NCBI GenBank assembly: GCA_964576205.1
Contig: CAZNUL010000011.1
Location: 756 to 64,755, forward strand
Source: an uncultured Fimbriimonadaceae bacterium
GTDB lineage: Bacteria > Armatimonadota > Fimbriimonadia > Fimbriimonadales > Fimbriimonadaceae
Direction: 5' to 3'
Length of the DNA stretch: 64,000 bases
Shown here: positions 1-64,000 of the stretch, piece by piece
Numbering within the stretch: position 1 is the stretch's first letter
How the letters are laid out: the number at the start of each line of letters is the position of its first letter
Position numbers and translations under genes: made by a program
The notes under the pieces: generated by a model
The model's database searches: none
Told to the model about the DNA's origin: nothing
Seen by the model: only the letters and a program-made list of their open reading frames with translations

Positions 1-1
1 T

Positions 2-727
2 TGCCGGACCCTTGAGGGAATGGAAGGCTTCCCCGGCTGGCGCGAGTGGGTCAAGACCTGGATCGAGCGGAAAGCCGGATTCTCGCGCTTCGACGTTGCA
101 GTCGATGATGTAGGCGGCCACATAGCCTTCGAAACCGTAACGAGCCAGGTCAAGAACCGCATCGCGGTGATGCGAGCAACGTCTCACAAGGTCATCGAGG
201 AGACGAACCGCAAAGGAACGTTTCAGACGCTGTACGTTGGCAAGCGCTCGAGCCAAACTATGATGCGCTGCTATGACAAGGGGATGCAGCTCGGCGAGGG
301 CCGGTCTTGGCTGCGCTTCGAGTTCGAATACAAGGACGACCGGGCGCACGCTGTTGCACACCTGTTCGCCTATCAGGGCTGGGACCCGGTAGTCGGCACG
401 GCTCGGACCTTCATCGAGTTCAAGGACGAAACCCACACAACGAGCGACCGAACGCGCCAACGGCCGGCCGCATGGTGGGTGCAGCTGATCGACGCGAGCA
501 AACACAAGCTCGAAGTCGCCAAGCAAGCGCACGCGTCCCTCGTCAAGACGTGGGCATGGCTCAAGCGTCAGGTAGCTCCGGCAATCGCGGTCCTGATGGA
601 GCACCAAATGGGCGATATCGCCTGGGTGTGCGAACTGGCCGACGAAGGCAAACCGCGTTGGCATGAACGGCACCGGCAAATGCTCCGATCTGAGGGCGAC
701 CTACCACCGCTGGCAATGGTGGCATGA
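2..727 (+). CDS. Rep_trans-type replication initiation protein, C-terminal part; the N-terminus is probably off-window
   Basis: ORF track 20..727, with no in-frame stop back to nt 2. Segments LYVGKRSSQTMMRCYDKG and WLRFEFEYKDDRA resemble the phage/ICE replication initiation factor family. Confidence 0.5.
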   Translation, partial: CRTLEGMEGFPGWREWVKTWIERKAGFSRFDVAVDDVGGHIAFETVTSQVKNRIAVMRATSHKVIEETNRKGTFQTLYVGKRSSQTMMRCYDKGMQLGEGRSWLRFEFEYKDDRAHAVAHLFAYQGWDPVVGTARTFIEFKDETHTTSDRTRQRPAAWWVQLIDASKHKLEVAKQAHASLVKTWAWLKRQVAPAIAVLMEHQMGDIAWVCELADEGKPRWHERHRQMLRSEGDLPPLAMVA

Positions 728-880
728 TCCGCGCAGGTTCAAAACCAGGTGCAAATGCCGGTACTCTGCTTGCGACGAATAGGTGTACAAACGTCTATAA
801 TATAGAGACAGCATCGGACTCGAAACAGGAGATCATCGGCTTCTTTACGGTTCTGCTGCGAATGAGGAAAAAGAGAGAGA

Positions 881-2413
881 ATGCCCAAGCTCAAGAAACC
901 GGAATCGACGCTCCCGACAGTTAGGCAGGCGGTCATTTACGCGCGTGTCTCGTCTCGGGAACAAGCCGAAGAGGGCTACTCGATCGACGCGCAATTAAGG
1001 CTGCTGCGGGATTACTGCGCGGCTAATAGCCTGGTCGTCTCGCGGGAGTTTATCGAGGTCGAGACTGCCAAGCGAACGGGGCGGCGCGAGTTCGAGCGGA
1101 TGGTTGAGTATGTGCGGTCGAACGGAATCTGCGCGGTTGTCGCTGAGAAGATCGACCGTCTTTACCGCAATCTTAAGGACCCGGCCACTATCGAGGAGTT
1201 GGGTATCGAACGGCATTTCGCGAAAGAGGGCGGGGCGCTAACGGATCGGTCTAGGAGCCACGAGAAGTTCATCCATGACATCAAGCTGGTCCTCGCCAAG
1301 AACTATTGCGACAACCTGAGCGAAGAGGCGCGAAAGGGCATGATGGAAAAGGCGAAGCAAGGCGTCCATCCTGCCCAAGCTCCCATTGGTTACCTGAACG
1401 TCGCCGAGGGCAGTAGACGGGGAATTGCCGTCGATCCTGAGCGAGCGCCAATCGTGCGGCAGATCTTCGAGGAGTACGCGGCGGGTGGCTACTCGGTCAA
1501 GACGCTGACCAAACGGGCTCGCTCTCTCGGTCTGAGGACTCGCAAGGGCAACGTCTTGCATACGAGCTCCATAGACTGGATTCTGCGGAACCCAATGTAC
1601 TACGGGCTGATCCGCTGGGATGGCCGACTCTTCCCTGGCACTCACGAACCGCTTGTCTCCAAGGAACTATGGGACAAGGCACAAGGCATCTTGCACGGAC
1701 GCAACAACCTGGGAAACGCGGGATACGGCTTGAAGGACTTCACATATAAAGGCATCTTCACTTGCGGCCATTGCGGCTGCGTCGTGACGGCTGAGATCAA
1801 GAAGGGCAAATACGTCTATTACCACTGCACGGGTCGGCGTGGCTCCTGTCCTGGACAAACGAGCATCAGGGAAGAGGCCATTACTGAGCAGCTAGGGGCG
1901 ATCCTGGCGGGTCTGAGGATCAAGCCGGAAATTCTCTCGTGGCTTAAAGATGCGCTGCGAGAAAGTCTAGAAGAGGCCGGACAAATCAAGGCCGTGCAAT
2001 TGGAACGGCTCGAAGCTGAGCGCGCTACCCTTCGCAAGCGGCTGGAGCAACTGTACGCGGACAAGATCAGCGGCGACGTTCCTGCAAGCGTCTACCCGAC
2101 TCTAAAAGAGCGTTGGGAGTCAGAACTTGCCGAGGTCGATGTGGCGATTCGGGCGTCTGAGGCTGCCGATAGCTCCTACTATGACGAGGGAGTTGCGCTG
2201 TTAGAACTGGCTCAAAATGCCCATCTTGAGTTCAAAACGGCTGATTCCGACGACAGGCGCGAACTGCTCCGATATCTAGGTTCGAACTTCAAGATTGTTG
2301 ACGGAAAGGTGGTCGTCGAGCTTCGAAATAGCTTCAAAACCATGTTCGAAGCTAACCAACAAGAGGCTGGAATGGCTCCGAATACGATGCAATCTGAAAT
2401 ATGGTCGGGATGA
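881..2413 (+). CDS. Large serine recombinase (integrase)
   Basis: The N-terminal resolvase motif VIYARVSSREQAEEGYSIDAQ contains the catalytic Ser. It is followed by a recombinase domain, a Cys-rich zinc ribbon (CGHCGCVVTAEIKKGKYVYYHCTGRRGSCPG) and a coiled-coil tail. A purine-rich RBS precedes the ATG. Confidence 0.9.
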   Translation: MPKLKKPESTLPTVRQAVIYARVSSREQAEEGYSIDAQLRLLRDYCAANSLVVSREFIEVETAKRTGRREFERMVEYVRSNGICAVVAEKIDRLYRNLKDPATIEELGIERHFAKEGGALTDRSRSHEKFIHDIKLVLAKNYCDNLSEEARKGMMEKAKQGVHPAQAPIGYLNVAEGSRRGIAVDPERAPIVRQIFEEYAAGGYSVKTLTKRARSLGLRTRKGNVLHTSSIDWILRNPMYYGLIRWDGRLFPGTHEPLVSKELWDKAQGILHGRNNLGNAGYGLKDFTYKGIFTCGHCGCVVTAEIKKGKYVYYHCTGRRGSCPGQTSIREEAITEQLGAILAGLRIKPEILSWLKDALRESLEEAGQIKAVQLERLEAERATLRKRLEQLYADKISGDVPASVYPTLKERWESELAEVDVAIRASEAADSSYYDEGVALLELAQNAHLEFKTADSDDRRELLRYLGSNFKIVDGKVVVELRNSFKTMFEANQQEAGMAPNTMQSEIWSG

Positions 2414-2478
2414 CTGGATTCGAACCAGCGACCTCTGCGTCCCGAACGCAGCGCTCTACCAAGCTGAGCCACATCCCG
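2402..2478 (-). tRNA. tRNA-Pro (anticodon CGG), CCA encoded
   Basis: Hand-folded cloverleaf on the minus strand: acceptor CGGGATG/CATCCCG, anticodon stem CTGCG/CGCAG with loop TTCGGGA, T-arm GCTGG-TTCGAAT-CCAGT, discriminator A plus CCA. Confidence 0.9.
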
Positions 2479-2483
2479 ACCTT

Positions 2484-2523
2484 GGCTGATGGGCTGATGG
2501 TTGAGTAAAGTGATGGGCTGAAG
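2484..2523. repeat. Tandem octamer array, unit GGCTGATG (2 perfect and 3 degenerate units in register)
   Basis: Read directly: GGCTGATG GGCTGATG GTTGAGTA AAGTGATG GGCTGAAG. The unit is the reverse complement (rotated) of the octamer at 31164-31195. Confidence 0.8.
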
Positions 2524-2586
2524 TGCCCCCAACCTGCCCCAGCGGGTTGAAAGGATACCCCGATCCCAGGGGAGTACCATCTCCAC

Positions 2587-3624
2587 GTGGCGATCCACCT
2601 CCTGAATCCACTCTGGGACGCCTCCGGGGGCAGCGAGTGGCGCACGATCTCCCTGTTCCGCGAGCTCGCACCTCACGCCGAAGTCTCGGTCTGGACCGAA
2701 TACACTCCCGACCCTCGTCTCCTCGGTCAGGTCCCGATCAAGGAGATGCTCCAGCTCCAGTCCTTTCCGCGCGAGGGCACATTCGTATTCATCGGCGCCT
2801 ATTGGGAGGTCGGCAGATGGCTCACACAGGCCCGCCCCGACCGCGTTATCCTCGCCTACAACATCCCCGATCCGGAGACGCTCGATTACAGGATCTCGCA
2901 ATTAGAGGCAGTAACCGGCCGCAAGGTTGAGCTTCGATTCGCCTCTGATATGATGGCCAGGCATGCGAACGGGCGGCACGGAACAGTCGAGCTTTCCCCA
3001 ATCGACTTCGAGGTTTTCGCGCCCGGGAAGGCCACGCTAAGGACGGGTGGTCGCCCAGTGGTCGTGGGCCGGCATAGCCGCGATCAGACCTACAAGCATC
3101 ACCCAAACGATCCCGCGATCTATAAGCACCTGATCGGGCTCGAGTGCCAGGTGAGAGTTCTTGGCGGCATGTGCTTAGCGGATCGGGCGGCTTGGCTCAC
3201 CCGTGAATCAGTGACAATGGAGCCGACCCCTGATGAGGCATCGGTCTGCCTATCGGTCGATCGACCCATCAGTCTGATGCCCGCCAACTCCGTGCCCGCC
3301 CACGAGTTCCTTCAGGGCCTCGATATCTTCTTCTATCAAACCGATCCGAGTTGGACCGAAGCCTACGGACGAGTCGTCGCGGAGGCAATGGGATGCGGCC
3401 TTCCCTGCGTAGTGGAAGCCGGCGGAGGGTACGAGTCGTTGATCCGGCAATGTGAAAACGGGTTCACATTCAAAACCCAGGAGGAGGCTGTCGAACTGTT
3501 GGAACAACTGGTTGCAGATTCCGATCTTAGGGCACGGGTCGGCTGCTCAGCGAGGAAGAGCATCGTCGACCTTTACGATGCTGAGAGACAAAAGACGCTG
3601 GGCTTCTATCTCGCGGGACCTTAA
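2587..3624 (+). CDS. Glycosyltransferase, GT-B fold (family 1/4-like)
   Basis: C-terminal segment EAYGRVVAEAMGCGLPCVVEAGGGYESLIRQCENGF is typical of group-1 glycosyltransferases. GTG start. Confidence 0.7.
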   Translation: MAIHLLNPLWDASGGSEWRTISLFRELAPHAEVSVWTEYTPDPRLLGQVPIKEMLQLQSFPREGTFVFIGAYWEVGRWLTQARPDRVILAYNIPDPETLDYRISQLEAVTGRKVELRFASDMMARHANGRHGTVELSPIDFEVFAPGKATLRTGGRPVVVGRHSRDQTYKHHPNDPAIYKHLIGLECQVRVLGGMCLADRAAWLTRESVTMEPTPDEASVCLSVDRPISLMPANSVPAHEFLQGLDIFFYQTDPSWTEAYGRVVAEAMGCGLPCVVEAGGGYESLIRQCENGFTFKTQEEAVELLEQLVADSDLRARVGCSARKSIVDLYDAERQKTLGFYLAGP

Positions 3625-3747
3625 TGCCCACCCCTTCTGGCTCTTCCTCTATCCGCATTCTAACAGGCAGGTTGCAATCGGAGGCGGCCCGCGGCCATAA
3701 TCGTTAGGCCGCCCGAGGCATCGATTTGCTCGGCGAGGATTTTAACC

Positions 3748-3915
3748 ATGGCGAAGAAGGCCGAGAACCGCGAAATCATCCGTGTCGTGTGCACCGAGGA
3801 TGGAAAGAATTACTACACGACCACGAAGAACAAGCGCAACACGACGGACCGACTCGAGATCATGAAATACAATCCGAACTTGCGGAAACACACATTGCAC
3901 CGGGAGAAGAAGTAG
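3748..3915 (+). CDS. rpmG: 50S ribosomal protein L33
   Basis: 55-aa ORF, too short for the ORF track, hand-translated as [55 protein letters not shown]. It carries the L33 signature YTTTKNKRN...RKHT. Confidence 0.9.
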
Positions 3916-3942
3916 GAGCCTAAACACCTAGCACTGGGATTC

Positions 3943-3984
3943 AACTCCTAACTCCAAACTCCAAACTCCAAACTCCAAACTCGA
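3943..3984. repeat. Tandem heptamer array, unit AACTCCA (6 units)
   Basis: AACTCCT, AACTCCA x4, AACTCGA. The array ends 3 nt before the rpmF ATG. Confidence 0.95.
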
Positions 3985-3987
3985 GAG

Positions 3988-4176
3988 ATGCCTAATCCTA
4001 AACGCCGCCACAGTCATCAGCGCACCGCATTGCGAAGGACGAATTACGTCGCCGAACTTCCGGAGATCGAAGCGAACAAGCAGGTCGGCGGCGAGCCTTT
4101 CAAGCTCCGCTTCACGGCGACCCCCGACGGCTACTACAAGGGCCGGCGGTTGCCGGGATTCAAGGACAAAGGCTAA
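3988..4176 (+). CDS. rpmF: 50S ribosomal protein L32
   Basis: N-terminal MPNPKRRHSHQRTALRR and C-terminal DGYYKGRR match the L32 pattern. Confidence 0.9.
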   Translation: MPNPKRRHSHQRTALRRTNYVAELPEIEANKQVGGEPFKLRFTATPDGYYKGRRLPGFKDKG

Positions 4177-4213
4177 AGGGAGCCGTTCCCTCTACTCCGG
4201 TCACCAATAAATA

Positions 4214-4241
4214 AGCCCCGGCGAAGCACGCCGGGGCTTTT
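4214..4241. terminator. Bidirectional rho-independent terminator between rpmF and the PEP-CTERM gene
   Basis: 10-bp stem AGCCCCGGCG/CGCCGGGGCT with a 5-nt loop. It is followed by TTTT and preceded by an A/T-rich run, so it can serve both strands. Confidence 0.75.
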
Positions 4242-4260
4242 GTAATTTTTGGGGCTATCC

Positions 4261-5148
4261 TTATCGACTCGGGTTTCGGCGACGTCGAAGGAGCGCCAAC
4301 GCGCCGATCGAGAGTACGGCGATCGACGCGGGCTCCGGCACCGGGCTTACGCTGAAGTTGTCGTACCCTACTTGATCTCCGGCGCTGCCGCTGGCGAACA
4401 TGCGCACGGCGGTTGGGGCGGCTTGGCCGAGAACGTTGTTCTGGCCTCCCGTCAGATACCAGCCGTTTCCGGACACATCGATGGTCGTCGTACTGCCGCC
4501 GGTCGTGAGATTCCGGATCGAAGTCGACATGATCTGATTGGTCGTAAAGTTCCAGGTGACCGACATTCGATACCAGTCATTCAGGATCAGGCTCTGGAAG
4601 GCCGGGTCTGGGCTGCTGAAGTTACCGATGGTACTTGCTCCGGCGGCCGGCGCCCAGCCAATATTCGCGTTGAACGCATCGGCGTTCGCCGAGTGATCGA
4701 CCGGACTGGTCCATTGCATGATCGTCTGGAAGTAGTCCGATGACCCTGAAGGCTGGAGGGAAACGCTACCCAGGTTATCCGCGGCCGGTGGGGTGCCGAC
4801 AAATTTGCCGTTAAAGTCGTAGGCGAGCGTCCAGGTTCCGCCGGCGGCAAAACTGACATCGTGCTGGGCCCGCGTAGGAGTTTGCGCGGTCGTCACATTG
4901 CCAGCGAAGAACTGGTTCCCGCCACTCGGGTCAGCGTTGAACCCGAGTGCGTTTCCGCTATAAGTGTAAATGCTGCCGTCGATGCTCCCGGAAATGGGGT
5001 TGTACCATCCGTTCTGACCGCCCCCGCCAAAGCCGTTGGTGAGCAGCGTGCCTGCGGCCGAGCCGGACTCCGACTCGAAGTTGTCGCTGAACTGGGCAAA
5101 GCAGGCTGCTGCCAGCGCTGCGATCGCAAAACTAAAACCGAACTTCAC
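4261..5148 (-). CDS. Secreted PEP-CTERM sorting-domain protein
   Basis: Signal peptide MKFGFSFAIAALAAACFA. The C-terminal VPEPASIAVLSIGALALLRRRR has the PEP motif, a TM segment and a basic tail. Confidence 0.85.
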   Translation of the reverse strand: MKFGFSFAIAALAAACFAQFSDNFESESGSAAGTLLTNGFGGGGQNGWYNPISGSIDGSIYTYSGNALGFNADPSGGNQFFAGNVTTAQTPTRAQHDVSFAAGGTWTLAYDFNGKFVGTPPAADNLGSVSLQPSGSSDYFQTIMQWTSPVDHSANADAFNANIGWAPAAGASTIGNFSSPDPAFQSLILNDWYRMSVTWNFTTNQIMSTSIRNLTTGGSTTTIDVSGNGWYLTGGQNNVLGQAAPTAVRMFASGSAGDQVGYDNFSVSPVPEPASIAVLSIGALALLRRRRNPSR

Positions 5149-5268
5149 CGTTTACCCCCCGGAGCACACGAGCCAACTGCGCGAAACCTTCCGCGCAAAA
5201 CGAACAGCCTAGTTATAGCGCGATCAGGAGCAAACGGGGACGGTTTGATACCCGTGAACTTACTGGTT

Positions 5269-5340
5269 TTTGGAATTTGGAATTTGGAATTTGGAATTTG
5301 AGGTGTTTGGAGTTTGGAGTTTGGAGTTTAGGATTTGTTG
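5269..5340. repeat. Composite tandem heptamer array: TTTGGAA x4, then TTTGGAG x3 with degenerate flanking units
   Basis: Read directly. The TTTGGAG sub-array is the reverse complement (rotated) of the AACTCCA array at 3943-3984. Confidence 0.95.
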
Positions 5341-5393
5341 GGAGTCTCGTTGAGGGGGATTTCACCGCGAGGCACTGTGAGCACGAAGGATCG

Positions 5394-5414
5394 GATTTCA
5401 GATTTCTGATTTCG
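5394..5414. repeat. Tandem heptamer array, unit GATTTCN (3 units)
   Basis: GATTTCA GATTTCT GATTTCG, the same unit type as the array at 24325-24359. Confidence 0.8.
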
Positions 5415-5472
5415 GGTGCTGAATTGAGTCTGCGCGCTCGGCTCTTGGCCATGGGTCACAATCTCCTCGGCG

Positions 5473-6228
5473 ATGCATCTATCCGATGAGCAATGGTCCC
5501 GATTCGAGCGAGACGGTTATCTGAATCTCGGCCAGGTCCTCGCGGAGGGCGATCTCGCCGCCTTGCAGCAACGGATCGACGCCATCATGCTTGGCACGGC
5601 GCCCGTCGACTACGAACGACTCTTGATGCAGCTCGACAGTTCCACCGGCGAATACAAGGACGCGCCGGAGCAAACCAACGGGCACAAGGGCGCGACCCTC
5701 GCCTATCGGAAAATCCAGAACCTCGAGCACGACGACCTCTTCGGTGGCTACCTTCGCCATCCGGTCTTTCGCGAAATCTGCGCGCGGGCGTACGGTCCGG
5801 ACGCCCCCATCGCTTGCTTCCGTGCCATGTTCATGAACAAGCCGTCGAATCAGGGTACGAAACTGCCCTGGCATCAGGACGCGTGGACCGACTTGGACCG
5901 CCAACCTATCATCACCGTTTGGACGGCACTCGATCCCGCGACAAAAGCCAACGGATGCGTCGAAGCGATTCCGGGAAGCCACCGCGACGGCCTCGTGAAC
6001 CCCGAACACGGCTCCGGCTTTCTGACGGCAGAGCAAGCCGCCGAACGTTGCACTCCCGAGAAGACGGTCTATCTCGAACTTGGCCCCGGCGAAGCTGTGC
6101 TGCTCCATAACTGGCTCTTGCACAGCTCCGACGTGAACCGAACGCCGGTCTCGCGTCGCGGGTTCAGCGTCTGTTACATGGACGCGAGGACAGTCTCACG
6201 ATCGGGTCATCGCTTCGAGCCTCTATAA
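5473..6228 (+). CDS. Phytanoyl-CoA dioxygenase (PhyH) family Fe(II)/2-oxoglutarate oxygenase
   Basis: The N-terminus (EQWSRFERDGYLNLGQVL) is typical of PhyH. HxD in PWHQDAW and the distal His in IPGSH form the metal-binding triad. Confidence 0.75.
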   Translation: MHLSDEQWSRFERDGYLNLGQVLAEGDLAALQQRIDAIMLGTAPVDYERLLMQLDSSTGEYKDAPEQTNGHKGATLAYRKIQNLEHDDLFGGYLRHPVFREICARAYGPDAPIACFRAMFMNKPSNQGTKLPWHQDAWTDLDRQPIITVWTALDPATKANGCVEAIPGSHRDGLVNPEHGSGFLTAEQAAERCTPEKTVYLELGPGEAVLLHNWLLHSSDVNRTPVSRRGFSVCYMDARTVSRSGHRFEPL

Positions 6229-6304
6229 CTCGGTGAATCAGGTATAGTGCGAGATTGAGACCGGACTCGATCGTTTGCCGTTGTCCGGAGGCCCCTCGGC
6301 CAGA

Positions 6305-6332
6305 TGTGGTTTGCGGCTTGTGGCTTGTGGTT
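6305..6332. repeat. Tandem heptamer array, unit TGYGGYT (4 units)
   Basis: TGTGGTT TGCGGCT TGTGGCT TGTGGTT, about 100 nt upstream of rpsO. Confidence 0.85.
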
Positions 6333-6435
6333 TGAATACCCCAACGCCCAATACCTCAATACCCTCCCGAACGGGGAGCCTGCGCAGAGCGGCTAACCTA
6401 GGACGGTCTCGAGATACGGGAGCACGACTTTTAGC

Positions 6436-6717
6436 ATGCCGCTGGAAAAAACTCGAAAGCAATCTGTGGTTACGGAGCACGCTCGATCGGAGGGGGACAC
6501 CGGTTCACCCGAAGTCCAAATCGCGCTAATGCAGGCGAGAATCCTGCAGATCACGGATCATCTCCGAACGAACAAAAAGGATTTTCACTCGCGCCGCGGG
6601 CTGATGATCCTCGTCGGGAAACGCCGCCGCCTAGAGGGCTATCTGCGCGCCAAGGATATCAACCGCTACCGCGAGCTGATCAAGAAGCTCGGCATACGCG
6701 AAGTCAAGCCCCGCTAG
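6436..6717 (+). CDS. rpsO: 30S ribosomal protein S15
   Basis: [51 protein letters not shown] is a canonical S15 sequence. The gene lies upstream of pnp, as in many bacteria. Confidence 0.95.
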
Positions 6718-6721
6718 ATAC

Positions 6722-6741
6722 GGCCTTACGGTGTTAAGGCC
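6722..6741 (+). terminator. Hairpin just after rpsO (possible attenuating terminator or pnp leader processing hairpin)
   Basis: 7-bp stem GGCCTTA/TAAGGCC with a 6-nt loop and only a short T tract. The rpsO-pnp intergenic hairpin is a known regulatory site in E. coli. Confidence 0.35.
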
Positions 6742-6767
6742 TTACGGCATTGGTACAGTCCAAGGCC

Positions 6768-6791
6768 GCAACGCCTCAACGCCGTAACGCC
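6768..6791. repeat. Tandem octamer array, unit NNAACGCC (3 units)
   Basis: GCAACGCC TCAACGCC GTAACGCC in the pnp leader, 10 nt upstream of the AGGAGG RBS. Confidence 0.7.
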
Positions 6792-6810
6792 CCGATTGGC
6801 AGGAGGCAAA

Positions 6811-9270
6811 ATGATACATTCCCACGAGTTCGAGGTTGGTGGCAAGACCATCTCCCTCGAAACCGGACGCGTCGCGAAACAGGCAGGCGGCGCGGTTCTT
6901 CTCGGCATGGGCGAGACGGTGATCCTTGGGGTCGCCACCATGTCCGAAAACGCCCGAGAGGGCATCGATTTTCTCCCCCTCGTCTGTGACTACGAGGAGC
7001 GGAAGTACGCCGTCGGGAAGATTCCGGGCGGATTTATGAAGCGCGGCGGAAGGCCGTCCGAAAGGGCGACGCTGACGAGCCGCTTGATGGACCGGCCGAT
7101 CCGGCCGCTCTTCCCCAAGGGTCTGCGAAACGACCTTCAGATCATCGCGATGCCATTCGCGGTCGACCAAGCTTGCCCGCCCGACGTCCTTGCGATCGTC
7201 GCCGCCGGCGCCGCCCTCGCAGTCAGCGATATTCCCGCGACACAGATCGTCGCCGGCGTCCGGATCGGACGCGTCGACGGTAAGTTCATCGTCTTCCCAT
7301 CTGTCGGCGAGCAAAAAGCCGGCGATCTCGACCTCGTCGTTGCCGGCCACAAGGGCGCGATCTCGATGGTCGAAGCTGGCGCGAGCGAAGTCTCGGAAGA
7401 GGTCATGACGGAAGCTTTGAAGGTTGCCCACAAAGCGATCGTCCAGATCTGCGGCGAGATCGAAAAGTTTGCCAAAAAGGCCGGCAAGGAGAAGCGAGAG
7501 GTTAACCTTCACTCCATCGATGAGAACCTCAAGAAGGCGATCAAAAAGGAACACGGCAAGGAGATTTCCAAGGCTCTGATCCAGAGCGACAAGGCGGTCC
7601 GCGAGTCGGCCCTCGACGACCTGAAGAAGGAGATCGTCGAGAAACTCAAGCCGGGATATGAGAATGACTCTGTTCTCCTCGCTCAGCTTCCCGAAGCTGT
7701 CGACACGGTCGTCAAAGGCACCGTCAGAGAGCTGATTATCGACAAGGATCAGCGTCCGGATGGACGCAAACTCGACGAGATCCGCCCGCTTGAAGCGGTT
7801 GCCGGACTTCTGCCGAAGGTGCATGGCTCCGGCCTCTTCACCCGGGGCCAAACCCAGGTCATGACGGTCGTGACGCTCGGCCTTCCCGGCGAAGCGCAGA
7901 CAATGGACGGTCTAGAGGAGGAAGAGCCGAAGCGCTACATGCACTTCTATAACTTCCCGCCATACTCGGTCGGCGAGGTTCGGCCAATGCGGGCTCCCGG
8001 CCGGCGGGAGATCGGCCACGGCGCCTTGGCGGAAAGAGCCTTGCGCCCGATGATCCCGCTCGATGATCCAGACTTCCCGTACACGCTGCTCCTCACGAGC
8101 GAAGTACTCGAATCGAACGGTTCCACGTCGATGGCGTCGGTCTGCGGCTCGACGCTGGCTTTGATGGACGCCGGCATCAAGATCAAGGCGCCAGTCGCCG
8201 GTATCGCTATGGGCCTGATGAGCGATGGCAAGACCTTCAAGGTTCTCACCGACATCATCGGCATGGAGGACTTCTGCGGCGACATGGACTTCAAGGTCGC
8301 GGGAACTCGAGACGGAATCACCGCACTTCAGCTCGATACGAAGCTGGAAGGGATTCCCGACGATGTGCTCGCCAAGGCGCTAGCCCAAGCGAAGAAGGCG
8401 AGGTTTGAGATCCTCGACGTCATTGAGGCTGAGATTTCGGAACCGCGGGCTACCGTCGCTTCCACCGCGCCCCAGGTCACGACGATCAAGATCAACCCCG
8501 AGAAAATCGGGGCCGTCATCGGCCCGGGTGGTGCGGTGATCAAGAAGATGACCGCGGAGACCGGGGCTTCAATCGACATCCAGCAGGACGGCACCGTCCT
8601 CGTTGGCGGCACGAACGCCGAGCAGGTCGAAGAAGCGATTGCGCGCATTCGAGCCCTTACGGAGGATATAGCGGTCGGAACCGAGTTCCACAACGTGTCG
8701 ATCACGCGGCTGATGGGCCGCGGAGCGATGGCGGAGTACATTCCCGGGAAGGAGGGCCTGATCCCGACCGATCACCTGGTTCCCGGCGGCGCTCGCCGGC
8801 CCGACGACGTCGTCCAGATTGGCGACAAGGTGAACGTGAAGGTCTTCGAGGTTGACTCGCAGGGCCGGATCAACCTGACCGCGCTTGGGATCGCCCAGGA
8901 GCACCCGAACATGCAGGAGAACGAGAAAGCCACACCTCCAGCCGGGTTCGGCGGTGGTGGAGGCGGCGGCCGCTTCGGCGGACGCGGCGGAGATCGCGAC
9001 CGGGGACGCGGTGGAGATCGCGGCGGCCGCGACGGACGCGATGGACGGGGCGGTGGACGCTTTGGCGGACGAGATCGCGACCGCGACCGCGACCGGGGTC
9101 CTCGCGAAGATCGCGACCGGCCTCCTCGCGACAGCGGAAATGATGCACCGGTTGCGACTCAGGAGCGCGCTCCCGAGAGCGCTCCGGATGTGCCGGACGC
9201 CTTCCCGACGCGGAATCGCGGCGGCGACGACGACGACAGCGTGAACGCGCGTTTCCGCCCTCGACGGTAA
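6811..9270 (+). CDS. pnp: Polynucleotide phosphorylase with a C-terminal RGG/RD-rich low-complexity tail
   Basis: Two RNase PH domains, KH and S1 regions are readable (e.g. GSGLFTRGQTQV, NGSTSMASVCG). ATG 6811 is preferred over the track's TTG 6796 because AGGAGG sits at 6801-6806. Confidence 0.95.
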   Translation: MIHSHEFEVGGKTISLETGRVAKQAGGAVLLGMGETVILGVATMSENAREGIDFLPLVCDYEERKYAVGKIPGGFMKRGGRPSERATLTSRLMDRPIRPLFPKGLRNDLQIIAMPFAVDQACPPDVLAIVAAGAALAVSDIPATQIVAGVRIGRVDGKFIVFPSVGEQKAGDLDLVVAGHKGAISMVEAGASEVSEEVMTEALKVAHKAIVQICGEIEKFAKKAGKEKREVNLHSIDENLKKAIKKEHGKEISKALIQSDKAVRESALDDLKKEIVEKLKPGYENDSVLLAQLPEAVDTVVKGTVRELIIDKDQRPDGRKLDEIRPLEAVAGLLPKVHGSGLFTRGQTQVMTVVTLGLPGEAQTMDGLEEEEPKRYMHFYNFPPYSVGEVRPMRAPGRREIGHGALAERALRPMIPLDDPDFPYTLLLTSEVLESNGSTSMASVCGSTLALMDAGIKIKAPVAGIAMGLMSDGKTFKVLTDIIGMEDFCGDMDFKVAGTRDGITALQLDTKLEGIPDDVLAKALAQAKKARFEILDVIEAEISEPRATVASTAPQVTTIKINPEKIGAVIGPGGAVIKKMTAETGASIDIQQDGTVLVGGTNAEQVEEAIARIRALTEDIAVGTEFHNVSITRLMGRGAMAEYIPGKEGLIPTDHLVPGGARRPDDVVQIGDKVNVKVFEVDSQGRINLTALGIAQEHPNMQENEKATPPAGFGGGGGGGRFGGRGGDRDRGRGGDRGGRDGRDGRGGGRFGGRDRDRDRDRGPREDRDRPPRDSGNDAPVATQERAPESAPDVPDAFPTRNRGGDDDDSVNARFRPRR

Positions 9271-9297
9271 CCGCGACGATCCGCGTCTCCGATAAGC

Positions 9298-9336
9298 ATC
9301 GGCGGCGAGGCCATCGGCCTCGCCGCCGATTGTTTG
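9298..9336 (+). terminator. Strong hairpin after pnp
   Basis: 15-bp perfect stem ATCGGCGGCGAGGCC/GGCCTCGCCGCCGAT with a 3-nt loop, followed by TGTTTG (weak U tract). Confidence 0.6.
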
Positions 9337-9436
9337 CGAGTTAACCGGCTCACAACAATTTCTTAGCATGCGCTCAGTACGATCACGCCGAGCGGCCGAT
9401 TGGGAGTCGGCCAGATAGGTTGGAAAGGAGGAGAAC

Positions 9437-12400
9437 ATGAGTCACTTGAGACGCAGTTCGTTGGCAGCTGTGCTTCTATCAGCCGCGGGTGTGGCCCACG
9501 CTCAGATCGATGTCCAGAATTGGGGCCGGGTCACGACGCCGGTCTTTGGGACCTCGGAGTCCGGCGCCTATTCCGGAGCCGAGCTGTTTGCCGGTCCCAT
9601 GAAGTTCGGGGCGGCCTACTTCAACGGGATTCTGCCGAACGGGCGCATCGTCCGGCCGGCCGGCGCGAGCATCCAAATCGGGATGAATCCCCTTGGGTGC
9701 GCGCTGACGCCTGATGGCAAATACCTCATCACGACGAACGATGACGAGCGCGACGCTGGGGCGAGCTTCGTTTCCTTGTTGAACCCGACGAACCAAGGAT
9801 CGTACTCGATCTCGGTCGTGGACACTTCCACAATGATGGTGGTCTCTCAGGCAAACGCGGTTGGCAGGTTCTTCATTGGTCTTCAGGTCTCGGGAAACGG
9901 ACCGTACAAGATCTGGGCTTCGGGCGGCGCCGACCAGAACGTTAAAGTGTTCAATCTGTCCGCCGCAGGCGTGATCAACCCTGTTTCGGCGAATATTGCG
10001 ATCTCCCCGATAACCCCCAAGGACGCCGGATTCGTATCGAGCTTCACGCCGGTTTCGACCGGTCTGACCATACCGGGAGCTGTGGCGGGTGGCCCATCCG
10101 GTGGTCCCTCCGTCGGCTCGACCGCGGGAGGCCATATCACGTTCCCGGCGGGCTCGGCCCTCTCTGGACACTATCTCTACGTCGCATGCAACGGGGATAA
10201 CAGTGTCGCCGTTATCGACACTTCCACGAACACCGTGGTAAAGCAAGTTCCGGCCGGCTACTTCCCCTACGGCGTGGCGGTCGGCAACAACGGAGACATT
10301 GCCGTCTCAAACTGGGGGATCACCGAGTATAAGTTCCTCAATCCGACCTACGACCCGAGCGGCAACCTTTCCGCCCTCGGATTCAAGGCCGGAGCGCCGG
10401 ACGGTTTCTACGTGCCGCCGACTTCCATTTCGGGAGCTGCACCGAAAACCTCCTCGATCTCGCTCTATCAAAGCGGTGCGACGTTGACTCCGAACGGAGC
10501 CGTCTACCTGGGCCAGCCGGGCGGTATCGATGCGACGAATTTAGTAGGCGACACTCATCCATCGGCGATGGCGATCGTGCGGAAGGGCCAAGGGGTCATG
10601 GAGGTCCTATTCGTAGCCAAGACCAACAGCGACTCGCTGGGAGTCATCCAACTACAGAATGGGCACCGCCTCGACGACGTAGACCTGTCTCCGGTAGGGG
10701 TGACCCTAGCCGACGGCCACCAGGTGCATGGCGCCTATCCGAACGCGATCGTCGTCTCGCCTGACAACAACCTGATGTTCGTCGGCGAAGCCGGCCTCAA
10801 TTCGGTAGCCGTGCTCGACACTCACAACCCAGTAAAGCCGAAGCTTCTCGGGCGCATTCCAACCGGCTGGTATCCGACAGGCTTAGCCCTTAGCCCGGAC
10901 GGCCGGTCGCTTTACGTCATCAACGCAAAGGGTATCGGCGAGGACCTCAATTCGAATACGGTGTCGGGACCACACAGCCCGACGGGAATCGAATCCTTTA
11001 CGGACGGGAACTTCATCTTCGGCACTGCTCAGAAGATCAATGTCGACGATGCCGTCGCGCACCTAGACAATTCGACCGTCCTCGGATACAACTATGCCGT
11101 CAACGCCAATGCCGACGCGAGCGTCGTGCCGGTCGGCGGCACGGCATCGGGCAAGATCAAGCACGTCATCTTCATCCTGCACGAAAACAAGACCTTCGAT
11201 TCGATGCTCGGGAATCTAGGCTCTCACTTTGGGACGTTTTCGTCCACGATGTTCAATGCCCGCGGAGGAGCGATTCAGACCGACGCGCAATTCACGCCGG
11301 TTTCATTGAACACGCAGATGTTGGCGGGCTCCTTCGCCACGGCCGTCAACTACTACTCCGACTCCGAGGAGAGCGATGCCGGCCACCAGTTCTGCATGTC
11401 CGGTACCGCCAGCGACTACACGGAAAAGACGCTCCTGGTCAAGGGTGGGCGAGGCATGCTCGTGAACAAGAACTTCGAGCCGGAGGATTATCCCGAGGGG
11501 GGATATATCTTCAACAATGCGGCAAGGCACGGCGTCACGTTCAAGGAGTACGGAATCGAAGCCGCGAGAACGATCGGAAGCGATACCGGAAGCCTAAAGC
11601 CGGCCTCGCTGAACGATCCTACGAGTGGAAATGCCGGTTATCCGACCAGCGTCTCACCCCTGACGAATGTGGGCGATGTCGATAGCGCGACCCAGGGCGT
11701 CGGCCACGGCTTCTTCATGAAGTTCCCCGGATTGGCGGTTCTCGGAACCGCAAACCCGGGCGGAGAGCCGCGGATCGACTTGGATTACCCCGGCTACAAC
11801 TTACACATTTCCGACCAGCCCCGCGCGACGCACTTTATCGCGGACTTCGACCGAATGCTGGCGGCGGGCACTTTGCCCAAGTTCATCTACCTGTATGAGC
11901 CGAGCGACCATACTGGCACGCCGTTCGTCGCGACCAACGTGCCCGCGCCCACCGGCGCAGAGCAGGTTGCCGATGGCGACGTTGGACTCGGCATGGTGGT
12001 CAAGCACATCATGAACAGCCCGGCTTATTACGACGCCGCCTCTGGAACCGGCAGCGCGATCTTCATCACCTACGACGATGCTCAGTCGACTCGCGACCAC
12101 ATCCATGAGCACCGTACTCCGATGATGGTGGTGAGTCCGTTTGCGAAGTCGAGCGGTGTGGGCCAAGGCTTTGTCGCGAAACGGCACTATTCGACGGCGT
12201 CGGTCGTCAAGACTGAGGAACTGCTTCTCGGCATCCCTCCGAATAACCTGGGCGATCTCTTCGCTACGGATTTGCGCGACATGTTCCAAGCGACCTATAA
12301 CGGGATCACCGCGGCCGACCTGACGTTCAATCCTGCCGTGGTTTACAAGGCGTCACCCGAGGGAAGGAAGATCTGGGCGCTCGCGAAGAATCTTGATCTC

Positions 12401-12592
12401 TCGGGCCCCGACCGGGACAGCCGGCGACTCGGAGCTCTGAACCACTTGTCGATGCAAGCGGATGCGCTCCACGCCGAAGCAGTCCGGAAGCATCACCTCA
12501 AGGGCAAGGATTACCTCGCTTTGCAGTCCCGGCTCTTGAGGTTAGCCTCGAACCTTACCAGCGGACCGGCTCCGCGCGACAGCGACGATTAG
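9437..12592 (+). CDS. Secreted fusion of a beta-propeller (YncE/YVTN-like) and a phosphoesterase (PLC/AcpA family)
   Basis: Signal peptide, then repeated segments such as SPDGKYL, SPDNNLMFV and SPDGRSLYV. The C-terminal half starts with IKHVIFILHENKTFDSMLG, typical of the phosphoesterase family. Confidence 0.7.
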   Translation: MSHLRRSSLAAVLLSAAGVAHAQIDVQNWGRVTTPVFGTSESGAYSGAELFAGPMKFGAAYFNGILPNGRIVRPAGASIQIGMNPLGCALTPDGKYLITTNDDERDAGASFVSLLNPTNQGSYSISVVDTSTMMVVSQANAVGRFFIGLQVSGNGPYKIWASGGADQNVKVFNLSAAGVINPVSANIAISPITPKDAGFVSSFTPVSTGLTIPGAVAGGPSGGPSVGSTAGGHITFPAGSALSGHYLYVACNGDNSVAVIDTSTNTVVKQVPAGYFPYGVAVGNNGDIAVSNWGITEYKFLNPTYDPSGNLSALGFKAGAPDGFYVPPTSISGAAPKTSSISLYQSGATLTPNGAVYLGQPGGIDATNLVGDTHPSAMAIVRKGQGVMEVLFVAKTNSDSLGVIQLQNGHRLDDVDLSPVGVTLADGHQVHGAYPNAIVVSPDNNLMFVGEAGLNSVAVLDTHNPVKPKLLGRIPTGWYPTGLALSPDGRSLYVINAKGIGEDLNSNTVSGPHSPTGIESFTDGNFIFGTAQKINVDDAVAHLDNSTVLGYNYAVNANADASVVPVGGTASGKIKHVIFILHENKTFDSMLGNLGSHFGTFSSTMFNARGGAIQTDAQFTPVSLNTQMLAGSFATAVNYYSDSEESDAGHQFCMSGTASDYTEKTLLVKGGRGMLVNKNFEPEDYPEGGYIFNNAARHGVTFKEYGIEAARTIGSDTGSLKPASLNDPTSGNAGYPTSVSPLTNVGDVDSATQGVGHGFFMKFPGLAVLGTANPGGEPRIDLDYPGYNLHISDQPRATHFIADFDRMLAAGTLPKFIYLYEPSDHTGTPFVATNVPAPTGAEQVADGDVGLGMVVKHIMNSPAYYDAASGTGSAIFITYDDAQSTRDHIHEHRTPMMVVSPFAKSSGVGQGFVAKRHYSTASVVKTEELLLGIPPNNLGDLFATDLRDMFQATYNGITAADLTFNPAVVYKASPEGRKIWALAKNLDLSGPDRDSRRLGALNHLSMQADALHAEAVRKHHLKGKDYLALQSRLLRLASNLTSGPAPRDSDD

Positions 12593-12611
12593 CCAGCATG
12601 TATGATTCCTG

Positions 12612-12647
12612 AGCGGCGGGGCCTCTGGCCCCGTCGCTTTGTTTTTT
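12612..12647 (+). terminator. Rho-independent terminator
   Basis: 12-bp GC-rich stem (one G-T pair) with loop TCT, followed by TTTGTTTTTT. Confidence 0.85.
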
Positions 12648-12685
12648 GGGCGCACTGTGCGGGAACGAACTCAGTTGGTCCATTC

Positions 12686-12724
12686 TCTAAACAAAGCGGG
12701 ATCGGCTTGGGGCTAGCCGATCCC
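12686..12724 (-). terminator. Rho-independent terminator for the cytochrome c gene
   Basis: 10-bp stem GGGATCGGCT/AGCCGATCCC with a 7-nt loop. On the minus strand it is followed by CTTTGTTT. Confidence 0.6.
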
Positions 12725-12756
12725 CCATAGAATTTGATTGGTTGTCGAGAAGTCGC

Positions 12757-13074
12757 CTAGGCTGGGAGCTGCCCTGCCTTCAGAAGTTCGCCGTTGGTCT
12801 GGCCCTTTCCTCCCGATTTCTTGCCGTCGATGCTATGCAGGATCGCCGGGGTAATCGTCTTGGATCCCTTAAGCGCGGCCTTGACATCGATTCCGTAGGC
12901 GTTGAGTTTGGAGCCGCCCATCTTGCTCGTGTGGCAAAGCTGGCATTTGGCGTTTGCCGCGGCTGACCCGGCTGGGAACTTGTAGGTATCCTGCGCAACC
13001 TTGACAAAGCTGCCAAGCGCGAATGCGGCAACGCTCAAGCCTAGGATGCCGCTGGTAATTAGTAGTCTTTTCAT
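12757..13074 (-). CDS. Small secreted monohaem c-type cytochrome
   Basis: Signal peptide plus one CxxCH haem-binding motif (CQLCH). AGGAGG RBS. Confidence 0.65.
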   Translation of the reverse strand: MKRLLITSGILGLSVAAFALGSFVKVAQDTYKFPAGSAAANAKCQLCHTSKMGGSKLNAYGIDVKAALKGSKTITPAILHSIDGKKSGGKGQTNGELLKAGQLPA

Positions 13075-13241
13075 GAGCCTCCTGGAGAATATCGGTTCGG
13101 ATTTGCCTCCAACCTAATGTCGCCCAATCAAAGACGACTCAAATAGCGTGGATTTCCTGTCATAGGTTTCAAGGACGAGCCCGGCCGTCGTCGCTTCGAC
13201 TAACGCAGCCGGGGGACCCAACCTACGACGCGCTCCAGTCG

Positions 13242-15074
13242 CTAGCGCTCGATTTCTGTCAGGACCGGCTCCAACTCCTCGTTGGGGCCGATCGCTTCCC
13301 TGATCTGCCGGGCCAACGATCGAGCCTCGTCGGCGTGGCCGGCTCGCTTGGCGGCGAGGGCGAGGTTGATGTGGATACCGAGAGCGCCAGGCATGTTCAT
13401 GGCTGCGAATCGCATGATCTGATAGGCCTCGTCGTTTCGATTGAGGGCGGAAAGCGCGTTCACCAACTCGCCGTAGCCTGGCTCGCATCCTGGGAAAAGC
13501 TCCAAAAGCCTCTTTGCCGCTTGCTCCGCTTCTTCGGATTCACCCAGACGATTGTGGGCAGCGCTGAGAAGCGCCCACAGCTTCCAGTAATCCGCCAGCC
13601 AGTTGCGGAGAGGCTTCAATTCCCGGATCGCGCCGGCGAAGTCCTCCTCGTTCATTTTTGCCTCGGCATTCTGAACCGACTCCACACGCTTGGGCTGTTC
13701 CAGCTCGATCAACCAGGCGAGAGTCTGAGCTCGCGTATTCGGATCGGGATTTGCCTGGAGCACGTCGCGCAAGACCTTGGGAATCTCGAAGTCGCGACCC
13801 GCCGTCTTCAGGGTGTTGGCATATTCTAGAAGAAGCTGGATGTCGGTCGGGGACCCGTCTAGGCAGTCTTCGTAGTAGTCCATCGCCCGGTCAAGATCGC
13901 CTTTCTGAGCGAGGTAGGGGGCGAAGAACCGTTTGACCACGGTGTTGTCCTCTAGGGACTCCAGCGCGGTCTCAAACGCCCGTTCGCCTTCCTCGGTGCT
14001 TCCCGCCTGGATCAGCGACACCGCATACTTGCCACGCGCAGGACCATTCTGTGGGTTGGCATCGATGATCGCCTTCCAAATTGGGGGCACTTCGTGAGCG
14101 CGGTTGGTTTGCTGGAGGACGTTAGCGAGGAAGTCCGCGGAGGGCTTGTCGGGCCCTTCGAGTTCGAGGGCCTTGCGGAGATTGCGCTCGGCGTTGACCG
14201 GCATCCCGCCGGCTAGCTGAGCGAGTCCGACCTTTGTCCACAGGGCGGGCTCCTCCGGCTTCAGGTTCGCCGCCTTCTCGTAGTAGTCCGCCGCCTTGCT
14301 CTGGTCATTAACGACGCTAAACACCTCGCCGAGACCAAACCATGCACGATACTCGTCGGGGAGCAGCTGAGTGAGCTTGAGCAGCGTATCGCGGAGGAGT
14401 TCGAAGGTGCCGATTCGGTATGCGGCGCAGGCCCGGCAAAGCTCCACGCAGACCTCATAAGGAGCGACGAAATCCGCGTCGGCCTCCACGGCCTGGAGCA
14501 GCGACTGGAGGGCGCCCTCCGGGGAGAACTCTTTGACGACCCGGCCCTCTGCTTGTTGAATATAGGTGAAGGCATCGTAGCCGGTGAGGAAGTCCAGAAA
14601 TGCGCTGGGATCGTCGGTGCCGAACTCCATCGTGTCGCCCGAAAGAGTCTCGGGGAGCGGAGCCTGGGCTTCCTCCGCGAGCCGCTTTACAAGCTTATGA
14701 AGGGTCTGAAAGACCTCCGCTTTCGTGAACTTGTATTCCTCAGTCGAAGACTTTGGCTCTTCGTCGAAGTGATGAAATCGTAGCGTAAGGTCGAAGTTTC
14801 CATCCTGCTCTTTAACGGCGCCATCCATGACCAGCGCGACTCCCGCTTGATTGGCGAGATCCCGGACTTGGTCGTCTTGAAGGAGGCTGTCACCGAGGTT
14901 GACGAAGCCCATACGCGGCCCTTCTTCGGAGTCCTGTTGGGCGAGATAGCTGACGTTGTTGACCTCCATCTCGGTCGCCGCTCGGATCTGATCGCCGGCG
15001 AAGGCCGCGAATTGCCTGCCAAGTGCGGGCGGCGTGCCCTCGTGGGCGCTGAAAGGAAGGACGGCAATCTTCAT
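13242..15074 (-). CDS. TPR-repeat protein
   Basis: Repeated A/L/Y-rich 34-aa helical patterns run throughout. Start chosen at MKIAVLPF; the track start 15137 would overlap lpxB by 35 nt, so the start is uncertain. Confidence 0.7.
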   Translation of the reverse strand: MKIAVLPFSAHEGTPPALGRQFAAFAGDQIRAATEMEVNNVSYLAQQDSEEGPRMGFVNLGDSLLQDDQVRDLANQAGVALVMDGAVKEQDGNFDLTLRFHHFDEEPKSSTEEYKFTKAEVFQTLHKLVKRLAEEAQAPLPETLSGDTMEFGTDDPSAFLDFLTGYDAFTYIQQAEGRVVKEFSPEGALQSLLQAVEADADFVAPYEVCVELCRACAAYRIGTFELLRDTLLKLTQLLPDEYRAWFGLGEVFSVVNDQSKAADYYEKAANLKPEEPALWTKVGLAQLAGGMPVNAERNLRKALELEGPDKPSADFLANVLQQTNRAHEVPPIWKAIIDANPQNGPARGKYAVSLIQAGSTEEGERAFETALESLEDNTVVKRFFAPYLAQKGDLDRAMDYYEDCLDGSPTDIQLLLEYANTLKTAGRDFEIPKVLRDVLQANPDPNTRAQTLAWLIELEQPKRVESVQNAEAKMNEEDFAGAIRELKPLRNWLADYWKLWALLSAAHNRLGESEEAEQAAKRLLELFPGCEPGYGELVNALSALNRNDEAYQIMRFAAMNMPGALGIHINLALAAKRAGHADEARSLARQIREAIGPNEELEPVLTEIER

Positions 15075-15102
15075 GTGGGCGCAGTTTACCGGTGCCCTTC
15101 CG

Positions 15103-16236
15103 TTAGCCGCATCCTGCGCCATCCGCGATCCGCGCAATCAAATCAGCCGTCTTCGTGATCGCGTCGTCAGGACCAAGGATCTGATCGATCTCCTCGAATC
15201 CTCGCAGTTGCGCGTCACGCTCGGACCCCTCGGACAGAAGGGGTTCCAGCGCAGCCCTGATCTGAGAAGGATCGACCTCCAACCCGGCTAGCTCCGGAAC
15301 CAGCATGCGGTCGAGCACGATGTTTGGGAGCGCAATGTACTTAGGTCGCTTGAATCCGATGATCCTGCCCTCGATCGCCATCGCCCTCGTGATCCGGTAT
15401 ACGACGACATGCGGACACCGCATCAGGGCTGCCTCAAGTGTCGCGGTCCCCGAACATACGATCGCAGCCCGGCCCCTTGCCAGGACCCCATAGACGTCGC
15501 CCTGGGTGAAAAGGTCGCTGCGACCCGGCGCCAGCCGGGTCCACGTAGCCCTGAAGCCGTCCAGGTCTAGGTTTGGCGCGACAGCGAACTCAAGCTTCGC
15601 ATCACCGATATCCCAGGCCTCGAGGAGGTCAGCCACCATCGGCAAATGCCTCGCCAGCTCCGTCTTTCGGCTTCCCGGCAGGACCGCGATCGTTTGCCCT
15701 GTGCCGCCGGCCGGCCGGGCAACCCCATGCCCCGACGAGCGAACCAACTGCTTGATCGGATGGCCGAAGAAGTGGACATTCGCACCAGCCTCGCGCAACA
15801 GATCGGCCGACCATGGAAACGGCGTCACAACCGCATCCGTGAGGCCAGGCAGGTCCCTTCCTTGCCGTTTCCGGTTGTAGGAGCCTGGTGGCATCAAGTA
15901 CAGGACTTTCCAGCCATGGCGCTTCGCCCATTTGCATTGCAAGATGTTGAAGAATCCAAAGTCGATCGGGACAAACAGTCCAGGCGAACCCTTCGCCATC
16001 TGTCGCCGAGCCTTCATACCACCTCGTCTGGCCCGGAAAAAGACGCCGATCGACTGGACGATACTCACCGCGCCCCACTTCGACGAATCGGCGACAAGCT
16101 CGCCAATGGCTTCGCGGAGTCGCCTGCCCCCTATTCCCTCGAACGTGAATGGCTTTCCAGTTCTGCGGAGCTCCTCGACCAGCGCGGCCGCACACGCATC
16201 GCCGGAAGCCTCGCCGGCCGACAGGAAGATGCGCAT
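15103..16236 (-). CDS. lpxB: Lipid-A-disaccharide synthase
   Basis: N-terminal MRIFLSAGEASGD motif, with length and layout matching GT19 LpxB. Confidence 0.85.
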   Translation of the reverse strand: MRIFLSAGEASGDACAAALVEELRRTGKPFTFEGIGGRRLREAIGELVADSSKWGAVSIVQSIGVFFRARRGGMKARRQMAKGSPGLFVPIDFGFFNILQCKWAKRHGWKVLYLMPPGSYNRKRQGRDLPGLTDAVVTPFPWSADLLREAGANVHFFGHPIKQLVRSSGHGVARPAGGTGQTIAVLPGSRKTELARHLPMVADLLEAWDIGDAKLEFAVAPNLDLDGFRATWTRLAPGRSDLFTQGDVYGVLARGRAAIVCSGTATLEAALMRCPHVVVYRITRAMAIEGRIIGFKRPKYIALPNIVLDRMLVPELAGLEVDPSQIRAALEPLLSEGSERDAQLRGFEEIDQILGPDDAITKTADLIARIADGAGCG

Positions 16237-16317
16237 GGAGCATTGTAGCGTGGCACATGGGATGGCGAAAGCTTCTGGGACTGTCGCAATCGTGTCAGAT
16301 ATGCTAGGCCAAGCCTA

Positions 16318-17652
16318 ATGAGTCTTCCCGCACGGCATTCACAGGCTCCTCGATTCGCAGGGCACGTATGGTTCTTGATCCTCAGCGTGATCCTGATTGC
16401 CGGCTGCGGCACCGGCTACCCGCCCGGAACGGTCGTGCTGCGCGTCGGCAACTGGGGCGGTGCGAAGGAAGGGAACGATTACGACCGAAAGGTCGACAAG
16501 ATCTACCGCGACTTCGAAAGGGAGAACCCTGGCGTGATCCTTCGCGAAGAGAACATTCCCGACTCAAACGACTATGTCGCAAAGATTTGCCAGGCCTACA
16601 TCGCCAAGGCGGAGCCCGACATCGTCAGCCTCGACGCCTCGAGCTCGGCCCTGTTCATTAAGAGCGGCATCGTCACTGATCTGACGCCGTTGATTCGGAA
16701 GGATCCCGGATTTCATCTCGGAGACTACTATCCGAACGTCGTCGACATCGCGCGACGAGGCGATGCTCTCTACGCGATCCCGCAAGACTTCACGCCCATG
16801 GTCGTCTACTACAACCGGAAGGTTTTCGATCGGGCGCATGTGGCCTATCCGACGTCCGACTGGAACTACTCGCAATTCAGGGAGATAGCGCGAAAGCTGA
16901 CGGTGGCAGGCATGGACGCGGGGCGCAAACAGTACGGCTTCGCGTTCACGAACTGGGTGCCGGGATGGGTCATGTGGATCTGGAACAATGGCGCGGATCA
17001 CCTATCCCCGGACGGCTCGCGGGCCATTGGGTATTTGGATAGCGCGAAGTCGGTCGCAGCGGTTACGTTCCTGGCGGACATGGTGAAAGAGGGCTTAGCC
17101 CCCTCGATCAGCCAGGCGGCCGCGCTGGGGGTCGACCCATTCGCAAACGGTCAAGCCGCGATGGCGATTTCCGGCCACTGGTCGATGGTGGGATATAACG
17201 CAGCTCCCAAGGGACCGGATGGGAAGCCGAAGATCAGTTGGGATGACCTCGGAGTCGTCGCTCTGCCTCACAATATCCCCCGGTCGCAAACCGTAATGTA
17301 TGAATCCGGATACGCCATTGGCGCCCATTGCAGGCACCCAGACATCGCGTGGAAGTTCATTCGCTATATGACCAGCCACCGGGTCCAGACGATCTATCAA
17401 GAGAGCGGCATTGCCGTCTGCGCACGGCGGGACGTCGCCGAGGAGCGGGCCAAGTCCTCTCAGCTCGAAGCGGAGTTCATCCCGATCATTCCGAGCGCGC
17501 GACCACCCTATGGGGCAAAGATCGACGGATACAGTTTCGTCGAGGACCAGGTGCAAAAGGCGATGGACGGAATCCTTGAGAACCACCGCGATCCGAAGTG
17601 GGCCCTCACCCGGGCCGCAAGTGCCATCGAACGGGAATGGGAAAAGAAATGA
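16318..17652 (+). CDS. ABC transporter sugar-binding lipoprotein (solute-binding family 1, CUT1)
   Basis: Lipobox LIAGC. The size, the W/Y-rich family-1 pattern and the two MalF/MalG-type permease genes that follow support the call. Confidence 0.8.
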   Translation: MSLPARHSQAPRFAGHVWFLILSVILIAGCGTGYPPGTVVLRVGNWGGAKEGNDYDRKVDKIYRDFERENPGVILREENIPDSNDYVAKICQAYIAKAEPDIVSLDASSSALFIKSGIVTDLTPLIRKDPGFHLGDYYPNVVDIARRGDALYAIPQDFTPMVVYYNRKVFDRAHVAYPTSDWNYSQFREIARKLTVAGMDAGRKQYGFAFTNWVPGWVMWIWNNGADHLSPDGSRAIGYLDSAKSVAAVTFLADMVKEGLAPSISQAAALGVDPFANGQAAMAISGHWSMVGYNAAPKGPDGKPKISWDDLGVVALPHNIPRSQTVMYESGYAIGAHCRHPDIAWKFIRYMTSHRVQTIYQESGIAVCARRDVAEERAKSSQLEAEFIPIIPSARPPYGAKIDGYSFVEDQVQKAMDGILENHRDPKWALTRAASAIEREWEKK

Positions 17653-17779
17653 TGCCTCGCTTGAGTTGCCATCCCAACCAGGGCCGCGAGTTGAGCCAGT
17701 ATCGCCGGGGCAAAAGCTTTCGATGCCGACTTGCGCTCACGGCGGGATCGCCCGTCCTAACGCAAGTGGCTAACACGGC

Positions 17780-18685
17780 ATGACAATCCGCAATCCGCAA
17801 TTCGCAATTCGCAATCGGGCCACCCCCTGGCTGTTCGTCGCCCCGGCACTCGTGCATCTGTTCGTCTTTGCTCTGATCCCAATCGGTTACGCCTTCTATT
17901 TGAGCCTGTTCAAGCAGCATTTGATTTACGGAACTCCTCGCTTCGTAGGGGCGGACAACTACGCCTACACGTTCACCGACGGGCCCTTTTGGAACGCGAT
18001 GTGGAATTCGGCTCGCTACGCCCTTCTGAGCGTTCCCCTCGGCATGGTGGTCGGGCTTGGCGTAGCGCTGCTCGTCAATCAAAAGCTCCGCGGGGTCACC
18101 ATCTTCCGCACGCTGTACTACGTTCCCTCGATCGCATCTGGCATCGCTTTATCGATGCTCTGGATCTATGTATATCTGCCCGAAAACGGAATGATCAATA
18201 CCGTGCTCGGCTGGCTGGGTATCACGACGAAGACCGACTTTCTCAACAACATCACCTGGGCAATGTGGGCACTCGTCATCATGGCGGCTCTCAACGGCGT
18301 CGGCCCGAAGATGATCCTATTCCTTGCCGGGCTGGTTAACATCCCGCCGGAACTCTACGAAGCGGCTTCGCTCGACGGGGCAAGCCGAACGAGAACGTTT
18401 TGGCGGATCACCATTCCAATGCTCGCTCCGACCACGTTCTTCATCATGGTGACCTCGACGATCGCGGCGATGCAGATCTTCACGCCGGTCTATCTGATGA
18501 CGAGGGGAGGCCCGGAGGACTCGACCGACGTCGTCGGCTTTCACATCTATCGGGAAGCATGGGTCCAATTCAACACAGGCCTCGCGGCCGCCCAGAGCTT
18601 TATCCTGCTCGCGGCAATTGCGGTGATCGCGGTCGCGCAGTTCAATCTTCAGAGGCGTCAGCTCGGGAGGTATTCGCTCACATGA
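17780..18685 (+). CDS. Sugar ABC transporter permease (MalF/UgpA-like)
   Basis: Multi-TM protein with the EAA-loop region EAASLDGASRTRTFWRITIPML. The ATG is followed immediately by a heptamer array. Confidence 0.85.
   Translation: MTIRNPQFAIRNRATPWLFVAPALVHLFVFALIPIGYAFYLSLFKQHLIYGTPRFVGADNYAYTFTDGPFWNAMWNSARYALLSVPLGMVVGLGVALLVNQKLRGVTIFRTLYYVPSIASGIALSMLWIYVYLPENGMINTVLGWLGITTKTDFLNNITWAMWALVIMAALNGVGPKMILFLAGLVNIPPELYEAASLDGASRTRTFWRITIPMLAPTTFFIMVTSTIAAMQIFTPVYLMTRGGPEDSTDVVGFHIYREAWVQFNTGLAAAQSFILLAAIAVIAVAQFNLQRRQLGRYSLT
17784..17818. repeat. Tandem heptamer array, unit CAATYCG (5 units), inside codons 2-13 of the permease gene
   Basis: CAATCCG x2, CAATTCG x2, CAATCGG, translated as TIRNPQFAIRNR. 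Confidence 0.95.
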
Positions 18686-19779
18686 GCTACGGCGCGCGCC
18701 TCCGCGACGCCCTTCTCATGTTGCTTGCCGCCGTTGGGCTCGCATGGATACCCATCAGGATGGGATGGGCCGCGACCAGCGGCTGGCTGGTCGGGATTCC
18801 GATCGCGATCTCGGTCGTCGTCGCGATCAATGGGATCGCGATTCTTACGGAGGTGCTGGTTGTCGGCAAGGCCCTGCGTGTGTTTCTGAGCTACGCGGCC
18901 ATGCTTGCTCTCGCCGTCATCCTATTCGGGCCAATGGTCTGGATGATTCTCATCTCGCTCCACGCCCCGAAGGCGCCGATTCCGCCGATCAATGAGACGT
19001 GGCCTCCGTCAGTGCAAGTCGAAGTGAAGGATAGCGGCGGCGATCCCGTCATGATCGCCGACGCGAAGGGTAAGCAAGTGCCCAAGAAGGAGTGGAAGCG
19101 ATTCTTTTGGGAGAACTACGACACGGTCCTGAACAGCCCGACCCTTCCCGTTCGCCGTTTTTTCGTCAATACCGTCTTTGTCACTTGCACGGTCGTTGCC
19201 CTACAGCTCCTGATCACATCGCTGTGCGCCTACGGCCTCGCGAGGCTAAGGTTTAGAGGCCGGGAGCTGGTCTTTTATTTGTTTCTCGGCTCGCTGATGT
19301 TCGCAGGATCGGTCACCCAAATCCCGGTCTACCTGATGATGAGGTCGTTCGGATGGCTGGACACCTACTGGGCATTGATCGTCCCCGGAGTATCCTCGGC
19401 CTTTTCCGTATTTCTTTTGCGCCAGTTTTTTCTTCAAATACCGTTCGAGCTTGACGAAGCAGCGCGCATCGACGGCGCCAACGATTGGACGATCTATTCG
19501 CGTGTGATCTTGCCGCTCAGCAAAGCGGCCTTGGCGACCGCAGGCGCGTTCACGTTCTTCGGGGTGTGGACGGACTTCTTCGGGCCCCTGATCTATACGA
19601 ACTCGACGGACATGCGAACCCTCGAACTCGGGCTCTCGGTGTTTAAAGGATCGTATGGAAATGCCAATTGGGCACTTCAGATGACGGCGGCCATGATTGT
19701 CATGGCCCCGCTACTTGTCATTTTTATGTTTGCCCAGCGTTTTTTCACTCGCGGCATCATGTTGGGATCGATCAAATGA
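18682..19779 (+). CDS. Sugar ABC transporter permease (MalG/UgpE-like) with an extended N-terminus
   Basis: EAA loop DEAARIDGANDWTIYSRVILPL. The ATG at 18682 overlaps the upstream stop (ATGA). The track's 18400 start lies inside the upstream gene. Confidence 0.8.
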   Translation: MSYGARLRDALLMLLAAVGLAWIPIRMGWAATSGWLVGIPIAISVVVAINGIAILTEVLVVGKALRVFLSYAAMLALAVILFGPMVWMILISLHAPKAPIPPINETWPPSVQVEVKDSGGDPVMIADAKGKQVPKKEWKRFFWENYDTVLNSPTLPVRRFFVNTVFVTCTVVALQLLITSLCAYGLARLRFRGRELVFYLFLGSLMFAGSVTQIPVYLMMRSFGWLDTYWALIVPGVSSAFSVFLLRQFFLQIPFELDEAARIDGANDWTIYSRVILPLSKAALATAGAFTFFGVWTDFFGPLIYTNSTDMRTLELGLSVFKGSYGNANWALQMTAAMIVMAPLLVIFMFAQRFFTRGIMLGSIK

Positions 19780-19845
19780 GCACTGGGGGCACATTCGACA
19801 GCCGTGTTGGCGGTAAGCGCCAAAGCTAGTGGCTATAAGCGCTGA

Positions 19846-20727
19846 CTACTTGAGGTCCCACATGTAGTCGCCTGGGACGTCGATCAGCCCGCGCCAGTCA
19901 TCCCTGACGTCGCACCCTTCAGCCAGCTTTGTGATGGGGAGCGCTTTGACGCTGCCATCGACTCGCGCGACATTGACGCGACCATTATGCCAAGGCCAGG
20001 CGTTGCCATAAAGGTGGCCCGAATTCACGTTGTCGACTTCCCAGCCCTTCACGGGTGCGTACACAAGCTGGCCGCCAACGGCAAATGTGTCTTCCAGGGG
20101 CTGTCTTCCCCGTGACTCATAGCGACACGGTGGCACGACGAGCCAGCTTCCACCATCGATCGGCGTTCCATCGGGCAACCGGTCCCATAACGAATCTACA
20201 AAGAGAAGTGTCCGGCTGGCGTCCGCAAGCGACGAAGCAGACCGCGGCTCAGACACCCATTGGGGATGGCCCCCGGTCAATTTGAGAACGATCGGCGCCA
20301 GATACAGATAGTTGTAGCCCATGTTCACATGCATGGACGCCATGTAGTACTGGCCGTAAATGTCGCCTGGCAACAGGTCTTGGTCGAATGATGTCTCGGG
20401 GTCCTCGCGAAGGCTCCAATCCGATGGGCAGGTAAAGATCGAGAAATTGCGTGCGTAGGGAAGAACGAGTTGAACCCACGTTCGGTCCAGAATTGGGTTC
20501 GGCGACATGCCAGGACGGTGGTTCACCGGCATGAAGAAATCGTCGTAATCGCCCCAATACATGCTCGAGGCGGCGTGGACCTGCCTCATATTGGACAGGC
20601 ACTTAGAACCTTTTGCGGCTGCCCTCACCGAAAAGAACACGGGAAACATCAACCCTGCGACCACGGCGATGATGGCAAGGACGGTTAGCATTTCTGCCAG
20701 AGTGAACGCTCTTCCCCGTCTACACAC
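19846..20727 (-). CDS. Prepilin-type N-terminal cleavage/methylation domain protein (DUF1559-like)
   Basis: N-terminal RAFTLAEMLTVLAIIAVVAGLMFPVF. Confidence 0.8.
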   Translation of the reverse strand: MCRRGRAFTLAEMLTVLAIIAVVAGLMFPVFFSVRAAAKGSKCLSNMRQVHAASSMYWGDYDDFFMPVNHRPGMSPNPILDRTWVQLVLPYARNFSIFTCPSDWSLREDPETSFDQDLLPGDIYGQYYMASMHVNMGYNYLYLAPIVLKLTGGHPQWVSEPRSASSLADASRTLLFVDSLWDRLPDGTPIDGGSWLVVPPCRYESRGRQPLEDTFAVGGQLVYAPVKGWEVDNVNSGHLYGNAWPWHNGRVNVARVDGSVKALPITKLAEGCDVRDDWRGLIDVPGDYMWDLK

Positions 20728-20736
20728 GATTGGAAC

Positions 20737-21525
20737 TTACTGCATTATAACAAAACCACCGGGCTTTGGAAGCGCATACACGTCGATGTCGCCACACTTC
20801 TTGAAACCCAGGCTCGAATACCATCGTTCCAGCTTTGGATCGCATTGAAGGGTCGCGGGAACACCCTTCAAAGCGCACACGGCCAGGATTTCGCGAATCA
20901 TCGAGTTGCCGATTCCCAGTCCGCGAAGGCTCTCGTCGACACACACGTTATAGACGCCGGCCATGCTCTGGCTGAAACTGACCATCGCTGCTCCGAGCAA
21001 GCGGCCCTCGCGTTTCATCGCCAACAGTTCGAGGGAGGTCGCCTGCGCCGTGGCCTCCGCGACCTGCCGCCTAAACGGCTGGCCCTGCTTCTTGAAGAAC
21101 TGGTCCACCATGAAAAGGGCTACTTGCATGCGGTCGAATCCGGTTGAAGCACGAATGAGGTTGTTTTTTGGCTCACCTTGATCGGGACCGGCGACCAACT
21201 GAACGAGCCGGTAACAGCGACAGAAGCCCTCTCGTACGAGCAGCTCGCCTAGGTTGGCGGGCCGATCGACGGGAGTTGCATAGACGTTAAAGACGGCACG
21301 ATCGAGCGCCACTCTGGCCAGCCGGCATGCTGAACTGGCGTCGAGGTTCAAGCCACCGGCGAAGTTGCACACGGGATGCTCGATGTCTCCGATGCAGGCT
21401 CGAAAGCCCGGCTCCCTCCAGATTTTCGACCTGGAAGCCGCTTTGCCCAGCTCGAAGTAGGTATGGAGCAAGTTGTCAGACGCGGCTTCCGATAGTGAGT
21501 CGAGAATCACAACACAGTGCTCCAA
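20737..21525 (-). CDS. GNAT-family N-acetyltransferase
   Basis: Acetyl-CoA binding motif VDESLRGLGIGNSMI near the C-terminus. Confidence 0.7.
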   Translation of the reverse strand: MEHCVVILDSLSEAASDNLLHTYFELGKAASRSKIWREPGFRACIGDIEHPVCNFAGGLNLDASSACRLARVALDRAVFNVYATPVDRPANLGELLVREGFCRCYRLVQLVAGPDQGEPKNNLIRASTGFDRMQVALFMVDQFFKKQGQPFRRQVAEATAQATSLELLAMKREGRLLGAAMVSFSQSMAGVYNVCVDESLRGLGIGNSMIREILAVCALKGVPATLQCDPKLERWYSSLGFKKCGDIDVYALPKPGGFVIMQ

Positions 21526-22715
21526 AAGAGTCCGGCGCCAAATCTGCGGCGCGTTCCGACGAATCCGATGGAGACCCTGTTGTCGATTCTCCGCCCCAGA
21601 AAGATCTCCGGCCCGCGAGGCGTGATCAAGAAGGATGCAAATCCGTCGCCACTCCTGTCGAACTTCACGAGATCTAGTCCAAGGCCCAGGTCGAATCCCG
21701 TCGCGGTATTGACGAGTCCGCCGATGCGGACGGTTGGCGCATAAATACGGGAGGGCGGAGTGAAATCCTTGCCCGCGAACTCGGCGCCAAAGAAGTTGCC
21801 GACTTCCCTCAGCAGACGGCGCTCGACGAAGATGCCTCCGTAATGGCCGGTGTCCACGAAGAGAACTTTGGGATGGTCGAGCGCGCCGATTAAGGCGTCG
21901 GTTGCCGCTCGCGGCACCACAGTGTCGTAATTCGCCCCGATCACGAAAGTTGTGCCGCCCGATCTCGATTTCAGAAATGGGAGCGGCTCTACAGGCTCGA
22001 GGACCCGTGTCAGTTTTTCCTCTGTAAGCCCCCGCTTCCTAAGCATTTCGCGCTCTCGAACCGTCCTCGAACTACTCCAAATGATATGGGCAATATCGAC
22101 GCCCCCAAGAACAAATGTCGCAGCTTCAATTCGTTTGTCAATGCCGAAAGCCGCGGTGGAAACGACGGCTCCGAGGCTCGATCCACAGATTCCGATACGT
22201 GAGTGATCGAATTCCGAACGCGTTTCGATCCAATCGATCGTTCTCCTCACGTCCCACACGGACTGGACCATATTGAGGATCAACAAGTCAGGATCGGGCT
22301 CCAACGTCAGTTCGCCGGAAACGTAACCTGGGGGAGTTCTCGAGAGATGGTAGGGCAGGGTCAATAAAACTGCCGCTACCCCATGCCGATTCAGCTCTGA
22401 GGCGATCGCCCTCTCGATCTTGAGATCGCGCGTTCCCCAGTAGTGGAGCACGACGACGACCGGTGTCGGACCCGTCGTTTGGGCCGGAACGAGGATTCGA
22501 AGTGGGACCGTGTTGTTCGCCGGATACGGCGTTTCCAAGGCACTTGGGAAGTTGACCGTGTACTCGATCTCGTTCTGGGTTCGGTCGACCTCTTTCCAGT
22601 CGGGAAAGGTGATCGGCGGCGGCGGTTGCGCAATCTGGGGTTGCTGCGCCAAAGTGAGACAGGCTCCGAAAAGGAGCGTCAACAGGATGATGATCGCTTT
22701 GAGTCGTGTCCCCAT
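21507..22715 (-). CDS. Secreted alpha/beta hydrolase
   Basis: Signal peptide and the nucleophile elbow GICGSSLGA (GxSxG). Confidence 0.65.
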   Translation of the reverse strand: MGTRLKAIIILLTLLFGACLTLAQQPQIAQPPPPITFPDWKEVDRTQNEIEYTVNFPSALETPYPANNTVPLRILVPAQTTGPTPVVVVLHYWGTRDLKIERAIASELNRHGVAAVLLTLPYHLSRTPPGYVSGELTLEPDPDLLILNMVQSVWDVRRTIDWIETRSEFDHSRIGICGSSLGAVVSTAAFGIDKRIEAATFVLGGVDIAHIIWSSSRTVREREMLRKRGLTEEKLTRVLEPVEPLPFLKSRSGGTTFVIGANYDTVVPRAATDALIGALDHPKVLFVDTGHYGGIFVERRLLREVGNFFGAEFAGKDFTPPSRIYAPTVRIGGLVNTATGFDLGLGLDLVKFDRSGDGFASFLITPRGPEIFLGRRIDNRVSIGFVGTRRRFGAGLFWSTVL

Positions 22716-22889
22716 GGTGGCTAGGGCAGGTGCGCCGCAAGACAGTTTAGACGCTCAGTCCGGCCCGGCGGTTGGTCCCACTGGGCTTACTGCAAATGCG
22801 GTTCGATTCGATCCCCTCATCAGTGACGTTCTACGTCGAAGCCTTGCTTCACGCCCGGCGGACGCCGGTCTAAGGAGTGACGTCCGTCC

Positions 22890-24071
22890 ATGATCACTTA
22901 CGCCGAGGCGGTCAGGATCGTCGACGATCACACGAGCTTGCTCGGAAATGACGTGCGACCCCTTGCCGGTTGCTCCGGCTCCAGGCTGGGGAAGGAGCTT
23001 CGTGCCCTGTGCGATTCGCCCCCCTTCGACAACTCGGCCGTCGATGGGTACGGACGGCGAGAGGAGGATTTGGGAGCCAGACTCTTACCCCTTGCCGGGG
23101 AAGTGCAGGCGGGCGACGACGGCCGTTTGAACGTTCGGCCCGGACACGCGGTACGGATCTTCACCGGGGCCCCAGTACCGTCGGGCATCGTATCGATCTC
23201 CATGCAGGAGGACTGCGAGGAGGTCGATGGGCGCGTACGGTTCTCGCTGGAATCGAAGCCCGGGCAACACATTCGGCCAGCAGGATCGGACTTCAGGAAA
23301 GGCGAGACTCTTTTGCCGGAAGGGACAATCTTGGATGCTCCAAAGCTTGGCCTAGCCCTTAGCGGCGGTCATTCCCAGGCTGAGTGCCGGATCCGGCCAA
23401 GAGTCTTGATCTTGACGACCGGTAACGAACTGGTAGCTCCGGGCGAACTCCTCGGCCCGGGTCAAATCTACAATTCGAATAGCGGGGCCTTATTCGAAGC
23501 AGCTCGGCCGTTGTCCTCGCGCACTCAAACGATGAATTGCGGCGACGATCCCGAGCAACTTCGGTCCATGATGCCGGGGCTACTGAACGACAATGACGTT
23601 CTCATCACCTGCGGCGGAGTCTCGGTCGGGGCTCACGATTACCTCAAGGAGGCATTCGCTTCGGCTCACGTGACGGAGCTTTTTTGGAGCGTCGCGATCA
23701 AGCCCGGCAAACCGATCTTTTTTGGCTCACAAGGGAAGGCCTTAGTATTCGGATTGCCCGGGAATCCGGTTTCCGCTTTGGTCACGTTCTTTCTCTTCGT
23801 GCGGCCGGCCTTACTGAAAATGGCAGGAAGTCCCGACCCATGGCCACGCCCCTTTCATGCTCGATTCGAAGGCAAATGCAGCAAGCGCGATGGAAGGATG
23901 GAGTTTCTGAGGGGCATTCTGACCGGCGAGTCGGTGCGGCTCGTGGGCGGCCGAGACTCCCACCTGATCTCTGGGCTCGCGGCAGCGAACTGCCTGATAC
24001 ATTTCCCGCTCGAGGCGACCGAGCTTCGAGACGGAGACGTAGTAGACGTTACGGCGCTAAACTGGATGTAG
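22890..24071 (+). CDS. moeA: Molybdopterin molybdenumtransferase
   Basis: The length and motifs (PPFDNSAVDGY, ITCGGVSVGAHDY, GLPGNPVSA) match MoeA. Confidence 0.9.
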   Translation: MITYAEAVRIVDDHTSLLGNDVRPLAGCSGSRLGKELRALCDSPPFDNSAVDGYGRREEDLGARLLPLAGEVQAGDDGRLNVRPGHAVRIFTGAPVPSGIVSISMQEDCEEVDGRVRFSLESKPGQHIRPAGSDFRKGETLLPEGTILDAPKLGLALSGGHSQAECRIRPRVLILTTGNELVAPGELLGPGQIYNSNSGALFEAARPLSSRTQTMNCGDDPEQLRSMMPGLLNDNDVLITCGGVSVGAHDYLKEAFASAHVTELFWSVAIKPGKPIFFGSQGKALVFGLPGNPVSALVTFFLFVRPALLKMAGSPDPWPRPFHARFEGKCSKRDGRMEFLRGILTGESVRLVGGRDSHLISGLAAANCLIHFPLEATELRDGDVVDVTALNWM

Positions 24072-24078
24072 CGACCCG

Positions 24079-24321
24079 ATGAAACAGATCAAGGTGCAGT
24101 ACTACGCGATCTTTCGAGAGCAGCGCGGATTAAGCGAAGAGGTCATCCAAACCGCTGCCGTCACCGCCCTAGACCTTTATCAGGACCTCGCAACTCATCA
24201 CGGTTTCTCGTTGACCCCAAGTCTGGTGCGCGCAAGCGTCAACCTCCAATTCAAGGCTCTTGACACCGAACTCTCCGACGGAGACGCGGTCGTGTTCATC
24301 CCGCCCGTGGCCGGAGGCTAA
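24079..24321 (+). CDS. moaD: Molybdopterin synthase sulfur-carrier subunit
   Basis: 80-aa ubiquitin-like protein ending in the GG motif (PPVAGG). Confidence 0.85.
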   Translation: MKQIKVQYYAIFREQRGLSEEVIQTAAVTALDLYQDLATHHGFSLTPSLVRASVNLQFKALDTELSDGDAVVFIPPVAGG

Positions 24322-24324
24322 ACT

Positions 24325-24359
24325 GATTTCGGATTTTGGATTTCGGATTTCGGTTTTCG
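24325..24359. repeat. Tandem heptamer array, unit GATTTYG (5 units)
   Basis: GATTTCG GATTTTG GATTTCG GATTTCG GTTTTCG, starting 4 nt after the moaD stop. Confidence 0.95.
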
Positions 24360-24417
24360 GAGACAAACCAAGGTTTGAAACCCAGATTCTCCCTCCCCTG
24401 CGGGCCCGGAGCCGGCA

Positions 24418-25980
24418 ATGAGCCAGTTCTCGCTGACAGCCGAGCCGATCGCTGCCACTCCATCGGCAGCCCAGGATGGGGCGGGCGGCTACGTCGTTTT
24501 CGAGGGCCGGGTGCGGAATCAAAACGAAGGTCGCGACGTCCGGTCCCTCGAGTACGAAGCTTTCGACGAACTGGCAGTGAAGGCAGGCTGCGAGGTCCTT
24601 GGGGAAGCTCTAGAAAGGTTTGCGATACTCGATGTCCGTTGCATCCATCGCACCGGCCATCTTCAAATCGGTGAGGTCGCGATACGGGTCGAAGCCGCGA
24701 GCGCTCATCGAAAAGCCGCTTTCGAAGCCTGTTCCTGGATCGTCGACGAGATTAAACAGCGCGTCCCGATCTGGAAGAAGGAGCACTACGCGGACGGCGA
24801 CTCCGGCTGGATCAACTGCGAAGCGCCTGACGATCAAATGCTTTTTTGTCATCCCGGGGAGCGAGGGATCTCAAATCCAAATCCGAGAACGCCTTGCGAA
24901 AGGAGAGATTCCTCGCAGGCTCGGAATGACAAAACCGTAGGATCAGAAGCGGCCTACTACAGCCGCCAAGTCCGCCTCAGCGAAGTCGGACCAGAGGGTC
25001 AGGCCAAGCTTAAGTCGGCACGAGTTCTCGTCGTTGGCGCAGGCGGCCTCGGCAGCCCTGCCCTGCTTTATCTCGCTGCAGCCGGGGTCGGGACGATCGG
25101 CATTGCCGAGCAGGACGACCTCGATGAAAGCAACCTTCACCGGCAGGTTGTCTACGCTTCACATCAGATCGAGAAAGCAAAGGCCGAAGCCGCGGCCGAC
25201 AGGATCCGAGCCCTAAATCCTTATATCGCGGTTGTGACTCATCAGGAACGGGTTACCGGCTCGAATGCGCCGAATCTTGTCAAGGACTACGATCTCGTGC
25301 TCGATTGCACCGACAACTTCAGGACGAAGTTTCTGCTTAACGACATTTGCGTCGAGGCGTACAAGCCGTTGATCCAGGCGAGCATCTACCGTTACGAGGG
25401 GCAACTCATGGTGATCACGCCGGACTCGCCATGCCTGCGATGTCTGTGGCCGAAAACACCGAACGAAGGGTGCGTCGGCTCTTGCGCGGAAGTTGGCGTC
25501 CTCGGTGTCGTGCCAGGCGTCTTCGGGACACTCCAAGCAGCCGAGGCAATCAAACTGATCCTTGGCTTGCCATCGCCTCTGCGCGAGGGCCACATGTTGT
25601 TGCTAGACCTCCAAAGCTACCAACAGCAAATGGTCTCCGTTGCTAGGGACCCAGCTTGCCCGGCGTGCGGGATTCTGAGCTCTAGCTTGCCGGTCGAAAC
25701 TGCAGCGTTCAACGTCGACGCCGAGGATATCGATCTTGCCGAGTTCCTCGTGATCGACGTTCGCGAACCTTACGAGGTTCGTTTCCAGCCGATGAAGTCG
25801 GCGCTGAACTTGCCAAGCACTCGCTTCGATCTCGGCCGGTTGCCTCAGGCCGACAAGTACCTCCTGGTGTGTGCGCACGGAATCCGCAGCGAGGCCATCG
25901 CCGAGGCGATGTGGGAGCGAGGCGATCACCGATTCTTCTCTCTCTCAGGGGGCGTTGCCGCTCTAAAGCAGCGGCGCTAA
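24418..25980 (+). CDS. Triple fusion: MoaE (molybdopterin synthase catalytic subunit), MoeB/ThiF-type adenylyltransferase and rhodanese
   Basis: Residues 1-135 are MoaE-like (VFEGRVRN...PIWKKEHY). After a ~40-aa linker comes a MoeB domain with the LVVGAGGLGSP Rossmann motif and CxxC pairs. The C-terminal rhodanese has the active-site loop CAHGIRS. There is no in-frame stop. Confidence 0.8.
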   Translation: MSQFSLTAEPIAATPSAAQDGAGGYVVFEGRVRNQNEGRDVRSLEYEAFDELAVKAGCEVLGEALERFAILDVRCIHRTGHLQIGEVAIRVEAASAHRKAAFEACSWIVDEIKQRVPIWKKEHYADGDSGWINCEAPDDQMLFCHPGERGISNPNPRTPCERRDSSQARNDKTVGSEAAYYSRQVRLSEVGPEGQAKLKSARVLVVGAGGLGSPALLYLAAAGVGTIGIAEQDDLDESNLHRQVVYASHQIEKAKAEAAADRIRALNPYIAVVTHQERVTGSNAPNLVKDYDLVLDCTDNFRTKFLLNDICVEAYKPLIQASIYRYEGQLMVITPDSPCLRCLWPKTPNEGCVGSCAEVGVLGVVPGVFGTLQAAEAIKLILGLPSPLREGHMLLLDLQSYQQQMVSVARDPACPACGILSSSLPVETAAFNVDAEDIDLAEFLVIDVREPYEVRFQPMKSALNLPSTRFDLGRLPQADKYLLVCAHGIRSEAIAEAMWERGDHRFFSLSGGVAALKQRR

Positions 25981-26023
25981 GCGAAGCGCCGGGCGCCTAT
26001 GCGACCGAAGTAGACTCGGACCC

Positions 26024-26494
26024 ATGAGTGGACTGAGTCACGTAAGGGAGGATGGAAGTCCGAGGATGGTCGATGTCTCCGGAAAGAAACCGACGGTTCG
26101 GCGGGCCCTCGCGGAGGGCTTTGTCAAGCTCAAACCGGCTCACTTAGGGGCTCTTGACGGTTTGCCAAAGGGAGATGCGATCACAGTAGCCCAGATCGCG
26201 GGGATTCAGGGCGGGAAGCGCTGCTCGGAATTGATTCCCCTCTGTCATCCGATCCCACTTACTCATCTCGATGTGCGGATTGCGCGCGAAAGGGACGGTC
26301 TGAGGATCGAAGCGGAGGCGCGAACGGAAGATCGAACAGGCGTCGAGATGGAGGCCTATACAGCCGTTGTCGTAGCGGCGATCACCTTGATCGACATGCT
26401 GAAGGGGGTCGACCCGGACCTTGAGATCACGCGAGTCAGGCTGCTTGATAAGACCGGAGGTAAGGCGGATTGGAAGCGCGAATCGGTGTCGTAA
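26024..26494 (+). CDS. moaC: Cyclic pyranopterin monophosphate synthase
   Basis: MVDVSGKKPTVRRA..., CSELIPLCHP and VEMEAYTA match MoaC. Confidence 0.9.
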   Translation: MSGLSHVREDGSPRMVDVSGKKPTVRRALAEGFVKLKPAHLGALDGLPKGDAITVAQIAGIQGGKRCSELIPLCHPIPLTHLDVRIARERDGLRIEAEARTEDRTGVEMEAYTAVVVAAITLIDMLKGVDPDLEITRVRLLDKTGGKADWKRESVS

Positions 26495-26952
26495 CCGTCA
26501 GTGACTCGCGATCCACCGGCGAGTTCGAAGACCTGAGCGGGCCGGCGGTCATCGAAGCATTGCGGGCGCTAGGCTATTCCCTATTCTCGACCGACATCGT
26601 CCCAGATGAGGTCGATCCGATCCGAGCCGCAATCATGCGCATGGTCCCGGTCTGTCAAGCAGTTCTTACGACCGGAGGAACCGGATTCACACCTCGCGAC
26701 GTGACGCCGGAGGCAACGGCTCTACTGCTGGAGCGGCGAGCGGAGAACATCAGCGAGCTTATACGCCTTCGCGGGCTGGAGAACACGCCGCTCAGCCACC
26801 TGAGCCGGGGCGTCGCCGGGGTGATCGGCTCGACCCTTGTTGTCAACTTGCCAGGGTCGCCCAAGGGCGCCAAGGAGGGAATTGAGGCGATCGCGCCTCT
26901 TCTCGAGCCCATTCTATCGGCGCTGGCCGGCGAGGGTTGTCCTCATTCGTGA
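26470..26952 (+). CDS. moaB: Molybdenum cofactor biosynthesis protein B / Mog-type adenylyltransferase
   Basis: IGVVTVSD... and TTGGTGFTPRDVTPEA motifs. TTG start with an upstream GGAGG; the gene overlaps the moaC end. Confidence 0.8.
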   Translation: MEARIGVVTVSDSRSTGEFEDLSGPAVIEALRALGYSLFSTDIVPDEVDPIRAAIMRMVPVCQAVLTTGGTGFTPRDVTPEATALLLERRAENISELIRLRGLENTPLSHLSRGVAGVIGSTLVVNLPGSPKGAKEGIEAIAPLLEPILSALAGEGCPHS

Positions 26953-26989
26953 TGACCCAAACCAGAACCTAGTGGGAGTTGCTCCCAAG

Positions 26990-28030
26990 TTAGCGCTTGC
27001 GACGCCAGAGGATACCGATGTCCCTGCCTCCCTCGCCTCCCCCGTAGCCGACAACATCGCCTTGGTCGTCCACCGCAGTAGCAACTGACCATACGAAAGG
27101 ATTTCCATCGATCAAGACCCCTTGCAGAAACGAATGGAGGTTTACGCAGGATTCGGCACTGCCGCGCCAAACCAGACCCGCCTGCTTGCCCAACCGAGTG
27201 CCAGTGCCTACCTGAAATCGGCCCGCTGCTCCGTTTGCCTCGCTTGAGTCGAACCCGATCGGATGAAGGTCAGTGTATTTCGCCGTGCCGCGCCAAAGCA
27301 GCGCGTGGTTTACACCGCTCGTGGCCGCTCCTCTTCCCCACCCGACTTGGCACCCGCTGGCCGCTCCCCGGGCAGTCGATGTCAGAAACCCAGTCGGGTT
27401 CAGATCGATGGCGGTTCGAGCCAGACCCTTCCAAAAGAGGGCGTGAGTCAACCCATCCCATCCTGGTCTGATGCCATCGCCGGCAAGTCCGTCCGCGGAC
27501 ACAGCCCAGGCGGTGGATTGTGAGAATCCGGGGGGATTGAGGTCGATACCGCTCTCCGGGGAACCTCGCCAAAGGAAAGCATGAGGCTTGGTCCCCTCAT
27601 CGACTGTGTTTCCCCTTCCTTGTCTTCCTCCGTAACGTCCTCCCCCCATTCCCGGCCCCCAACCCTTGTTCAAATCCACCCGCTTGCCCCGAACCCCCAT
27701 AACAGGCTCCCCCCGCGACTCACCAACCACCGAATCCCCAAAAGCCGCGTTAGCCTTCGCCTCATCGAGGCTTAGCTCAGTCGGTCTACTCGAGCCATTG
27801 GTCCACTCCAGAGGGGAAAGGTCCTCGCCTCCTGCCGTTGAAGTGCCCGTTCCCGTTCCATTCCCGTAGCCAAACTCGTGGCCGGCGATGATGGCTGTCG
27901 CTCGAGAATAGTAGCGTTCATCCTTGGCGTCGAGAAGGATGACCGAGTAAAGGGGATGATCGTTGGAGTGCGCAGAACCTGCTGGCCCAATTAGGGTCCA
28001 GCCTGCTGCGAAAGCCAATAGCCACTTCAT
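26990..28030 (-). CDS. Secreted HAF-family extracellular repeat protein
   Basis: Signal peptide. Repeats of about 45 aa contain HAFLWRG, HALFWKG, HALLWRG, GLVWRG and GILWRR. Confidence 0.65.
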   Translation of the reverse strand: MKWLLAFAAGWTLIGPAGSAHSNDHPLYSVILLDAKDERYYSRATAIIAGHEFGYGNGTGTGTSTAGGEDLSPLEWTNGSSRPTELSLDEAKANAAFGDSVVGESRGEPVMGVRGKRVDLNKGWGPGMGGGRYGGRQGRGNTVDEGTKPHAFLWRGSPESGIDLNPPGFSQSTAWAVSADGLAGDGIRPGWDGLTHALFWKGLARTAIDLNPTGFLTSTARGAASGCQVGWGRGAATSGVNHALLWRGTAKYTDLHPIGFDSSEANGAAGRFQVGTGTRLGKQAGLVWRGSAESCVNLHSFLQGVLIDGNPFVWSVATAVDDQGDVVGYGGGEGGRDIGILWRRKR

Positions 28031-28063
28031 GCCACAAGTATCCGGCGAGACCGGTCCATCATC

Positions 28064-29122
28064 CTAACCGCCGATCTGGCTCATCCCTCGACCGACAACC
28101 TTTTGGCCCTCAGCAAGATAGTGCCTTTCAGGCTTATGCGCAACGAGATACTCGAATAGGTTTGCTAGCTCGCGATCCGTGGCTCCCGCTCGCATGGGCG
28201 TTCGCATGTCCAGTTCGCCGTCCGACATCAGGCAGGGCCTGAGGAAGCCGTCGTGGGTCAGGCGGATCCGGTTGCACTGAGAGCAGAAGTCGTTCGTGAT
28301 CTGGCTGATGAAGCCGACCGTTCCAAGGGAGCCGCGCAATCGAAAGCTCCGAGCCGGACCATTCGTTCGGATCTCGGCTCGTTCGAGCTCACCCACCTCC
28401 GATTCGATTCGGCCTTTCGCCGCTTCCATCGAGAGGAACATGCGCCGCATTTGCGAATCGCTGAGCATGTCTCCGGCAGTTTGTTTAAGCTGGACCATCC
28501 CGGAAACGCAACCCGGCGTGTATGACGGCCCCTCGTCAAGATTCCAGCGCATCGGCATCAGCTCGATGAACCGGACGTGGAGCTCGCGATCCAGGCTCAG
28601 CCGCGCGAAGTCGGCGACCTCGTCGTCGTTCACCCCCTTCATCAGCACACAGTTGACCTTGACGGGACTCAGACCAGCATCGAAGGCGGCGTCGATCCCC
28701 CCTAAAACACGGTCGAGCGAGCCGCGCCGGGCGATGGCCGTGAATCGCTCCGGCTTCAGCGTATCGAGGCTCACGTTGACCCGATGCAGACCGGATCGGG
28801 CGAGCCGGCACGCAAGCTCTTCGAGCATAAAGCCGTTCGTCGTGCAGGATAGATCGGCGATGCCCGGGATGGCGGCGATCTCTTTGACGAGATCGGGCAG
28901 CTCTTTGCGCAGAAGTGGCTCGCCGCCGGTCAGCCGCACTTTTGTGATTCCCAATTCGGCGCCGATACGAACGAGCCTCGCGATCTCCTCGAAGGTTAGA
29001 TTCTCGTTCTTCGGCGTGGCGGGGAAGCCCTGCTCCGGCATGCAATAGACGCAGCGGAAATTGCATCGATCGGTGATCGAGACTCTCAGATAGTCGATGC
29101 GCCGGTTGAAGGGGTCGGTCAT
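28064..29122 (-). CDS. moaA: GTP 3',8-cyclase (radical SAM)
   Basis: YLRVSITDRCNFRCVYCMPE cluster. Start chosen at MTDPFNRR. The track's TTG at 29182 would translate the heptamer array, and neither start has a clear SD. Confidence 0.85.
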   Translation of the reverse strand: MTDPFNRRIDYLRVSITDRCNFRCVYCMPEQGFPATPKNENLTFEEIARLVRIGAELGITKVRLTGGEPLLRKELPDLVKEIAAIPGIADLSCTTNGFMLEELACRLARSGLHRVNVSLDTLKPERFTAIARRGSLDRVLGGIDAAFDAGLSPVKVNCVLMKGVNDDEVADFARLSLDRELHVRFIELMPMRWNLDEGPSYTPGCVSGMVQLKQTAGDMLSDSQMRRMFLSMEAAKGRIESEVGELERAEIRTNGPARSFRLRGSLGTVGFISQITNDFCSQCNRIRLTHDGFLRPCLMSDGELDMRTPMRAGATDRELANLFEYLVAHKPERHYLAEGQKVVGRGMSQIGG

Positions 29123-29124
29123 TA

Positions 29125-29159
29125 GATTGACGATTGACGATTGACGATTGACGATTGCG
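29125..29159. repeat. Tandem heptamer array, unit GATTGAC (5 units; GTCAATC on the moaA sense strand)
   Basis: GATTGAC x4 plus GATTGCG, beginning 3 nt upstream of the preferred moaA ATG. Confidence 0.95.
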
Positions 29160-29323
29160 GGTCGCGTCTCATTCAACGCCAAAGCCGCCGGTTCAATCTC
29201 TTCTACAGTCTAGAACGTTTCCGAAGCCGCAAGCCTGCTTGGCTTTCCAGTTCAAGTTGAGGAAGTGCTTCAGAGAGAGGATCCTCGCCGTTAGCCTCGG
29301 AGGGCAAAGGCCCAGGGGGCAAG

Positions 29324-29908
29324 TCACGGTTTGGACTCGGCGGCGTCGACCCTATTGGGCCAAGCAAAGACTCCTTGACCCTCCATCCAACGAAGAGTCG
29401 CTCTCACCTCCTCTCGTCGAGAACCGTGGCGGAGCCTCCCGTGATCCCTGACAAGCGTTGGGTTGCCTGAACCGAGAACGAGGGCAATGCAAGCTGGAGC
29501 AATTAAGAGGCTCGCCAACATGCTCACTTCGTGCCATCGAAAGGTGGAACGGAGCATAGTCCTCCTTGTCTCTAGATTGGCGGCATACCCTTCGAAGTCT
29601 CCAGCCCGGAAGCAAGCTCGGGCCGCCTTTAACGTTGGATCGCGAAGGACTCTAATAACCGTGAAGCCGAGGCCGCCGAGGAATGTGGCGACGGCGGCAA
29701 GCGACACTAACCAAACGAGGAAGCCGCCCGGAGTAACGAGGAAGGTGGTTAGCAGTGCGTAGACAGCTCCGCCGATCCAAAGATTAACAGTCGCGGCCAG
29801 AGCGAAGAACAGGAGAACCGTCGGACGAAGAGCAACCTCGCGAAAGAGGCCGCCGAACTGACTCCAGGTCGCTCCCTTTCGCCAAAGGCTCCTTTCCGTT
29901 GTCGCCAC
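29324..29908 (-). CDS. Hypothetical integral membrane protein
   Basis: 3-4 hydrophobic helices and no recognisable motif. It lies upstream of moaA on the same strand. Confidence 0.5.
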   Translation of the reverse strand: MATTERSLWRKGATWSQFGGLFREVALRPTVLLFFALAATVNLWIGGAVYALLTTFLVTPGGFLVWLVSLAAVATFLGGLGFTVIRVLRDPTLKAARACFRAGDFEGYAANLETRRTMLRSTFRWHEVSMLASLLIAPACIALVLGSGNPTLVRDHGRLRHGSRREEVRATLRWMEGQGVFAWPNRVDAAESKP

Positions 29909-29973
29909 ACCCCAAGTATATGAGAAGGGCAGAGAACGCGAGTACTCGTTCTTCGCACAGGTAAAACGAGGCA

Positions 29974-32688
29974 GTGAATAGCTTTAGCGCCAAGGCGACC
30001 CTCAGCTGCGGCGGAACAGACTACACCATTTACCGCCTGGACGCCCTCGAGAAATTTGGCGTCGAAACCAGCAGACTTCCCTACTGTCTCCGCGTTCTCC
30101 TCGAGAACCTGCTTCGGACCGAAGACGGCATTTCCGTCACTTCCGCCGACATTCTCGCCCTTGGTGGCTGGGAACCGCATGCCGACCCCAGCGAAGAGAT
30201 CTCATTCACGCCGGCTCGCGTCCTACTGCAGGACTTTACGGGAGTGCCCTGCGTCGTCGACCTCGCCGCGATGCGCGAAGCCATGGCAAAGCTGGGAGGC
30301 GATGCAAAAAAGATCAACCCGTTGCAGCCGGTGGAACTCGTTATCGATCACTCGGTGCAGGTCGATGCATACGGCAGCGATGCGGCTCTTCTGATCAACC
30401 GCGACTTCGAATACGATCGCAACAAGGAACGCTACGAATTTCTTAAGTGGGGTCAGATGGCCCTCGACAACTTCCGGGTCGTCCCCCCCAATACCGGCAT
30501 CGTCCATCAAGTCAACCTGGAACACCTCGCGCGGGTGACTTTCGTAAACGCGGAAAACGTCGCCTATCCCGACACTTTGGTCGGTACCGACAGTCACACG
30601 ACGATGATTAACGGCCTTGGCGTTTTGGGCTGGGGAGTCGGCGGGATCGAGGCCGAGGCCGCGATGCTGGGTCAGCCGGTGACGATGCTCATTCCCCAGG
30701 TCGTCGGGTTCAAGCTGACGGGAAAACTGAAGGAAGGCTCGACCGGCACCGACCTCGTCCTCACGGTTACCGAGATGCTGCGAAAGAAAGGAGTGGTCGG
30801 CAAGTTTGTCGAGTTCTATGGACCGGGCGTCGCCACTCTACCCCTCGCCGACCGGGCGACGATCGGCAACATGGCGCCCGAGTACGGGGCGACCTGCGGC
30901 ATCTTCCCAGTCGACCGGGAAACGCTCAACTATATGCGGCTGACCGGACGTTCCGAATCGCAGATCGAACTCACGGGGGCGTACTACCGCGAGCAAGGGA
31001 TGTTCCTCGAGGAAGGATCGCCGGAGGCCGAATATAGCGACACCCTGGAACTCGATCTCGCTACGGTTGAGCCGTCGATCGCGGGACCGAAGCGGCCACA
31101 GGATCGCCTTCGCTTGAGTGAAGCTCGTGAGAACTTCCATCGTAGCTTCCCGGATGCCACCCACAGCCCATCAGCCCATCAGCCCATCAGTTCATCCGCC
31201 GGGAGTGTGGCCTTATTGGAGGCGCCAACTCAGGCCGAAACGGAAGCCAACGCGGCTGCGGACAAGGTCGGCGACGGCTCCGTCGTCGTCGCTGCGATCA
31301 CAAGCTGCACGAACACATCGAACCCTTCGCTGATGCTGGCCGCCGGCCTTGTCGCCAAGAAGGCGATCGAGAAAGGGCTCGACACCAAACCGTGGGTCAA
31401 GACCTCGCTTGCGCCGGGCTCGCGCGTCGCGACCGACATGTTCAATAAGACGGGCTTGATGAAGTACCTCGAACAGCTCGGATTCAACGTGGTTGGTTAC
31501 GGCTGCACGACCTGCATCGGCAACTCGGGCCCGTTGCCACAGGCGATCTCGCACCGGGTCAACGAAGAGAGCCTCGTCGTATGCAGCGTTCTGAGCGGCA
31601 ACCGCAACTTCGAAGGACGCATCAACCAGGATGTCAAGGCGAATTACCTGATGTCGCCGCCGCTCGTCGTGGCCTATGCTCTGGCCGGGACGATCGATAT
31701 CGACCTCACCCACGATCCTGTCGGCATCGGGAAAGACGGCCGGGTGATCTTTCTGAGAGAGATTTGGCCGACCCAACAGGAGATCGCCGATGTTCTTGCC
31801 CAAGGTGTCAAGCGCGAGCTCTACGTCGACAATTACGCGGACGTGTTCAAGGGCGACGATAAGTGGAACGCAATCAAGGTATCGGGAACCGACCAGTTCA
31901 AATGGGATGGGGCATCGACTTACGTTAAGAATCCGCCGTACTTCGACGGCATGCCTGCCAAAGCGCCGAAAGGAGTTAGCGATCTTTCGGAAATGCGGTG
32001 CCTTGCCCTTCTTGGCGACAGTGTGACCACCGACCACATCTCGCCAGCCGGATCGATCAAGCTGAATTCACCCGCCGGTCAATACTTGACCGAACACGGA
32101 GTCGCACCCGCGATGTTCAACAGCTATGGGTCGAGGCGCGGCAACCACGAGGTTATGGTGCGAGGCACGTTCGCGAATATCCGTCTTCGGAATCAGATGG
32201 CCCCGGGAACGGAAGGCGGATTCACGGTTTACCTGCCGACCGGCGAGGTGACGACGATTTTCGAAGCGGCCGAGAAGTATCGACAGGACGGGACGCCCCT
32301 CATCGTGCTCGCGGGCAAAGAGTATGGAACGGGCTCCAGTCGCGACTGGGCGGCCAAAGGCACTTTCATGCTCGGAATCAAGGCCGTCATCGCCCAGAGC
32401 TTTGAGCGGATCCACCGCTCGAACCTCATCGGGATGGGTGTCCTCCCCCTGGAGTTCGTGGACGGTGAAAGCGCCTCAGAGCTCAAACTAACCGGTAGAG
32501 AGACTTTCAGGCTCGACGGTCTAAGCGAAGCCGTCGAAATCGATTTTCGTAACGGCAAGGTCCTGGAAATGCTGGCCGACGACAAATGGTTCAATGTCCG
32601 GGTCCGGATCGACACCCCGCAGGAGCTGCAGTATTACAAGAACGGTGGAATCCTGCAGTATGTGCTGCGCCAGTTGCTTGCGTCCTAA
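29974..32688 (+). CDS. acnA: Aconitate hydratase A
   Basis: Fe-S cluster ligand motifs [10 protein letters not shown] and [10 protein letters not shown]; 904 aa. Confidence 0.95.
31164..31195. repeat. Tandem octamer array, unit CAGCCCAT (3 perfect and 1 degenerate), in frame inside acnA
   Basis: Read directly. The array encodes part of [11 protein letters not shown] in a linker segment of aconitase. Confidence 0.9.
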
Positions 32689-32740
32689 CCCGCAATGAGG
32701 TTAAGCGAAAGGCGCCGACGCCGTCACACACTAACATCCG

Positions 32741-33601
32741 ATGAAGCTCCGTGTCTACTGCCCGGCCAAGGTCAACCTCTATCTGGCGGTTGGACCGCGT
32801 GATCGGCGGGGATACCATCCGCTACGCACGGTCTTCCAGGCGGTTGGGCTTTACGACCTTCTCGATATCACGTTCGGGGAAGTGCGGAACGAACCAGCGA
32901 TCGAGGTCGCCGGGGCCGACTTGCCGGCAGAAAACACGATTTCGAGAGCTTTGAGGCTTAGTCGCGAAATCTTCGCGATCCAGCCTGCACAGGTTCGCCT
33001 GGAGAAACGCATTCCCATGGAAAGCGGCCTTGGGGGCGGCAGCTCGGATGCGGCCGGGGTCCTGCGGGCGCTGAGGCGGGCCAACATCCAACAAACCACG
33101 ACTCATCACGAGCTCGAAAGCGTCGCGTCGGCAATTGGCGCCGACGTACCGTTCTTCCTGACAGGCGGGCGCGCCCTTGGAGAGGGTTATGGCGACAAGG
33201 TCACCCCGATGCCCGATCCGTCGGACGAGTGGTTTGTGATCGCAATGCCGGAACGCGGCTGTTCGACCGCGGACATGTACAGCCGGCTGGACCTTGCCAC
33301 CAGAATGCCCTCCGCCGATGTCGGCCGGTGGGATGAGCCATTCGTCGGAGATCCAAACGGGCTGCCCCTTTACAATGATTTCGAGGCGGTCGCACCCGAT
33401 GAGTGCCTGGACTTGATTGAGCGGCTTCGCGAGCTTGGCGCCGAGGGCGCCGCGCTTTCGGGCTCCGGCTCGGCTGTCTTCGGTTGCTTTGGTGACGAGA
33501 AATCGGCCCAACAAGCCAAGAAGCAGTTGTCGAGCGACGCCGAATCCTGGGTTGCGAAATCGCTGACCAGGACCGAATCCCTTCGCGTCGAAACCCGCTA
33601 G
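32741..33601 (+). CDS. ispE: 4-diphosphocytidyl-2-C-methyl-D-erythritol kinase
   Basis: N-terminal CPAKVNLYLAV and the GHMP kinase motif PMESGLGGGSSDAAG. Confidence 0.9.
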   Translation: MKLRVYCPAKVNLYLAVGPRDRRGYHPLRTVFQAVGLYDLLDITFGEVRNEPAIEVAGADLPAENTISRALRLSREIFAIQPAQVRLEKRIPMESGLGGGSSDAAGVLRALRRANIQQTTTHHELESVASAIGADVPFFLTGGRALGEGYGDKVTPMPDPSDEWFVIAMPERGCSTADMYSRLDLATRMPSADVGRWDEPFVGDPNGLPLYNDFEAVAPDECLDLIERLRELGAEGAALSGSGSAVFGCFGDEKSAQQAKKQLSSDAESWVAKSLTRTESLRVETR

Positions 33602-33619
33602 GCCGGCCGTACGAGACGT

Positions 33620-34615
33620 CTAACCTTTCAGCCGTGCGAGAGCGGCGTCGACGGCGCCGGTTCCGGTCGCCGCGACATCGGGGGTCAGGGGATGTCCTTC
33701 GAGCCGATGGCCATCGTGAGAAACGTAGTCCCCAACCGGGAACTGCATTCGGAAGCCGTAAGAGAGCCGCCCGAACGTCGACACGAGCACAGCTCCCATG
33801 GTCTTCGAGCCAACGATCGGGCTGCTACGCTCTTCATGGAGGGCGTTTGCGACGATTTCGGCGGCGCTTGCCGACCCGCCATCCACGAGAACGGCAACCT
33901 TCCCCTTGAACGGCTCGAGGTCGCTGCTGGCCGTCTTGAACTCTCGGTGGGCCCACGCGGCGATTGCTATAGGATCGCTTCCGCTGCCGTTTTCTTTCGA
34001 GTAAGCGGTAGCCATCCGTCGCGAGACGAACGTGCCGATCGGCGTCCCCGATGGCATCAACAATCCAAGGAAATGGCGCATGTTCTCGACTTCGCCACCT
34101 GGATCGCCTCGAAGGTCGACCACGAGATTCTTCGCGTTTTTCGCTTGGTCGAAAAGCCCAGAAACGACATCGGGATCGTAGTCGGATTCGAAATCTGGGA
34201 TCCGGATCAAGGCCGAGTCATCGTCGATCCATTTGAGCTCGGGCTTGCGCGCGAATCGACGACCCTGCGCTTCCGACATCAATGTTTGGACATTGGAATC
34301 CACGCCTTCTCCACCCCAATGCCGACGCATCCCGCCGGGCAGAAGTTGTATGTGGCTGAGTCCAAACTGTCGGAGCGCGCCGTTGACGACGTCGGCGAAT
34401 TCGCGCGGGGTTTCGGCATTTTCGAGCCCGTCCTTTCTGCTGTCGACGAACGTGCGCCACTTGCCAAGATCGACACCGGGCACAAAGGCTTCCTGAGAGA
34501 GCACCTGGTCCATCTCGTCCAGGACCTGGTCCTTTTGATCCTTCGTGAATTGGGCGAAAGCGGAGGCCGCGACAAGGAGCGCCGCGAGAATACTGGTCAG
34601 CCTCGTTAGTGTCAT
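33620..34615 (-). CDS. S41-family (C-terminal processing type) peptidase
   Basis: Signal peptide and the catalytic region VAVLVDGGSASAAEIVANAL. Confidence 0.75.
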   Translation of the reverse strand: MTLTRLTSILAALLVAASAFAQFTKDQKDQVLDEMDQVLSQEAFVPGVDLGKWRTFVDSRKDGLENAETPREFADVVNGALRQFGLSHIQLLPGGMRRHWGGEGVDSNVQTLMSEAQGRRFARKPELKWIDDDSALIRIPDFESDYDPDVVSGLFDQAKNAKNLVVDLRGDPGGEVENMRHFLGLLMPSGTPIGTFVSRRMATAYSKENGSGSDPIAIAAWAHREFKTASSDLEPFKGKVAVLVDGGSASAAEIVANALHEERSSPIVGSKTMGAVLVSTFGRLSYGFRMQFPVGDYVSHDGHRLEGHPLTPDVAATGTGAVDAALARLKG

Positions 34616-34737
34616 GCTGGTTAGTACGCCGGACTAGCGCCCCGGGTGGCCGCCTTGAGGCGGCCGCCCTCAATTTGAGAGATATCTTATCGATTCTTCA
34701 AGGCAAGCCGATTAATGCATATGGCAGTATTGAAACC

Positions 34738-35388
34738 ATGTGGCACCGCGCGGTTTTCGTTATCGTCGTCGCCTTGACCGTCATTGGCTGCAACCAGGCG
34801 GCAAACAATACAAGGGTTGGAGACGCACCGAGGACCGAAACCGCGTCCCCGAGCGGCTGGAAGGAGATCAAGACCTCGGGATTTGCGATTTCTTTTCCCA
34901 GTGATTGGACAGCGATCGACCTTGCCGCGAAGGACGTCAAGAAGGCCGTGAACGATGCCTTCGGCAAGGACCCGGCCAACGCGGCGATCTCGAGTCAAGT
35001 CGACCAAGTACTTCAAAACCACTCGATCAAGCTGATGGTGTTCTCGCCTAAGAACTCAGAACCCGGCTTTCGGCCCAATTGCAACGTGATCATTCTCGAT
35101 GCGCCGGCCGGCATCAAGTTCGACGACATCGTAGCGCAAAACGTGGCGCAGCTTAAAACAATGGTGGGCAACGACGACCCGCAACTCTCTTACGTCGACG
35201 CCCCAGTTGGTAAGGTCGCCAAAATCGTCTACCACTTAAAATCTCAGACGACTGCCGACCCGGTTACAACCGGATACATCGCCCTAAAGGGTCAGACCAT
35301 GGCTGTCATTACTTTTGCAACAACCAAGAACGATACAGAGATGGACAAGATCTCGGATCAGTCGGTCAAGACTTTCCGCATCGACTAA
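34738..35388 (+). CDS. Hypothetical lipoprotein
   Basis: Lipobox VIGC in MWHRAVFVIVVALTVIGCNQ. The track's upstream extension from 34609 was discarded. Confidence 0.55.
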   Translation: MWHRAVFVIVVALTVIGCNQAANNTRVGDAPRTETASPSGWKEIKTSGFAISFPSDWTAIDLAAKDVKKAVNDAFGKDPANAAISSQVDQVLQNHSIKLMVFSPKNSEPGFRPNCNVIILDAPAGIKFDDIVAQNVAQLKTMVGNDDPQLSYVDAPVGKVAKIVYHLKSQTTADPVTTGYIALKGQTMAVITFATTKNDTEMDKISDQSVKTFRID

Positions 35389-35429
35389 ACTCAAAATGAT
35401 GACAACGCGATACTTCGCATCTAGGAGGC

Positions 35430-36263
35430 ATGGCTAGAGAACCTGGCCATTTCCAACCAACTCTTCACTTTGGAACGGAGCGCCGCGCGCGCGACTTCCA
35501 GTCGACCGCTCAGGCGATCGGGGAGCTTCTCGACCGGCAGAGCCGAGAACGTATCGGTCTGTTCTGGGCCGAAGGTTGCCGTTCCTTCTTTAGCGCATTG
35601 GAGTCTGGATGGACCGTTCATTCGGTCGTCTTTTGCCCAAAACTGCTGCGAAGCGCCACCGCCTGGCACGTTCTGGCAAGAATCCGGCCGCGCACACAGG
35701 TCCTCCGGCTCGCCCCTGACGAGTTCAGAACGTTATCGCGCCGCGTGGAGCCGGATGGGATCGGCATCCTATGCGAGCAGCGCTGGAGCCCCCTTATCCA
35801 GGAGCGAGCCGGGTCTGGCGACGTTTGGGTTGCCCTCGACGGGGTTAGAACGCCGGGAAACCTTGGGACGATCCTGCGTACCTGTGCGGCCGCGGGCGCA
35901 AGAGGCGTCATGCTCATTGGCGGGGATGCAGACCCCTACGATCCAGCCGCGATCAGGGCGAGCATGGGCGCCGTCTTCAAGGTGCCTTTGATTCGGACGA
36001 GCGCGAAAGCACTGGCCGGGTGGAAGAGCCGCCGAGCCGTCACGTTTATCGGCACTTCGCCGGCCGCTTCGCGCGACTATCGTCAACCAACCTACCGAAC
36101 CCCGCTGGTATTGATGATGGGGGGCGAGCGATCCGGGCTTCGTGAGCGCCAACTAGCCCTGTGCGATGAAATCGTGAGCCTGCCGATGACACGTCAAGTC
36201 GATTCCCTGAACCTGGCGGTCGCGACCAGCGTGATGCTCTACGAAGTGCTCGGCTGCCGCTGA
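35430..36263 (+). CDS. TrmH/SpoU-family RNA 2'-O-methyltransferase
   Basis: SPOUT motifs GNLGTILRTCAAAG, LVLMMGGERSGL and SLNLAVATSVMLYE. Confidence 0.8.
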   Translation: MAREPGHFQPTLHFGTERRARDFQSTAQAIGELLDRQSRERIGLFWAEGCRSFFSALESGWTVHSVVFCPKLLRSATAWHVLARIRPRTQVLRLAPDEFRTLSRRVEPDGIGILCEQRWSPLIQERAGSGDVWVALDGVRTPGNLGTILRTCAAAGARGVMLIGGDADPYDPAAIRASMGAVFKVPLIRTSAKALAGWKSRRAVTFIGTSPAASRDYRQPTYRTPLVLMMGGERSGLRERQLALCDEIVSLPMTRQVDSLNLAVATSVMLYEVLGCR

Positions 36264-36290
36264 TGCGCCGTCGGAACCAAGCTTGCCGAG

Positions 36291-38372
36291 CTACCCCTCG
36301 ACTTCGTTCGGGAACAAGACCTTGCTCGAGGGGTGGTCGATGAGATACTGCTGAATCGTGAACGGCTTTCCGTCAGGAACGCGGCGCAGGTAAGAACCGT
36401 CGGGCTCCATGTCCCAGGCGTTCGTGTTATCGCAGAAGTAGCGCCCAAGGATTTGGTCGCGAACGTGAGCGATCAGGTCGGGCCTGGCGATCGGCACAAG
36501 CACTTCGATGCGGCGATCCAGATTCCGGCGCATGAGATCGGAGCTTCCGATCAGGAGCTCGGGATTGCCGCCATTCTCGAAGTACAGGACACGACTGTGT
36601 TCGAGGAATCGACCGACGACGGAGATCACGCGAATGTTTTGACTCAGGTCGGGAATGCCGGGCCTGAGCGTGCAAATACCGCGGATGATGAGGTCGATCT
36701 CGACCCCGGCATCGTTGGCTTCATAGAGTGCGTTGATGATGTCGGGATCGACGAGCGAGTTGAGCTTGAAAATAATCCTGCCCTGCGAGTGTCGGGTTTC
36801 GCGACGGATTCGCTGAATGACTGCTTCGCGTAGTCCAGTTGGCGCTACGAGCAGCTTCCTGTAGTCTCGCTGACGACTGAATCCGGTCAACACGTTGAAT
36901 AGCTCCGCGACGTCTTGGGTGATACTGTCGTCGGCCGTGAACAAGCCCAGGTCGGTGTAAAGGAGAGCGGTCCCCGGGTTGTAGTTACCGGTCCCGATGT
37001 GCGCATAGGTTCGGACACCGCCCGAGCCCTTCCTAACGATGAGGCAGAGCTTGCAATGTGTCTTGAGCTCTGTGAAACCGTAAGTGACATGCACGCCCGC
37101 CTGTTCCAAGGCTCTCGCCCAGCCGAGGTTGTTACTTTCGTCGAAGCGGGCTTTTAGCTCGACCATGACGGCCACCTGCTTTCCCGCCTCAGCCGCCGCG
37201 AGAAGGGCCTCGACGATCGGGGAGGGAGTTCCCACCCGGTAGAGGGTCATTTTGATGCCGATGACGTCGGGATCGACGGCCGCCGACCGCACATAGTGTT
37301 CGACCGGTCTAAAGCTGTCGAACGGATGGTGGAGGAGGGCGTCGGTCGAATCGAGCTGTTCGAAGAGAAGCTTCGAAGTCGAAAGCGAGTCGGCGAGATA
37401 CGGCTGGAAACGGGGATACCTTAGGTCGACGCGATCGATCGCCGACAGCTCCCAGAGCGCGTCGAGGCCGAGAAGGCCGTTTCCCTCGTGGAGATTCTGC
37501 GGGCCTAGGTCCAGGATCTCCATGAGCTGGCCGCGGACCGACTCCGGCATGTCGGCGCTAACCTCCAGCAGGACCGGATCGCCGAAGCGACGCTGTTTGA
37601 TCGTTTGTTCGATGGTCTCGAGGAGATCGCCGGCCTCGAGCTCTCTTATTTCGATGTCCGCATCCCGGATCACTCGAAACACGTGGGTGGCAAAGATCTC
37701 AACGCCGGGAAACAAGGCGCCGAGATTGTTCCGTATCAGGTCTTCGGCCAAGACGAACGAGTGACCTCGGTTTCCAACCCGTACGAGCCGAGGGAGAACG
37801 CTCGGCACTTTCACACGCGCGAGCCGGCTGTTCCCTTGCTCGTCGTTCAGAATGGCCGCGATGTTGAGGCTGCGATTCGAGATAAAGGGGATTGTCGTCG
37901 CCGGATGCAGGATCAGGGGGGTGCACAGAGGAAAGATGTTTTTTCTGAAGTAGGCATCGAGCTCGTGCTTCCGCTTGTCGCTGAGGCCGTCGTACGGCAC
38001 AATCCCGACTCCTTGGGCGGCAAGAGCCGGAAGCAGCTCGCCATGCAAGATCTCTGAGGCGTGCCGCCGCATCGGGGGAACGGTCTTTGCGATCAGGCTG
38101 AGCTGTTCGGAGGGGCCGAGTCCGTCCGGGGTCATCTCGTAGAGCCCGCTCTCGTTCTGCTCCATGAGGCCCGAGACACGAACCATGTAGAATTCGTCGA
38201 GGTTCGACTCGAAGATGGCGAGGAACTTCAGTCGCTCGAGAAGCGGATTCTCCGGTCGCGACGCCTCTTCTAGGACTCGCCCATTGAATTGGAGCCAACT
38301 GTATTCGCGGTTGACGAAGCGGTCCGAACGCAGCCACTTCTTCGCCTTCGGCGCGCGCCTTAGAGAGGACAA
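36291..38372 (-). CDS. ppk1: Polyphosphate kinase 1
   Basis: FVNREYSWLQFNGRVLEEA, the LDEFYMVRVSGL N-domain and the HxK-type C-domains. The proposed TTG start at 38372 has GGAGGA 8 nt upstream and gives 693 aa. The track's longer ORF overlaps ppx. Confidence 0.85.
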   Translation of the reverse strand: MSSLRRAPKAKKWLRSDRFVNREYSWLQFNGRVLEEASRPENPLLERLKFLAIFESNLDEFYMVRVSGLMEQNESGLYEMTPDGLGPSEQLSLIAKTVPPMRRHASEILHGELLPALAAQGVGIVPYDGLSDKRKHELDAYFRKNIFPLCTPLILHPATTIPFISNRSLNIAAILNDEQGNSRLARVKVPSVLPRLVRVGNRGHSFVLAEDLIRNNLGALFPGVEIFATHVFRVIRDADIEIRELEAGDLLETIEQTIKQRRFGDPVLLEVSADMPESVRGQLMEILDLGPQNLHEGNGLLGLDALWELSAIDRVDLRYPRFQPYLADSLSTSKLLFEQLDSTDALLHHPFDSFRPVEHYVRSAAVDPDVIGIKMTLYRVGTPSPIVEALLAAAEAGKQVAVMVELKARFDESNNLGWARALEQAGVHVTYGFTELKTHCKLCLIVRKGSGGVRTYAHIGTGNYNPGTALLYTDLGLFTADDSITQDVAELFNVLTGFSRQRDYRKLLVAPTGLREAVIQRIRRETRHSQGRIIFKLNSLVDPDIINALYEANDAGVEIDLIIRGICTLRPGIPDLSQNIRVISVVGRFLEHSRVLYFENGGNPELLIGSSDLMRRNLDRRIEVLVPIARPDLIAHVRDQILGRYFCDNTNAWDMEPDGSYLRRVPDGKPFTIQQYLIDHPSSKVLFPNEVEG

Positions 38373-39268
38373 CCTTTGATCCTCCCCGTCGCCATCTGAA
38401 GGACGGCCCCCTCGCGCACTCCAAAACGGCTCACCAGCATTCGGTCGCGTTTGTACTTTCGAAGAATCTCGCGGAAGATGATCGCTCCCGGCAGGAGGGT
38501 CGCCGCCCTTCTCGGTTTCACCTGGAATCTGATGCCGATCTGGTCGATTGCCAGTCGCTGAGTTGCCCAAATCAGGTAGTCGAGTTCCTGGATCGCGATC
38601 TCCCGGTCGCTGTCGGCGTGAAGGGCTCGCCAGATCCCCCGGGCGACGCCACCGCTCGCCGTGATCTGCTCGACCTCGGGGTGCTCCGGGGCCCTGGCGA
38701 TCTCCTTTCGAATCATTTCCGTGAGCTTCTGGACCTTTTCCTCCCGACAAGGAAAGAACAGCCCCATGCGGGCACTCAAAGTGCCGGTTCCGAGAGGCAA
38801 TGAAGTATCGTCCACGAGCTCGCCGCCTCGTGCGAACGCGACCTGAGCGCTACCACCGCCAACTTCCGCCACGATCATTTCATCGGCGCCATCGCTGTCG
38901 ACCAACACCCCCGCGATGCCGAGTTCTGCCTCGCGTTGGCCGCTCACGAGGTCAACTTCGACACCGACTTCCACCCTGATTCGCTTCAGAACTTTCTTCG
39001 CGTTCTTCGCGGTGCGCATCGCCTCGGTGCCGAAAACGTAGAATCGCTCGGCCCTGTCGGCCTTGGCCTGGCTGCGGTAAACGTCCAAGGTCTCGATAAG
39101 CTGGTCCTGAAGAGGAAGGGGGACTTCGCCCTCACGGGCGACGACTTCGCCCAGATTAAGCCACTCGTTGACGTCGGTTACCCGATGGATGCTTCCCTCG
39201 TTGGTGTCTGCGACGAGGAGATGGAGGGTGTTGCTGCCGATATCAACGGTGGAGAGCACTCTCCCCAT
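38360..39268 (-). CDS. ppx: Ppx/GppA-family phosphatase (short form)
   Basis: N-terminal VDIGSNTLHLLVAD actin-like ATPase-fold motif. At 302 aa it lacks the long C-terminal domains. Confidence 0.8.
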   Translation of the reverse strand: MGRVLSTVDIGSNTLHLLVADTNEGSIHRVTDVNEWLNLGEVVAREGEVPLPLQDQLIETLDVYRSQAKADRAERFYVFGTEAMRTAKNAKKVLKRIRVEVGVEVDLVSGQREAELGIAGVLVDSDGADEMIVAEVGGGSAQVAFARGGELVDDTSLPLGTGTLSARMGLFFPCREEKVQKLTEMIRKEIARAPEHPEVEQITASGGVARGIWRALHADSDREIAIQELDYLIWATQRLAIDQIGIRFQVKPRRAATLLPGAIIFREILRKYKRDRMLVSRFGVREGAVLQMATGRIKGCPL

Positions 39269-39376
39269 AGCCTAGTGTGGCACGGCGCGTTTGCGCCTTG
39301 TCGATAACGTGTTCTTAACGAAGGCGCATTTAGTTGACTCTGTGGAGTCCCCCTTCAGGTTGGCGAACTGGCCCGC

Positions 39377-40471
39377 TCAATGCCCAAACACCCGCTGGAT
39401 CGCCTCCAAGTGGCCCGTCCCATAGGTTGTGTCCGGCTCCAGATAGCTCCCCTCCGTCCACTCGTTCCACGAGTTGATCGTCAGGACCTTGGGTGTATCG
39501 CGCCGGCCATCGAGAAACGCCTTCGCCATGCGCAGGGCCGATTCGAACTGGGCCGGAGTGCTCATCGTGACGCGAGTGAGCCAGGAAAACCGCGGCGTGT
39601 TGTCCCATCCCACGCTCACATTCGGGAAGTAAGGAACCGGCCACTTCGACTGGAACTCCGGCCATTGAGCCTCCGCTTTCCTTGACCAATCCGGGTAAGG
39701 CTCCGGCCCTAGATGGTGAACCCAAACGTAGTCGGTCACACTATCGAATCCGAGCTTCGAGACCAGCTCCGGCGTCAACGGTCCCCAACCCACGGCGTTG
39801 AGATGGATGCCCGTGAATCCGGCGACCTTGGCCTTCTCGCGAAACGCGTCTAGCGCAGCCCGCGCCTGGTCGATCCCGCCGAGCCCATCGACCAGGGTCT
39901 TCACCTCATAAATGGAGAAATAGGGTTTGCCGCCGACCCTCCAATAGTTCGGCCGTCGAAAGTATTTGATCGCCTCGTCTTCGACGTGGCCGAAGACTTT
40001 GGCGTCGACGGCGCCACGGTAGATCAGGGGAGGCGGCTTGCCTTCGAATGCGGGATGAACGTCGAGCCAATCGTGGTTCGCCCACATGAGTGCGAACTTG
40101 AGCCTGCCGCGATTGTGAGCCTTGAGGAAACCCCGGTCGAGTCCGCCGTTGAGATACGGAGCGTCCTCATACCAGTACCAGTCGAAGATAAAGGCATCGA
40201 TCCCATGGTTGGCCGCGGCATCGATCTTCCTCGCCATCTGGCGTGGATCGGATTCGTCCTCGTAACCCCAGGCCGGCACTCGCGGCTGGGCATGGCCTTG
40301 GAATCGAGGCTCGGCCGCTCGGGTCAGGTCCCACTCGGTCCAGCCCTTCCCTTTTCGGGCTTCGTTGCGGGGGTCGGCGTGGTACCCGGGGAAATAGTAG
40401 ACGGCCACGTCCACCGGGCCCTCGGCGCCTCGTGCTCCGGTCGCGCACATGAGCGCCAAGGCTGCAATCAT
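39377..40471 (-). CDS. Secreted WbsX-like / GH99-like domain protein
   Basis: Signal peptide. YYFPGYHADPRNEARKGKGWTEWD resembles the conserved N-terminal block of the WbsX/GH99-like family, recalled from memory. Confidence 0.45.
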   Translation of the reverse strand: MIAALALMCATGARGAEGPVDVAVYYFPGYHADPRNEARKGKGWTEWDLTRAAEPRFQGHAQPRVPAWGYEDESDPRQMARKIDAAANHGIDAFIFDWYWYEDAPYLNGGLDRGFLKAHNRGRLKFALMWANHDWLDVHPAFEGKPPPLIYRGAVDAKVFGHVEDEAIKYFRRPNYWRVGGKPYFSIYEVKTLVDGLGGIDQARAALDAFREKAKVAGFTGIHLNAVGWGPLTPELVSKLGFDSVTDYVWVHHLGPEPYPDWSRKAEAQWPEFQSKWPVPYFPNVSVGWDNTPRFSWLTRVTMSTPAQFESALRMAKAFLDGRRDTPKVLTINSWNEWTEGSYLEPDTTYGTGHLEAIQRVFGH

Positions 40472-40621
40472 TTCGAGGACTTCATCCTGACAGCCATGTT
40501 ACACGCCAGGGTTGGCCCCGCGGTCGGCTCGCCGGAACCGGATCAACGCCGGTCAGCGAATTGCGGGTTTTCACCCTGTCCGCCCTGGATTGGCACGAAA
40601 ATCGGAACAGCCAGCGGCGAT

Positions 40622-40825
40622 ATGGCCGAAAAGATCGACTGCTGGTACTGCGGCGAGATCAATGAGATCGCGCAGATCGCCAATCCTTACAACGACAAGG
40701 TCGTGGTTCACTGCCAGCTTTGCAATTCGACTATCTGGGATAGCCAAACCGGCAGGCTGGAGAAAGATGTTTTGTCGATGGCGTCGCTCCAGAATCCCAG
40801 AATCGCGAATCATCAGGGATTGTAA
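40622..40825 (+). CDS. Small zinc-ribbon protein (hypothetical)
   Basis: 67-aa tail of track ORF 39986..40825, starting MAEKIDCWYCGE. It has two CxxC pairs (CWYC and CQLC). The upstream part of that ORF is antisense to the preceding gene. Confidence 0.4.
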   Translation: MAEKIDCWYCGEINEIAQIANPYNDKVVVHCQLCNSTIWDSQTGRLEKDVLSMASLQNPRIANHQGL

Positions 40826-40888
40826 CTAAACATCTCGCGGCCGCAGAACTGGTAAGTCAGCCGGAGAATCCGCTGTTACCATGAAGCT

Positions 40889-41488
40889 ATGCCTCGGGTA
40901 GCGCTGCCTCTCGTCCATAAGGCCCTAAAGCGTGCGGTCAAAGCCCACAAAAGGCAGGACCGGGATGGCGAATTCCCGCTGCCCTATGCGACCCATCCTG
41001 TCGACGTTTTGAATCTCCTATGGTACGACGCGGACGTGCGAGACGAAGAGATTCTGGCAGCCGCGCTTCTACATGACGTCCTGGAAGAGACGGATGAGGA
41101 GGTTCAGGGTCTTAGGCAGGCATTCGGGGAACGAGTAGCGCGGATCGTCAAGGAACTTACCCGCGACGAGCCGGACCGGACCGGGCTCTCCGCAGAGGAG
41201 ATTTGGCAGGTCCGGACTCAGGCTATGCTCGAAGAGATTGACCGAATGGGAGAGGAAGCGAAGCTGATCAAGCTTGCCGATCGTGCCTCAAATCTTCGGT
41301 CCGCTCTCTTGACTCGCAGTGGTGACGCGCTGAACAAATACATCCGGCAATCCCACCTGATACTCGAACACATCGATCGCGAGATTTGCCCCTTGCTATG
41401 GGACCGCGTCAAGGATCTGGCGGCTACGGTGTCGGTTCCGAATCGGACGGTGAATTTCGCTGAAGAGCTCGAAATTACTCTGAGCTGA
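40889..41488 (+). CDS. HD-domain (p)ppGpp hydrolase-like protein (small alarmone hydrolase type)
   Basis: YATHPVDV ... AALLHDVLEETD is the HD motif of RelA/SpoT-type hydrolase domains. The 199-aa protein has no synthetase domain. Confidence 0.65.
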   Translation: MPRVALPLVHKALKRAVKAHKRQDRDGEFPLPYATHPVDVLNLLWYDADVRDEEILAAALLHDVLEETDEEVQGLRQAFGERVARIVKELTRDEPDRTGLSAEEIWQVRTQAMLEEIDRMGEEAKLIKLADRASNLRSALLTRSGDALNKYIRQSHLILEHIDREICPLLWDRVKDLAATVSVPNRTVNFAEELEITLS

Positions 41489-41501
41489 CCCTTGTGCGGG
41501 G

Positions 41502-41647
41502 GGTAGTGGGTCAGTTTGGATGTGGCATCGCCTTCTAGGCGATGTGTGCCAGGAGCTTCCAGCTCCTGCTTCCGGCGGCTGGAAGCCGTCGACACACACT
41601 CCGGCAAGATGCCGGAGCCACGAGAAAATGCAAACTGAGCCACTACC
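41502..41647. mobile_element. MITE-like element: 146 bp with 17-bp terminal inverted repeats and a flanking direct repeat
   Basis: GGTAGTGGGTCAGTTTG (41502-41518) matches the reverse complement of CAAACTGAGCCACTACC (41631-41647) at 16 of 17 positions. TGCGGGG abuts both ends (41495-41501 and 41648-41654). The interior holds 3-4 hairpins. Confidence 0.6.
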
Positions 41648-41687
41648 TGCGGGGGCCGAATTCAGGTTCAAAAGGTAAACTTCTGAG

Positions 41688-43556
41688 ATGCCCGCTCACA
41701 TCCGCAACGTCGGCATCATCGCGCATGTCGACCACGGAAAGACGACGTTGGTCGACGCCATTTTCAAGCAGGCGGGAATCTTTCGCGAGAACCAGCACAT
41801 GGGCGAGCGGATCATGGATTCGAACGACCTCGAGCGTGAAAAGGGCATCACGATTCTTTCGAAGGTCGCGAGCGTTCGCTACAGAGACATTAAAATCAAC
41901 ATCGTCGATACTCCCGGCCACGCCGATTTCGGCGGCGAAGTCGAGCGCGTGCTGTCGATGGTCGACGGCGTGCTGCTCGTCGTCGACGCAAACGAGGGTC
42001 CGATGCCGCAAACGCGATTCGTCCTCAAAAAGGCATTTGAGAACAAGCTGAAGCCGATCGTCTTCATCAACAAGATCGACAGGGACAACGCACGCCCGCT
42101 TCACACCTACGACAAGACGATCGACCTCTTCATAGACCTCGGCGCCGATGAGGACGACCTGTTCTTCCCTCACCTCTATGGAAGCGGGGCAGGAGGCTAT
42201 GCCCGTGTCGAACCGGACGGCGGCGAAAAGGACATGCGCGAGCTGTTCGAAATGATCGTCAACGCGATCCCACCGCCTCGAGTCGAGTTGGAGGGCGCTT
42301 TCCTGCTCCAGGTCAACAATCTCGATTACAGCGATTATCTCGGCCGGATGTTCGGCGGCAAAGTTCTGCGCGGAACAGTAAAGGTTGGCGACCGAGTCGA
42401 GCAACTTCGCGAGGGCAGCGACAAAAAGTCCGGCTTCAATGTGACCAAGCTCTGGACTTACGAAGGGATCCAGATGAAGGAGGTCGAGGAAGTCTCGGCC
42501 GGCGAGATTGCCATGCTCGCCGGACTTGACAACGTGTTGATCTCTGACACCATCGCCCATGTTGATTCCACCGAACCTCTCCCGGCGATCAAAGTCGAGC
42601 CATCGACCCTTTCAATGAACTTCTATGCCAACAACTCGCCGCTCGCGGGCAAGGATGGCGGGCGATTCCTCACGATTCACAAGATCCGGGAGCGAGTCGA
42701 GAAAGAGGAAGCCGTCTCTGTCAGCGTGAAGATCGATACGAACACCGCTCCGGATACCGTGAAGGTGCAGGCCCGGGGTGAGCTACAGCTCGCCATCCTC
42801 GTCGAGACAATGCGGCGCGAGGGCTACGAAATGCAGATCTCGCGCCCGCAGGTGATCTATCAACGTGGCATCTCGGAGGGGTCGCCGGCCAGCCATCGAC
42901 AAGGCGCCGATGCCACCGTGTACGAGCCGTTCGAAATCGCGATTCTGGAGATGCCCGAGGAGTCGGTTGGACTCGCGATGGAGGACATGAGCCGGCGCAA
43001 GGGCGACCTCGTCGATATGCGCAAGAGCGATACCGGCACGACCACGCTCGAGTACTCGATACCGACCCGCGGGCTGATTGGATTTCGATCCCAATTCCTG
43101 ACCATGACGCGCGGCCTCGGAATCATCTCGAGCCTGTTCGACGGCTACAAGCCCTACAAGGGTGAAATCACCGACCGGACCCAGGGCTCGCTGATTGCCA
43201 AGGACCCAGGGAAGCTGACCCGCTATGCTTACGAAGATGTTCAGGAGCGGGGCACGCTTTTCTATCCGGTGGGAATCGACGTCTACGGGGGCATGATCGT
43301 CGGAGCATGCTCGCGTGACGAGGACATGATCGTCAACGCGACCAAGGAGAAGCACGCGACGAACATCCGCTCCGCGACCTCCGAATCGACCATCGCCCTC
43401 GATCCTTATAAAGAGTTCTCGCTGGAACAAGCGCTCGCCTGGCTTCGCGACGACGAGCTCCTTGAGGTCACGCCAAAGCAGCTTCGCTTCCGGAAGAAGA
43501 TCCTCGACCATTCTGAGCGCCGCGTTTCCGAGCGGCGCAGCGAGGTTCTGGTTTAG
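41688..43556 (+). CDS. typA: Translational GTPase TypA/BipA
   Basis: G1 motif [24 protein letters not shown] and NKIDR, with EF-G-like domains. Confidence 0.95.
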
Positions 43557-43667
43557 AAGCGGTAAATCTGAGCCTGCGGACTCTTAACGACTCCTCAGGT
43601 AGCAGGCAATTGCACTGGGTGACGATTCGAGTTAAAATGAGGTTGTCTCATACCGGAGGTATTCGCT

Positions 43668-43889
43668 TTGAAGAACATCGTTCGTGCTCTCACAATCCTG
43701 GCCGTCGTTGGCTCGCTCATGCCGTTCGCCAACGCCACCGGCAATCCGAAGTGTAAAGACTGCGGAATGGTCCTGTCGTCCAAGAAAGACAAGGGTCACA
43801 CCGTCGCCGTCAAGATGGGAAAGAAGACTTACTATTGCTGCGCCGGCTGCGCAATGAACAAGAAGACGCCGGTCAAGAAGGGCAAGTAA
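43668..43889 (+). CDS. Small secreted Cys-rich protein, TRASH/YHS-like (paralog 1)
   Basis: TTG start with a GGAGG RBS and a signal peptide. The pattern is C-x2-C-x24-C-x3-C (CKDC...CCAGC), and GKKTYYCC resembles the TRASH/YHS zinc-ribbon metal-binding fold. Confidence 0.55.
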   Translation: MKNIVRALTILAVVGSLMPFANATGNPKCKDCGMVLSSKKDKGHTVAVKMGKKTYYCCAGCAMNKKTPVKKGK

Positions 43890-43912
43890 GGCTCCGCGAT
43901 CTTCGACAGTCA

Positions 43913-43939
43913 AGCTCCGGCATCCGCCGGAGCTTTTTT
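43913..43939 (+). terminator. Rho-independent terminator
   Basis: 9-bp stem AGCTCCGGC/GCCGGAGCT with a 4-nt loop, followed by TTTTTT. Confidence 0.85.
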
Positions 43940-44023
43940 GTGCCGTCGGCTCTCCATAGGCACGTTTGCAGTTCAACCGGCCCCGGCGTTAGAATTTGAC
44001 TGGCTCAACCAGGAGGATCCCAT

Positions 44024-44278
44024 TTGAAGAATCTGTTTCGCGCCATCGCTATCGTCTCGGCTCTGTGCACCCTCGCGCCCCTGGCCCTCTCGGCGGGAAA
44101 CCCTAAATGTCCGAAGTGCCACATGGAGCTCTCTTCGAAAAAAGACAAGAAGCACCCGGTGATGGTTAAGATGGGCAAGAAGACGTACTACTGCTGCTCT
44201 ACTTGCGGTGCGCACAAGAGCACGGCCAAGCCACAACCCATCAAAGTCTCGCCCATCAAGGGAGGCGGAACGAACTAG
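44024..44278 (+). CDS. Small secreted Cys-rich protein, TRASH/YHS-like (paralog 2)
   Basis: TTG start with an AGGAGG RBS and a signal peptide. GNPKCPKCHMELSSKKDKKHPVMVKMGKKTYYCCSTC is collinear with paralog 1. Confidence 0.55.
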   Translation: MKNLFRAIAIVSALCTLAPLALSAGNPKCPKCHMELSSKKDKKHPVMVKMGKKTYYCCSTCGAHKSTAKPQPIKVSPIKGGGTN

Positions 44279-44313
44279 CGGGGCGGGCACCGGAAACGGA
44301 TCGCAAGATCGGG

Positions 44314-45483
44314 TTACGCCGTCTTCTTGGCGGTGACTTCCCAGAGGCGAACAAGCTTGTCTTGTCCGCCTGCGGCAAGCTTAGAGCCGTCGCGGCTAAA
44401 GGCAACGCAGGCAATCGGCCGCGAGGAGGCTTCGATCCGAACGTTGCCGATCCCTTTAGCGGCATTCCAAAGACCGACCGTACCGTCTCGGGAGCCTGAC
44501 GCGAACAGCCAGCCGTTGGGATGGAATGCGAGGGTTTCGATCGGCTTGGTGTGACCAAACATCATCTTCTCGAGGCCGCCGTCGCTGAGCCGGAACACCC
44601 TGATCGATAGATCAACTGCGGCAACTGCCAAGTAACGGCTGTCCGCACTGAAGGCGAGCGCGGTAACCGTCGAACGCACTTGTCTGAAGGTGTGGAGCAA
44701 GGCTCCGTTCGCCGAGTGAAACAGCTTTACCGAAGCATCCGCGGAACCGGTCGCTAGGTATTTGCCGTCGGCGGACCAGGCTACCGCGGTCACGGACTGA
44801 TCGTGTTCCTTCTTCCGGTAGAGGTGTCCGCCATCCCTGGTGTTGCTTACGGCAAGAGTCTTGTAGAGGGAGCCCGTTGCTAATGCGTTGCCGTCGTCCG
44901 AGATCGCAAGGCAAGACACCCACTCCTCGTTTGTCGAGCGCCAACTGTCGACGATCGGTCCGTGGAGATGCCAAAAGGACACCAGGTGCTCGGCGCAGCC
45001 CGCGGCGACCAGCCGATCTTCCGGAAAGGCACGCAGAGTCGAGATCATGCCGGTTTCCAGCCTCGTCCTCTTCACCGGGCTGGCCGAACGGTCGTCCCAC
45101 CAAATGATCTCGTTATCGAACGCGCTCGAAACGAGGTGGCCGGTATCCGGAGTAAACGAGACCGCGTAAACGGGCGTGGCGTGAGCGGCCAGCCGGGCAA
45201 GGAACTTGACGATAATCGGCTTTTGCGGAGGCTCGCGTCGGGGTGCGGAGGGCGTTTCGAAAGCGCCCCCGGCGAGCATCGCGTCGTATTCCGTCCTTCG
45301 CTCCTCGTCGCTGAGAGTGTTGAAGGCCTCGTTGATACGCGCCATGTTCTCGTGCGCGTCGGGGTGGCTGCTTACGTCCGGGTGATGTTTACGCGCGAGT
45401 CGGCGGTAGGCTTTGCGGATCGTGTCGGGATTCGCGGACTGTGCGACGCCAAGCACTTCGTAAAATGAGGAAATCGTTTTCAA
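44314..45483 (-). CDS. J-domain protein fused to WD40 repeats
   Basis: The N-terminal FYEVLGV...AYRRLARKHHPD contains the HPD motif. The C-terminal part carries about 7 WD40-like repeats (e.g. VRLWEV, VGLWNA, IRVFRL). Confidence 0.8.
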   Translation of the reverse strand: MKTISSFYEVLGVAQSANPDTIRKAYRRLARKHHPDVSSHPDAHENMARINEAFNTLSDEERRTEYDAMLAGGAFETPSAPRREPPQKPIIVKFLARLAAHATPVYAVSFTPDTGHLVSSAFDNEIIWWDDRSASPVKRTRLETGMISTLRAFPEDRLVAAGCAEHLVSFWHLHGPIVDSWRSTNEEWVSCLAISDDGNALATGSLYKTLAVSNTRDGGHLYRKKEHDQSVTAVAWSADGKYLATGSADASVKLFHSANGALLHTFRQVRSTVTALAFSADSRYLAVAAVDLSIRVFRLSDGGLEKMMFGHTKPIETLAFHPNGWLFASGSRDGTVGLWNAAKGIGNVRIEASSRPIACVAFSRDGSKLAAGGQDKLVRLWEVTAKKTA

Positions 45484-45565
45484 TGGGAGTTTATCGCTCT
45501 ATTTTGAACGAGACCCTTCTCTAAACGCCATAGGCGGCCACGGAAGCTCAATGGTCCAGGATGGG

Positions 45566-46324
45566 CTAGGACTGTTCCGGAGCAGGAGTCCTTGCGAACT
45601 GGCGGTCCTTGACCTGCTTCTGATGCGCGGGCTTAACGTGCCCGTCGGCAAACACGAAGATGGCGAGACCTGTGGAGTTAACCTCGCGCTTTTTGGGATC
45701 GACCGTTTTGAATCCCATGTGGCGGAAATCGACGGAGGGGTTGCCGAACCAGACGCTCGGAGGATCGATGAATCCGAACCGGTAGGTTTGGCCGTCGCCC
45801 CGAGGCAGCCACTTGGCATAGTAGAACGAACTCGTCCCGAATTCGACCGTGCTGGAGGTATCGGTTAGGACGGATTGTGGCGCGGGGTTCATCGCATTCG
45901 AGCCGTCCGAAATGCGGTTAGGCTCGTAGAAATCGCTTCCGAGATAGCCCCAGTTGTATCCGTATCCACTCTCGTCGCCTTGCCAAGGCAGGGCGTTCAA
46001 AGCCCAATCGCGCTGAATCTTGCCCTTGATATAGGGTTTGAGCAGGCTCGTGTCGGGATCGACATTCCGGTCCCGCCCCACGATGCCAAACCAGTTTTGG
46101 CGTTGGCCGGCGTCGTTCATGTAGTAAGCGACGGGAAAAGTCTCGTCGACATCCATCATGTACATCGTGGTCGCGGTGCCTACCTTGGCGAGTGAGTCGC
46201 CGGCGACCCACTGCTGCGCGTAGGCTTTTACCTGCACGAAAATAGGCATCAGGACGGCGTACAAGATCGCCAGAATAGCGACCACCGTCATCAGCTCGAC
46301 CAGAGTAAATGCTCTCCGCCGCAT
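45566..46324 (-). CDS. Prepilin-type N-terminal cleavage/methylation domain protein (DUF1559-like)
   Basis: MRRRAFTLVELMTVVAILAILYAVLMPIF. Confidence 0.8.
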   Translation of the reverse strand: MRRRAFTLVELMTVVAILAILYAVLMPIFVQVKAYAQQWVAGDSLAKVGTATTMYMMDVDETFPVAYYMNDAGQRQNWFGIVGRDRNVDPDTSLLKPYIKGKIQRDWALNALPWQGDESGYGYNWGYLGSDFYEPNRISDGSNAMNPAPQSVLTDTSSTVEFGTSSFYYAKWLPRGDGQTYRFGFIDPPSVWFGNPSVDFRHMGFKTVDPKKREVNSTGLAIFVFADGHVKPAHQKQVKDRQFARTPAPEQS

Positions 46325-46468
46325 GGCTCCCTTCTAAGATCGGCCCCGTAACCCGGCTGCTTTACCTAAATCATATTCCACTAAACCGCAATCTTTCGAA
46401 GCCCTCGTATTAAGATGACGGCCGCAGAGAAGAGTTCGTATGCTCCTACTCGCGGGGCAACGTGACGA

Positions 46469-47302
46469 CTATTTGAGGTGAGCTTTGAAGAAGTCAAGCG
46501 TTTCGGAATGGGCGATCGCGGCAGCTTCTTTGTCGTACTTCGGGTTGCTCGGGTTTGCGAAGGCGTGAACCGCATCGAACGAGTGCGTCTTCAGAGGCTT
46601 GCCCGCCTTCTTCATCGCTGCCTCGAAATCGGCGACTACCTTGCCGTTGATGAAGCCGTCCTGCGTGCCCCAAAACATCAGTACCGGCGCCTTCAACCTG
46701 GCCAGGTCCTCGGTCTTGGTGGAGGGCATCCCGTAATAAATCACGCAGGCCTGGACTTTTCCTCCTCCCGCAATTGCCGCGCGGTCGCTCCAACCGCCAC
46801 CGAAGCACCAGCCGATCGTGCCGATGGATTTCGCATGATCGAGCGGTCCGGATTTGAGCGCGGAAAGTGCCCCGTTGACGAGCGCATCGCCCCTGGGTTG
46901 GTCCATACCTTGCATCAGCTTCCCCGCCGTCTGAGGATCGGCGGTCACCCGGCCGTCGTAAAGATCGACGGCTAGAACCGCGGCGCCCAACTCCGCGTGA
47001 AGTCGTTCCGCTTCTTCCTTGATGTTGTCGTTCAGGCCCCACCACTCGTGAAACATCAGGATCGCGTTCGTATTTCCCTTGTTTCCGGGCACGAAGTAGC
47101 CATGGCCCGGCCGGCCGTCCATCGAGCGAAACTCGACCATTTTCCCGTCCTTCGCCCGAAACCGGATTGGGGCCGGCGGAAGATGTGCGGCGACAAAATG
47201 CGGATCGCTTACGAACTGCGCCATCCCAGATTCGGAAGACTGCGCGCAACACGAGGGCTTCTGCCCGGCAGCGAGAACGAGGGTGATCAGAGGCAACAGC
47301 AT
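46469..47302 (-). CDS. Dienelactone hydrolase family protein (secreted)
   Basis: AILMFHEWWGLNDNIK...AVDLYDG and GTIGWCFGG (nucleophile Cys) follow the DLH pattern. Confidence 0.75.
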   Translation of the reverse strand: MLLPLITLVLAAGQKPSCCAQSSESGMAQFVSDPHFVAAHLPPAPIRFRAKDGKMVEFRSMDGRPGHGYFVPGNKGNTNAILMFHEWWGLNDNIKEEAERLHAELGAAVLAVDLYDGRVTADPQTAGKLMQGMDQPRGDALVNGALSALKSGPLDHAKSIGTIGWCFGGGWSDRAAIAGGGKVQACVIYYGMPSTKTEDLARLKAPVLMFWGTQDGFINGKVVADFEAAMKKAGKPLKTHSFDAVHAFANPSNPKYDKEAAAIAHSETLDFFKAHLK

Positions 47303-47426
47303 ATTTGGATTCTACAGCGACTCATCGCTCGCGGTTTCCCAGTGGCCTTCTACGGGAAACCTGGCACCTTTACAGGCACGCTTCCCCGTTATCGAACGAG
47401 GATGGCAAACCGACAATTTCCTCGTA

Positions 47427-48443
47427 ATGGCGCGAGGATTGAAGGATTTCTTACGGTTTGGCGTACCTCAGATCGTGTTCGTAGCCGCCCTGGTGATCAT
47501 CGGCTGCGGCGGCGGGGGCGGGGGCGGCGGAACAACCGGAGGCACGTCGACGGGCTCGTCGACCGGCGGAACATCCACGGGTGGAACGTCAACCGGCGGG
47601 ACTTCGACGGGCGGTACATCGACCGGGGGGTCGGGAGGCAGCGGCCCCGGCTATATGCTCTTTACGTCGAATCTGAGCGGAAGCCAGGGAATCTACAAGA
47701 TGCCCATCGCCGGCGGGACCGAGAATCCGATTGGTACGGGCTCGCAGAGTCCCGAGACGGTCATCATGAACCGGGCCGGCGATACCGTCGTGTTCACCGC
47801 CATTACCTATACGGTCGAGCTCTACCAGATGAGCATTACCGGCGCGGGAATGACCCTTATCAGCGATTCCTCCAGCGATGCGATGTGGCCGTGCTTCAGC
47901 CCAGACGGGGCCCACATCCTGTTCACGGGAGACGCGACCGGCGTCCCCCAGCTTTATGTGATGCCGGCCGGGGGAGGGACCCCCGTTCAGCTCACGCACC
48001 TCGCCAACGGCGCCACCCAGGGCCGGTATAGCCCGGACGGCACCAAAATCGTGTTCGTCTCCGGGGCGAGCACCGACGACGTCTTCATCATGAACTCGGG
48101 CGGCAGCGGCATCACTCAGCTAACCAGCGGAGGCGTCGACAACAACCAGCCCTGCTTCAGCCCAGACGGTACGAAGATCGTCTATGTGAAAGACATGGGT
48201 GGAAGCGGCGGAGTCAACGGCCAGCTTTGGGAGATGAGCGTCAACGGGAGCGGTGGATTCCAAGTGACGACGACGCTTCAGGACGATCAGGAGCCCTCGT
48301 ACACCCCGGACGGCACGTTCATCATGTTTACGCGAGCCATCGGCTCTGGCCGCGAGATCTACAAGGTGGCCCCGGGCGGCGGAGCGGGAACGGCCGTCAC
48401 TAATGACGGCGCGACTGCGGCTTCGCCTGCTACGGGATGGTGA
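47427..48443 (+). CDS. Lipoprotein with TolB-like (PD40) beta-propeller repeats
   Basis: Lipobox IIGC and a (GGTST)n linker. Repeated FSPDGxxI(L/V)F and YSPDGTKIVF motifs follow. Start moved to ATG 47427. Confidence 0.75.
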   Translation: MARGLKDFLRFGVPQIVFVAALVIIGCGGGGGGGGTTGGTSTGSSTGGTSTGGTSTGGTSTGGTSTGGSGGSGPGYMLFTSNLSGSQGIYKMPIAGGTENPIGTGSQSPETVIMNRAGDTVVFTAITYTVELYQMSITGAGMTLISDSSSDAMWPCFSPDGAHILFTGDATGVPQLYVMPAGGGTPVQLTHLANGATQGRYSPDGTKIVFVSGASTDDVFIMNSGGSGITQLTSGGVDNNQPCFSPDGTKIVYVKDMGGSGGVNGQLWEMSVNGSGGFQVTTTLQDDQEPSYTPDGTFIMFTRAIGSGREIYKVAPGGGAGTAVTNDGATAASPATGW

Positions 48444-48462
48444 CCTAGCTCGGCCGGGCGAC

Positions 48463-48912
48463 CTACGGCAGGTACGCGCTAAGCTGCTCGACGTGATACA
48501 TGTCGTGGCCCAGGAGCATGCCTACCAGGTCCTCGACGGACTGAATTCCGCGCTCGGGATGCTTGACGGTTTGCTTCAAGAGCTCTGGGGCGAGTCCCAT
48601 CACATACTGGGTAGTTTTCCTCCGCTCCTCGACGAATAGCTGTGCCTGCTCGCGGATGTCAGTCTTGGCGTAGGCGTGATCGATCGCCATCTGGCCCTCG
48701 TCGTAAGAGGCAATCGTCGAACCCGGTGATTCCACGGCCGTACGAACCCGGTCGCGCATGATCGGCTCCCAGTCTGCGAGGTGGGCGACAACCTCGCGGG
48801 GCGTGAACCTGCCTTCCTCGGCATGATCGATTCTGGATTCGGGAATCTGGCCCACCAGCCGCTGAATGACAAGCGGGCCGAAATTGAGGCAGGGCAGCAG
48901 ATACGCGTGCAT
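48463..48912 (-). CDS. DinB-family protein
   Basis: About 150 aa of four-helix-bundle type, with His residues in HLADWEP and HDMYHVEQL. Confidence 0.6.
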   Translation of the reverse strand: MHAYLLPCLNFGPLVIQRLVGQIPESRIDHAEEGRFTPREVVAHLADWEPIMRDRVRTAVESPGSTIASYDEGQMAIDHAYAKTDIREQAQLFVEERRKTTQYVMGLAPELLKQTVKHPERGIQSVEDLVGMLLGHDMYHVEQLSAYLP

Positions 48913-49259
48913 CCCGGGAGACTACCATTCCCGGATTCCAGGTGAAATTGCCATCCCTGCCGCCAATAGAAGCATCCGTTCCCGAGCCGGCCCCACTGCT
49001 AGTCGTGTGTATCGGTTCGCTGGCCCTCGCCTTCCGAAGACGCATCTGAGTAAGGGCGCTTTCGGATTCGATCCAGAGCCGGCCCGAGGCAGGCAGAGCC
49101 GGAGCGCGGCTGGGGCGTTCGATCTGGAGCCTGCCACAAGGTAGGATTCGTCGTAGAAGGAAGTAGCCGTTGCGCCAAATCTGGAGCCGCTAAAGAGGTC
49201 CTGTGCACTCCTTAAACGCTCGAGGCTTAGCGCTCAACGCTCTTGAAGGAGGAGAATCT

Positions 49260-49898
49260 ATGGAACCCAAGCTCGTACGCGTTCCCGACGCCGGGGACAT
49301 CGCCAAAGTGATCGAAAACACGCCGCGTGTCGGCATAAGCGCGAAAACCCACGAGGAGCATCTGAAGCTCTGGCAGGGCTATGCGAACAAGACGAACGAG
49401 ATTCGAAAAGCTCTCGCCGATCTCGACACCGATCCGGCGAAGGCGAACCAGATCTACAGTCAGGTTCGGGCGCTCAAGGCCAACTACGCTTTCGCCTTGG
49501 GTGGCTACAAGAACCACAACGTCTACTTCGAAACTCTCGGTGGAAATGGCGGGCCGGCGACCGGCGGGGTCGCCTCGCTCATCAACGACGCCTACGGCTC
49601 GTTTGAGGCTTGGGCCGCGGATTGGAAAGCCACCGGAATCGGTGGCCGGGGCTGGGTCTACTTAGGCTTCGACCATGAGGAGGGCCGGGTCTTCAACTAT
49701 CTCGGCGACAGCCAGGACACGTTCCCTCAGTGGGGCAACAGCCTGATCCTGGCGATGGACGTTTATGAGCATGCCTACTATCTGGATTTCCAGACCGCCC
49801 GGGCGAAGTACATCGACGCCTACATGCAGGCGATCGACTGGGACGCGGTCAATGGACGGCTAGCCAGGGCGAGAGCCGGCGAACTCGTCAATCGTTAG
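49260..49898 (+). CDS. sod: Fe/Mn-family superoxide dismutase
   Basis: C-terminal DVYEHAYYLDF carries the Asp/His ligands. N-terminal His residues lie in THEEH and KNHN. ATG 49260 has a GAAGGAGG RBS. Confidence 0.8.
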   Translation: MEPKLVRVPDAGDIAKVIENTPRVGISAKTHEEHLKLWQGYANKTNEIRKALADLDTDPAKANQIYSQVRALKANYAFALGGYKNHNVYFETLGGNGGPATGGVASLINDAYGSFEAWAADWKATGIGGRGWVYLGFDHEEGRVFNYLGDSQDTFPQWGNSLILAMDVYEHAYYLDFQTARAKYIDAYMQAIDWDAVNGRLARARAGELVNR

Positions 49899-50192
49899 GC
49901 AGACCGAATCGATGCCTCAACAGCCTCCTGGACATACCAGCCCGGTCGGCGCGGGAATCGCTGTTGAGGCTTCGACGAATTCGCATTTCTAGACTTACCA
50001 AGGAATGAGCCTACGCAGACAATGATCCGCAGGTAGTAGCTTCGGCTTAGGCACAAGCACCCGTTGTCAGCAAGTGGTCTAGTCATAGCGCGAAGCGCTT
50101 GTAGCCGTCGCCGCAGCGACGTGCGGCGAAGCCGCCCTCGGAGTGTGGAAGCGTAGCCTCCGCCTTTGGTGGCCTCGGCGTGGACCTCGCTC

Positions 50193-50903
50193 CTACTCAT
50201 TATCCAACGTTACAGTCACGATAACGTCGCTTGCCTTCTGGTCTACTACCGTGCGGCCCGCCTTGCGCGGCTGCAATTGCTTCCCTGAGTTCGCATCACC
50301 TTCCTCGATAGCCCACCAGGACCCTTTCGCGAAAACCGCCAGAAGAACGCCGCCTCGAATGAGAAGCCTTGTCGCCTCACCGCTTGGTCGGTGCATCGTC
50401 ACCAACGGAGGACTCTTCGCCGAGCCCACACGGAAGGTGCCCGTGAGCGTCCCGTCGCCGTTAATCCTCGTGGCCATCGTAAGATCAAGCCCGCATGTAC
50501 CGTCCCTCAGAGACCACTCTGCGTTGTTGGAGGCCTCGCTTCGAGTCGTCGATTCATAGCTGTCGGCCGGGCTTTGAACGAGAACCTTGATCGCGACCTT
50601 GCGAGGTGCTACATCAAATTCGGCGAGTAGTCTTTTTGTCTCCTCGATGGCGTTTGTTGAGCCCTCGACGACGATGCATTTGGCATCATCATCGGCCAAA
50701 ATCTCGGTGACGCCGTTGGGAATCAGTCCTTGCTGGGCGGGCACTTGTCCGAAGGTGGAGGGCTCTGGATTCCACATTCCCGGCACTGTTCTGCCGCGCA
50801 GCACAGTGAGCACCTTGGATGGTCGCACGTGGTGTAGGACGATGCAGTCGGCTATTGCCCCAACGGAAGCAATTAACAGAAATGAACCCGCAATCGCACG
50901 CAT
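50193..50903 (-). CDS. Hypothetical secreted protein with a secretin-N (NolW-like) type segment
   Basis: Signal peptide. EILADDDAKCIVVEGSTNAIEETKRLLAEFDVAPRKVAIKVLV resembles the N-domain repeat of secretins. No secretin C-domain is present. Confidence 0.35.
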   Translation of the reverse strand: MRAIAGSFLLIASVGAIADCIVLHHVRPSKVLTVLRGRTVPGMWNPEPSTFGQVPAQQGLIPNGVTEILADDDAKCIVVEGSTNAIEETKRLLAEFDVAPRKVAIKVLVQSPADSYESTTRSEASNNAEWSLRDGTCGLDLTMATRINGDGTLTGTFRVGSAKSPPLVTMHRPSGEATRLLIRGGVLLAVFAKGSWWAIEEGDANSGKQLQPRKAGRTVVDQKASDVIVTVTLDNE

Positions 50904-50963
50904 ATCGCAACGACGCGGCCTATGCTTGATCGGTTCGCCGGCTTCGGTCCACGGATTACCGTT

Positions 50964-50991
50964 TACCGATTATCGCTTACTCACTCAATAG
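50964..50991. repeat. Degenerate tandem heptamer array, unit GNTTAYC (4 units)
   Basis: GATTACC GTTTACC GATTATC GCTTACT, spanning the glpX stop codon region. Confidence 0.6.
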
Positions 50992-51983
50992 CCGTAGCTC
51001 GACGCGTGCCGGTGGGTCGTCTCGATTCGCCTAACGGTACCGGTTGCGGAGCGCATGATCACTGACTCGGTCAGAGCGTAGCCGCGATGATAGCGGACTC
51101 CCTTGAGCAGATCGCCGGAAGTAATTCCGGTCGCCGAGAACATGACGCTGCCCCGAGCGAGGTCGTCGGTCTTGAAGACTCGGTCTACGTCGCCGTCCAC
51201 CATCCTGCTTGCCCGCTCGCGCTGCTCGTCGGTCGTGAAGACGAGTCGCGCCTGCATCTCTCCGCCCATGCATTGCACAGCGGCCGCGGTGATGACGCCT
51301 TCCGGGGCGCCGCCGATCCCCATCAAAGCGTCGACGCCGGCGTCGGGATCAAGCGCGGCGATCGCCACCGAAAGGTCGCCGTCGGGAATCAAATGGACCC
51401 GCGCGCCTGCCTCCCGAAGCTCCGCTATCAGGGCATCGTGTCGGGGCCGCTCGAGGATACCGACGATCAGCTCATCGACGTCTTTGCCCATCGCCTTTCC
51501 CATCAGCCGGATGTTGACTCTTGCGGGCAGGGTGATATCGACGACCCCGACGCACTCCGGACCGACTACGAGCTTGTCCATGTAGCAATCAGGCGCATGC
51601 ATGAGGAACCCCTCGCCTTCGATGGCCGCGGCTAGGACCGAGATCGCGTTCGGCGTGCCATTGGCGCAAAGATTCGTTCCTTCCAGCGGGTCGACCGCGA
51701 TCTGGATCCGCGGGCCCTCACCCGTCCCCAGCTTCTCGCCGATATAGAGCATCGGCGCTTCGTCGCGCTCGCCCTCGCCGATGCAGATCTCGCCGCACAT
51801 GTCGAGCTCGTTAAGAGTGCGGCGCATTCCTTCGCATGCGGCCTGATCCGCCTCGTGGCGCTTGCCTTTCCCGACCCAGCGCGCCGAGGACAGGGCGGCC
51901 GCTTCAGTGACCCCCAAGAAATCGAGGTGCTGAAACGGAGCCTTCGTCATCGTCCCTGGCTTGTCGAGCGCCGGCAATTTCAT
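50985..51983 (-). CDS. glpX: Fructose-1,6-bisphosphatase class II
   Basis: VTEAAALSSARWVGKG... and GEGERDEAPMLYIGEKLG match GlpX. Start chosen at MKLPALD because GGAAGGAAAG lies just upstream; 52001 and 51950 are alternatives. Confidence 0.85.
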   Translation of the reverse strand: MKLPALDKPGTMTKAPFQHLDFLGVTEAAALSSARWVGKGKRHEADQAACEGMRRTLNELDMCGEICIGEGERDEAPMLYIGEKLGTGEGPRIQIAVDPLEGTNLCANGTPNAISVLAAAIEGEGFLMHAPDCYMDKLVVGPECVGVVDITLPARVNIRLMGKAMGKDVDELIVGILERPRHDALIAELREAGARVHLIPDGDLSVAIAALDPDAGVDALMGIGGAPEGVITAAAVQCMGGEMQARLVFTTDEQRERASRMVDGDVDRVFKTDDLARGSVMFSATGITSGDLLKGVRYHRGYALTESVIMRSATGTVRRIETTHRHASSYGY

Positions 51984-52142
51984 CTTTCCTTCCCTGGGCA
52001 TAAGACCACTTTACTCGCACCCTTGTTTGTCGGGTTTTTTGGGTCGGTTCGACAGGTTATTGGACCGTTTCAGGGCGCCGGAGGTCTTTGTCCCGTTCGC
52101 AGACCACACTCACAGACATGCCGCGCCAGGTTCGCCTCTGCT

Positions 52143-53102
52143 ATGCTCAATCGCGGCATGTCCCGGACACGAGCTTTGCAGGCTTTTCAGCGGTATCAGG
52201 GGCTGATCGGGCTGGCGATCCTTTTCATCGTCGCCTTCTTTCTGGCGAGGCAGGAGTTCTTCTCGTCGGAGAACGCGATCAACATCTTGAAGCAGCTCGC
52301 CGTCCCGGGAACATTGGCGATTGGGATGACCTTTGTGATCCTCACCGGCGGCATCGATCTCAGCGTCGGGTCCCTTCTCGCTCTCGGCAACGTGATTCTG
52401 GCCGAGTGGGCTCAAAGCGGGACCGGCTTCGTCTACTCGATTGCCTATGCGATCGCCTTGAGCGCCGCAATCGGCGCCCTCGTCGGCTGGCTCATCGGGG
52501 CGACCAAACTCCAGCCATTCATCGTCACGTTGGCTGCGATGGTGACTCTGCGCGGAGTTTGCTATCTGTACACAGATAACAAGATCGTCTCGATAACGGA
52601 CGACCGATTCGCCTTCCTTCAGGATCCGCATCTCGGATTGCCAATCTCGGCGTGGATACTGCTGGTCGTGACCCTTCTCGGATGGGCCCTGCTGCGCTTC
52701 ACCATATTCGGCCGCGGGGTCTATGCCCTTGGCGGGAACGCGATCGCGGCAAAGGTCTCGGGAGTCCGAACGAACCGGGTGCGGATGGCCGCGTTCGCCA
52801 TCAACGGGCTGTGCGTTGGGATCGCCGCGATCCTGTTCACGGCACGGACGAATACTGGGCAGCCGAGCAGCGGGAACGGCTACGAACTGGACGCGATCGC
52901 CGCCGTCGTGGTGGGCGGTTCATCCTTGGTCGGAGGCATTGGAAACATTTTCGGAACCTTTGTTGGCGCTTTGTTTATGGGTTGCGTCAATACGCTGCTC
53001 CAACTCAAGGGCGTCGACCCCTTCGTCGGGATGGGGTGGAAAGGCCTTATTATCCTGCTTGCCGTCTACCTACAGAACATTGGGCGATCGACTTCGGCCT
53101 AG
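52143..53102 (+). CDS. Ribose/monosaccharide-type ABC permease (RbsC-like), orphan
   Basis: Multi-TM protein with FVILTGGIDLSVGS and AVVVGGSSLVGG, typical of the RbsC/AraH family. There is no adjacent ATPase or binding-protein gene. Start may be 52143 or 52158. Confidence 0.7.
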   Translation: MLNRGMSRTRALQAFQRYQGLIGLAILFIVAFFLARQEFFSSENAINILKQLAVPGTLAIGMTFVILTGGIDLSVGSLLALGNVILAEWAQSGTGFVYSIAYAIALSAAIGALVGWLIGATKLQPFIVTLAAMVTLRGVCYLYTDNKIVSITDDRFAFLQDPHLGLPISAWILLVVTLLGWALLRFTIFGRGVYALGGNAIAAKVSGVRTNRVRMAAFAINGLCVGIAAILFTARTNTGQPSSGNGYELDAIAAVVVGGSSLVGGIGNIFGTFVGALFMGCVNTLLQLKGVDPFVGMGWKGLIILLAVYLQNIGRSTSA

Positions 53103-53386
53103 CAATCCAAGAGCGGCGGCAGAGCGAGCGATTCGTTGACCACGCCCACGTACCAATGCCCATCTTCCTTGATCGGAGTCTCGTGCCAGTCATAGAGGTA
53201 CCCGGAGACGAGGTCCGCCTTGGGTAGCTTAGAGTCGAGCCGATACCTCGGGAGCCAGACTTCCGAGAGCACGGGATAAAAGTCCGACGGCATCGGTGGC
53301 TGCATCAGCGTGTAGTCGTCCGAGACGTCCACGACGATGATCTTCACCAGGTTCAATTTCCAAAGGCATCCTGCCAATTGAGCCAT
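53099..53386 (-). CDS. Hypothetical 95-aa protein downstream of motB
   Basis: ORF only, with no motif recognised. It starts 52 nt after the motB stop on the same strand, and its stop overlaps the permease stop by 4 nt. Confidence 0.3.
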   Translation of the reverse strand: MAQLAGCLWKLNLVKIIVVDVSDDYTLMQPPMPSDFYPVLSEVWLPRYRLDSKLPKADLVSGYLYDWHETPIKEDGHWYVGVVNESLALPPLLDC

Positions 53387-53438
53387 GAAGTTCCTCGCCC
53401 TTCAGGACGAGGAGACCGGTGGATTTGGAGCGATTTCC

Positions 53439-54317
53439 TTAGGGATGTGCGATGTTCAGGGTCGGGGGCTTGACCTGGACACCAGGTACGACCGTTTGGC
53501 TCATCTGTCGACGGACGTCGTCTTTGGGCTTGGTAATCGTTGCCGTCAGGGGAGCCTCGTACGGCAGCAAGATCGTGACTCGACGATTGACGCCACTCGT
53601 CGGATGAGCCGGGTCTTTGAGCATCGTGTCGCCCTTGCCGGCCATGTCGGTGACCCGGTTGTAGTTGACGCCGGCATCACCCAGTGCCGCTCCCAGCGAG
53701 CGGGCGCGCTCCGTGCTGAGCTTCAGATTCCCCCACGGATCGCCTCCAAAGGGCACGGTGTCGGTATGGCCCTCAATGCTCATTTTTCGGCCGGACGCCG
53801 CCAGTTTGGCGCCGACGAACTTGATCACTTTGAGCGCCTTTGGCTTGATGACGGCGCTTCCGGTTTCGAAGAAGAAGTTCCGATCCTCCATGAACTCGAT
53901 GCGGAGTCCCTGATCGGTGACCTCGATCTTCACGTTCTGGATAGCCAGCTTCAACGTCGGGTCCGAGGACATCTGCTTCAGCATGCGATCGCCCAATTCT
54001 CTCAGGGTTTTGTGATCGTCCTCAAATGGCATGTTCGACTTCAGGGTGCCGGATGCCCCGGAGCCCGGCTTGTGCGACATGATCGTCTTCGGAGCGATCA
54101 CCAGCTTGCTGCGGGATGGGCTTTTGAACCCCATCGGGTCGTTGAAATATCCTTGAATCTGGGCTCGCGTGTCGTCCGATAAACCCATGATCCACATGAC
54201 CATGAAGAACGCCATCATCGCGGTAACGAAGTCGGCATAGGCGACCTTCCACGAACCGCCGTGATGGGCGTGGCCGTGCGCCTTTTTCTTCTTGATGATG
54301 ATCGGGGTCGCGTCCAT
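53439..54317 (-). CDS. motB: Flagellar stator protein MotB (OmpA-like C-terminus)
   Basis: HGGSWKVAYADFVTAMMAFFMVMW TM/plug region with the conserved Asp. The C-terminal peptidoglycan-binding part contains NRRV. Confidence 0.85.
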   Translation of the reverse strand: MDATPIIIKKKKAHGHAHHGGSWKVAYADFVTAMMAFFMVMWIMGLSDDTRAQIQGYFNDPMGFKSPSRSKLVIAPKTIMSHKPGSGASGTLKSNMPFEDDHKTLRELGDRMLKQMSSDPTLKLAIQNVKIEVTDQGLRIEFMEDRNFFFETGSAVIKPKALKVIKFVGAKLAASGRKMSIEGHTDTVPFGGDPWGNLKLSTERARSLGAALGDAGVNYNRVTDMAGKGDTMLKDPAHPTSGVNRRVTILLPYEAPLTATITKPKDDVRRQMSQTVVPGVQVKPPTLNIAHP

Positions 54318-54322
54318 GAGAT

Positions 54323-54357
54323 CAGGGTGCAGGGTGCCGCCTGCAGGGTGTCGGGCA
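54323..54357. repeat. Tandem heptamer array, unit CAGGGTG (3 perfect of 5 units)
   Basis: CAGGGTG CAGGGTG CCGCCTG CAGGGTG TCGGGCA in the motA-motB spacer. On the sense strand it ends 5 nt before the motB ATG. Confidence 0.8.
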
Positions 54358-54392
54358 CGATGGCTACGAGCTACTAGGCCCGCGCGATGCGC

Positions 54393-55250
54393 TTAGGCTG
54401 CCTTGTCCTTCACCGCCTTCTCCATTTCGGCGAATCCGGGCCGGACGCCCGGCTCGATGTTGCGGCGAGCGAACTCGACGCACGTGATCGGCGATTCGCC
54501 GCGGGCAAAGCTGAACAAGGCATATCGAATGCAGTTCAGATACTGCTCCTCCGACTTCAGCCGAAGTTCGATCGCCCGGGCGATAGGCCCGAAGACCCCA
54601 TAGGCGAGGAGGATTCCAAGAAAGGTTCCGACAAGGGCTGCGGCGACCGATTTACCGATCGACGAAGCTTCGCCACCGATTTCGCCCATCGTGATGATGA
54701 CTCCGAGGACAGCTGCGACGATACCAAATCCGGGCATCGCGTCGCCGACGGTCTGGAGCGCTTCGGCCGGAATCTTAGCTTCCTGATGGGCGATCTCGAG
54801 GTCCAACTCCATCATCTCAGAGAGATCGTGGGGACCGACCGCGCCGGTAAGGATCACCTTCATCGTGTCGCACAGGAAGGCGGACGCATGGTGATTGGCA
54901 AGGAAGGTCGTGTAATTCTTGATAATCTCACTCTTCTCGGGTTCCTCGATATGCTTTTCGAGCCCGAGAAGGCCCTCTTTGCGAGCGACGTTGAAGAGCT
55001 GGTACATCATCTTCAAGAGGTCGTTGTAAGCGGGCTTTGTGAAAGGGTCCGGTTTCAGGAGGCCGGTAACCGCCTTGATCGTTCCTTTGACGTTGCCCAT
55101 TCCGTTCGCGGCGAGGAATGAACCAATCGCGGCGCCGCCGAGGATGATGAGCTCGTTCGGTTGGATCAGCACCATGATGTTGCCATGGTGCATGAGGTAG
55201 CCGGCAGCGACCGCCCCCAACACCACAACGATGCCGATAATTACGAACAT
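54393..55250 (-). CDS. motA: Flagellar stator protein MotA
   Basis: Collinear with E. coli MotA as recalled (MFVIIGIVVVLGAVAAGYLMHHG, PGFGIVAAVLGV, GTFLGILLAYG). ATG 55250 has an upstream GGAGGGG. Confidence 0.85.
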   Translation of the reverse strand: MFVIIGIVVVLGAVAAGYLMHHGNIMVLIQPNELIILGGAAIGSFLAANGMGNVKGTIKAVTGLLKPDPFTKPAYNDLLKMMYQLFNVARKEGLLGLEKHIEEPEKSEIIKNYTTFLANHHASAFLCDTMKVILTGAVGPHDLSEMMELDLEIAHQEAKIPAEALQTVGDAMPGFGIVAAVLGVIITMGEIGGEASSIGKSVAAALVGTFLGILLAYGVFGPIARAIELRLKSEEQYLNCIRYALFSFARGESPITCVEFARRNIEPGVRPGFAEMEKAVKDKAA

Positions 55251-55409
55251 GCCGCCAGACCCCTCCAGCAAGCTTGTTCCACACTTGGCCGGTGAACTTG
55301 ACAGGTGATCGGTTGGTTTGTAGCTTGTCCCGCCGACGTCAAGAGGGAGGCATTGGGCCACGGAGCTGGCTCAAACCTCAGATCGCCATGTTCGATAGAG
55401 CGCGGGGGA

Positions 55410-55889
55410 TCAGGAGTCGAGCTCCGGCCAATCATCCTCAGGATTATCGGCATAGGCGTAGCTTTGGCTTACCTTCCGCGATGCCGATATTTGAGGGATT
55501 GCAGATGCCGGGTCCGGTCCGGGCGGGATGGTGCGTTGAGTCTTTCTCATCGCGCTAGGTCGAAGCTCCCGGCGCACTTTACGCATCTTGTTTCGCTTGA
55601 AAACGATCGGCTCGCGATCGTCGATCTCGTACATTGGAAGCTCGTCCGGGATCCCCGTCAGATTAGTGTCGTCGTCGACAATGTCGACTCCCTTAACGGC
55701 AAGCCACGAAACGGCGGCGCCCAAAATTGCGCCGAGGATTGCTCCGAGGAGCGCCCCCAACAAATCGACGGTTGCGCCCGCTAAGACTCCTACGATGCCG
55801 CCGCCGATTGCTCCCAAGATCCCGCCGATTTTGGCGTCAGTCATCGGGCTCGCTAGCTTCTGCAAGCTCCCAAGATTCTTGCTTACCAT
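55410..55889 (-). CDS. Hypothetical membrane protein with a glycine-zipper segment
   Basis: GGILGAIGGGIVGVLAGATVDLLGALLGAILGAILGAAV is followed by an acidic then basic tail. It lies upstream of motA on the same strand. Confidence 0.45.
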   Translation of the reverse strand: MVSKNLGSLQKLASPMTDAKIGGILGAIGGGIVGVLAGATVDLLGALLGAILGAILGAAVSWLAVKGVDIVDDDTNLTGIPDELPMYEIDDREPIVFKRNKMRKVRRELRPSAMRKTQRTIPPGPDPASAIPQISASRKVSQSYAYADNPEDDWPELDS

Positions 55890-56001
55890 CAGGTACCTCA
55901 CCTAAGAAGACCTTGGCCGGTTGAGATTTGTTCAGTTCCGGGCCAATTGGCACCGGGAGCCACCCAAGGTCCATCCGACGATGCCGTCAAACTAAGGCGA
56001 A

Positions 56002-57258
56002 GTGCGGTACGAAGTTGTGGTGGTAGGAGCTGGAGCAGCCGGAATCGTCGCCGCATGGCGCGCATCCAAGCTCGGCGCCAAGGTGCTCCTCCTGGAGAAA
56101 ACTCCGCGGATCGGGACGAAGATCCTGATTTCGGGCGGCGGTAAGTGCAACATCACCCACGATGGAGAGCTCGAGGACGTCCTCCGTGCCTTTCGCCCGA
56201 ACGAAGCCCGCTTCATTCGGCCGGCGTGCTACCGGTTCACGAACCGGCAAATCGTCGGGATGCTGACCTCGAGGGGCCTCGAGGTTTACACGAGGCCGGA
56301 TGGGCGGATATTCCCCGTCAAGCAGACTGCGAAAGATGTCGTCGCTATCCTGGATGGCTATCTGCGTGAGGCCGCCGTGGATGTCCGCCGCAGCTGCCCG
56401 GTCTTGGGACTTTCCCATGCGGCCAATCGATTGATCGGCGTCGAGATCGACGGTGAAAGCCTCGAATGCCGGCATGTGGTTCTGTCCGTCGGCGGCAGTT
56501 CTTATCCTGGAACCGGAACAACCGGCGACGGCTATCAGTGGGTAAAGGAACTTGGCCACACGCTCGTGAAGGTTCGGGCCGCCTTGGCCCCCATCTATCT
56601 CCATGTCGACGAAGCCTGGCCCGAAGAGCGGTCCGGTATCGCCCTCCGCGACGTCGTCCTGAAGGCCAAGCAGGGAAAAGAGGTCGCCCGCTGGAGGGGA
56701 GACCTCCTCTTCACCCATCACGGCGTTTCGGGCCCGACGGCTCTCGGGGTCAGCCGCGTGGTCGCCGAGAAGCTCTCCGGGGTCGACATCACCCTCGAAG
56801 TGGACCTCGCGCCCGACCGGTCGACAGAGGCGATTTGCGATGATCTGGATCAGTGGATTGGAGCGAATCCGAGAAAGAGCCCCGCTTCATTCTGCGGCGA
56901 ATTCGTTCCCCAGCGCCTCGCTAATTCCCTGGCCGAACCCATCGGTTTTCTCACGTCGGCCAATTCGGAAATCTCGAGGAAAGTTCGGAATCGAATGGTC
57001 GAAACCATTAAGTCTTGGCCGATCGGCCGAGTACGGGCGGTCCCGCTCGAAAAGGGAGAAGTCGTCGCGGGAGGAGTCGCCCTCGACGAGGTCGACCCAC
57101 ACACCATGCGATCGCTGAAGTGCGAGGGACTTTATCTTTGCGGAGAAATCCTCGATATCGCCGGACCGGTCGGAGGATATAACCTGCAGGCCGCTTTCGC
57201 GACTGGATTTGTGGCGGGCGAGACGGCGGCGTATGATGCCCTGGCAGCTCGGGCGTGA
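56002..57258 (+). CDS. HI0933/BaiN-like NAD(FAD)-utilising flavoprotein
   Basis: VVVVGAGAAGIVAA dinucleotide fold and ISGGGKCNITH, characteristic of the family. Confidence 0.8.
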   Translation: MRYEVVVVGAGAAGIVAAWRASKLGAKVLLLEKTPRIGTKILISGGGKCNITHDGELEDVLRAFRPNEARFIRPACYRFTNRQIVGMLTSRGLEVYTRPDGRIFPVKQTAKDVVAILDGYLREAAVDVRRSCPVLGLSHAANRLIGVEIDGESLECRHVVLSVGGSSYPGTGTTGDGYQWVKELGHTLVKVRAALAPIYLHVDEAWPEERSGIALRDVVLKAKQGKEVARWRGDLLFTHHGVSGPTALGVSRVVAEKLSGVDITLEVDLAPDRSTEAICDDLDQWIGANPRKSPASFCGEFVPQRLANSLAEPIGFLTSANSEISRKVRNRMVETIKSWPIGRVRAVPLEKGEVVAGGVALDEVDPHTMRSLKCEGLYLCGEILDIAGPVGGYNLQAAFATGFVAGETAAYDALAARA

Positions 57259-57352
57259 CCCAGCCGCAAGGCGGGAAAGTTCGACACATTCGCAAAAAAG
57301 GTGTACGATAGAGTAACTGGCTCCATGGATGGGCGCCGGTGAGGAGTTCAGG

Positions 57353-57859
57353 ATGAATCAAAGGCTAGTGAGCCTCGCGCTCGGTCTTCTCGGAACGTGC
57401 GCGATCGCTCTCCCTCAAGAGCCACCCGGCTGTACGGATCGGACAACGATCCGAAAGCACCTGCGGGTCCAATCTCAAGATTCCAAGACGCGCCGCCCGG
57501 CCGTGCTCGACCTGCGAAGAAAGAAGCACACGGCGACGAAGCGCGCGAAGACGCGCCAGGTCGAGCCCGCTCTGTTTCAGAATCCTATGGTCGCGACCCC
57601 GATCTATATGCCTCAGCCGGCGCCATCGACAGCCACGGCGATTACGGAAAGCCGCGGATTCCTGTATGTCGTAGTCGGCCAGAAGATTTACAAAGTCGAC
57701 GAGAAGACGATGAGGACGCTGCAGGTTTCCCAGCTTGGGAAATTGCCCGACAACTTGGCGAGTTCCGAGACCGACAAACGGCATAAGATTCTCGCAAGCA
57801 GCGAGGACGATCCACTTCGCAAGGCGTCGAGAAAGAAGCCAAGTCGAAGAGCGGACTAG
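57353..57859 (+). CDS. Hypothetical secreted basic protein
   Basis: GAGGAG RBS and signal peptide MNQRLVSLALGLLGTCAIA. No motif recognised. Confidence 0.4.
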   Translation: MNQRLVSLALGLLGTCAIALPQEPPGCTDRTTIRKHLRVQSQDSKTRRPAVLDLRRKKHTATKRAKTRQVEPALFQNPMVATPIYMPQPAPSTATAITESRGFLYVVVGQKIYKVDEKTMRTLQVSQLGKLPDNLASSETDKRHKILASSEDDPLRKASRKKPSRRAD

Positions 57860-57924
57860 GGTTAGCGAGGACGCAAACTCGACGCCGGTCGACCGCCGCG
57901 AATGCTGGATGCCTTACAATCAGT

Positions 57925-58731
57925 GTGAGCGGGGCTCAGATGCAGGGGGCGATCCCAAACGGTGGGCAGAGGACAATCGATCGCCTACTCGACGCAGCTA
58001 GAAACGGCGATTCCCATGCCGCGGACTCGCTGTTGGCCGGGTTCCGTCCCCTAATTGCCGGATATCTCCGTCCCAGAACTCGAACGAAGGACGATTGCGA
58101 CGATTTGACTCAGAACGTCTTTTTGCGCGCGGCGCGCAATCTGGGTTCGTTTCGCGGCGAATGCCCGTTCTCGCAGTGGCTCATCCGCATTGCTGCAAAT
58201 GAGCTGAAGAACTACTACGAGCGAACCGTGCCGGGCCTGGCGGCAACCGCATCTTTAGATTTTGATTGGGAAAATTCGTTGGGGCTGCAACAGTCGGATG
58301 TTGGTTCGGGTCCTTACTCGGAAGCGGAGGATCGGAGCCTCGTAGAGCATCTGATTTCGACCGCGAGACAGGTCTGTGGTAACGAAGAATCGGCAGTGTT
58401 GATCATGTTCTACCAAGGCGAGAGCTTCGAGGAAATCTCCGGGTTGCTGCAGCTCAAGGCAGCGACCGTTCGGAGTCACTTTCTTCGCGCACGCGGCAAG
58501 CTTCTGGCCCATTTAGTCGTCCATGATCCCTCCGTTCTAGGCGGCACGGAGGTGATCCGTAAGGCCGTCGAGACTGCCCATCGCGACGGCGCTATCGAAG
58601 AACGCGAAGCAAAGGCATTTTCGCGCTTCGATCCCAGATCCGAGTTCTGCCGGATGGCCTGCGTCAAAGTCGCCCGATACCTACCGATTCCGATCGCATT
58701 TCTGTTATTGGGAGGGCCATGGACGAACTGA
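57925..58731 (+). CDS. ECF-type RNA polymerase sigma factor with a ~70-aa C-terminal extension
   Basis: Region 2 (DDLTQNVFLRAARNLGSFRGECPFSQWLIRIAANE) and region 4 (ESFEEISGLLQLKAATVRSHFLRARGKL). The extra tail ends in a hydrophobic segment, YLPIPIAFLLLGGPW. The start could be the ATG at 57940. Confidence 0.8.
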   Translation: MSGAQMQGAIPNGGQRTIDRLLDAARNGDSHAADSLLAGFRPLIAGYLRPRTRTKDDCDDLTQNVFLRAARNLGSFRGECPFSQWLIRIAANELKNYYERTVPGLAATASLDFDWENSLGLQQSDVGSGPYSEAEDRSLVEHLISTARQVCGNEESAVLIMFYQGESFEEISGLLQLKAATVRSHFLRARGKLLAHLVVHDPSVLGGTEVIRKAVETAHRDGAIEEREAKAFSRFDPRSEFCRMACVKVARYLPIPIAFLLLGGPWTN

Positions 58732-59375
58732 CTCCGATCGAGCGTTCTTGGATGGAGGGCTTACGCGCCCCGCCGGCCCCGGCTTGTTTGGAGGCGGACG
58801 CGATGATCGAGCTCGCCGAGCGCGGCCGGCGCGCACACGACTACGACTCGCGCATGAAGCACATCGCCGTATGCCCGGTGTGCCGGTCGACACTTAAGCT
58901 TCTGCGCCAAACGGAGGCAATCCGACCGCGCGCCCGGCTAGTGCCGGAATGGATGACCGTTCGTATTTTCGTCGCGGTGGGCGCCGCAGCCGCCCTCGTG
59001 ATCGCCTGGTTTGGGTTCCATGGCAGTACCGGTCTGAACCGGAGCGCTCCAAATGTAGCGGTGCACCAAGTCGCGCCGAATCACGAACAACCGGGACCCA
59101 TTGCCCCGAGTGCGAAAGGTCCTCCGACAACGGTCGCCGACGATGGCAGCCACGAGTCCGAGAGGCCTCTCGTCCCAAGGCGACGGCCGACTCGCTTGGC
59201 GATGCGGCATCGGCCGCGACGGCCGAGCCACCGAGAGGGAGTCCCGCTCATCGGGGCCAATACGGACGCCCATGGAACCCTTGAGGGAACCGTCGGCGAC
59301 GCAGAGATTCTGGAAGGCCAGGTCGACCTGGGCGGAGGCGTCGTCGTCGGCGAAGTCAGGCCGCCGAAATCCTAA
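58719..59375 (+). CDS. Zinc-binding (HxxxCxxC) anti-sigma factor, single-pass membrane protein
   Basis: HIAVCPVC motif and one TM helix (VRIFVAVGAAAALVIAWFGF). The gene overlaps the sigma gene by 13 nt. Confidence 0.7.
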   Translation: MDELTPIERSWMEGLRAPPAPACLEADAMIELAERGRRAHDYDSRMKHIAVCPVCRSTLKLLRQTEAIRPRARLVPEWMTVRIFVAVGAAAALVIAWFGFHGSTGLNRSAPNVAVHQVAPNHEQPGPIAPSAKGPPTTVADDGSHESERPLVPRRRPTRLAMRHRPRRPSHREGVPLIGANTDAHGTLEGTVGDAEILEGQVDLGGGVVVGEVRPPKS

Positions 59376-59532
59376 GGGATCGTCATCCTGATGCGAATTC
59401 GGTGTTCTTGCTGCATAACGCTCAGGTTCAAGAACCGGGCATTTTGATCTTTTTTTCTGGTTTTCGCAACAGCTTTGGCACTGCCCGGGTCTTGCCCCTC
59501 CAGAACGCTCCCACAAGGGGCTGGAGGAAAAA

Positions 59533-61404
59533 TTGAAACGAACCGTATCAACCATCGCTTGTTTGCTGCTTGCCTGGCAGGCTTCTCTACCCATGGCCCT
59601 CCTCGGCCGCGGCGACGCGCCGCAAGGCTCAACCACGACCTACGTCCGAGACGACAAAGGAAACGTCACCTCGACTACCAAGGACGCTGACGGCAATACG
59701 ACCGGAACGTCGACCACGACTCGCGACCCAAAGACGGGCGACACGACGACCACAAGTAAGGACGCCGACGGCAACACGACGGACACTTCCACCGAGAAGT
59801 ACCAACCCAAGGAAACATCGAACGGGCCCGCCGACGGCAATCCCGCCGGCTCGACGACCACGACCACAAACAACAAGGACGGCTCCTACGAGTCGACCAC
59901 CAAGGACAAGAACGGCAACGTCATTCGCAGAGCCAAAGGCAAGAAGGACGCTCGCGGCAGGAAGATCTCCGAAAAGGTCAAGTACATCAACTGGAATGGC
60001 CGGGACAGTTCGATCGGCGGATACTCCGAGACCGAGTACGGTCCCGACGGCAAGCCAACCAAGCGGACGGAAGCCGGACCGGACGGGAAGGTAGTCAAGG
60101 AGATCACCTACACGTATAACTCAGACGGCACCGTTACCATTCAGGAGAAGGACGAGAATGGCAGGGCCCTCCCGCCCCGCACCGAGAAAGCCTCGATGCC
60201 GTCAAATGGCGCGGCTTCGGCGGACGGCAGCTTGATGGTTCAGGGCCTGGTACTTCCGAGCAGAGTGTGCGAGAAAGAAGCCTTCACATTCGCCGCGCAA
60301 GGCGCGGTCAACGGTGAGGTCGTTCAGATCGAAACCTTGAGCGGCGAGGTCGTCGCGGCCCATAAGGCCGACAACTATGGCCGGGTCATCATGGAAGCCG
60401 GTGCGCTCCTGGCGGGCGTCTACGAAGTCGTCAAAGGCTCGGGCCCTCACGCCAAGAACTGTGGCCAGTTGACGGTCGTACCCCGGCCAATAGGTTCACT
60501 CGCTCCGGTGCAGACCGAGATGGTGCCGATGAGCTTGGCGAGCTCGGCTCCGATCCGAATCGGTTCATCGTCCTCGTTAGCAGGCCATGGGTTCTGCCCG
60601 AACGCTTCTCAGATGAATGTCCAACTTGGCGATCAGAATGCGGTCGTTCTCGCCGCGACAAACAGGGAGCTCAAGCTGGCGCCGGTCTCGGCCATGCCGG
60701 GAATGCAGTCGATCAAGGTCTTAAACCTGGCCTCGGGACAAACTGCCTCCTCGCTGGCCATGTGCTATTCGCTCGCCGGCAAGCTCTCACAGGAGAGAGT
60801 TCCATCCGGGGCTCGAACCATGCTCATGGTCTCACTCGAACCGAAAAACCTCAAGGCCGATGTCTGTGCCTCGATCGCCTCGGGACCCGTGGACTTCGGA
60901 GCCGGACATCAGGTTTCGACCTCCCCGGTTCGTAACGGCATCGCCAGCTTTCCGCTCTACTCCCTTCCGGGAAGCGCGGGGCCATTCCAGGTTCAGTTCA
61001 ATCTGGTCAGCTTCGCTAACCAGGACGGCGGAAAGTCCACTTGGTCCAATCGTGAGGACGGATCGTCGGCACTGACCGAATACGACAAGGACGGCCACCT
61101 CGTTCACGAGGCAAAGTACGACAAGAATGGCAATCCGACGGACGACGCTAAGTGGGAATACGACAGCAGAGGCCGGATGAGGAAGAAAGTGAGCATTCAC
61201 TGGAATGCGGACGGCAGCACGACCTCGGAGACCAAGACCTGGGACGAGAAGAACCGCCCCACGAGTTCTTCCTCCGAAAGTCGCGACAGTGATGGCAGCC
61301 AGACCTCTGGGAGCAGGTCCTCGACCACTTACAGCGGCGACAACGACCGGACTGGAAGCACAACCAACGAGCAGTACGACCCCAAGTCAGGAGCTTGGAA
61401 GTAA
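59533..61404 (+). CDS. Secreted protein: Thr-rich YD-like repeats flanking an Ig-like (IPT/TIG-like) three-domain core
   Basis: TTG start with a GGAGGA RBS and a signal peptide. KDADGNTT repeats and YD-type segments (YTYNSDGTV, EYDKDGHLVHEAKYDKNGNP, WEYDSRGRM) are present. The core is collinear with the next gene. Confidence 0.6.
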   Translation: MKRTVSTIACLLLAWQASLPMALLGRGDAPQGSTTTYVRDDKGNVTSTTKDADGNTTGTSTTTRDPKTGDTTTTSKDADGNTTDTSTEKYQPKETSNGPADGNPAGSTTTTTNNKDGSYESTTKDKNGNVIRRAKGKKDARGRKISEKVKYINWNGRDSSIGGYSETEYGPDGKPTKRTEAGPDGKVVKEITYTYNSDGTVTIQEKDENGRALPPRTEKASMPSNGAASADGSLMVQGLVLPSRVCEKEAFTFAAQGAVNGEVVQIETLSGEVVAAHKADNYGRVIMEAGALLAGVYEVVKGSGPHAKNCGQLTVVPRPIGSLAPVQTEMVPMSLASSAPIRIGSSSSLAGHGFCPNASQMNVQLGDQNAVVLAATNRELKLAPVSAMPGMQSIKVLNLASGQTASSLAMCYSLAGKLSQERVPSGARTMLMVSLEPKNLKADVCASIASGPVDFGAGHQVSTSPVRNGIASFPLYSLPGSAGPFQVQFNLVSFANQDGGKSTWSNREDGSSALTEYDKDGHLVHEAKYDKNGNPTDDAKWEYDSRGRMRKKVSIHWNADGSTTSETKTWDEKNRPTSSSSESRDSDGSQTSGSRSSTTYSGDNDRTGSTTNEQYDPKSGAWK

Positions 61405-61587
61405 CCGGCGGATTCCAGGAAGCGGGCGCGCGACTCTGACCGGGTCACGCGCCGCTTCGAATGCCGAGCAAGTCGGGCGGCTTTCGACCTGTCTAGTAAC
61501 CCATGAAGTACCCAAGGAGTGCCCGAAGCGTTAGAATGCTAGCAACATTCGCAAGGGACTTCTCGCTGAAAGAGCAAAGAGATCGAG

Positions 61588-62484
61588 ATGAGAACAATTA
61601 GCTTTTTGACGGCCGGCCTGTTGATTGCTCAGCAGTTGGCCCTTCCAATGGCCCTCGCCGCGCAAGGCGATAAGACCAAGAACAAACCTGTCGCGCTTCT
61701 CGCCCCTTCCGAGGTGGCTGCGAAGGAGCCTTTTACCTTTGCGGTGGGAGGAACGGTCGAAGGCGAGGTCAGCTCCGATAACGTCGTCGAGGGCGAAGTG
61801 ATTTCGGTTGCAACCGTTGATGGCGAAGTGGTCGAGCACAAGAAGGCCGACAAGTACGGCCGGGTCTTTCTGGCAGCCGGATTGGCGGCAGGCACCTACT
61901 TGGTGTCGCGGGCTAACGGAGCGAAATGCGGCGGCCAAATCATCGTCAAGCAGACCCGAGAACTGCTGGCCGGAGCGCACCTCGGCATCACTGATCCACC
62001 CAATCTCTGCAACGTGCAGAAGGGACTTGGACTCAAGGGTCAGGGATTCAATCCTAACACGGGCCAGATGACGATCACGATCGGGAACAAACAGATTCCC
62101 GTACTTGCGGGAACGGCATCGGAATTACGGACCGGGGTTCTTCCACCGGCACTATGCGGACGTGGCCCGGTCATCGTGAAGAACGCGGAGTCGGGAGAAA
62201 CAGACCGGATCGAAAGCCTGACTGTCTTCAGCCTCAAAGCGAAGCTGGGAAGGCAGAAGCTCGTCAGCGGAGAGCAAACCATCCTCGAGTTCACGTTCCT
62301 ACCGGCCGATCTTTCGGCGACTGTGAGCGTTCGCATCCTGAGCGGTCCCGTCAAGTTCGTCGGCGGCGGTTCCGAGAAATCCGTGAAGGTAGAGCACGGA
62401 AAGGCGACCGTACCGCTGGTCGCCGATCCGGCCGGGTTTGGCTCGTTCCGGGTTGCATACGACCTCGAGAAGGTGGGGGACTAG
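61588..62484 (+). CDS. Secreted paralog of the core of the preceding protein
   Basis: Signal peptide. Shared blocks include KADKYGRV vs KADNYGRV, GQGFNPNTGQMTITIGNKQIPVLAGTASEL vs GHGFCPNASQMNVQLGDQNAVVLAATNREL, and LSGPVKF vs ASGPVDF. Confidence 0.6.
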   Translation: MRTISFLTAGLLIAQQLALPMALAAQGDKTKNKPVALLAPSEVAAKEPFTFAVGGTVEGEVSSDNVVEGEVISVATVDGEVVEHKKADKYGRVFLAAGLAAGTYLVSRANGAKCGGQIIVKQTRELLAGAHLGITDPPNLCNVQKGLGLKGQGFNPNTGQMTITIGNKQIPVLAGTASELRTGVLPPALCGRGPVIVKNAESGETDRIESLTVFSLKAKLGRQKLVSGEQTILEFTFLPADLSATVSVRILSGPVKFVGGGSEKSVKVEHGKATVPLVADPAGFGSFRVAYDLEKVGD

Positions 62485-62531
62485 TTTCGAATCGACCTGC
62501 CTCCCGGACAATACGCTAGACTTGAACCTGC

Positions 62532-62619
62532 GGAGAGGTGGCAGAGTGGTCTATTGCACCTGTCTTGAAAACAGGAGGCCGGCAACGGCCCAGGAGTTCG
62601 AATCTCCTCCTCTCCTCCA
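62532..62619 (+). tRNA. tRNA-Ser (anticodon TGA), long variable arm, CCA encoded
   Basis: Hand-folded: acceptor GGAGAGG/CCTCTCC, anticodon stem CCTGT/ACAGG with loop CTTGAAA, a long variable arm within GAGGCCGGCAACGGCCC (stem GGCC/GGCC around a GCAAC loop), and T-arm AGGAG-TTCGAAT-CTCCT. Confidence 0.9.
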
Positions 62620-62667
62620 CGGCCACTGCTCTATCACCGCCGTCCGCCCTCCGGTATCCTCAGCGGC

Positions 62668-63444
62668 ATGGATTTCGGCCTCAATGGCAAGGTAGCGATG
62701 GTCGCGGCGGCAAGCAAAGGAATCGGGTTGGCCGCAGCTCAGGCTCTCGCGGCCGAGGGCTGCAAGCTCTCGATATGCGCGCGCAACGAGCAGACCCTCG
62801 AAGAAGCCGCAAGCCAGATTGGCGAGGACACGATGACTTACGTCGTAGACGTCGCCGACGTGGATGACCTAGCCTGGTGGGTGGAAAGCACAAGAAACGA
62901 CCTCGGAAAGATCGACATCCTCGTCACCAATACGGGAGGCCCGCCCGCCGGATCGGTCTGGGAAATGACCGACGATCAATGGAAGAACGGCGTGGACACC
63001 ACACTCCTGAACATTATCCGCCTCGTGCGAAATACCCAAGAAAGCATGCGTGAGTCGGGATGGGGCCGGATCGTCCACGTTACGAGCTATGTAGCGAAGG
63101 AGCCGAATCTTATCCTGCCGATTTCCTCCACGCTCAGGGCCGGCATCGTCGCTCTCACCAAGGTACAGGCCAAAGAGCTCGCGCCGTACGGGATCACCGT
63201 CAACGGCGTCCTGCCCGGAAATACCCTCACCGACCGGCAGCGTCATCTTGCTCGGATCAAGGCCGAGAAAGAGGGAATCACGGAGGACGAGGCGTTGGTC
63301 AAAATCGCTGAAGGCCATCCGATGAAGCGGCTGGCGTCTCCGAAAGAGATCGGCGATGTGATCGCTTTTCTCTGCTCCGACCAAGCCAGCTTCCTGTCCG
63401 GACAGAGCATCTCGGTCGATGGAAGTGCGACTGCCGGCATTTAG
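62668..63444 (+). CDS. Short-chain dehydrogenase/reductase (SDR) family oxidoreductase
   Basis: The cofactor motif VAAASKGIG is a TGxxxGIG variant. Length and C-terminal pattern are typical of FabG-like SDRs. Confidence 0.8.
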   Translation: MDFGLNGKVAMVAAASKGIGLAAAQALAAEGCKLSICARNEQTLEEAASQIGEDTMTYVVDVADVDDLAWWVESTRNDLGKIDILVTNTGGPPAGSVWEMTDDQWKNGVDTTLLNIIRLVRNTQESMRESGWGRIVHVTSYVAKEPNLILPISSTLRAGIVALTKVQAKELAPYGITVNGVLPGNTLTDRQRHLARIKAEKEGITEDEALVKIAEGHPMKRLASPKEIGDVIAFLCSDQASFLSGQSISVDGSATAGI

Positions 63445-63448
63445 CCGT

Positions 63449-64000
63449 TTATTGCTGACCGCGGACCTGATTGTCGAGGTCGACCAGCTTCTTGTGGATC
63501 GGCAGGCTCTCCGGGATCGTACCAATCCCATCGCTTAGGCCCCTGTCCGCATCCGCGAAGTTCCGAGCGTTTGCCAACTCCAGGCCGCGCGAATAAAAGA
63601 CCTCGCCGGCAGCCGTGTAGTACTTGTCCTTATCCTGAGGGCTGGCCGCGTCGATCGCCTTGCCCCACCACTCGATGGATTTGTCATAGGCGCTGACCCG
63701 ATTAGGGCCCTGATCGGCCTGGCCCGACTTCTCGTAAAGCACCGCCAAATCTGACATCAACTTGGCGTTGCTTGGATCGAGGTCGTTGGCCTTCCCCAGG
63801 GCCCCCTCGGCGTCCGTAAGATCGTTCTTGGCCATGTAGTCCAGCCCGACCTGCTCCCACAGGACGGCGAGGTTGCGCTTTTGCTGGGCTTGGTTGTCGG
63901 GGCTCTTGAGCTGTCCGATAAGCGGCTGAATCTTGTCGATCTTGTCCGAAGCCGGGTCCTTACTATTGATCTCGTCCGTGATCTTTTGCACGTTGGTTTG
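63449..64000 (-). CDS. TPR-repeat protein, partial (frame open to the right window edge)
   Basis: TPR-like helical repeats (LAVLYEKSGQADQG, YYTAAGEVFYSRG). There is no stop between the track's GTG start at 63991 and nt 64000. Confidence 0.55.
   Translation of the reverse strand, partial: QTNVQKITDEINSKDPASDKIDKIQPLIGQLKSPDNQAQQKRNLAVLWEQVGLDYMAKNDLTDAEGALGKANDLDPSNAKLMSDLAVLYEKSGQADQGPNRVSAYDKSIEWWGKAIDAASPQDKDKYYTAAGEVFYSRGLELANARNFADADRGLSDGIGTIPESLPIHKKLVDLDNQVRGQQ

Follow-up and report, generated by a model that had tools for sequence, protein, structure and literature searches.

Tandem heptamers known as STRR are said to have been described from cyanobacteria by Mazel et al. in 1990, and Rickettsia palindromic elements (RPE), which are 100-150 bp long and conserved over their full length, are inserted in frame into genes. 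According to the summaries of Mrazek (2007) in PMC4679880 and PMC4692102, heptanucleotides are the most abundant class of long simple-sequence repeats (SSRs) in most of the bacterial genomes surveyed, and polymerase slippage has been proposed as the origin of long SSRs. Intergenic heptamer arrays of 2-26 units have been described in Xanthomonas (GGGAATC) and Nostoc (GGGGAYT) (Rehm et al. 2015, PMC4692102), and TAACTGA direct repeats in Beggiatoaceae, cyanobacteria, and Bacteroidetes (MacGregor 2015, PMC4679880).

Here, we analyzed arrays in a 64,000-nt stretch of DNA (the window) from an uncultured soil-type member of the Fimbriimonadaceae (Armatimonadota, a phylum little studied so far) other than F. 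ginsengisoli. The arrays are long SSRs with 7- or 8-nt units, a known class. On balance, their sequences favor an origin as slippage-driven repeats that are tolerated in transcribed spacers, some of them having been exapted as RNA stems or leaders.

Array census in the window

A sequence-only reading had listed 12 arrays in the window. Tandem Repeats Finder (TRF) and a period scan recovered arrays at these places, and ten of the 12 loci were solid, while those at 2484 and 50954 were weak and marginal. The description of the arrays as head-to-tail and spacer-less, and thus not CRISPRs, was borne out, as was a period of 7 and sometimes 8, which was the rule both in the window scan and in the counts for relatives. 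Under a strict rule (period 6 or more, at least 3 copies), the window contained six period-7 arrays and a single period-8 array, whereas none with a period of at least 6 turned up in 30 dinucleotide-preserving shuffles, so that the arrays are indeed commoner than in shuffles. No period-7 or period-8 array of at least 2.8 copies was found in a 50-kb E. coli control including rpsO-pnp.

These results leave chance events or an assembly artefact with next to no likelihood as the source of the arrays, and for the ten solid loci this explanation is refuted. In addition to the null result from shuffles, the ORFs through coding arrays are intact, and an assembly artefact is ruled out because orthologous arrays were found in independent assemblies (five for the pnp leader and three for the acnA loop). 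Only loci 2484 and 50954, and other two-copy TRF matches, are within the reach of chance.

The arrays had been placed in spacers, which is correct for ten of the 12 loci, although only ~12% of the window is non-coding (binomial p = 4e-8), and incorrect for the arrays at 31160 and 17784, which lie inside an aconitase gene and in codons 2-13 of a permease gene, respectively. Including relatives, 46 of 74 loci are non-coding, compared with ~13% of the DNA. At least eight clearly distinct units occur in the window (AACTCCA, TTTGGAA, TGTGGCT, CAATCCG, GATTGAC, CAGGGTG, CAGCCCAT, and CAACGCC). Units recur in either orientation, as had been noticed: AACTCCA (3943) and TTTGGAG (5305) are reverse complements of each other, as are GGCTGATG (2484) and CAGCCCAT (31164), the latter being the unit of the array starting at 31160. 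GATTTCN (5394) is similar to GATTTYG (24325).

Of the two weak loci, the 8-mer array GGCTGATG (2484-2523; 2.1 perfect copies and a degenerate third) is separated by 5 nt from the 5' end of tRNA-Pro (2402-2478, minus strand), and a glycosyltransferase ORF (GTG 2587) begins 64 nt downstream of it. The GATTACC/GCTTACC array (50954-50991, minus strand; 75% matches) covers the glpX stop codon (50985-50987) and its 3' flank, and the ORF that follows on this strand (ATG 50903) begins ~50 nt downstream.

Leader arrays and RNA folding

When array positions were tabulated against start codons and strand, the array proved to be C/A-rich in sense at 7/7 independent sites where it came within 20 nt of a start. 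The AACTCCA array (3943-3984, plus strand; TRF 3943-3982, 5.7 copies, 96% matches) is intercistronic between rpmG (L33, 3748-3915) and rpmF (L32, ATG 3988), ends 3-5 nt 5' of the rpmF start codon, and is C/A-rich, without G, and unstructured on the mRNA. GATTGAC (29125-29159, minus strand; TRF 29125-29157, 4.7 copies, 100% matches) reads CAAUCGU on the moaA mRNA and ends 2 nt upstream of the ATG (29122-29120, minus strand). CAGGGTG (54323-54357, minus strand; TRF 54323-54350, 4.0 copies, 71% matches), with four GGG tracts on the plus strand, reads CACCCUG on the mRNA between motA (stop 54393) and motB (ATG 54317), ending 5 nt before the motB start. CAATYCG (17784-17818, plus strand; TRF 17784-17816, 4.7 copies) makes up codons 2-13 (TIRNPQFAIRNR) in the gene for an ABC sugar permease (ATG 17780; BPD_transp_1). 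Shine-Dalgarno-like motifs were looked for and not found at these arrays before rpmF, moaA, and motB, or at the permease gene. Such single arrays may provide, by their C/A-rich and G-poor mRNA strand, an unstructured leader that replaces the Shine-Dalgarno sequence, and a change in copy number would then tune expression.

In the permease gene, such a change would switch expression: the array lies just past the only usable start, and the gain or loss of one 7-nt unit would shift the frame because no alternative in-frame start was found. This position, together with the heptanucleotide repeats between the hmwA promoters that grade expression in H. influenzae (PMC8262952), recalls contingency loci, that is, hypermutable switches selected for phase variation of adjacent genes. 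As a general explanation, this is very unlikely, since the genes behind most arrays are housekeeping genes (rpmF, rpsO, pnp, moaA, and acnA), where on/off switching would do harm. Copy numbers are also low (3-10), and according to the summary in PMC4679880, long repeats of 5-11-nt units characterize free-living, large-genome bacteria rather than host-adapted pathogens.

The clearest case for a structured RNA is the pnp leader. The 8-mer array CAACGCCN (6761-6791, plus strand; TRF, 3.9 copies) provides the 3' arm of a hairpin of ~30 bp (6722-6791), the 5' arm of which (6722-6753) is an inverted 8-mer array, GGCCTTAC GGTGTTAA GGCCTTAC GGCATTGG, followed by the loop. The hairpin begins 5 nt past the rpsO stop and ends 20 nt short of the pnp ATG (6811), with a strong AGGAGG downstream of it. 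Its folding z score is -3.8 to -5.9 in the window, -4.9 in relative L002, and -5.8 in relative L076. The hairpin is kept in three species with compensatory double changes at 5 of 23 consensus pairs: the unit contains AACGCC in the window, AACACC in L076, and AATACC in L002, and each is matched by its own 5' arm. Among relatives, an rpsO-pnp spacer is absent in most and holds a 70-140-nt array hairpin in five, and the hairpin is therefore dispensable in the family. In relatives without the array, the rpsO stop bears the palindrome CCGTTAACGG, a possible local seed.

The rpsO leader (6305-6365, plus strand) contains TGYGGYT (6305-6334; TRF, 4.3 copies) followed by a C/A-rich degenerate partner (6338-6365), CCCAACG CCCAATA CCTCAATACCC. 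At the orthologous site in L002, conserved flanks enclose another G/T-rich arm together with a C/A-rich one. The hairpin is significant there (z = -2.8) and weak in the window (z = -0.5).

Upstream of a PhyH-family dioxygenase gene (ATG 5473), in the region where it diverges from a PEP-CTERM protein gene (start 5148, minus strand), lies a composite block of ~10 heptamers (5265-5340, plus strand; TRF 5269-5337, 9.6 copies), in which four TTTGGAA units, a spacer, and three TTTGGAG units are followed by a degenerate tail. Its plus-strand RNA self-pairs through G-U and A-U pairs (z = -2.2), and its minus-strand RNA showed no fold. GATTTCN (5394-5414, plus strand; TRF 5394-5413, 2.9 copies) is located 59 nt upstream of the PhyH ATG. 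GATTTYG (24325-24361, plus strand; TRF, 5.3 copies) begins 4 nt past the stop of a small ORF (24079-24321), which we take to be moaD-like from its operon position only, and ends 57 nt upstream of a MoaE-ThiF-rhodanese fusion gene (ATG 24418); with its partial downstream partner, it forms a hairpin no better than shuffles.

The arrays had been held not to be hairpin-type elements. This is true of most window arrays, which fold no better than shuffled sequence, but not of 6761-6791, a hairpin arm whose partner at 6722-6753 had been overlooked, nor of the self-pairing block at 5265-5340, nor of the inverted pairs in relatives (see below). Because most window arrays fold like shuffles, the predicted folds support an RNA-structure role for the pnp leader only, and weakly for 5265-5340. 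The folds of most window arrays and the dispensability of the pnp hairpin speak against exaptation at the RNA level.

Coding-sequence arrays and arrays in relatives

The 8-mer array CCCATCAG (31160-31195, plus strand; TRF 31160-31190, 4.0 copies) lies in frame inside aconitase A (29974-32688) and encodes 12 residues of a length-variable surface loop. Orthologous arrays in this loop have species-specific units, CCCATCAG in the window, CCCMTCRR in relative L163, and TCACCCCC in relative L164, and no array was found there in relative L162, the loop of which holds 'ACCCAT', a possible local seed. A weak Y1_Tnp match adjoins acnA in L164. In L162 UbiD, two arrays of one 8-mer occur in opposite orientations inside in-frame insertions, one of them a complete arm-loop-arm module; judging from their structure, these look more like module insertion than gradual growth. 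Arrays are shown to be purged from coding DNA by selection unless they are in frame in a tolerant loop (aconitase) or N-terminal (permease), and therefore build up in transcribed spacers, namely 5' leaders, intercistronic gaps, and 3' ends.

Arrays of this kind also occur in relatives. Among periods that are not multiples of 3, 7 ranks first and 8 second: in 1.32 Mb around pnp from 80 relatives, 26 arrays had period 7, nine period 8, none period 5, and one each periods 10 and 11, and 0.53 Mb from metagenomic relatives gave 27, 14, three, and two arrays of periods 7, 8, 5, and 11, respectively. In the three closest acnA-linked relatives, 8-mers are dominant. Copy number differs between relatives at an orthologous site, with 7-9 copies of GCCAACT in L018 versus ~4 in L019. 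A reverse-complement partner (at least 12/14 within 200 nt) accompanies 12 of 43 arrays in relatives, compared with 0/43 in a reverse-only control, and inverted pairs make up about a quarter of these arrays, mostly with the G/T-rich arm first. Some of these pairs lie between convergent genes.

Units recur at distant non-orthologous sites within a genome (10/58) far more often than between genomes (3%; p ~1e-5), and a few, CAGCCCAT, CAACGCC/GGCGTTG, and TTGGAG- recur across related genomes. This excess within genomes would suit a transcriptional or post-transcriptional regulon in which the arrays are bound by one or a few proteins with sequence specificity for RNA or DNA, as would the position of arrays directly 5' of start codons without Shine-Dalgarno motifs in one strand orientation, the conservation of GCCAACT between L018 and L019 despite 74% flank identity, and a modest keto/amino skew of units (p = 0.004). 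ToxR at the TTTTGAT heptads of ctxAB would be a parallel at the DNA level. For TAACTGA repeats, MacGregor proposed such a role, the candidate proteins being S1, Csp, or CsrA-like (PMC4679880). Nevertheless, such a regulon is quite improbable given the number of distinct units in the window alone. Moreover, between-genome sharing barely exceeds chance once orthologues are removed, single unit copies are not over-represented outside arrays, and the downstream genes (ribosomal proteins, Moco synthesis, motility, and sugar transport) have no common theme.

The inverted pairs also raise the question of insertion footprints, left either by a palindromic non-autonomous element (REP-, MITE-, or RPE-like) or by templated addition of repeats to the two 3' ends of a DNA break, which are then joined. 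Templated addition would directly yield a G/T-rich array, a junction, and a C/A-rich array, and pairs with the G/T arm first predominate on either strand (22-27 versus 6-9), with copy numbers of the two arms independent of each other. The L162 UbiD insertions, the alternation of empty and occupied rpsO-pnp spacers, and units common to non-orthologous sites fit as well. However, a comparison of occupied with empty pnp-leader sites revealed neither conserved termini or loops nor target-site duplications; what the copies have in common is the short unit rather than a full-length element; many different units coexist in one genome; two sites have possible local seeds; and in the window, the arrays are not linked to any transposase, RAYT, or reverse transcriptase, the only related match being the weak Y1_Tnp match beside acnA in L164. 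The 5'-G/T polarity can also be explained by selection for a C/A-rich arm beside the ribosome-binding site. Taken jointly, the two routes are unlikely, if less so than a regulon.

We favor slippage, which we infer from between-species differences only: slipped-strand mispairing in replication would create the arrays and alter their length, with a lineage-wide preference for 7 and then 8 nt, and would homogenize the copies within one array. In its favor are the concerted evolution of the unit in the acnA loop and the pnp leader and, at the L018/L019 site, a copy number that differs while the unit is retained. Inverted partners and the spread of units between sites probably go back to ectopic conversion between arrays or to template switching. 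Most arrays are probably close to neutral, and some may have been co-opted at the RNA level, with inverted pairs giving long RNA stems and those between convergent genes occupying the position of terminators or REP-like stabilizer hairpins. The recurrence of units at distant sites of one genome is not predicted by purely local slippage, and the in-frame L162 UbiD insertions with one 8-mer in both orientations also run against it.

Comparison with known repeat systems

The pnp-leader hairpin would occupy the position of the autoregulatory stem-loop of E. coli, which is cleaved by RNase III (PMC5029454). Both are long imperfect rpsO-pnp hairpins just upstream of the pnp ribosome-binding site (PMC5029454), but they share no sequence homology, and the stem in the window consists of inverted 8-mer arrays and is missing from most members of the Fimbriimonadaceae.

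Like RPE, the arrays include short palindromic repeats tolerated in frame in conserved proteins (L162 UbiD and the window aconitase), whereas their common part is only the 7-8-nt unit. The sequence-only reading had named STRR as the closest analogue, which is fair in that both are intergenic tandem heptamers with genome-specific unit families (see also PMC4692102), although the class is broader and better known, as the Xanthomonas/Nostoc and Beggiatoaceae cases illustrate. STRR differ in lineage and are reportedly far more numerous per unit type, and none of the STRR units tried had a tandem occurrence in the window.

No description of such arrays in Armatimonadota was found in the literature, in agreement with the earlier impression, and the words 'tandem' and 'heptamer' are both absent from the F. 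ginsengisoli genome paper. The arrays had also been called the most unusual structure in the window; they are less unusual than first thought because heptamer SSRs are a broad and well-known class, the commonest among long SSRs in the summaries of PMC4679880 and PMC4692102.

As far as these summaries describe the LSSR 5-11 class (Mrazek, Guo & Shah 2007), the arrays resemble it in having head-to-tail 5-11-nt units longer than chance, with heptamers commonest, a mostly intergenic location, and a phylogenetically scattered distribution among free-living bacteria with large genomes; Armatimonadota are not among the lineages named there, and 8-mers form a clear second class in Fimbriimonadaceae. 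As in Xanthomonas and Nostoc (PMC4692102), array length varies between related species while the single or inverted type is kept, and many close 'convergent' inverted pairs are capable of stem-loops with the G-rich arm first. Those genomes have one dominant G-rich, G-quadruplex-capable unit, whereas the window has many units, mostly without G-runs and with GGG tracts only in CAGGGTG (54323). TAACTGA repeats (PMC4679880) occur in 2-6 copies, mostly a few nt upstream of start codons and in one orientation, with occasional in-ORF copies; the arrays share these traits, and both often precede genes without a Shine-Dalgarno sequence, including ribosomal protein genes. The TAACTGA system uses a single heptamer, with zero occurrences in the window, which has many units. 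The window thus adds a new lineage and comparative detail, rather than a new kind of element, to repeats known from cyanobacteria, Xanthomonas, and sulfur bacteria.

Tandem arrays and their genomic setting

Tandem Repeats Finder, run on the whole window, recovered period-7 arrays at 3943, 5269, 5394, 6305, 17784, 24325, 29125, 50954, and 54323, and period-8 arrays at 2484, 6761, and 31160. Two are marginal, as the array at 2484 consists of 2.1 perfect copies and a degenerate third, and that at 50954 has 75% matches. A stricter period scan (at least 3 copies, mismatch penalty -3) retained six period-7 arrays and one period-8 array, and the same scan of 30 dinucleotide-preserving shuffles of the window yielded no array with a period of at least 6, against these 7. 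Tandem Repeats Finder, our own scan, and the sequence-only reading, which had reported twelve such loci, thus agree that the arrays are real and on their units, and the comparison with shuffled controls that this reading proposed was borne out at the scale of the window. No period-7 or -8 array of at least 2.8 copies was detected in a 50-kb control from E. coli, which happens to include rpsO-pnp. The remaining two-copy matches of Tandem Repeats Finder are at chance level.

Genes were mapped crudely, by ORF length and GC3 and then by Pfam assignments and tRNA calls. Ten of the 12 loci were non-coding, compared with a non-coding share of about 12% of the window (p = 4e-8). All arrays had previously been placed in spacers, which overlooked two in coding sequence: CAATYCG (17784), occupying codons 2-13 of an ABC permease for which an alternative in-frame start was sought and none was found, and four copies of CCCATCAG (31160) inside aconitase. 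Among the non-coding arrays, AACTCCA (3943) ends 3-5 nt before rpmF, within an rpmG-rpmF unit whose promoter-like site spans 3672-3701 and whose terminator spans 4213-4239. GATTGAC (29125) ends 2 nt before moaA, CAGGGTG (54323-54357, in the motA-motB gap) 5 nt before motB, and the CAACGCCN array (6761) 20 nt before pnp. TGYGGYT (6305) lies about 100 nt upstream of rpsO, and the TTTGGAA/TTTGGAG (5269) and GATTTCN (5394) arrays are both in a divergent region. GATTTYG (24325) separates a gene for a MoaE-ThiF-rhodanese fusion from a small ORF (24079-24321), which we take to be moaD-like by its operon position only.

Additionally, at the left end of the window, a rolling-circle replication initiator of the Rep_trans type (20-727) is followed by a large serine recombinase with Resolvase, Recombinase, and Zn_ribbon_recom domains (881-2413); these run into tRNA-Pro(cgg) (2402-2478, minus strand). 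The region 20-2478 looks like the edge of a mobile element integrated at a tRNA gene, and the weak 8-mer array at 2484 is only 5 nt from this tRNA gene.

Start codons and RNA stems in leaders

Arrays within 20 nt of a start codon present their C/A-rich, G-poor strand in the mRNA at all seven independent sites, including those of relatives (p = 0.008). The rpmF, moaA, motB, and permease genes have no Shine-Dalgarno-like motif; pnp differs in that AGGAGG follows downstream of its array. Sigma-70 promoter matches around the arrays did not overlap them, and their number was near shuffle expectation. An ORF behind a hairpin in L031, one of the loci of relatives (designated by L numbers), was first taken as rpmF, but this was not upheld by tblastn. 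In all other loci, tblastn revealed no homologues of L32 or L33, and therefore the rpmF leader has no orthologous comparison.

The rpsO-pnp spacer forms a stem of about 30 pairs at 6722-6791 (-39.5 to -41 kcal/mol; z = -3.8 over the full 98 nt of the spacer and -5.9 after trimming to 78 nt), in which the listed 8-mer array (6761-6791) is the 3' arm and an inverted 8-mer array (6722-6753) is the 5' arm. The majority of relatives lack this spacer, the rpsO stop being followed directly by GGAGG and ATG. The inverted-array architecture was also found in L002, L076, and L016, each with its own unit, and at least the 3' arm is present in L001, the contig of which is short at this site. The unit reads AACGCC in the window, AACACC in L076, and AATACC in L002, with a matching 5' arm in each. 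The RNAalifold consensus of these three hairpins contains 23 pairs, 5 of them with compensatory double changes, and the hairpins of the relatives fold individually at z = -4.9 and -5.8. Of the array pairs, that of the pnp leader, at a minimum, is preserved as an RNA stem.

In the rpsO leader of the window and L002, conserved flanks enclose a G/T-rich array that a loop separates from a C/A-rich one; this folds at z = -0.5 in the window, no better than shuffles, and at z = -2.8 in L002. G-U pairing lets the TTTGGAA/TTTGGAG block (5269) fold back on itself, in the plus strand alone (z = -2.2), and the remaining window arrays folded no better than shuffled sequence. The plus strand of the CAGGGTG array (54323-54357), antisense to motB, has four GGG tracts with loops of 4, 11, and 4 nt and could form a G-quadruplex, a property of no other array in the window. 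Antisense transcripts were considered and set aside: the first eight hairpins folded better as antisense RNA, and no consistent rule with flanking-gene orientation emerged across 33.

Two other structures were observed. A multi-branched structure of about 165 nt (41489-41655) lies between an HD-domain gene and typA/bipA (ATG at 41688); 202 nt folded here (41489-41690) gave -100 kcal/mol and z = -6.5 with nested inverted repeats. It is a candidate for a leader or small RNA not yet annotated. Just past the pnp stop (9270), a perfect inverted repeat of 15 bp around a 3-nt loop (9298-9330) is a likely terminator. Searches of Rfam returned no family that matches any of the arrays, the leaders of rpsO and pnp, or the 41.5-kb structured element.

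Distribution, turnover, and origin within the family

The PNPase query retrieved 80 loci, nearly all labelled Fimbriimonadaceae, Fimbriimonadales, or Armatimonadota, with a best identity of 90%, and the closest aconitase relatives (83-84% identical) belong to Fimbriimonadaceae MAGs. Therefore, the window comes from an undescribed member of the Fimbriimonadaceae. Fimbriimonas ginsengisoli was rejected as the source, its AcnA being only 68% identical; codon-position GC and coding density are similar to those of its genome (PMC4072686). No exact match to the PNPase of the window is on record.

Arrays of at least 2.8 copies were counted by period in two sets. The 1.32 Mb around pnp in the 80 relatives contained 26 arrays of period 7, 9 of period 8, none of period 5, and 1 each of periods 10 and 11, and the 0.53 Mb of metagenomic contigs with a PhyH neighbour contained 27, 14, 3, 0, and 2 arrays of periods 7, 8, 5, 10, and 11, respectively. 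Density is uneven, at about 0.16 per kb in the window, 0.03 in the pnp set, and 0.08 in the PhyH-contig set, and the three closest acnA loci resemble the window. Over all loci, 46 of 74 arrays were outside ORFs, with crude ORF calls covering 87% of the sequence. Of 43 arrays, 12 had a reverse-complement partner no more than 200 nt away that matched in at least 12 of 14 bases, compared with 0 of 43 in a reverse-only control. Such pairs in relatives fold at z of -3 to -10. Several occupy gaps between convergent genes, the usual place of terminators or REP-like stabilisers. Among the inverted pairs, 22-27 have the G/T-rich arm on the 5' side and 6-9 on the 3' side (p ~0.004), a polarity that, for an inverted repeat, reads alike on either strand. 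L025 carries a composite of adjacent TCCAAAA-type and then TCCGCAC-type arrays twice, 3.6 kb apart (860-1010 and 4500-4700), and a direct repeat of about 21 nt, CTCCGCCTTCCGCTCTTCCCA, flanks the arrays at the first site.

Orthologous sites display turnover of units and copies. The aconitase loop holds CCCATCAG x4 in the window, CCCATCAG CCCCTCGA CCCCTCAG CCCCTCGG in L163, TCACCCCC x4.4 in L164, and no array in L162; its length varies across the family, and an S/P-rich stretch is common to the closest relatives. L018 and L019 have the unit GCCAACT at the same site in 7-9 and about 4 copies, respectively, with flanks only 74% identical. Therefore, copies evolve in concert within a species and copy number drifts, and repeated slippage would yield exactly this pattern. 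The arrays would then be slippage-driven simple repeats with a preference for 7 nt and next for 8 nt, which selection would filter into transcribed spacers and tolerant protein loops. Judging from the array-free sequences, 'ACCCAT' in the L162 aconitase loop and the palindrome CCGTTAACGG at the rpsO stop of relatives may represent resident seeds. Slippage with such filtering is the best-supported mechanism, and any function of an array is putative.

Less probably, the arrays might serve as contingency loci, for which one would expect a simple repeat in a promoter or 5' coding region, with a copy number that varies within populations and thereby switches expression. Copy number differs at orthologous sites, in comparisons between species only, and the array at 17784, in codons 2-13 of the permease, is the single one in such a position. 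A metagenome scan with the PhyH protein for strain-level copy-number variants found nothing closer than 84% amino-acid identity.

Units also recur within genomes. At distant non-orthologous sites, 10 of 58 within-genome unit pairs were identical or one base off, compared with 3% between genomes (p ~1e-5), and 6 within-genome pairs were identical, compared with 0.4% between genomes (p ~1e-7). The recurrent units of the window are AACTCCA/TTTGGAG and GGCTGATG/CAGCCCAT; the octamer CAGCCCAT is also intergenic in L163, which has, at another site, six tandem copies of GGCGTTGG, complementary to the pnp-leader unit. Recognition of the arrays by a single binding factor is countered by the at least 8 unrelated units in the window and by the near-chance sharing between genomes: with orthologous pairs removed, 4 units were identical against about 1.2-1.7 expected, only weakly above chance, and cross-genome unit families were rejected. 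Single unit copies were not over-represented outside arrays, which also speaks against one factor and excludes dispersed single-copy motifs like uptake sequences.

The L162 gene for UbiD decarboxylase (17365-18987, Fimbriimonadaceae MAG DASZYX010000002.1) contains two in-frame insertions that E. coli UbiD lacks, at residues 55-85 and 228-261 when set against 2idb. The 8-mer TTGGAGGA forms an array in each, the two arrays being oppositely oriented, and one insertion is a complete arm-loop-arm hairpin module. Unit recurrence and these insertions would be compatible with ectopic conversion between arrays, with the insertion of modules already formed, or with selection on particular units; together with the 5'-G/T polarity of pairs, they are unexplained by slippage alone. 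Therefore, an insertion or repeat-addition model stays alive at low probability. We consider it improbable that the arrays are modules from a lineage-specific process of this kind and were later exapted as stems in the rpsO and pnp leaders. One such process would be templated addition of 7-8-nt units to the two 3' ends at a DNA break, which are then joined. If true, a process of this kind would explain inverted pairs with the G/T arm first and independent copy numbers, genome-specific unit families, the sudden appearance of arrays in spacers that are otherwise empty, and insertions that keep the frame of conserved enzymes (the L162 UbiD and the aconitase of the window). Directly downstream of acnA, L164 has a 160-aa gene (6345-6827) with a weak Pfam match to Y1_Tnp (IS200/RAYT-like), and L162 has a PDDEXK_3 gene at the same position; the window has no such gene there.

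What bacterial heptanucleotide repeats do, and why their unit is one of 7 nt, are questions that date from the description of the STRRs in 1990. The present lineage provides comparative material in its orthologous sites (the pnp leader, rpsO leader, aconitase loop, and convergent-gene spacer), at which an array persists as its unit and copy number change together, and in empty sites of sister species. It opens tests of RNase III processing of a repeat-built stem, Shine-Dalgarno-free initiation behind C/A-rich arrays, permease frame switching, and the 5'-G/T polarity as a product of origin mechanism or selection. Annotators of Armatimonadota genomes should expect such arrays, and in-frame arrays inside conserved genes need not signal error.

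Comparison with known repeat systems

CRISPRs have 21-48-nt repeats, unique spacers, and usually cas genes, whereas the units here are 7-8 nt and contiguous, in agreement with the sequence-only reading. REP/BIME elements are imperfect palindromes of 20-40 nt with a conserved 5' tetranucleotide, many near-identical copies, and a RAYT, whereas the hairpins here share only the short unit and no RAYT was found among about 20 window ORFs scanned against Pfam. The earlier distinction of the arrays from hairpin-type REPs holds in part; the hairpin pairing of some arrays was missed, and the 5' arm of the pnp leader was left unlisted. In E. coli, a long stem-loop in the pnp leader is cut by RNase III, which starts PNPase autoregulation (PMC5029454), and in the window, too, a long stem-loop separates rpsO from the pnp ribosome-binding site.

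The likening of the arrays to cyanobacterial STRR heptamers was right in kind, both being simple repeats, and overstated their rarity, as the class is known in other bacteria. STRRs have a cyanobacterial host, whereas the PNPase and AcnA relatives here all belong to Fimbriimonadaceae or other Armatimonadota. None of the STRR units tried (CCCCAGT, CCCCAAT, TTGGTCA, and CAACAGT) occurs in tandem in the window, nor do GGGAATC, hmw ATCTTTC, or ctx TTTTGAT, and therefore the arrays belong to none of these specific families. Heptanucleotide repeats in H. influenzae hmwA promoters grade expression (PMC8262952). In Beggiatoaceae, MacGregor reported TAACTGA repeats directly upstream of starts without ribosome-binding sites, some of these belonging to ribosomal protein genes, and occasionally inside ORFs (PMC4679880). 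The rpmF, moaA, and motB arrays share this layout, being C/A-rich in the sense strand, 2-5 nt from ATG, and without a Shine-Dalgarno-like motif; TAACTGA does not occur in the window, and CAACTGA x5.9 was found in the relative L005. This is a resemblance of layout, not family membership.

Rehm et al., who dealt with Xanthomonas and Nostoc, described about 185 GGGAATC arrays per Xanthomonas genome, mostly intergenic and varying in length between species, with close 'convergent' inverted pairs in 70-75 cases (PMC4692102). The same arrangement of frequent inverted pairs, and their 5'-G/T polarity, is common to Xanthomonas and this lineage. Units of the Xanthomonas G-quadruplex type, with a tract of at least 3 G in each unit, are not, since only CAGGGTG has GGG and the other units are without G-runs.

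According to the summaries of their work in PMC4679880 and PMC4692102, Mrazek and colleagues found long simple repeats with 5-11-nt units in scattered lineages of free-living bacteria, with heptamers as the commonest class, for which they suggested an origin by slippage of a polymerase with a footprint of about 7 nt. The arrays of the window are likewise contiguous, spacer-less iterations of a unit within this range, and they exceed the composition expectation in the shuffle comparison. No paper linking Fimbriimonas to tandem repeats was found in the literature searched, and the article on the F. ginsengisoli genome is silent on such repeats. The arrays thus add a new lineage to the general class of long simple repeats.

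Follow-up and report, generated by a model that had tools for sequence, protein, structure and literature searches.

The window, which is the whole analysed stretch of 64,000 nt, contains a short element with inverted ends between an HD-domain gene and typA. It comes from a draft genome of 3.77 Mb in 94 contigs with a GC content of 59.5%, and this assembly is 92.9% complete. The features of the locus are listed below, with TIR standing for the terminal inverted repeats and TSD for the target-site duplication.

40889 to 41488, + strand: upstream HD-domain gene, 199 aa (Pfam HD_4 54.3 bits, HD 28.8 bits)
41495 to 41502: left copy of the TSD, TGCGGGG(G), 7 bp if the TIR starts at 41502 and 8 bp counting the last G
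41502 to 41518, + strand: left TIR GGTAGTGGGTCAGTTTG, an IS1-type end (GGnnnTG...), the same in 11 of 11 full copies
41522 to 41621: four-hairpin palindromic core of 100 nt, GTGGCATCGCC...GGAGCCAC, from a genus-resident repeat family that also occurs without TIRs
41631 to 41647, - strand: right TIR, top strand CAAACTGAGCCACTACC, reverse complement GGTAGTGGCTCAGTTTG, 1 mismatch to the left TIR
41648 to 41655: right copy of the TSD, TGCGGGGG, identified by a direct-repeat search
41688 to 43556, + strand: typA/bipA, 622 aa (Pfam GTP_EFTU, EFG_C, BipA_C)
42867 to 42917: decayed, internally deleted core remnant in frame within typA, CGTGGCATC...GATGCCACC

The physical description given in the initial annotation was borne out by the sequence. 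The 17-bp TIRs at 41502-41518 and 41631-41647 are complementary at 16 of 17 positions, TGCGGGG is present at both 41495-41501 and 41648-41654, the four internal hairpins could be identified, and the typA ATG is found at 41688, 41 nt past the element. The element had also been described as having no ORF of its own, and indeed the only frames touching its 146 bp are of 52-169 aa, extend outside of it and are not preserved in other copies; no transposase gene is present inside it. The left TIR starts 13 nt behind the stop codon of the HD-domain gene. In a repeat search the inverted repeat could be extended to 20 nt at 90% identity (41502-41521 and 41628-41647), and for the TIR pattern with up to 2 mismatches 0.00 chance matches are expected in the window.

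The direct repeat at the junctions was found to be 8 nt long, TGCGGGGG, located at 41495-41502 and 41648-41655, with the last G of the left copy also being the first G of the TIR. Because of the G-run the boundary of the TSD is ambiguous by one base. Since the family-wide target duplication is 8 bp, the typA copy is better parsed as an 8-bp TSD with a 145-bp element than as the 7-bp TSD and 146-bp unit of the initial annotation. The AAAGGTAAACT motif ahead of the typA ATG was left undamaged by the insertion and is also kept in the congeners G002-G004. The predicted fold of the element reaches -92 kcal/mol on the + strand (z = -7.9 compared with shuffles) and -82.7 kcal/mol on the minus strand (z = -6.8). 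In a Logan contig from run SRR12313479, which begins within the element (element positions 98-146) and continues into the same typA, the right junction is present as well; it is therefore not confined to the MAG assembly.

Elsewhere in the window, a solo TIR-like site (GGTAGAGGGTCATTTTG, 37238-37254, 2 mismatches) was observed, apparently within a coding sequence. No partner end was found within several kb of it. The site may be a relic or a chance match; by a rough count ∼0.01 such sites are expected per window.

Copies in the genome and the locus in relatives

Eleven full-length copies of the element were identified in the same genome, each on a different contig and with matches ending exactly at the TIR termini. 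Three further copies are cut by contig ends (C13:1-102, C73:1-54 and C56:25154-25206), and several degenerate copies occur besides. Because every copy has unique flanks, it is unlikely that the copies are assembly duplications. The family also explains contig breaks in the assembly, since three contigs end inside copies of it.

A perfect direct repeat was observed at the junctions of 8 of the 11 full copies. Seven of these repeats are 8 bp long and all different from each other (C46 CATCGGTC, C15 TATTTCTG, C59 CGTTATCC, C8 GGTCTTTG, C42 CAGAGCCG, C21 CATCATCT and C49 CAACCTGA(A)), and the eighth, that of the typA copy, has 7 or 8 bp. At the C47 copy the direct repeat is off by one base, and no clear TSD was found at the C51 and C60 copies (2 of 11). 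The interpretation of the element as a MITE, which had been put forward from the window alone, is confirmed by this multicopy occurrence (11 full and 3 contig-end copies), by the TSDs and by the IS1-type ends.

The full-length copies fall into two subfamilies. Subfamily A comprises eight copies including that of typA, with a mean pairwise identity of 98.3% and three identical members. The three copies of subfamily B share 97.7% identity among themselves and 86.6% with subfamily A. The typA copy departs from the consensus of subfamily A at two points only, where an ACAC run is longer by one AC and a single A is missing. Judged by these identities, subfamily A is a young burst.

Several copies are located close to genes. 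The copy at C49:7247-7390 lies 107 nt upstream of tuf (EF-Tu), that at C42:21295-21438 lies 44 nt upstream of tRNA-Gln(CTG), and that at C21:23281-23424 lies 56 nt upstream of tRNA-Thr(CGT). With the typA copy counted, 4 of the 11 copies precede translation-apparatus genes (typA, tuf, tRNA-Gln and tRNA-Thr) at distances of 41-107 nt, and from these four there may be a target preference for such positions.

In the congener G003 the order of the HD-domain gene and typA is kept with a spacer of 52 nt that contains no element, compared with 46 nt for the spacer of the window when the element and one copy of the duplication are subtracted. The element is absent upstream of typA in all three congeners G002, G003 and G004. 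This comparison of the locus, with the syntenic spacer of G003 and the element-free G002 and G004, favours the MITE. The site of the C42 copy, between a gene end and tRNA-Gln, is likewise uninterrupted in G003, and for the C49 (tuf) site no alignment across the junction was obtained with the congeners. A single TGCGGGG(G) at the exact empty site was not found, the spacers of the relatives being too diverged, and scans of metagenome contigs for the joined empty site and for the typA-proximal flank gave no match. The TIR was not found in four congeners, where one match with 2 mismatches was no better than the control, and an IS1-type transposase was present in none of these four and in 3 of 40 relatives searched.

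Because the ancestral spacer is short, the element is probably transcribed together with typA, where it would form a very stable leader structure. It is unlikely, however, that the MITE was co-opted by the host to tune typA, be it as an RNase III target or a stabilizer within the leader, or as a barrier that separates the HD-domain gene from typA. Such a role would fit the transcribed position suggested by the 52-nt spacer of G003, the long imperfect duplex that is formed and the position of 4 of 11 copies ahead of translation-apparatus genes. Correia and ERIC elements alter the stability of co-transcripts. Against co-option, the insertion is a recent one restricted to this genome, which leaves little time for selection; the upstream-of-gene pattern comes from 4 of 11 copies; and neither a sigma-70 promoter nor an intrinsic terminator was found between 41200 and 41800.

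IS1-family ends and candidate helper elements

The ends of the MITE are shared with elements from distant hosts. More than 120 genome records contain the 17-mer GGTAGTGGSTCAGTTTG, and they come from many phyla, among them Acidobacteriota, Gemmatimonadota, Planctomycetota, Verrucomicrobiota, Proteobacteria, Actinomycetota and others. Inverted pairs of this 17-mer delimit elements from 68 bp to 4.6 kb, most of them with perfect 8-bp TSDs, and in ∼20 elements with these ends from other genomes the TSDs also differ from copy to copy. Some are other MITEs with the same ends and unrelated interiors (L089 with 125 bp and L093 with 152 bp). Full-length IS1-family elements of 2.5-4.6 kb with identical 17-bp TIRs and 8-bp TSDs are found in many phyla. 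A full-length IS with the same ends, for which the initial annotation had suggested a search, thereby exists, and two close relatives of it are present in the same genome. The IS1 family has ends of the form GGnnnTG and target duplications of 8-9 bp, and the GGTAGTG ends and 8-bp TSDs of the typA-upstream element agree with this consensus.

The large elements encode a protein of 280-300 aa with an N-terminal HTH and a DDE domain. These transposases match Pfam DDE_Tnp_IS1 (PF03400) with 30-48 bits against a cut-off of 24.1. The best match in NCBIfam is transpos_IS1, but with 82 and 62 bits it stays below the cut-off of 100, and therefore the transposases are distant members of IS1. They are single ORFs of 274-303 aa without the two-frame layout of insA and insB'. 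Their closest plasmid homologues, with 48-50% identity, are named 'IS1 family transposase' by PGAP. Passengers on the large elements include HTH/M78, MazF and STAND ATPase proteins, and Bro-N on C6. We take the partner elements to be a single-ORF, passenger-carrying branch of IS1, ISMhu11-like in the terms of ISfinder.

One element of 3370 bp, which is not annotated as a transposon, is located on plasmid p_1 of Mesorhizobium loti 582 (CP050295.1:470343-473712; L221 1796-5165). Both of its ends are perfect copies of GGTAGTGGGTCAGTTTG, and its TSD is CGCTGGTG. Besides the gene annotated as an IS1 family transposase, it encodes an HTH protein of 367 aa and contains a 'histone H1' ORF and one hypothetical ORF. 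The host is a cultured rhizobium, and the element would make a convenient laboratory representative of the end family.

Two IS1-family elements with a transposase were identified in the genome that carries the MITE.

C26:33436-36384: IS1-family element of 2949 bp, TIR GGTATTGGGTCCGTTTG, TSD CGGTTTTG
C6:20140-23745: IS1-family element of 3606 bp, TIR GGTAGTGTCCTAATTTG, TSD GGATATTG

In both of them the transposase frame is open, that of C26 lying at C26:35533-36366, and conserved CDE...TDG...ER motifs are visible. The C26 element further contains two unannotated ORFs of 277-307 aa, each with a hydrophobic segment, and the C6 element a Bro-N domain protein and a 352-aa ORF. Within this 92.9%-complete assembly no transposase-bearing element with the exact TIR of the MITE was found, only those of C26 (2 mismatches) and C6 (5 mismatches). 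The C26 element agrees with the MITE at 15 of 17 TIR positions and at 18 of 20 bases of the left end. By this resemblance of the ends it is the nearest candidate helper, and it is the likely one to mobilize the MITE in trans.

Two further loci with such ends were observed. At C29:12299-12315 a perfect solo end (GGTAGTGGGTCAGTTTGAATGACTGG) is present, for which no partner was found within 7 kb; a Y1_Tnp match lies 3 kb away (C29:9040-9309). At L031 2154-3892 (C19:12153-13891), two non-autonomous elements with the same TIR are arranged head to tail, with lengths of 1394 and 337 bp, and the 8-mer CAAGTTCG is found at each of the three junctions. The 1394-bp unit itself includes two further degenerate joints of a right end with CAAGTTCG. 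Both units have small ORFs of the signal-peptide or membrane type (65-110 aa) but lack a transposase. This array looks like the product of repeated insertion into one hot target or of tandem amplification.

The hairpin core as a separate repeat

The interior of the typA-upstream element also occurs on its own. Many matches in the same genome and in G001, G003 and G004 span only element positions 21-121 and are without TIRs. This TIR-less unit is 94-103 nt long, runs from GTGGCA to TGCCAC and consists of four 8-bp hairpins with the loops TTCCA and TGGAA. At one locus, L203 (G004:C254:380-940), three partial cores are found in tandem with a spacing of ∼139 nt; elsewhere the copies are solitary.

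An alignment of 18 distinct copies was used for covariation analysis of the core. In this alignment, 93.6% of the hairpin cells are paired and compensatory changes are seen in 22 of the 32 pairs. The covariation score is 0.431 compared with 0.126 in shuffles, none of 500 shuffles reached 0.431, and a control with slid partners gave at most 0.066. From these scores it is concluded that the core hairpins are under a real structural constraint, as a dispersed repeat and not as an RNA of typA. The nested hairpins noted in the initial annotation are, by the same covariation, not just filler of a MITE and form a separate palindromic module resident in the genus.

Four TIR-less cores are located within genes of the same genome.

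C31:9517-9613: core in the MurD ORF
C31:14248-14350: core in the linker of the order-wide MurC-Ddl fusion
C16:15839-15932: core in a Ro/TROVE-like ORF
C53:23125-23221: core in a GT2 glycosyltransferase ORF

All four share one reading frame and give the recurring peptide GTAFQAVS..GFQPE..HRLEGDAT, which in MurD reads GGTAFQAVSDSGFQPEIQDQDGPGTHRLEGDAT. Each insert consists of the core and 2 nt and has a length that is a multiple of 3. In G003 and G004 the MurD insert is present as well, and G001, G002 and other genera are without it; G003 and G006 lack the MurC-Ddl insert. Core copies in open frames are found in congeners too, for example in a UvrA-like gene. In typA itself, the remnant at 42867-42917 corresponds to aa 395-410 (16 residues). 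At this codon position a full core is present in frame in the TypA of G004, and E. coli BipA (PDB 4zck) shows a gap of 13 residues there. The MurD orthologue of G001 (L057, G001:C126) has an open frame of 612 aa compared with ∼455-506 aa in other genera, and contains further long low-complexity insertions at other positions that do not match the core; there may be other families of in-frame inserts in the genus.

That the whole 146-bp unit is of the REP/REPIN type and was moved by a Y1 transposase (RAYT, IS200/IS605-like) instead of a DDE enzyme is very unlikely. The core with its four GC-rich, quasi-palindromic hairpins has a layout resembling REP doublets or BIMEs, and seven Y1_Tnp (PF01797) matches are present in the genome; however, none of these is on a contig carrying core copies, and lone hairpins are not enriched in the genome beyond the ∼24 core loci. 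The 8-bp TSDs and the TIRs are common to DDE (IS1) elements and are not products of Y1 transposition. Furthermore, no GTAG or CGTC tag was found in the hairpin consensus (definition in PMC3733652). On the TSDs, the lack of Y1 genes near the core and the lack of hairpin enrichment, this idea was rejected for the TIR-bounded unit.

The second reading offered in the initial annotation, a typA-specific cis-regulatory leader or small RNA closed by the 17-bp TIRs as a P1 helix, is extremely improbable and effectively refuted by the dispersed copies and the absence in congeners: although the fold is very stable, the element lies 41 nt ahead of the typA ATG and compensatory changes are seen in the four inner hairpins across copies, this covariation belongs to a dispersed repeat family and not to typA orthologues, the element is present at at least 14 unrelated loci and missing upstream of typA in three congeners, one of them syntenic, the 'P1' arms are IS1-family transposon ends found in many phyla, and an Rfam scan gave only noise (best match TLS-PK1 with 19.5 bits against a gathering score of 80).

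Proposed origin and comparison with known systems

The typA-upstream element is very probably explained as a gene-less MITE with IS1 ends that was moved in trans, is part of a young burst and has a chimeric body. In the proposed mechanism, an HTH and DDE transposase of the single-ORF, passenger-carrying IS1 branch would recognize the 17-20-bp TIRs, cut the ends in trans and join them to target DNA cut with a stagger of 8 bp, as is expected from the mechanism of the DDE family. Repair of the stagger would then give the 8-bp duplication, here TGCGGGGG. The helper would likely be the 2.9-kb element at C26:33436-36384 or an unassembled copy with exactly matching ends, and the typA copy would have arisen by insertion into the ∼46-nt spacer between the HD-domain gene and typA.

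A horizontal source of the IS1 ends is proposed because searches of the four congeners detected neither these ends nor the transposase. IS1-type elements would thus have reached the lineage horizontally, after which a minimal TIR pair would have taken up the resident core. The resulting chimera, with the layout TIR17 + GAT + core100 + GAGAAAATG + TIR17, would have been amplified afterwards. Capture of the resident core between IS1 ends is the simplest history. Whether the chimera joins two independent mobile systems, with the core spreading independently of a transposase or by one of the Y1 type and the IS1 capture providing a second, much faster route, is an evenly balanced question. If this is the case, the typA locus would record both routes, the first by the decayed in-frame copy within its coding sequence and the second by the fresh, TIR-bounded one in the leader, and the core would be tolerated in frame in essential genes.

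For annotation this means that the structured 146 bp ahead of typA should not be described as a riboswitch or sRNA. The element adds one family to the very widespread group of IS1 elements with GGTAGTGG ends, by which passenger genes are moved between phyla of soil and water, and its chimeric build is a small, testable case of the acquisition of a MITE interior. With the copies that lie in frame in murD, murC-ddl and typA, RPE-like 'selfish DNA inside genes' is extended to a further lineage; palindromic repeats within genes are already in print for other bacteria (PMC10969869; PMC3733652).

With the IS1 family, the typA-upstream element and its partners share the GGTAGTG (GGnnnTG) ends, the 8-bp TSDs, a partner transposase with HTH and DDE domains, and passengers. 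In contrast to IS1, the typA-upstream element has no transposase, and its partners lack the insA/insB' frameshift pair of E. coli IS1. An IS1-type MITE with a TIR close to GGGTAGTGGCT has the same type of ends as the typA-upstream element but another interior. Correia elements of Neisseria and ERIC elements of enterobacteria, which are MITEs found inserted in 5' leaders, are similar in that they are small, have TIRs and a TSD, occur in multiple intergenic copies, form a strong hairpin and are frequently co-transcribed with the neighbouring gene (PMC10969869), and differ from the typA-upstream element in the parent IS family and the TSD length.

The core on its own is best compared with palindromic repeats inside genes. 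The Rickettsia palindromic elements (RPE) are in-frame repeats within genes (Ogata et al. 2000/2002, as summarised in PMC10969869), and among intragenic REPs the families are defined by GTAG/CGTC tags (Di Nocera et al., 2013, PMC3733652). Like these, the core is a hairpin palindrome that is found in frame in unrelated housekeeping genes and gives a recurring peptide, and as for RPE the orthologues in relatives are without the insert, a likeness of behaviour only. The core differs in having no GTAG/CGTC tags, in its fixed array of four 8-bp hairpins and in being captured between IS1 ends. Neither this chimeric origin nor the double presence of the core at typA alters the category of the element, and it is concluded that the typA-upstream element is a genuine but ordinary MITE of the IS1 family.
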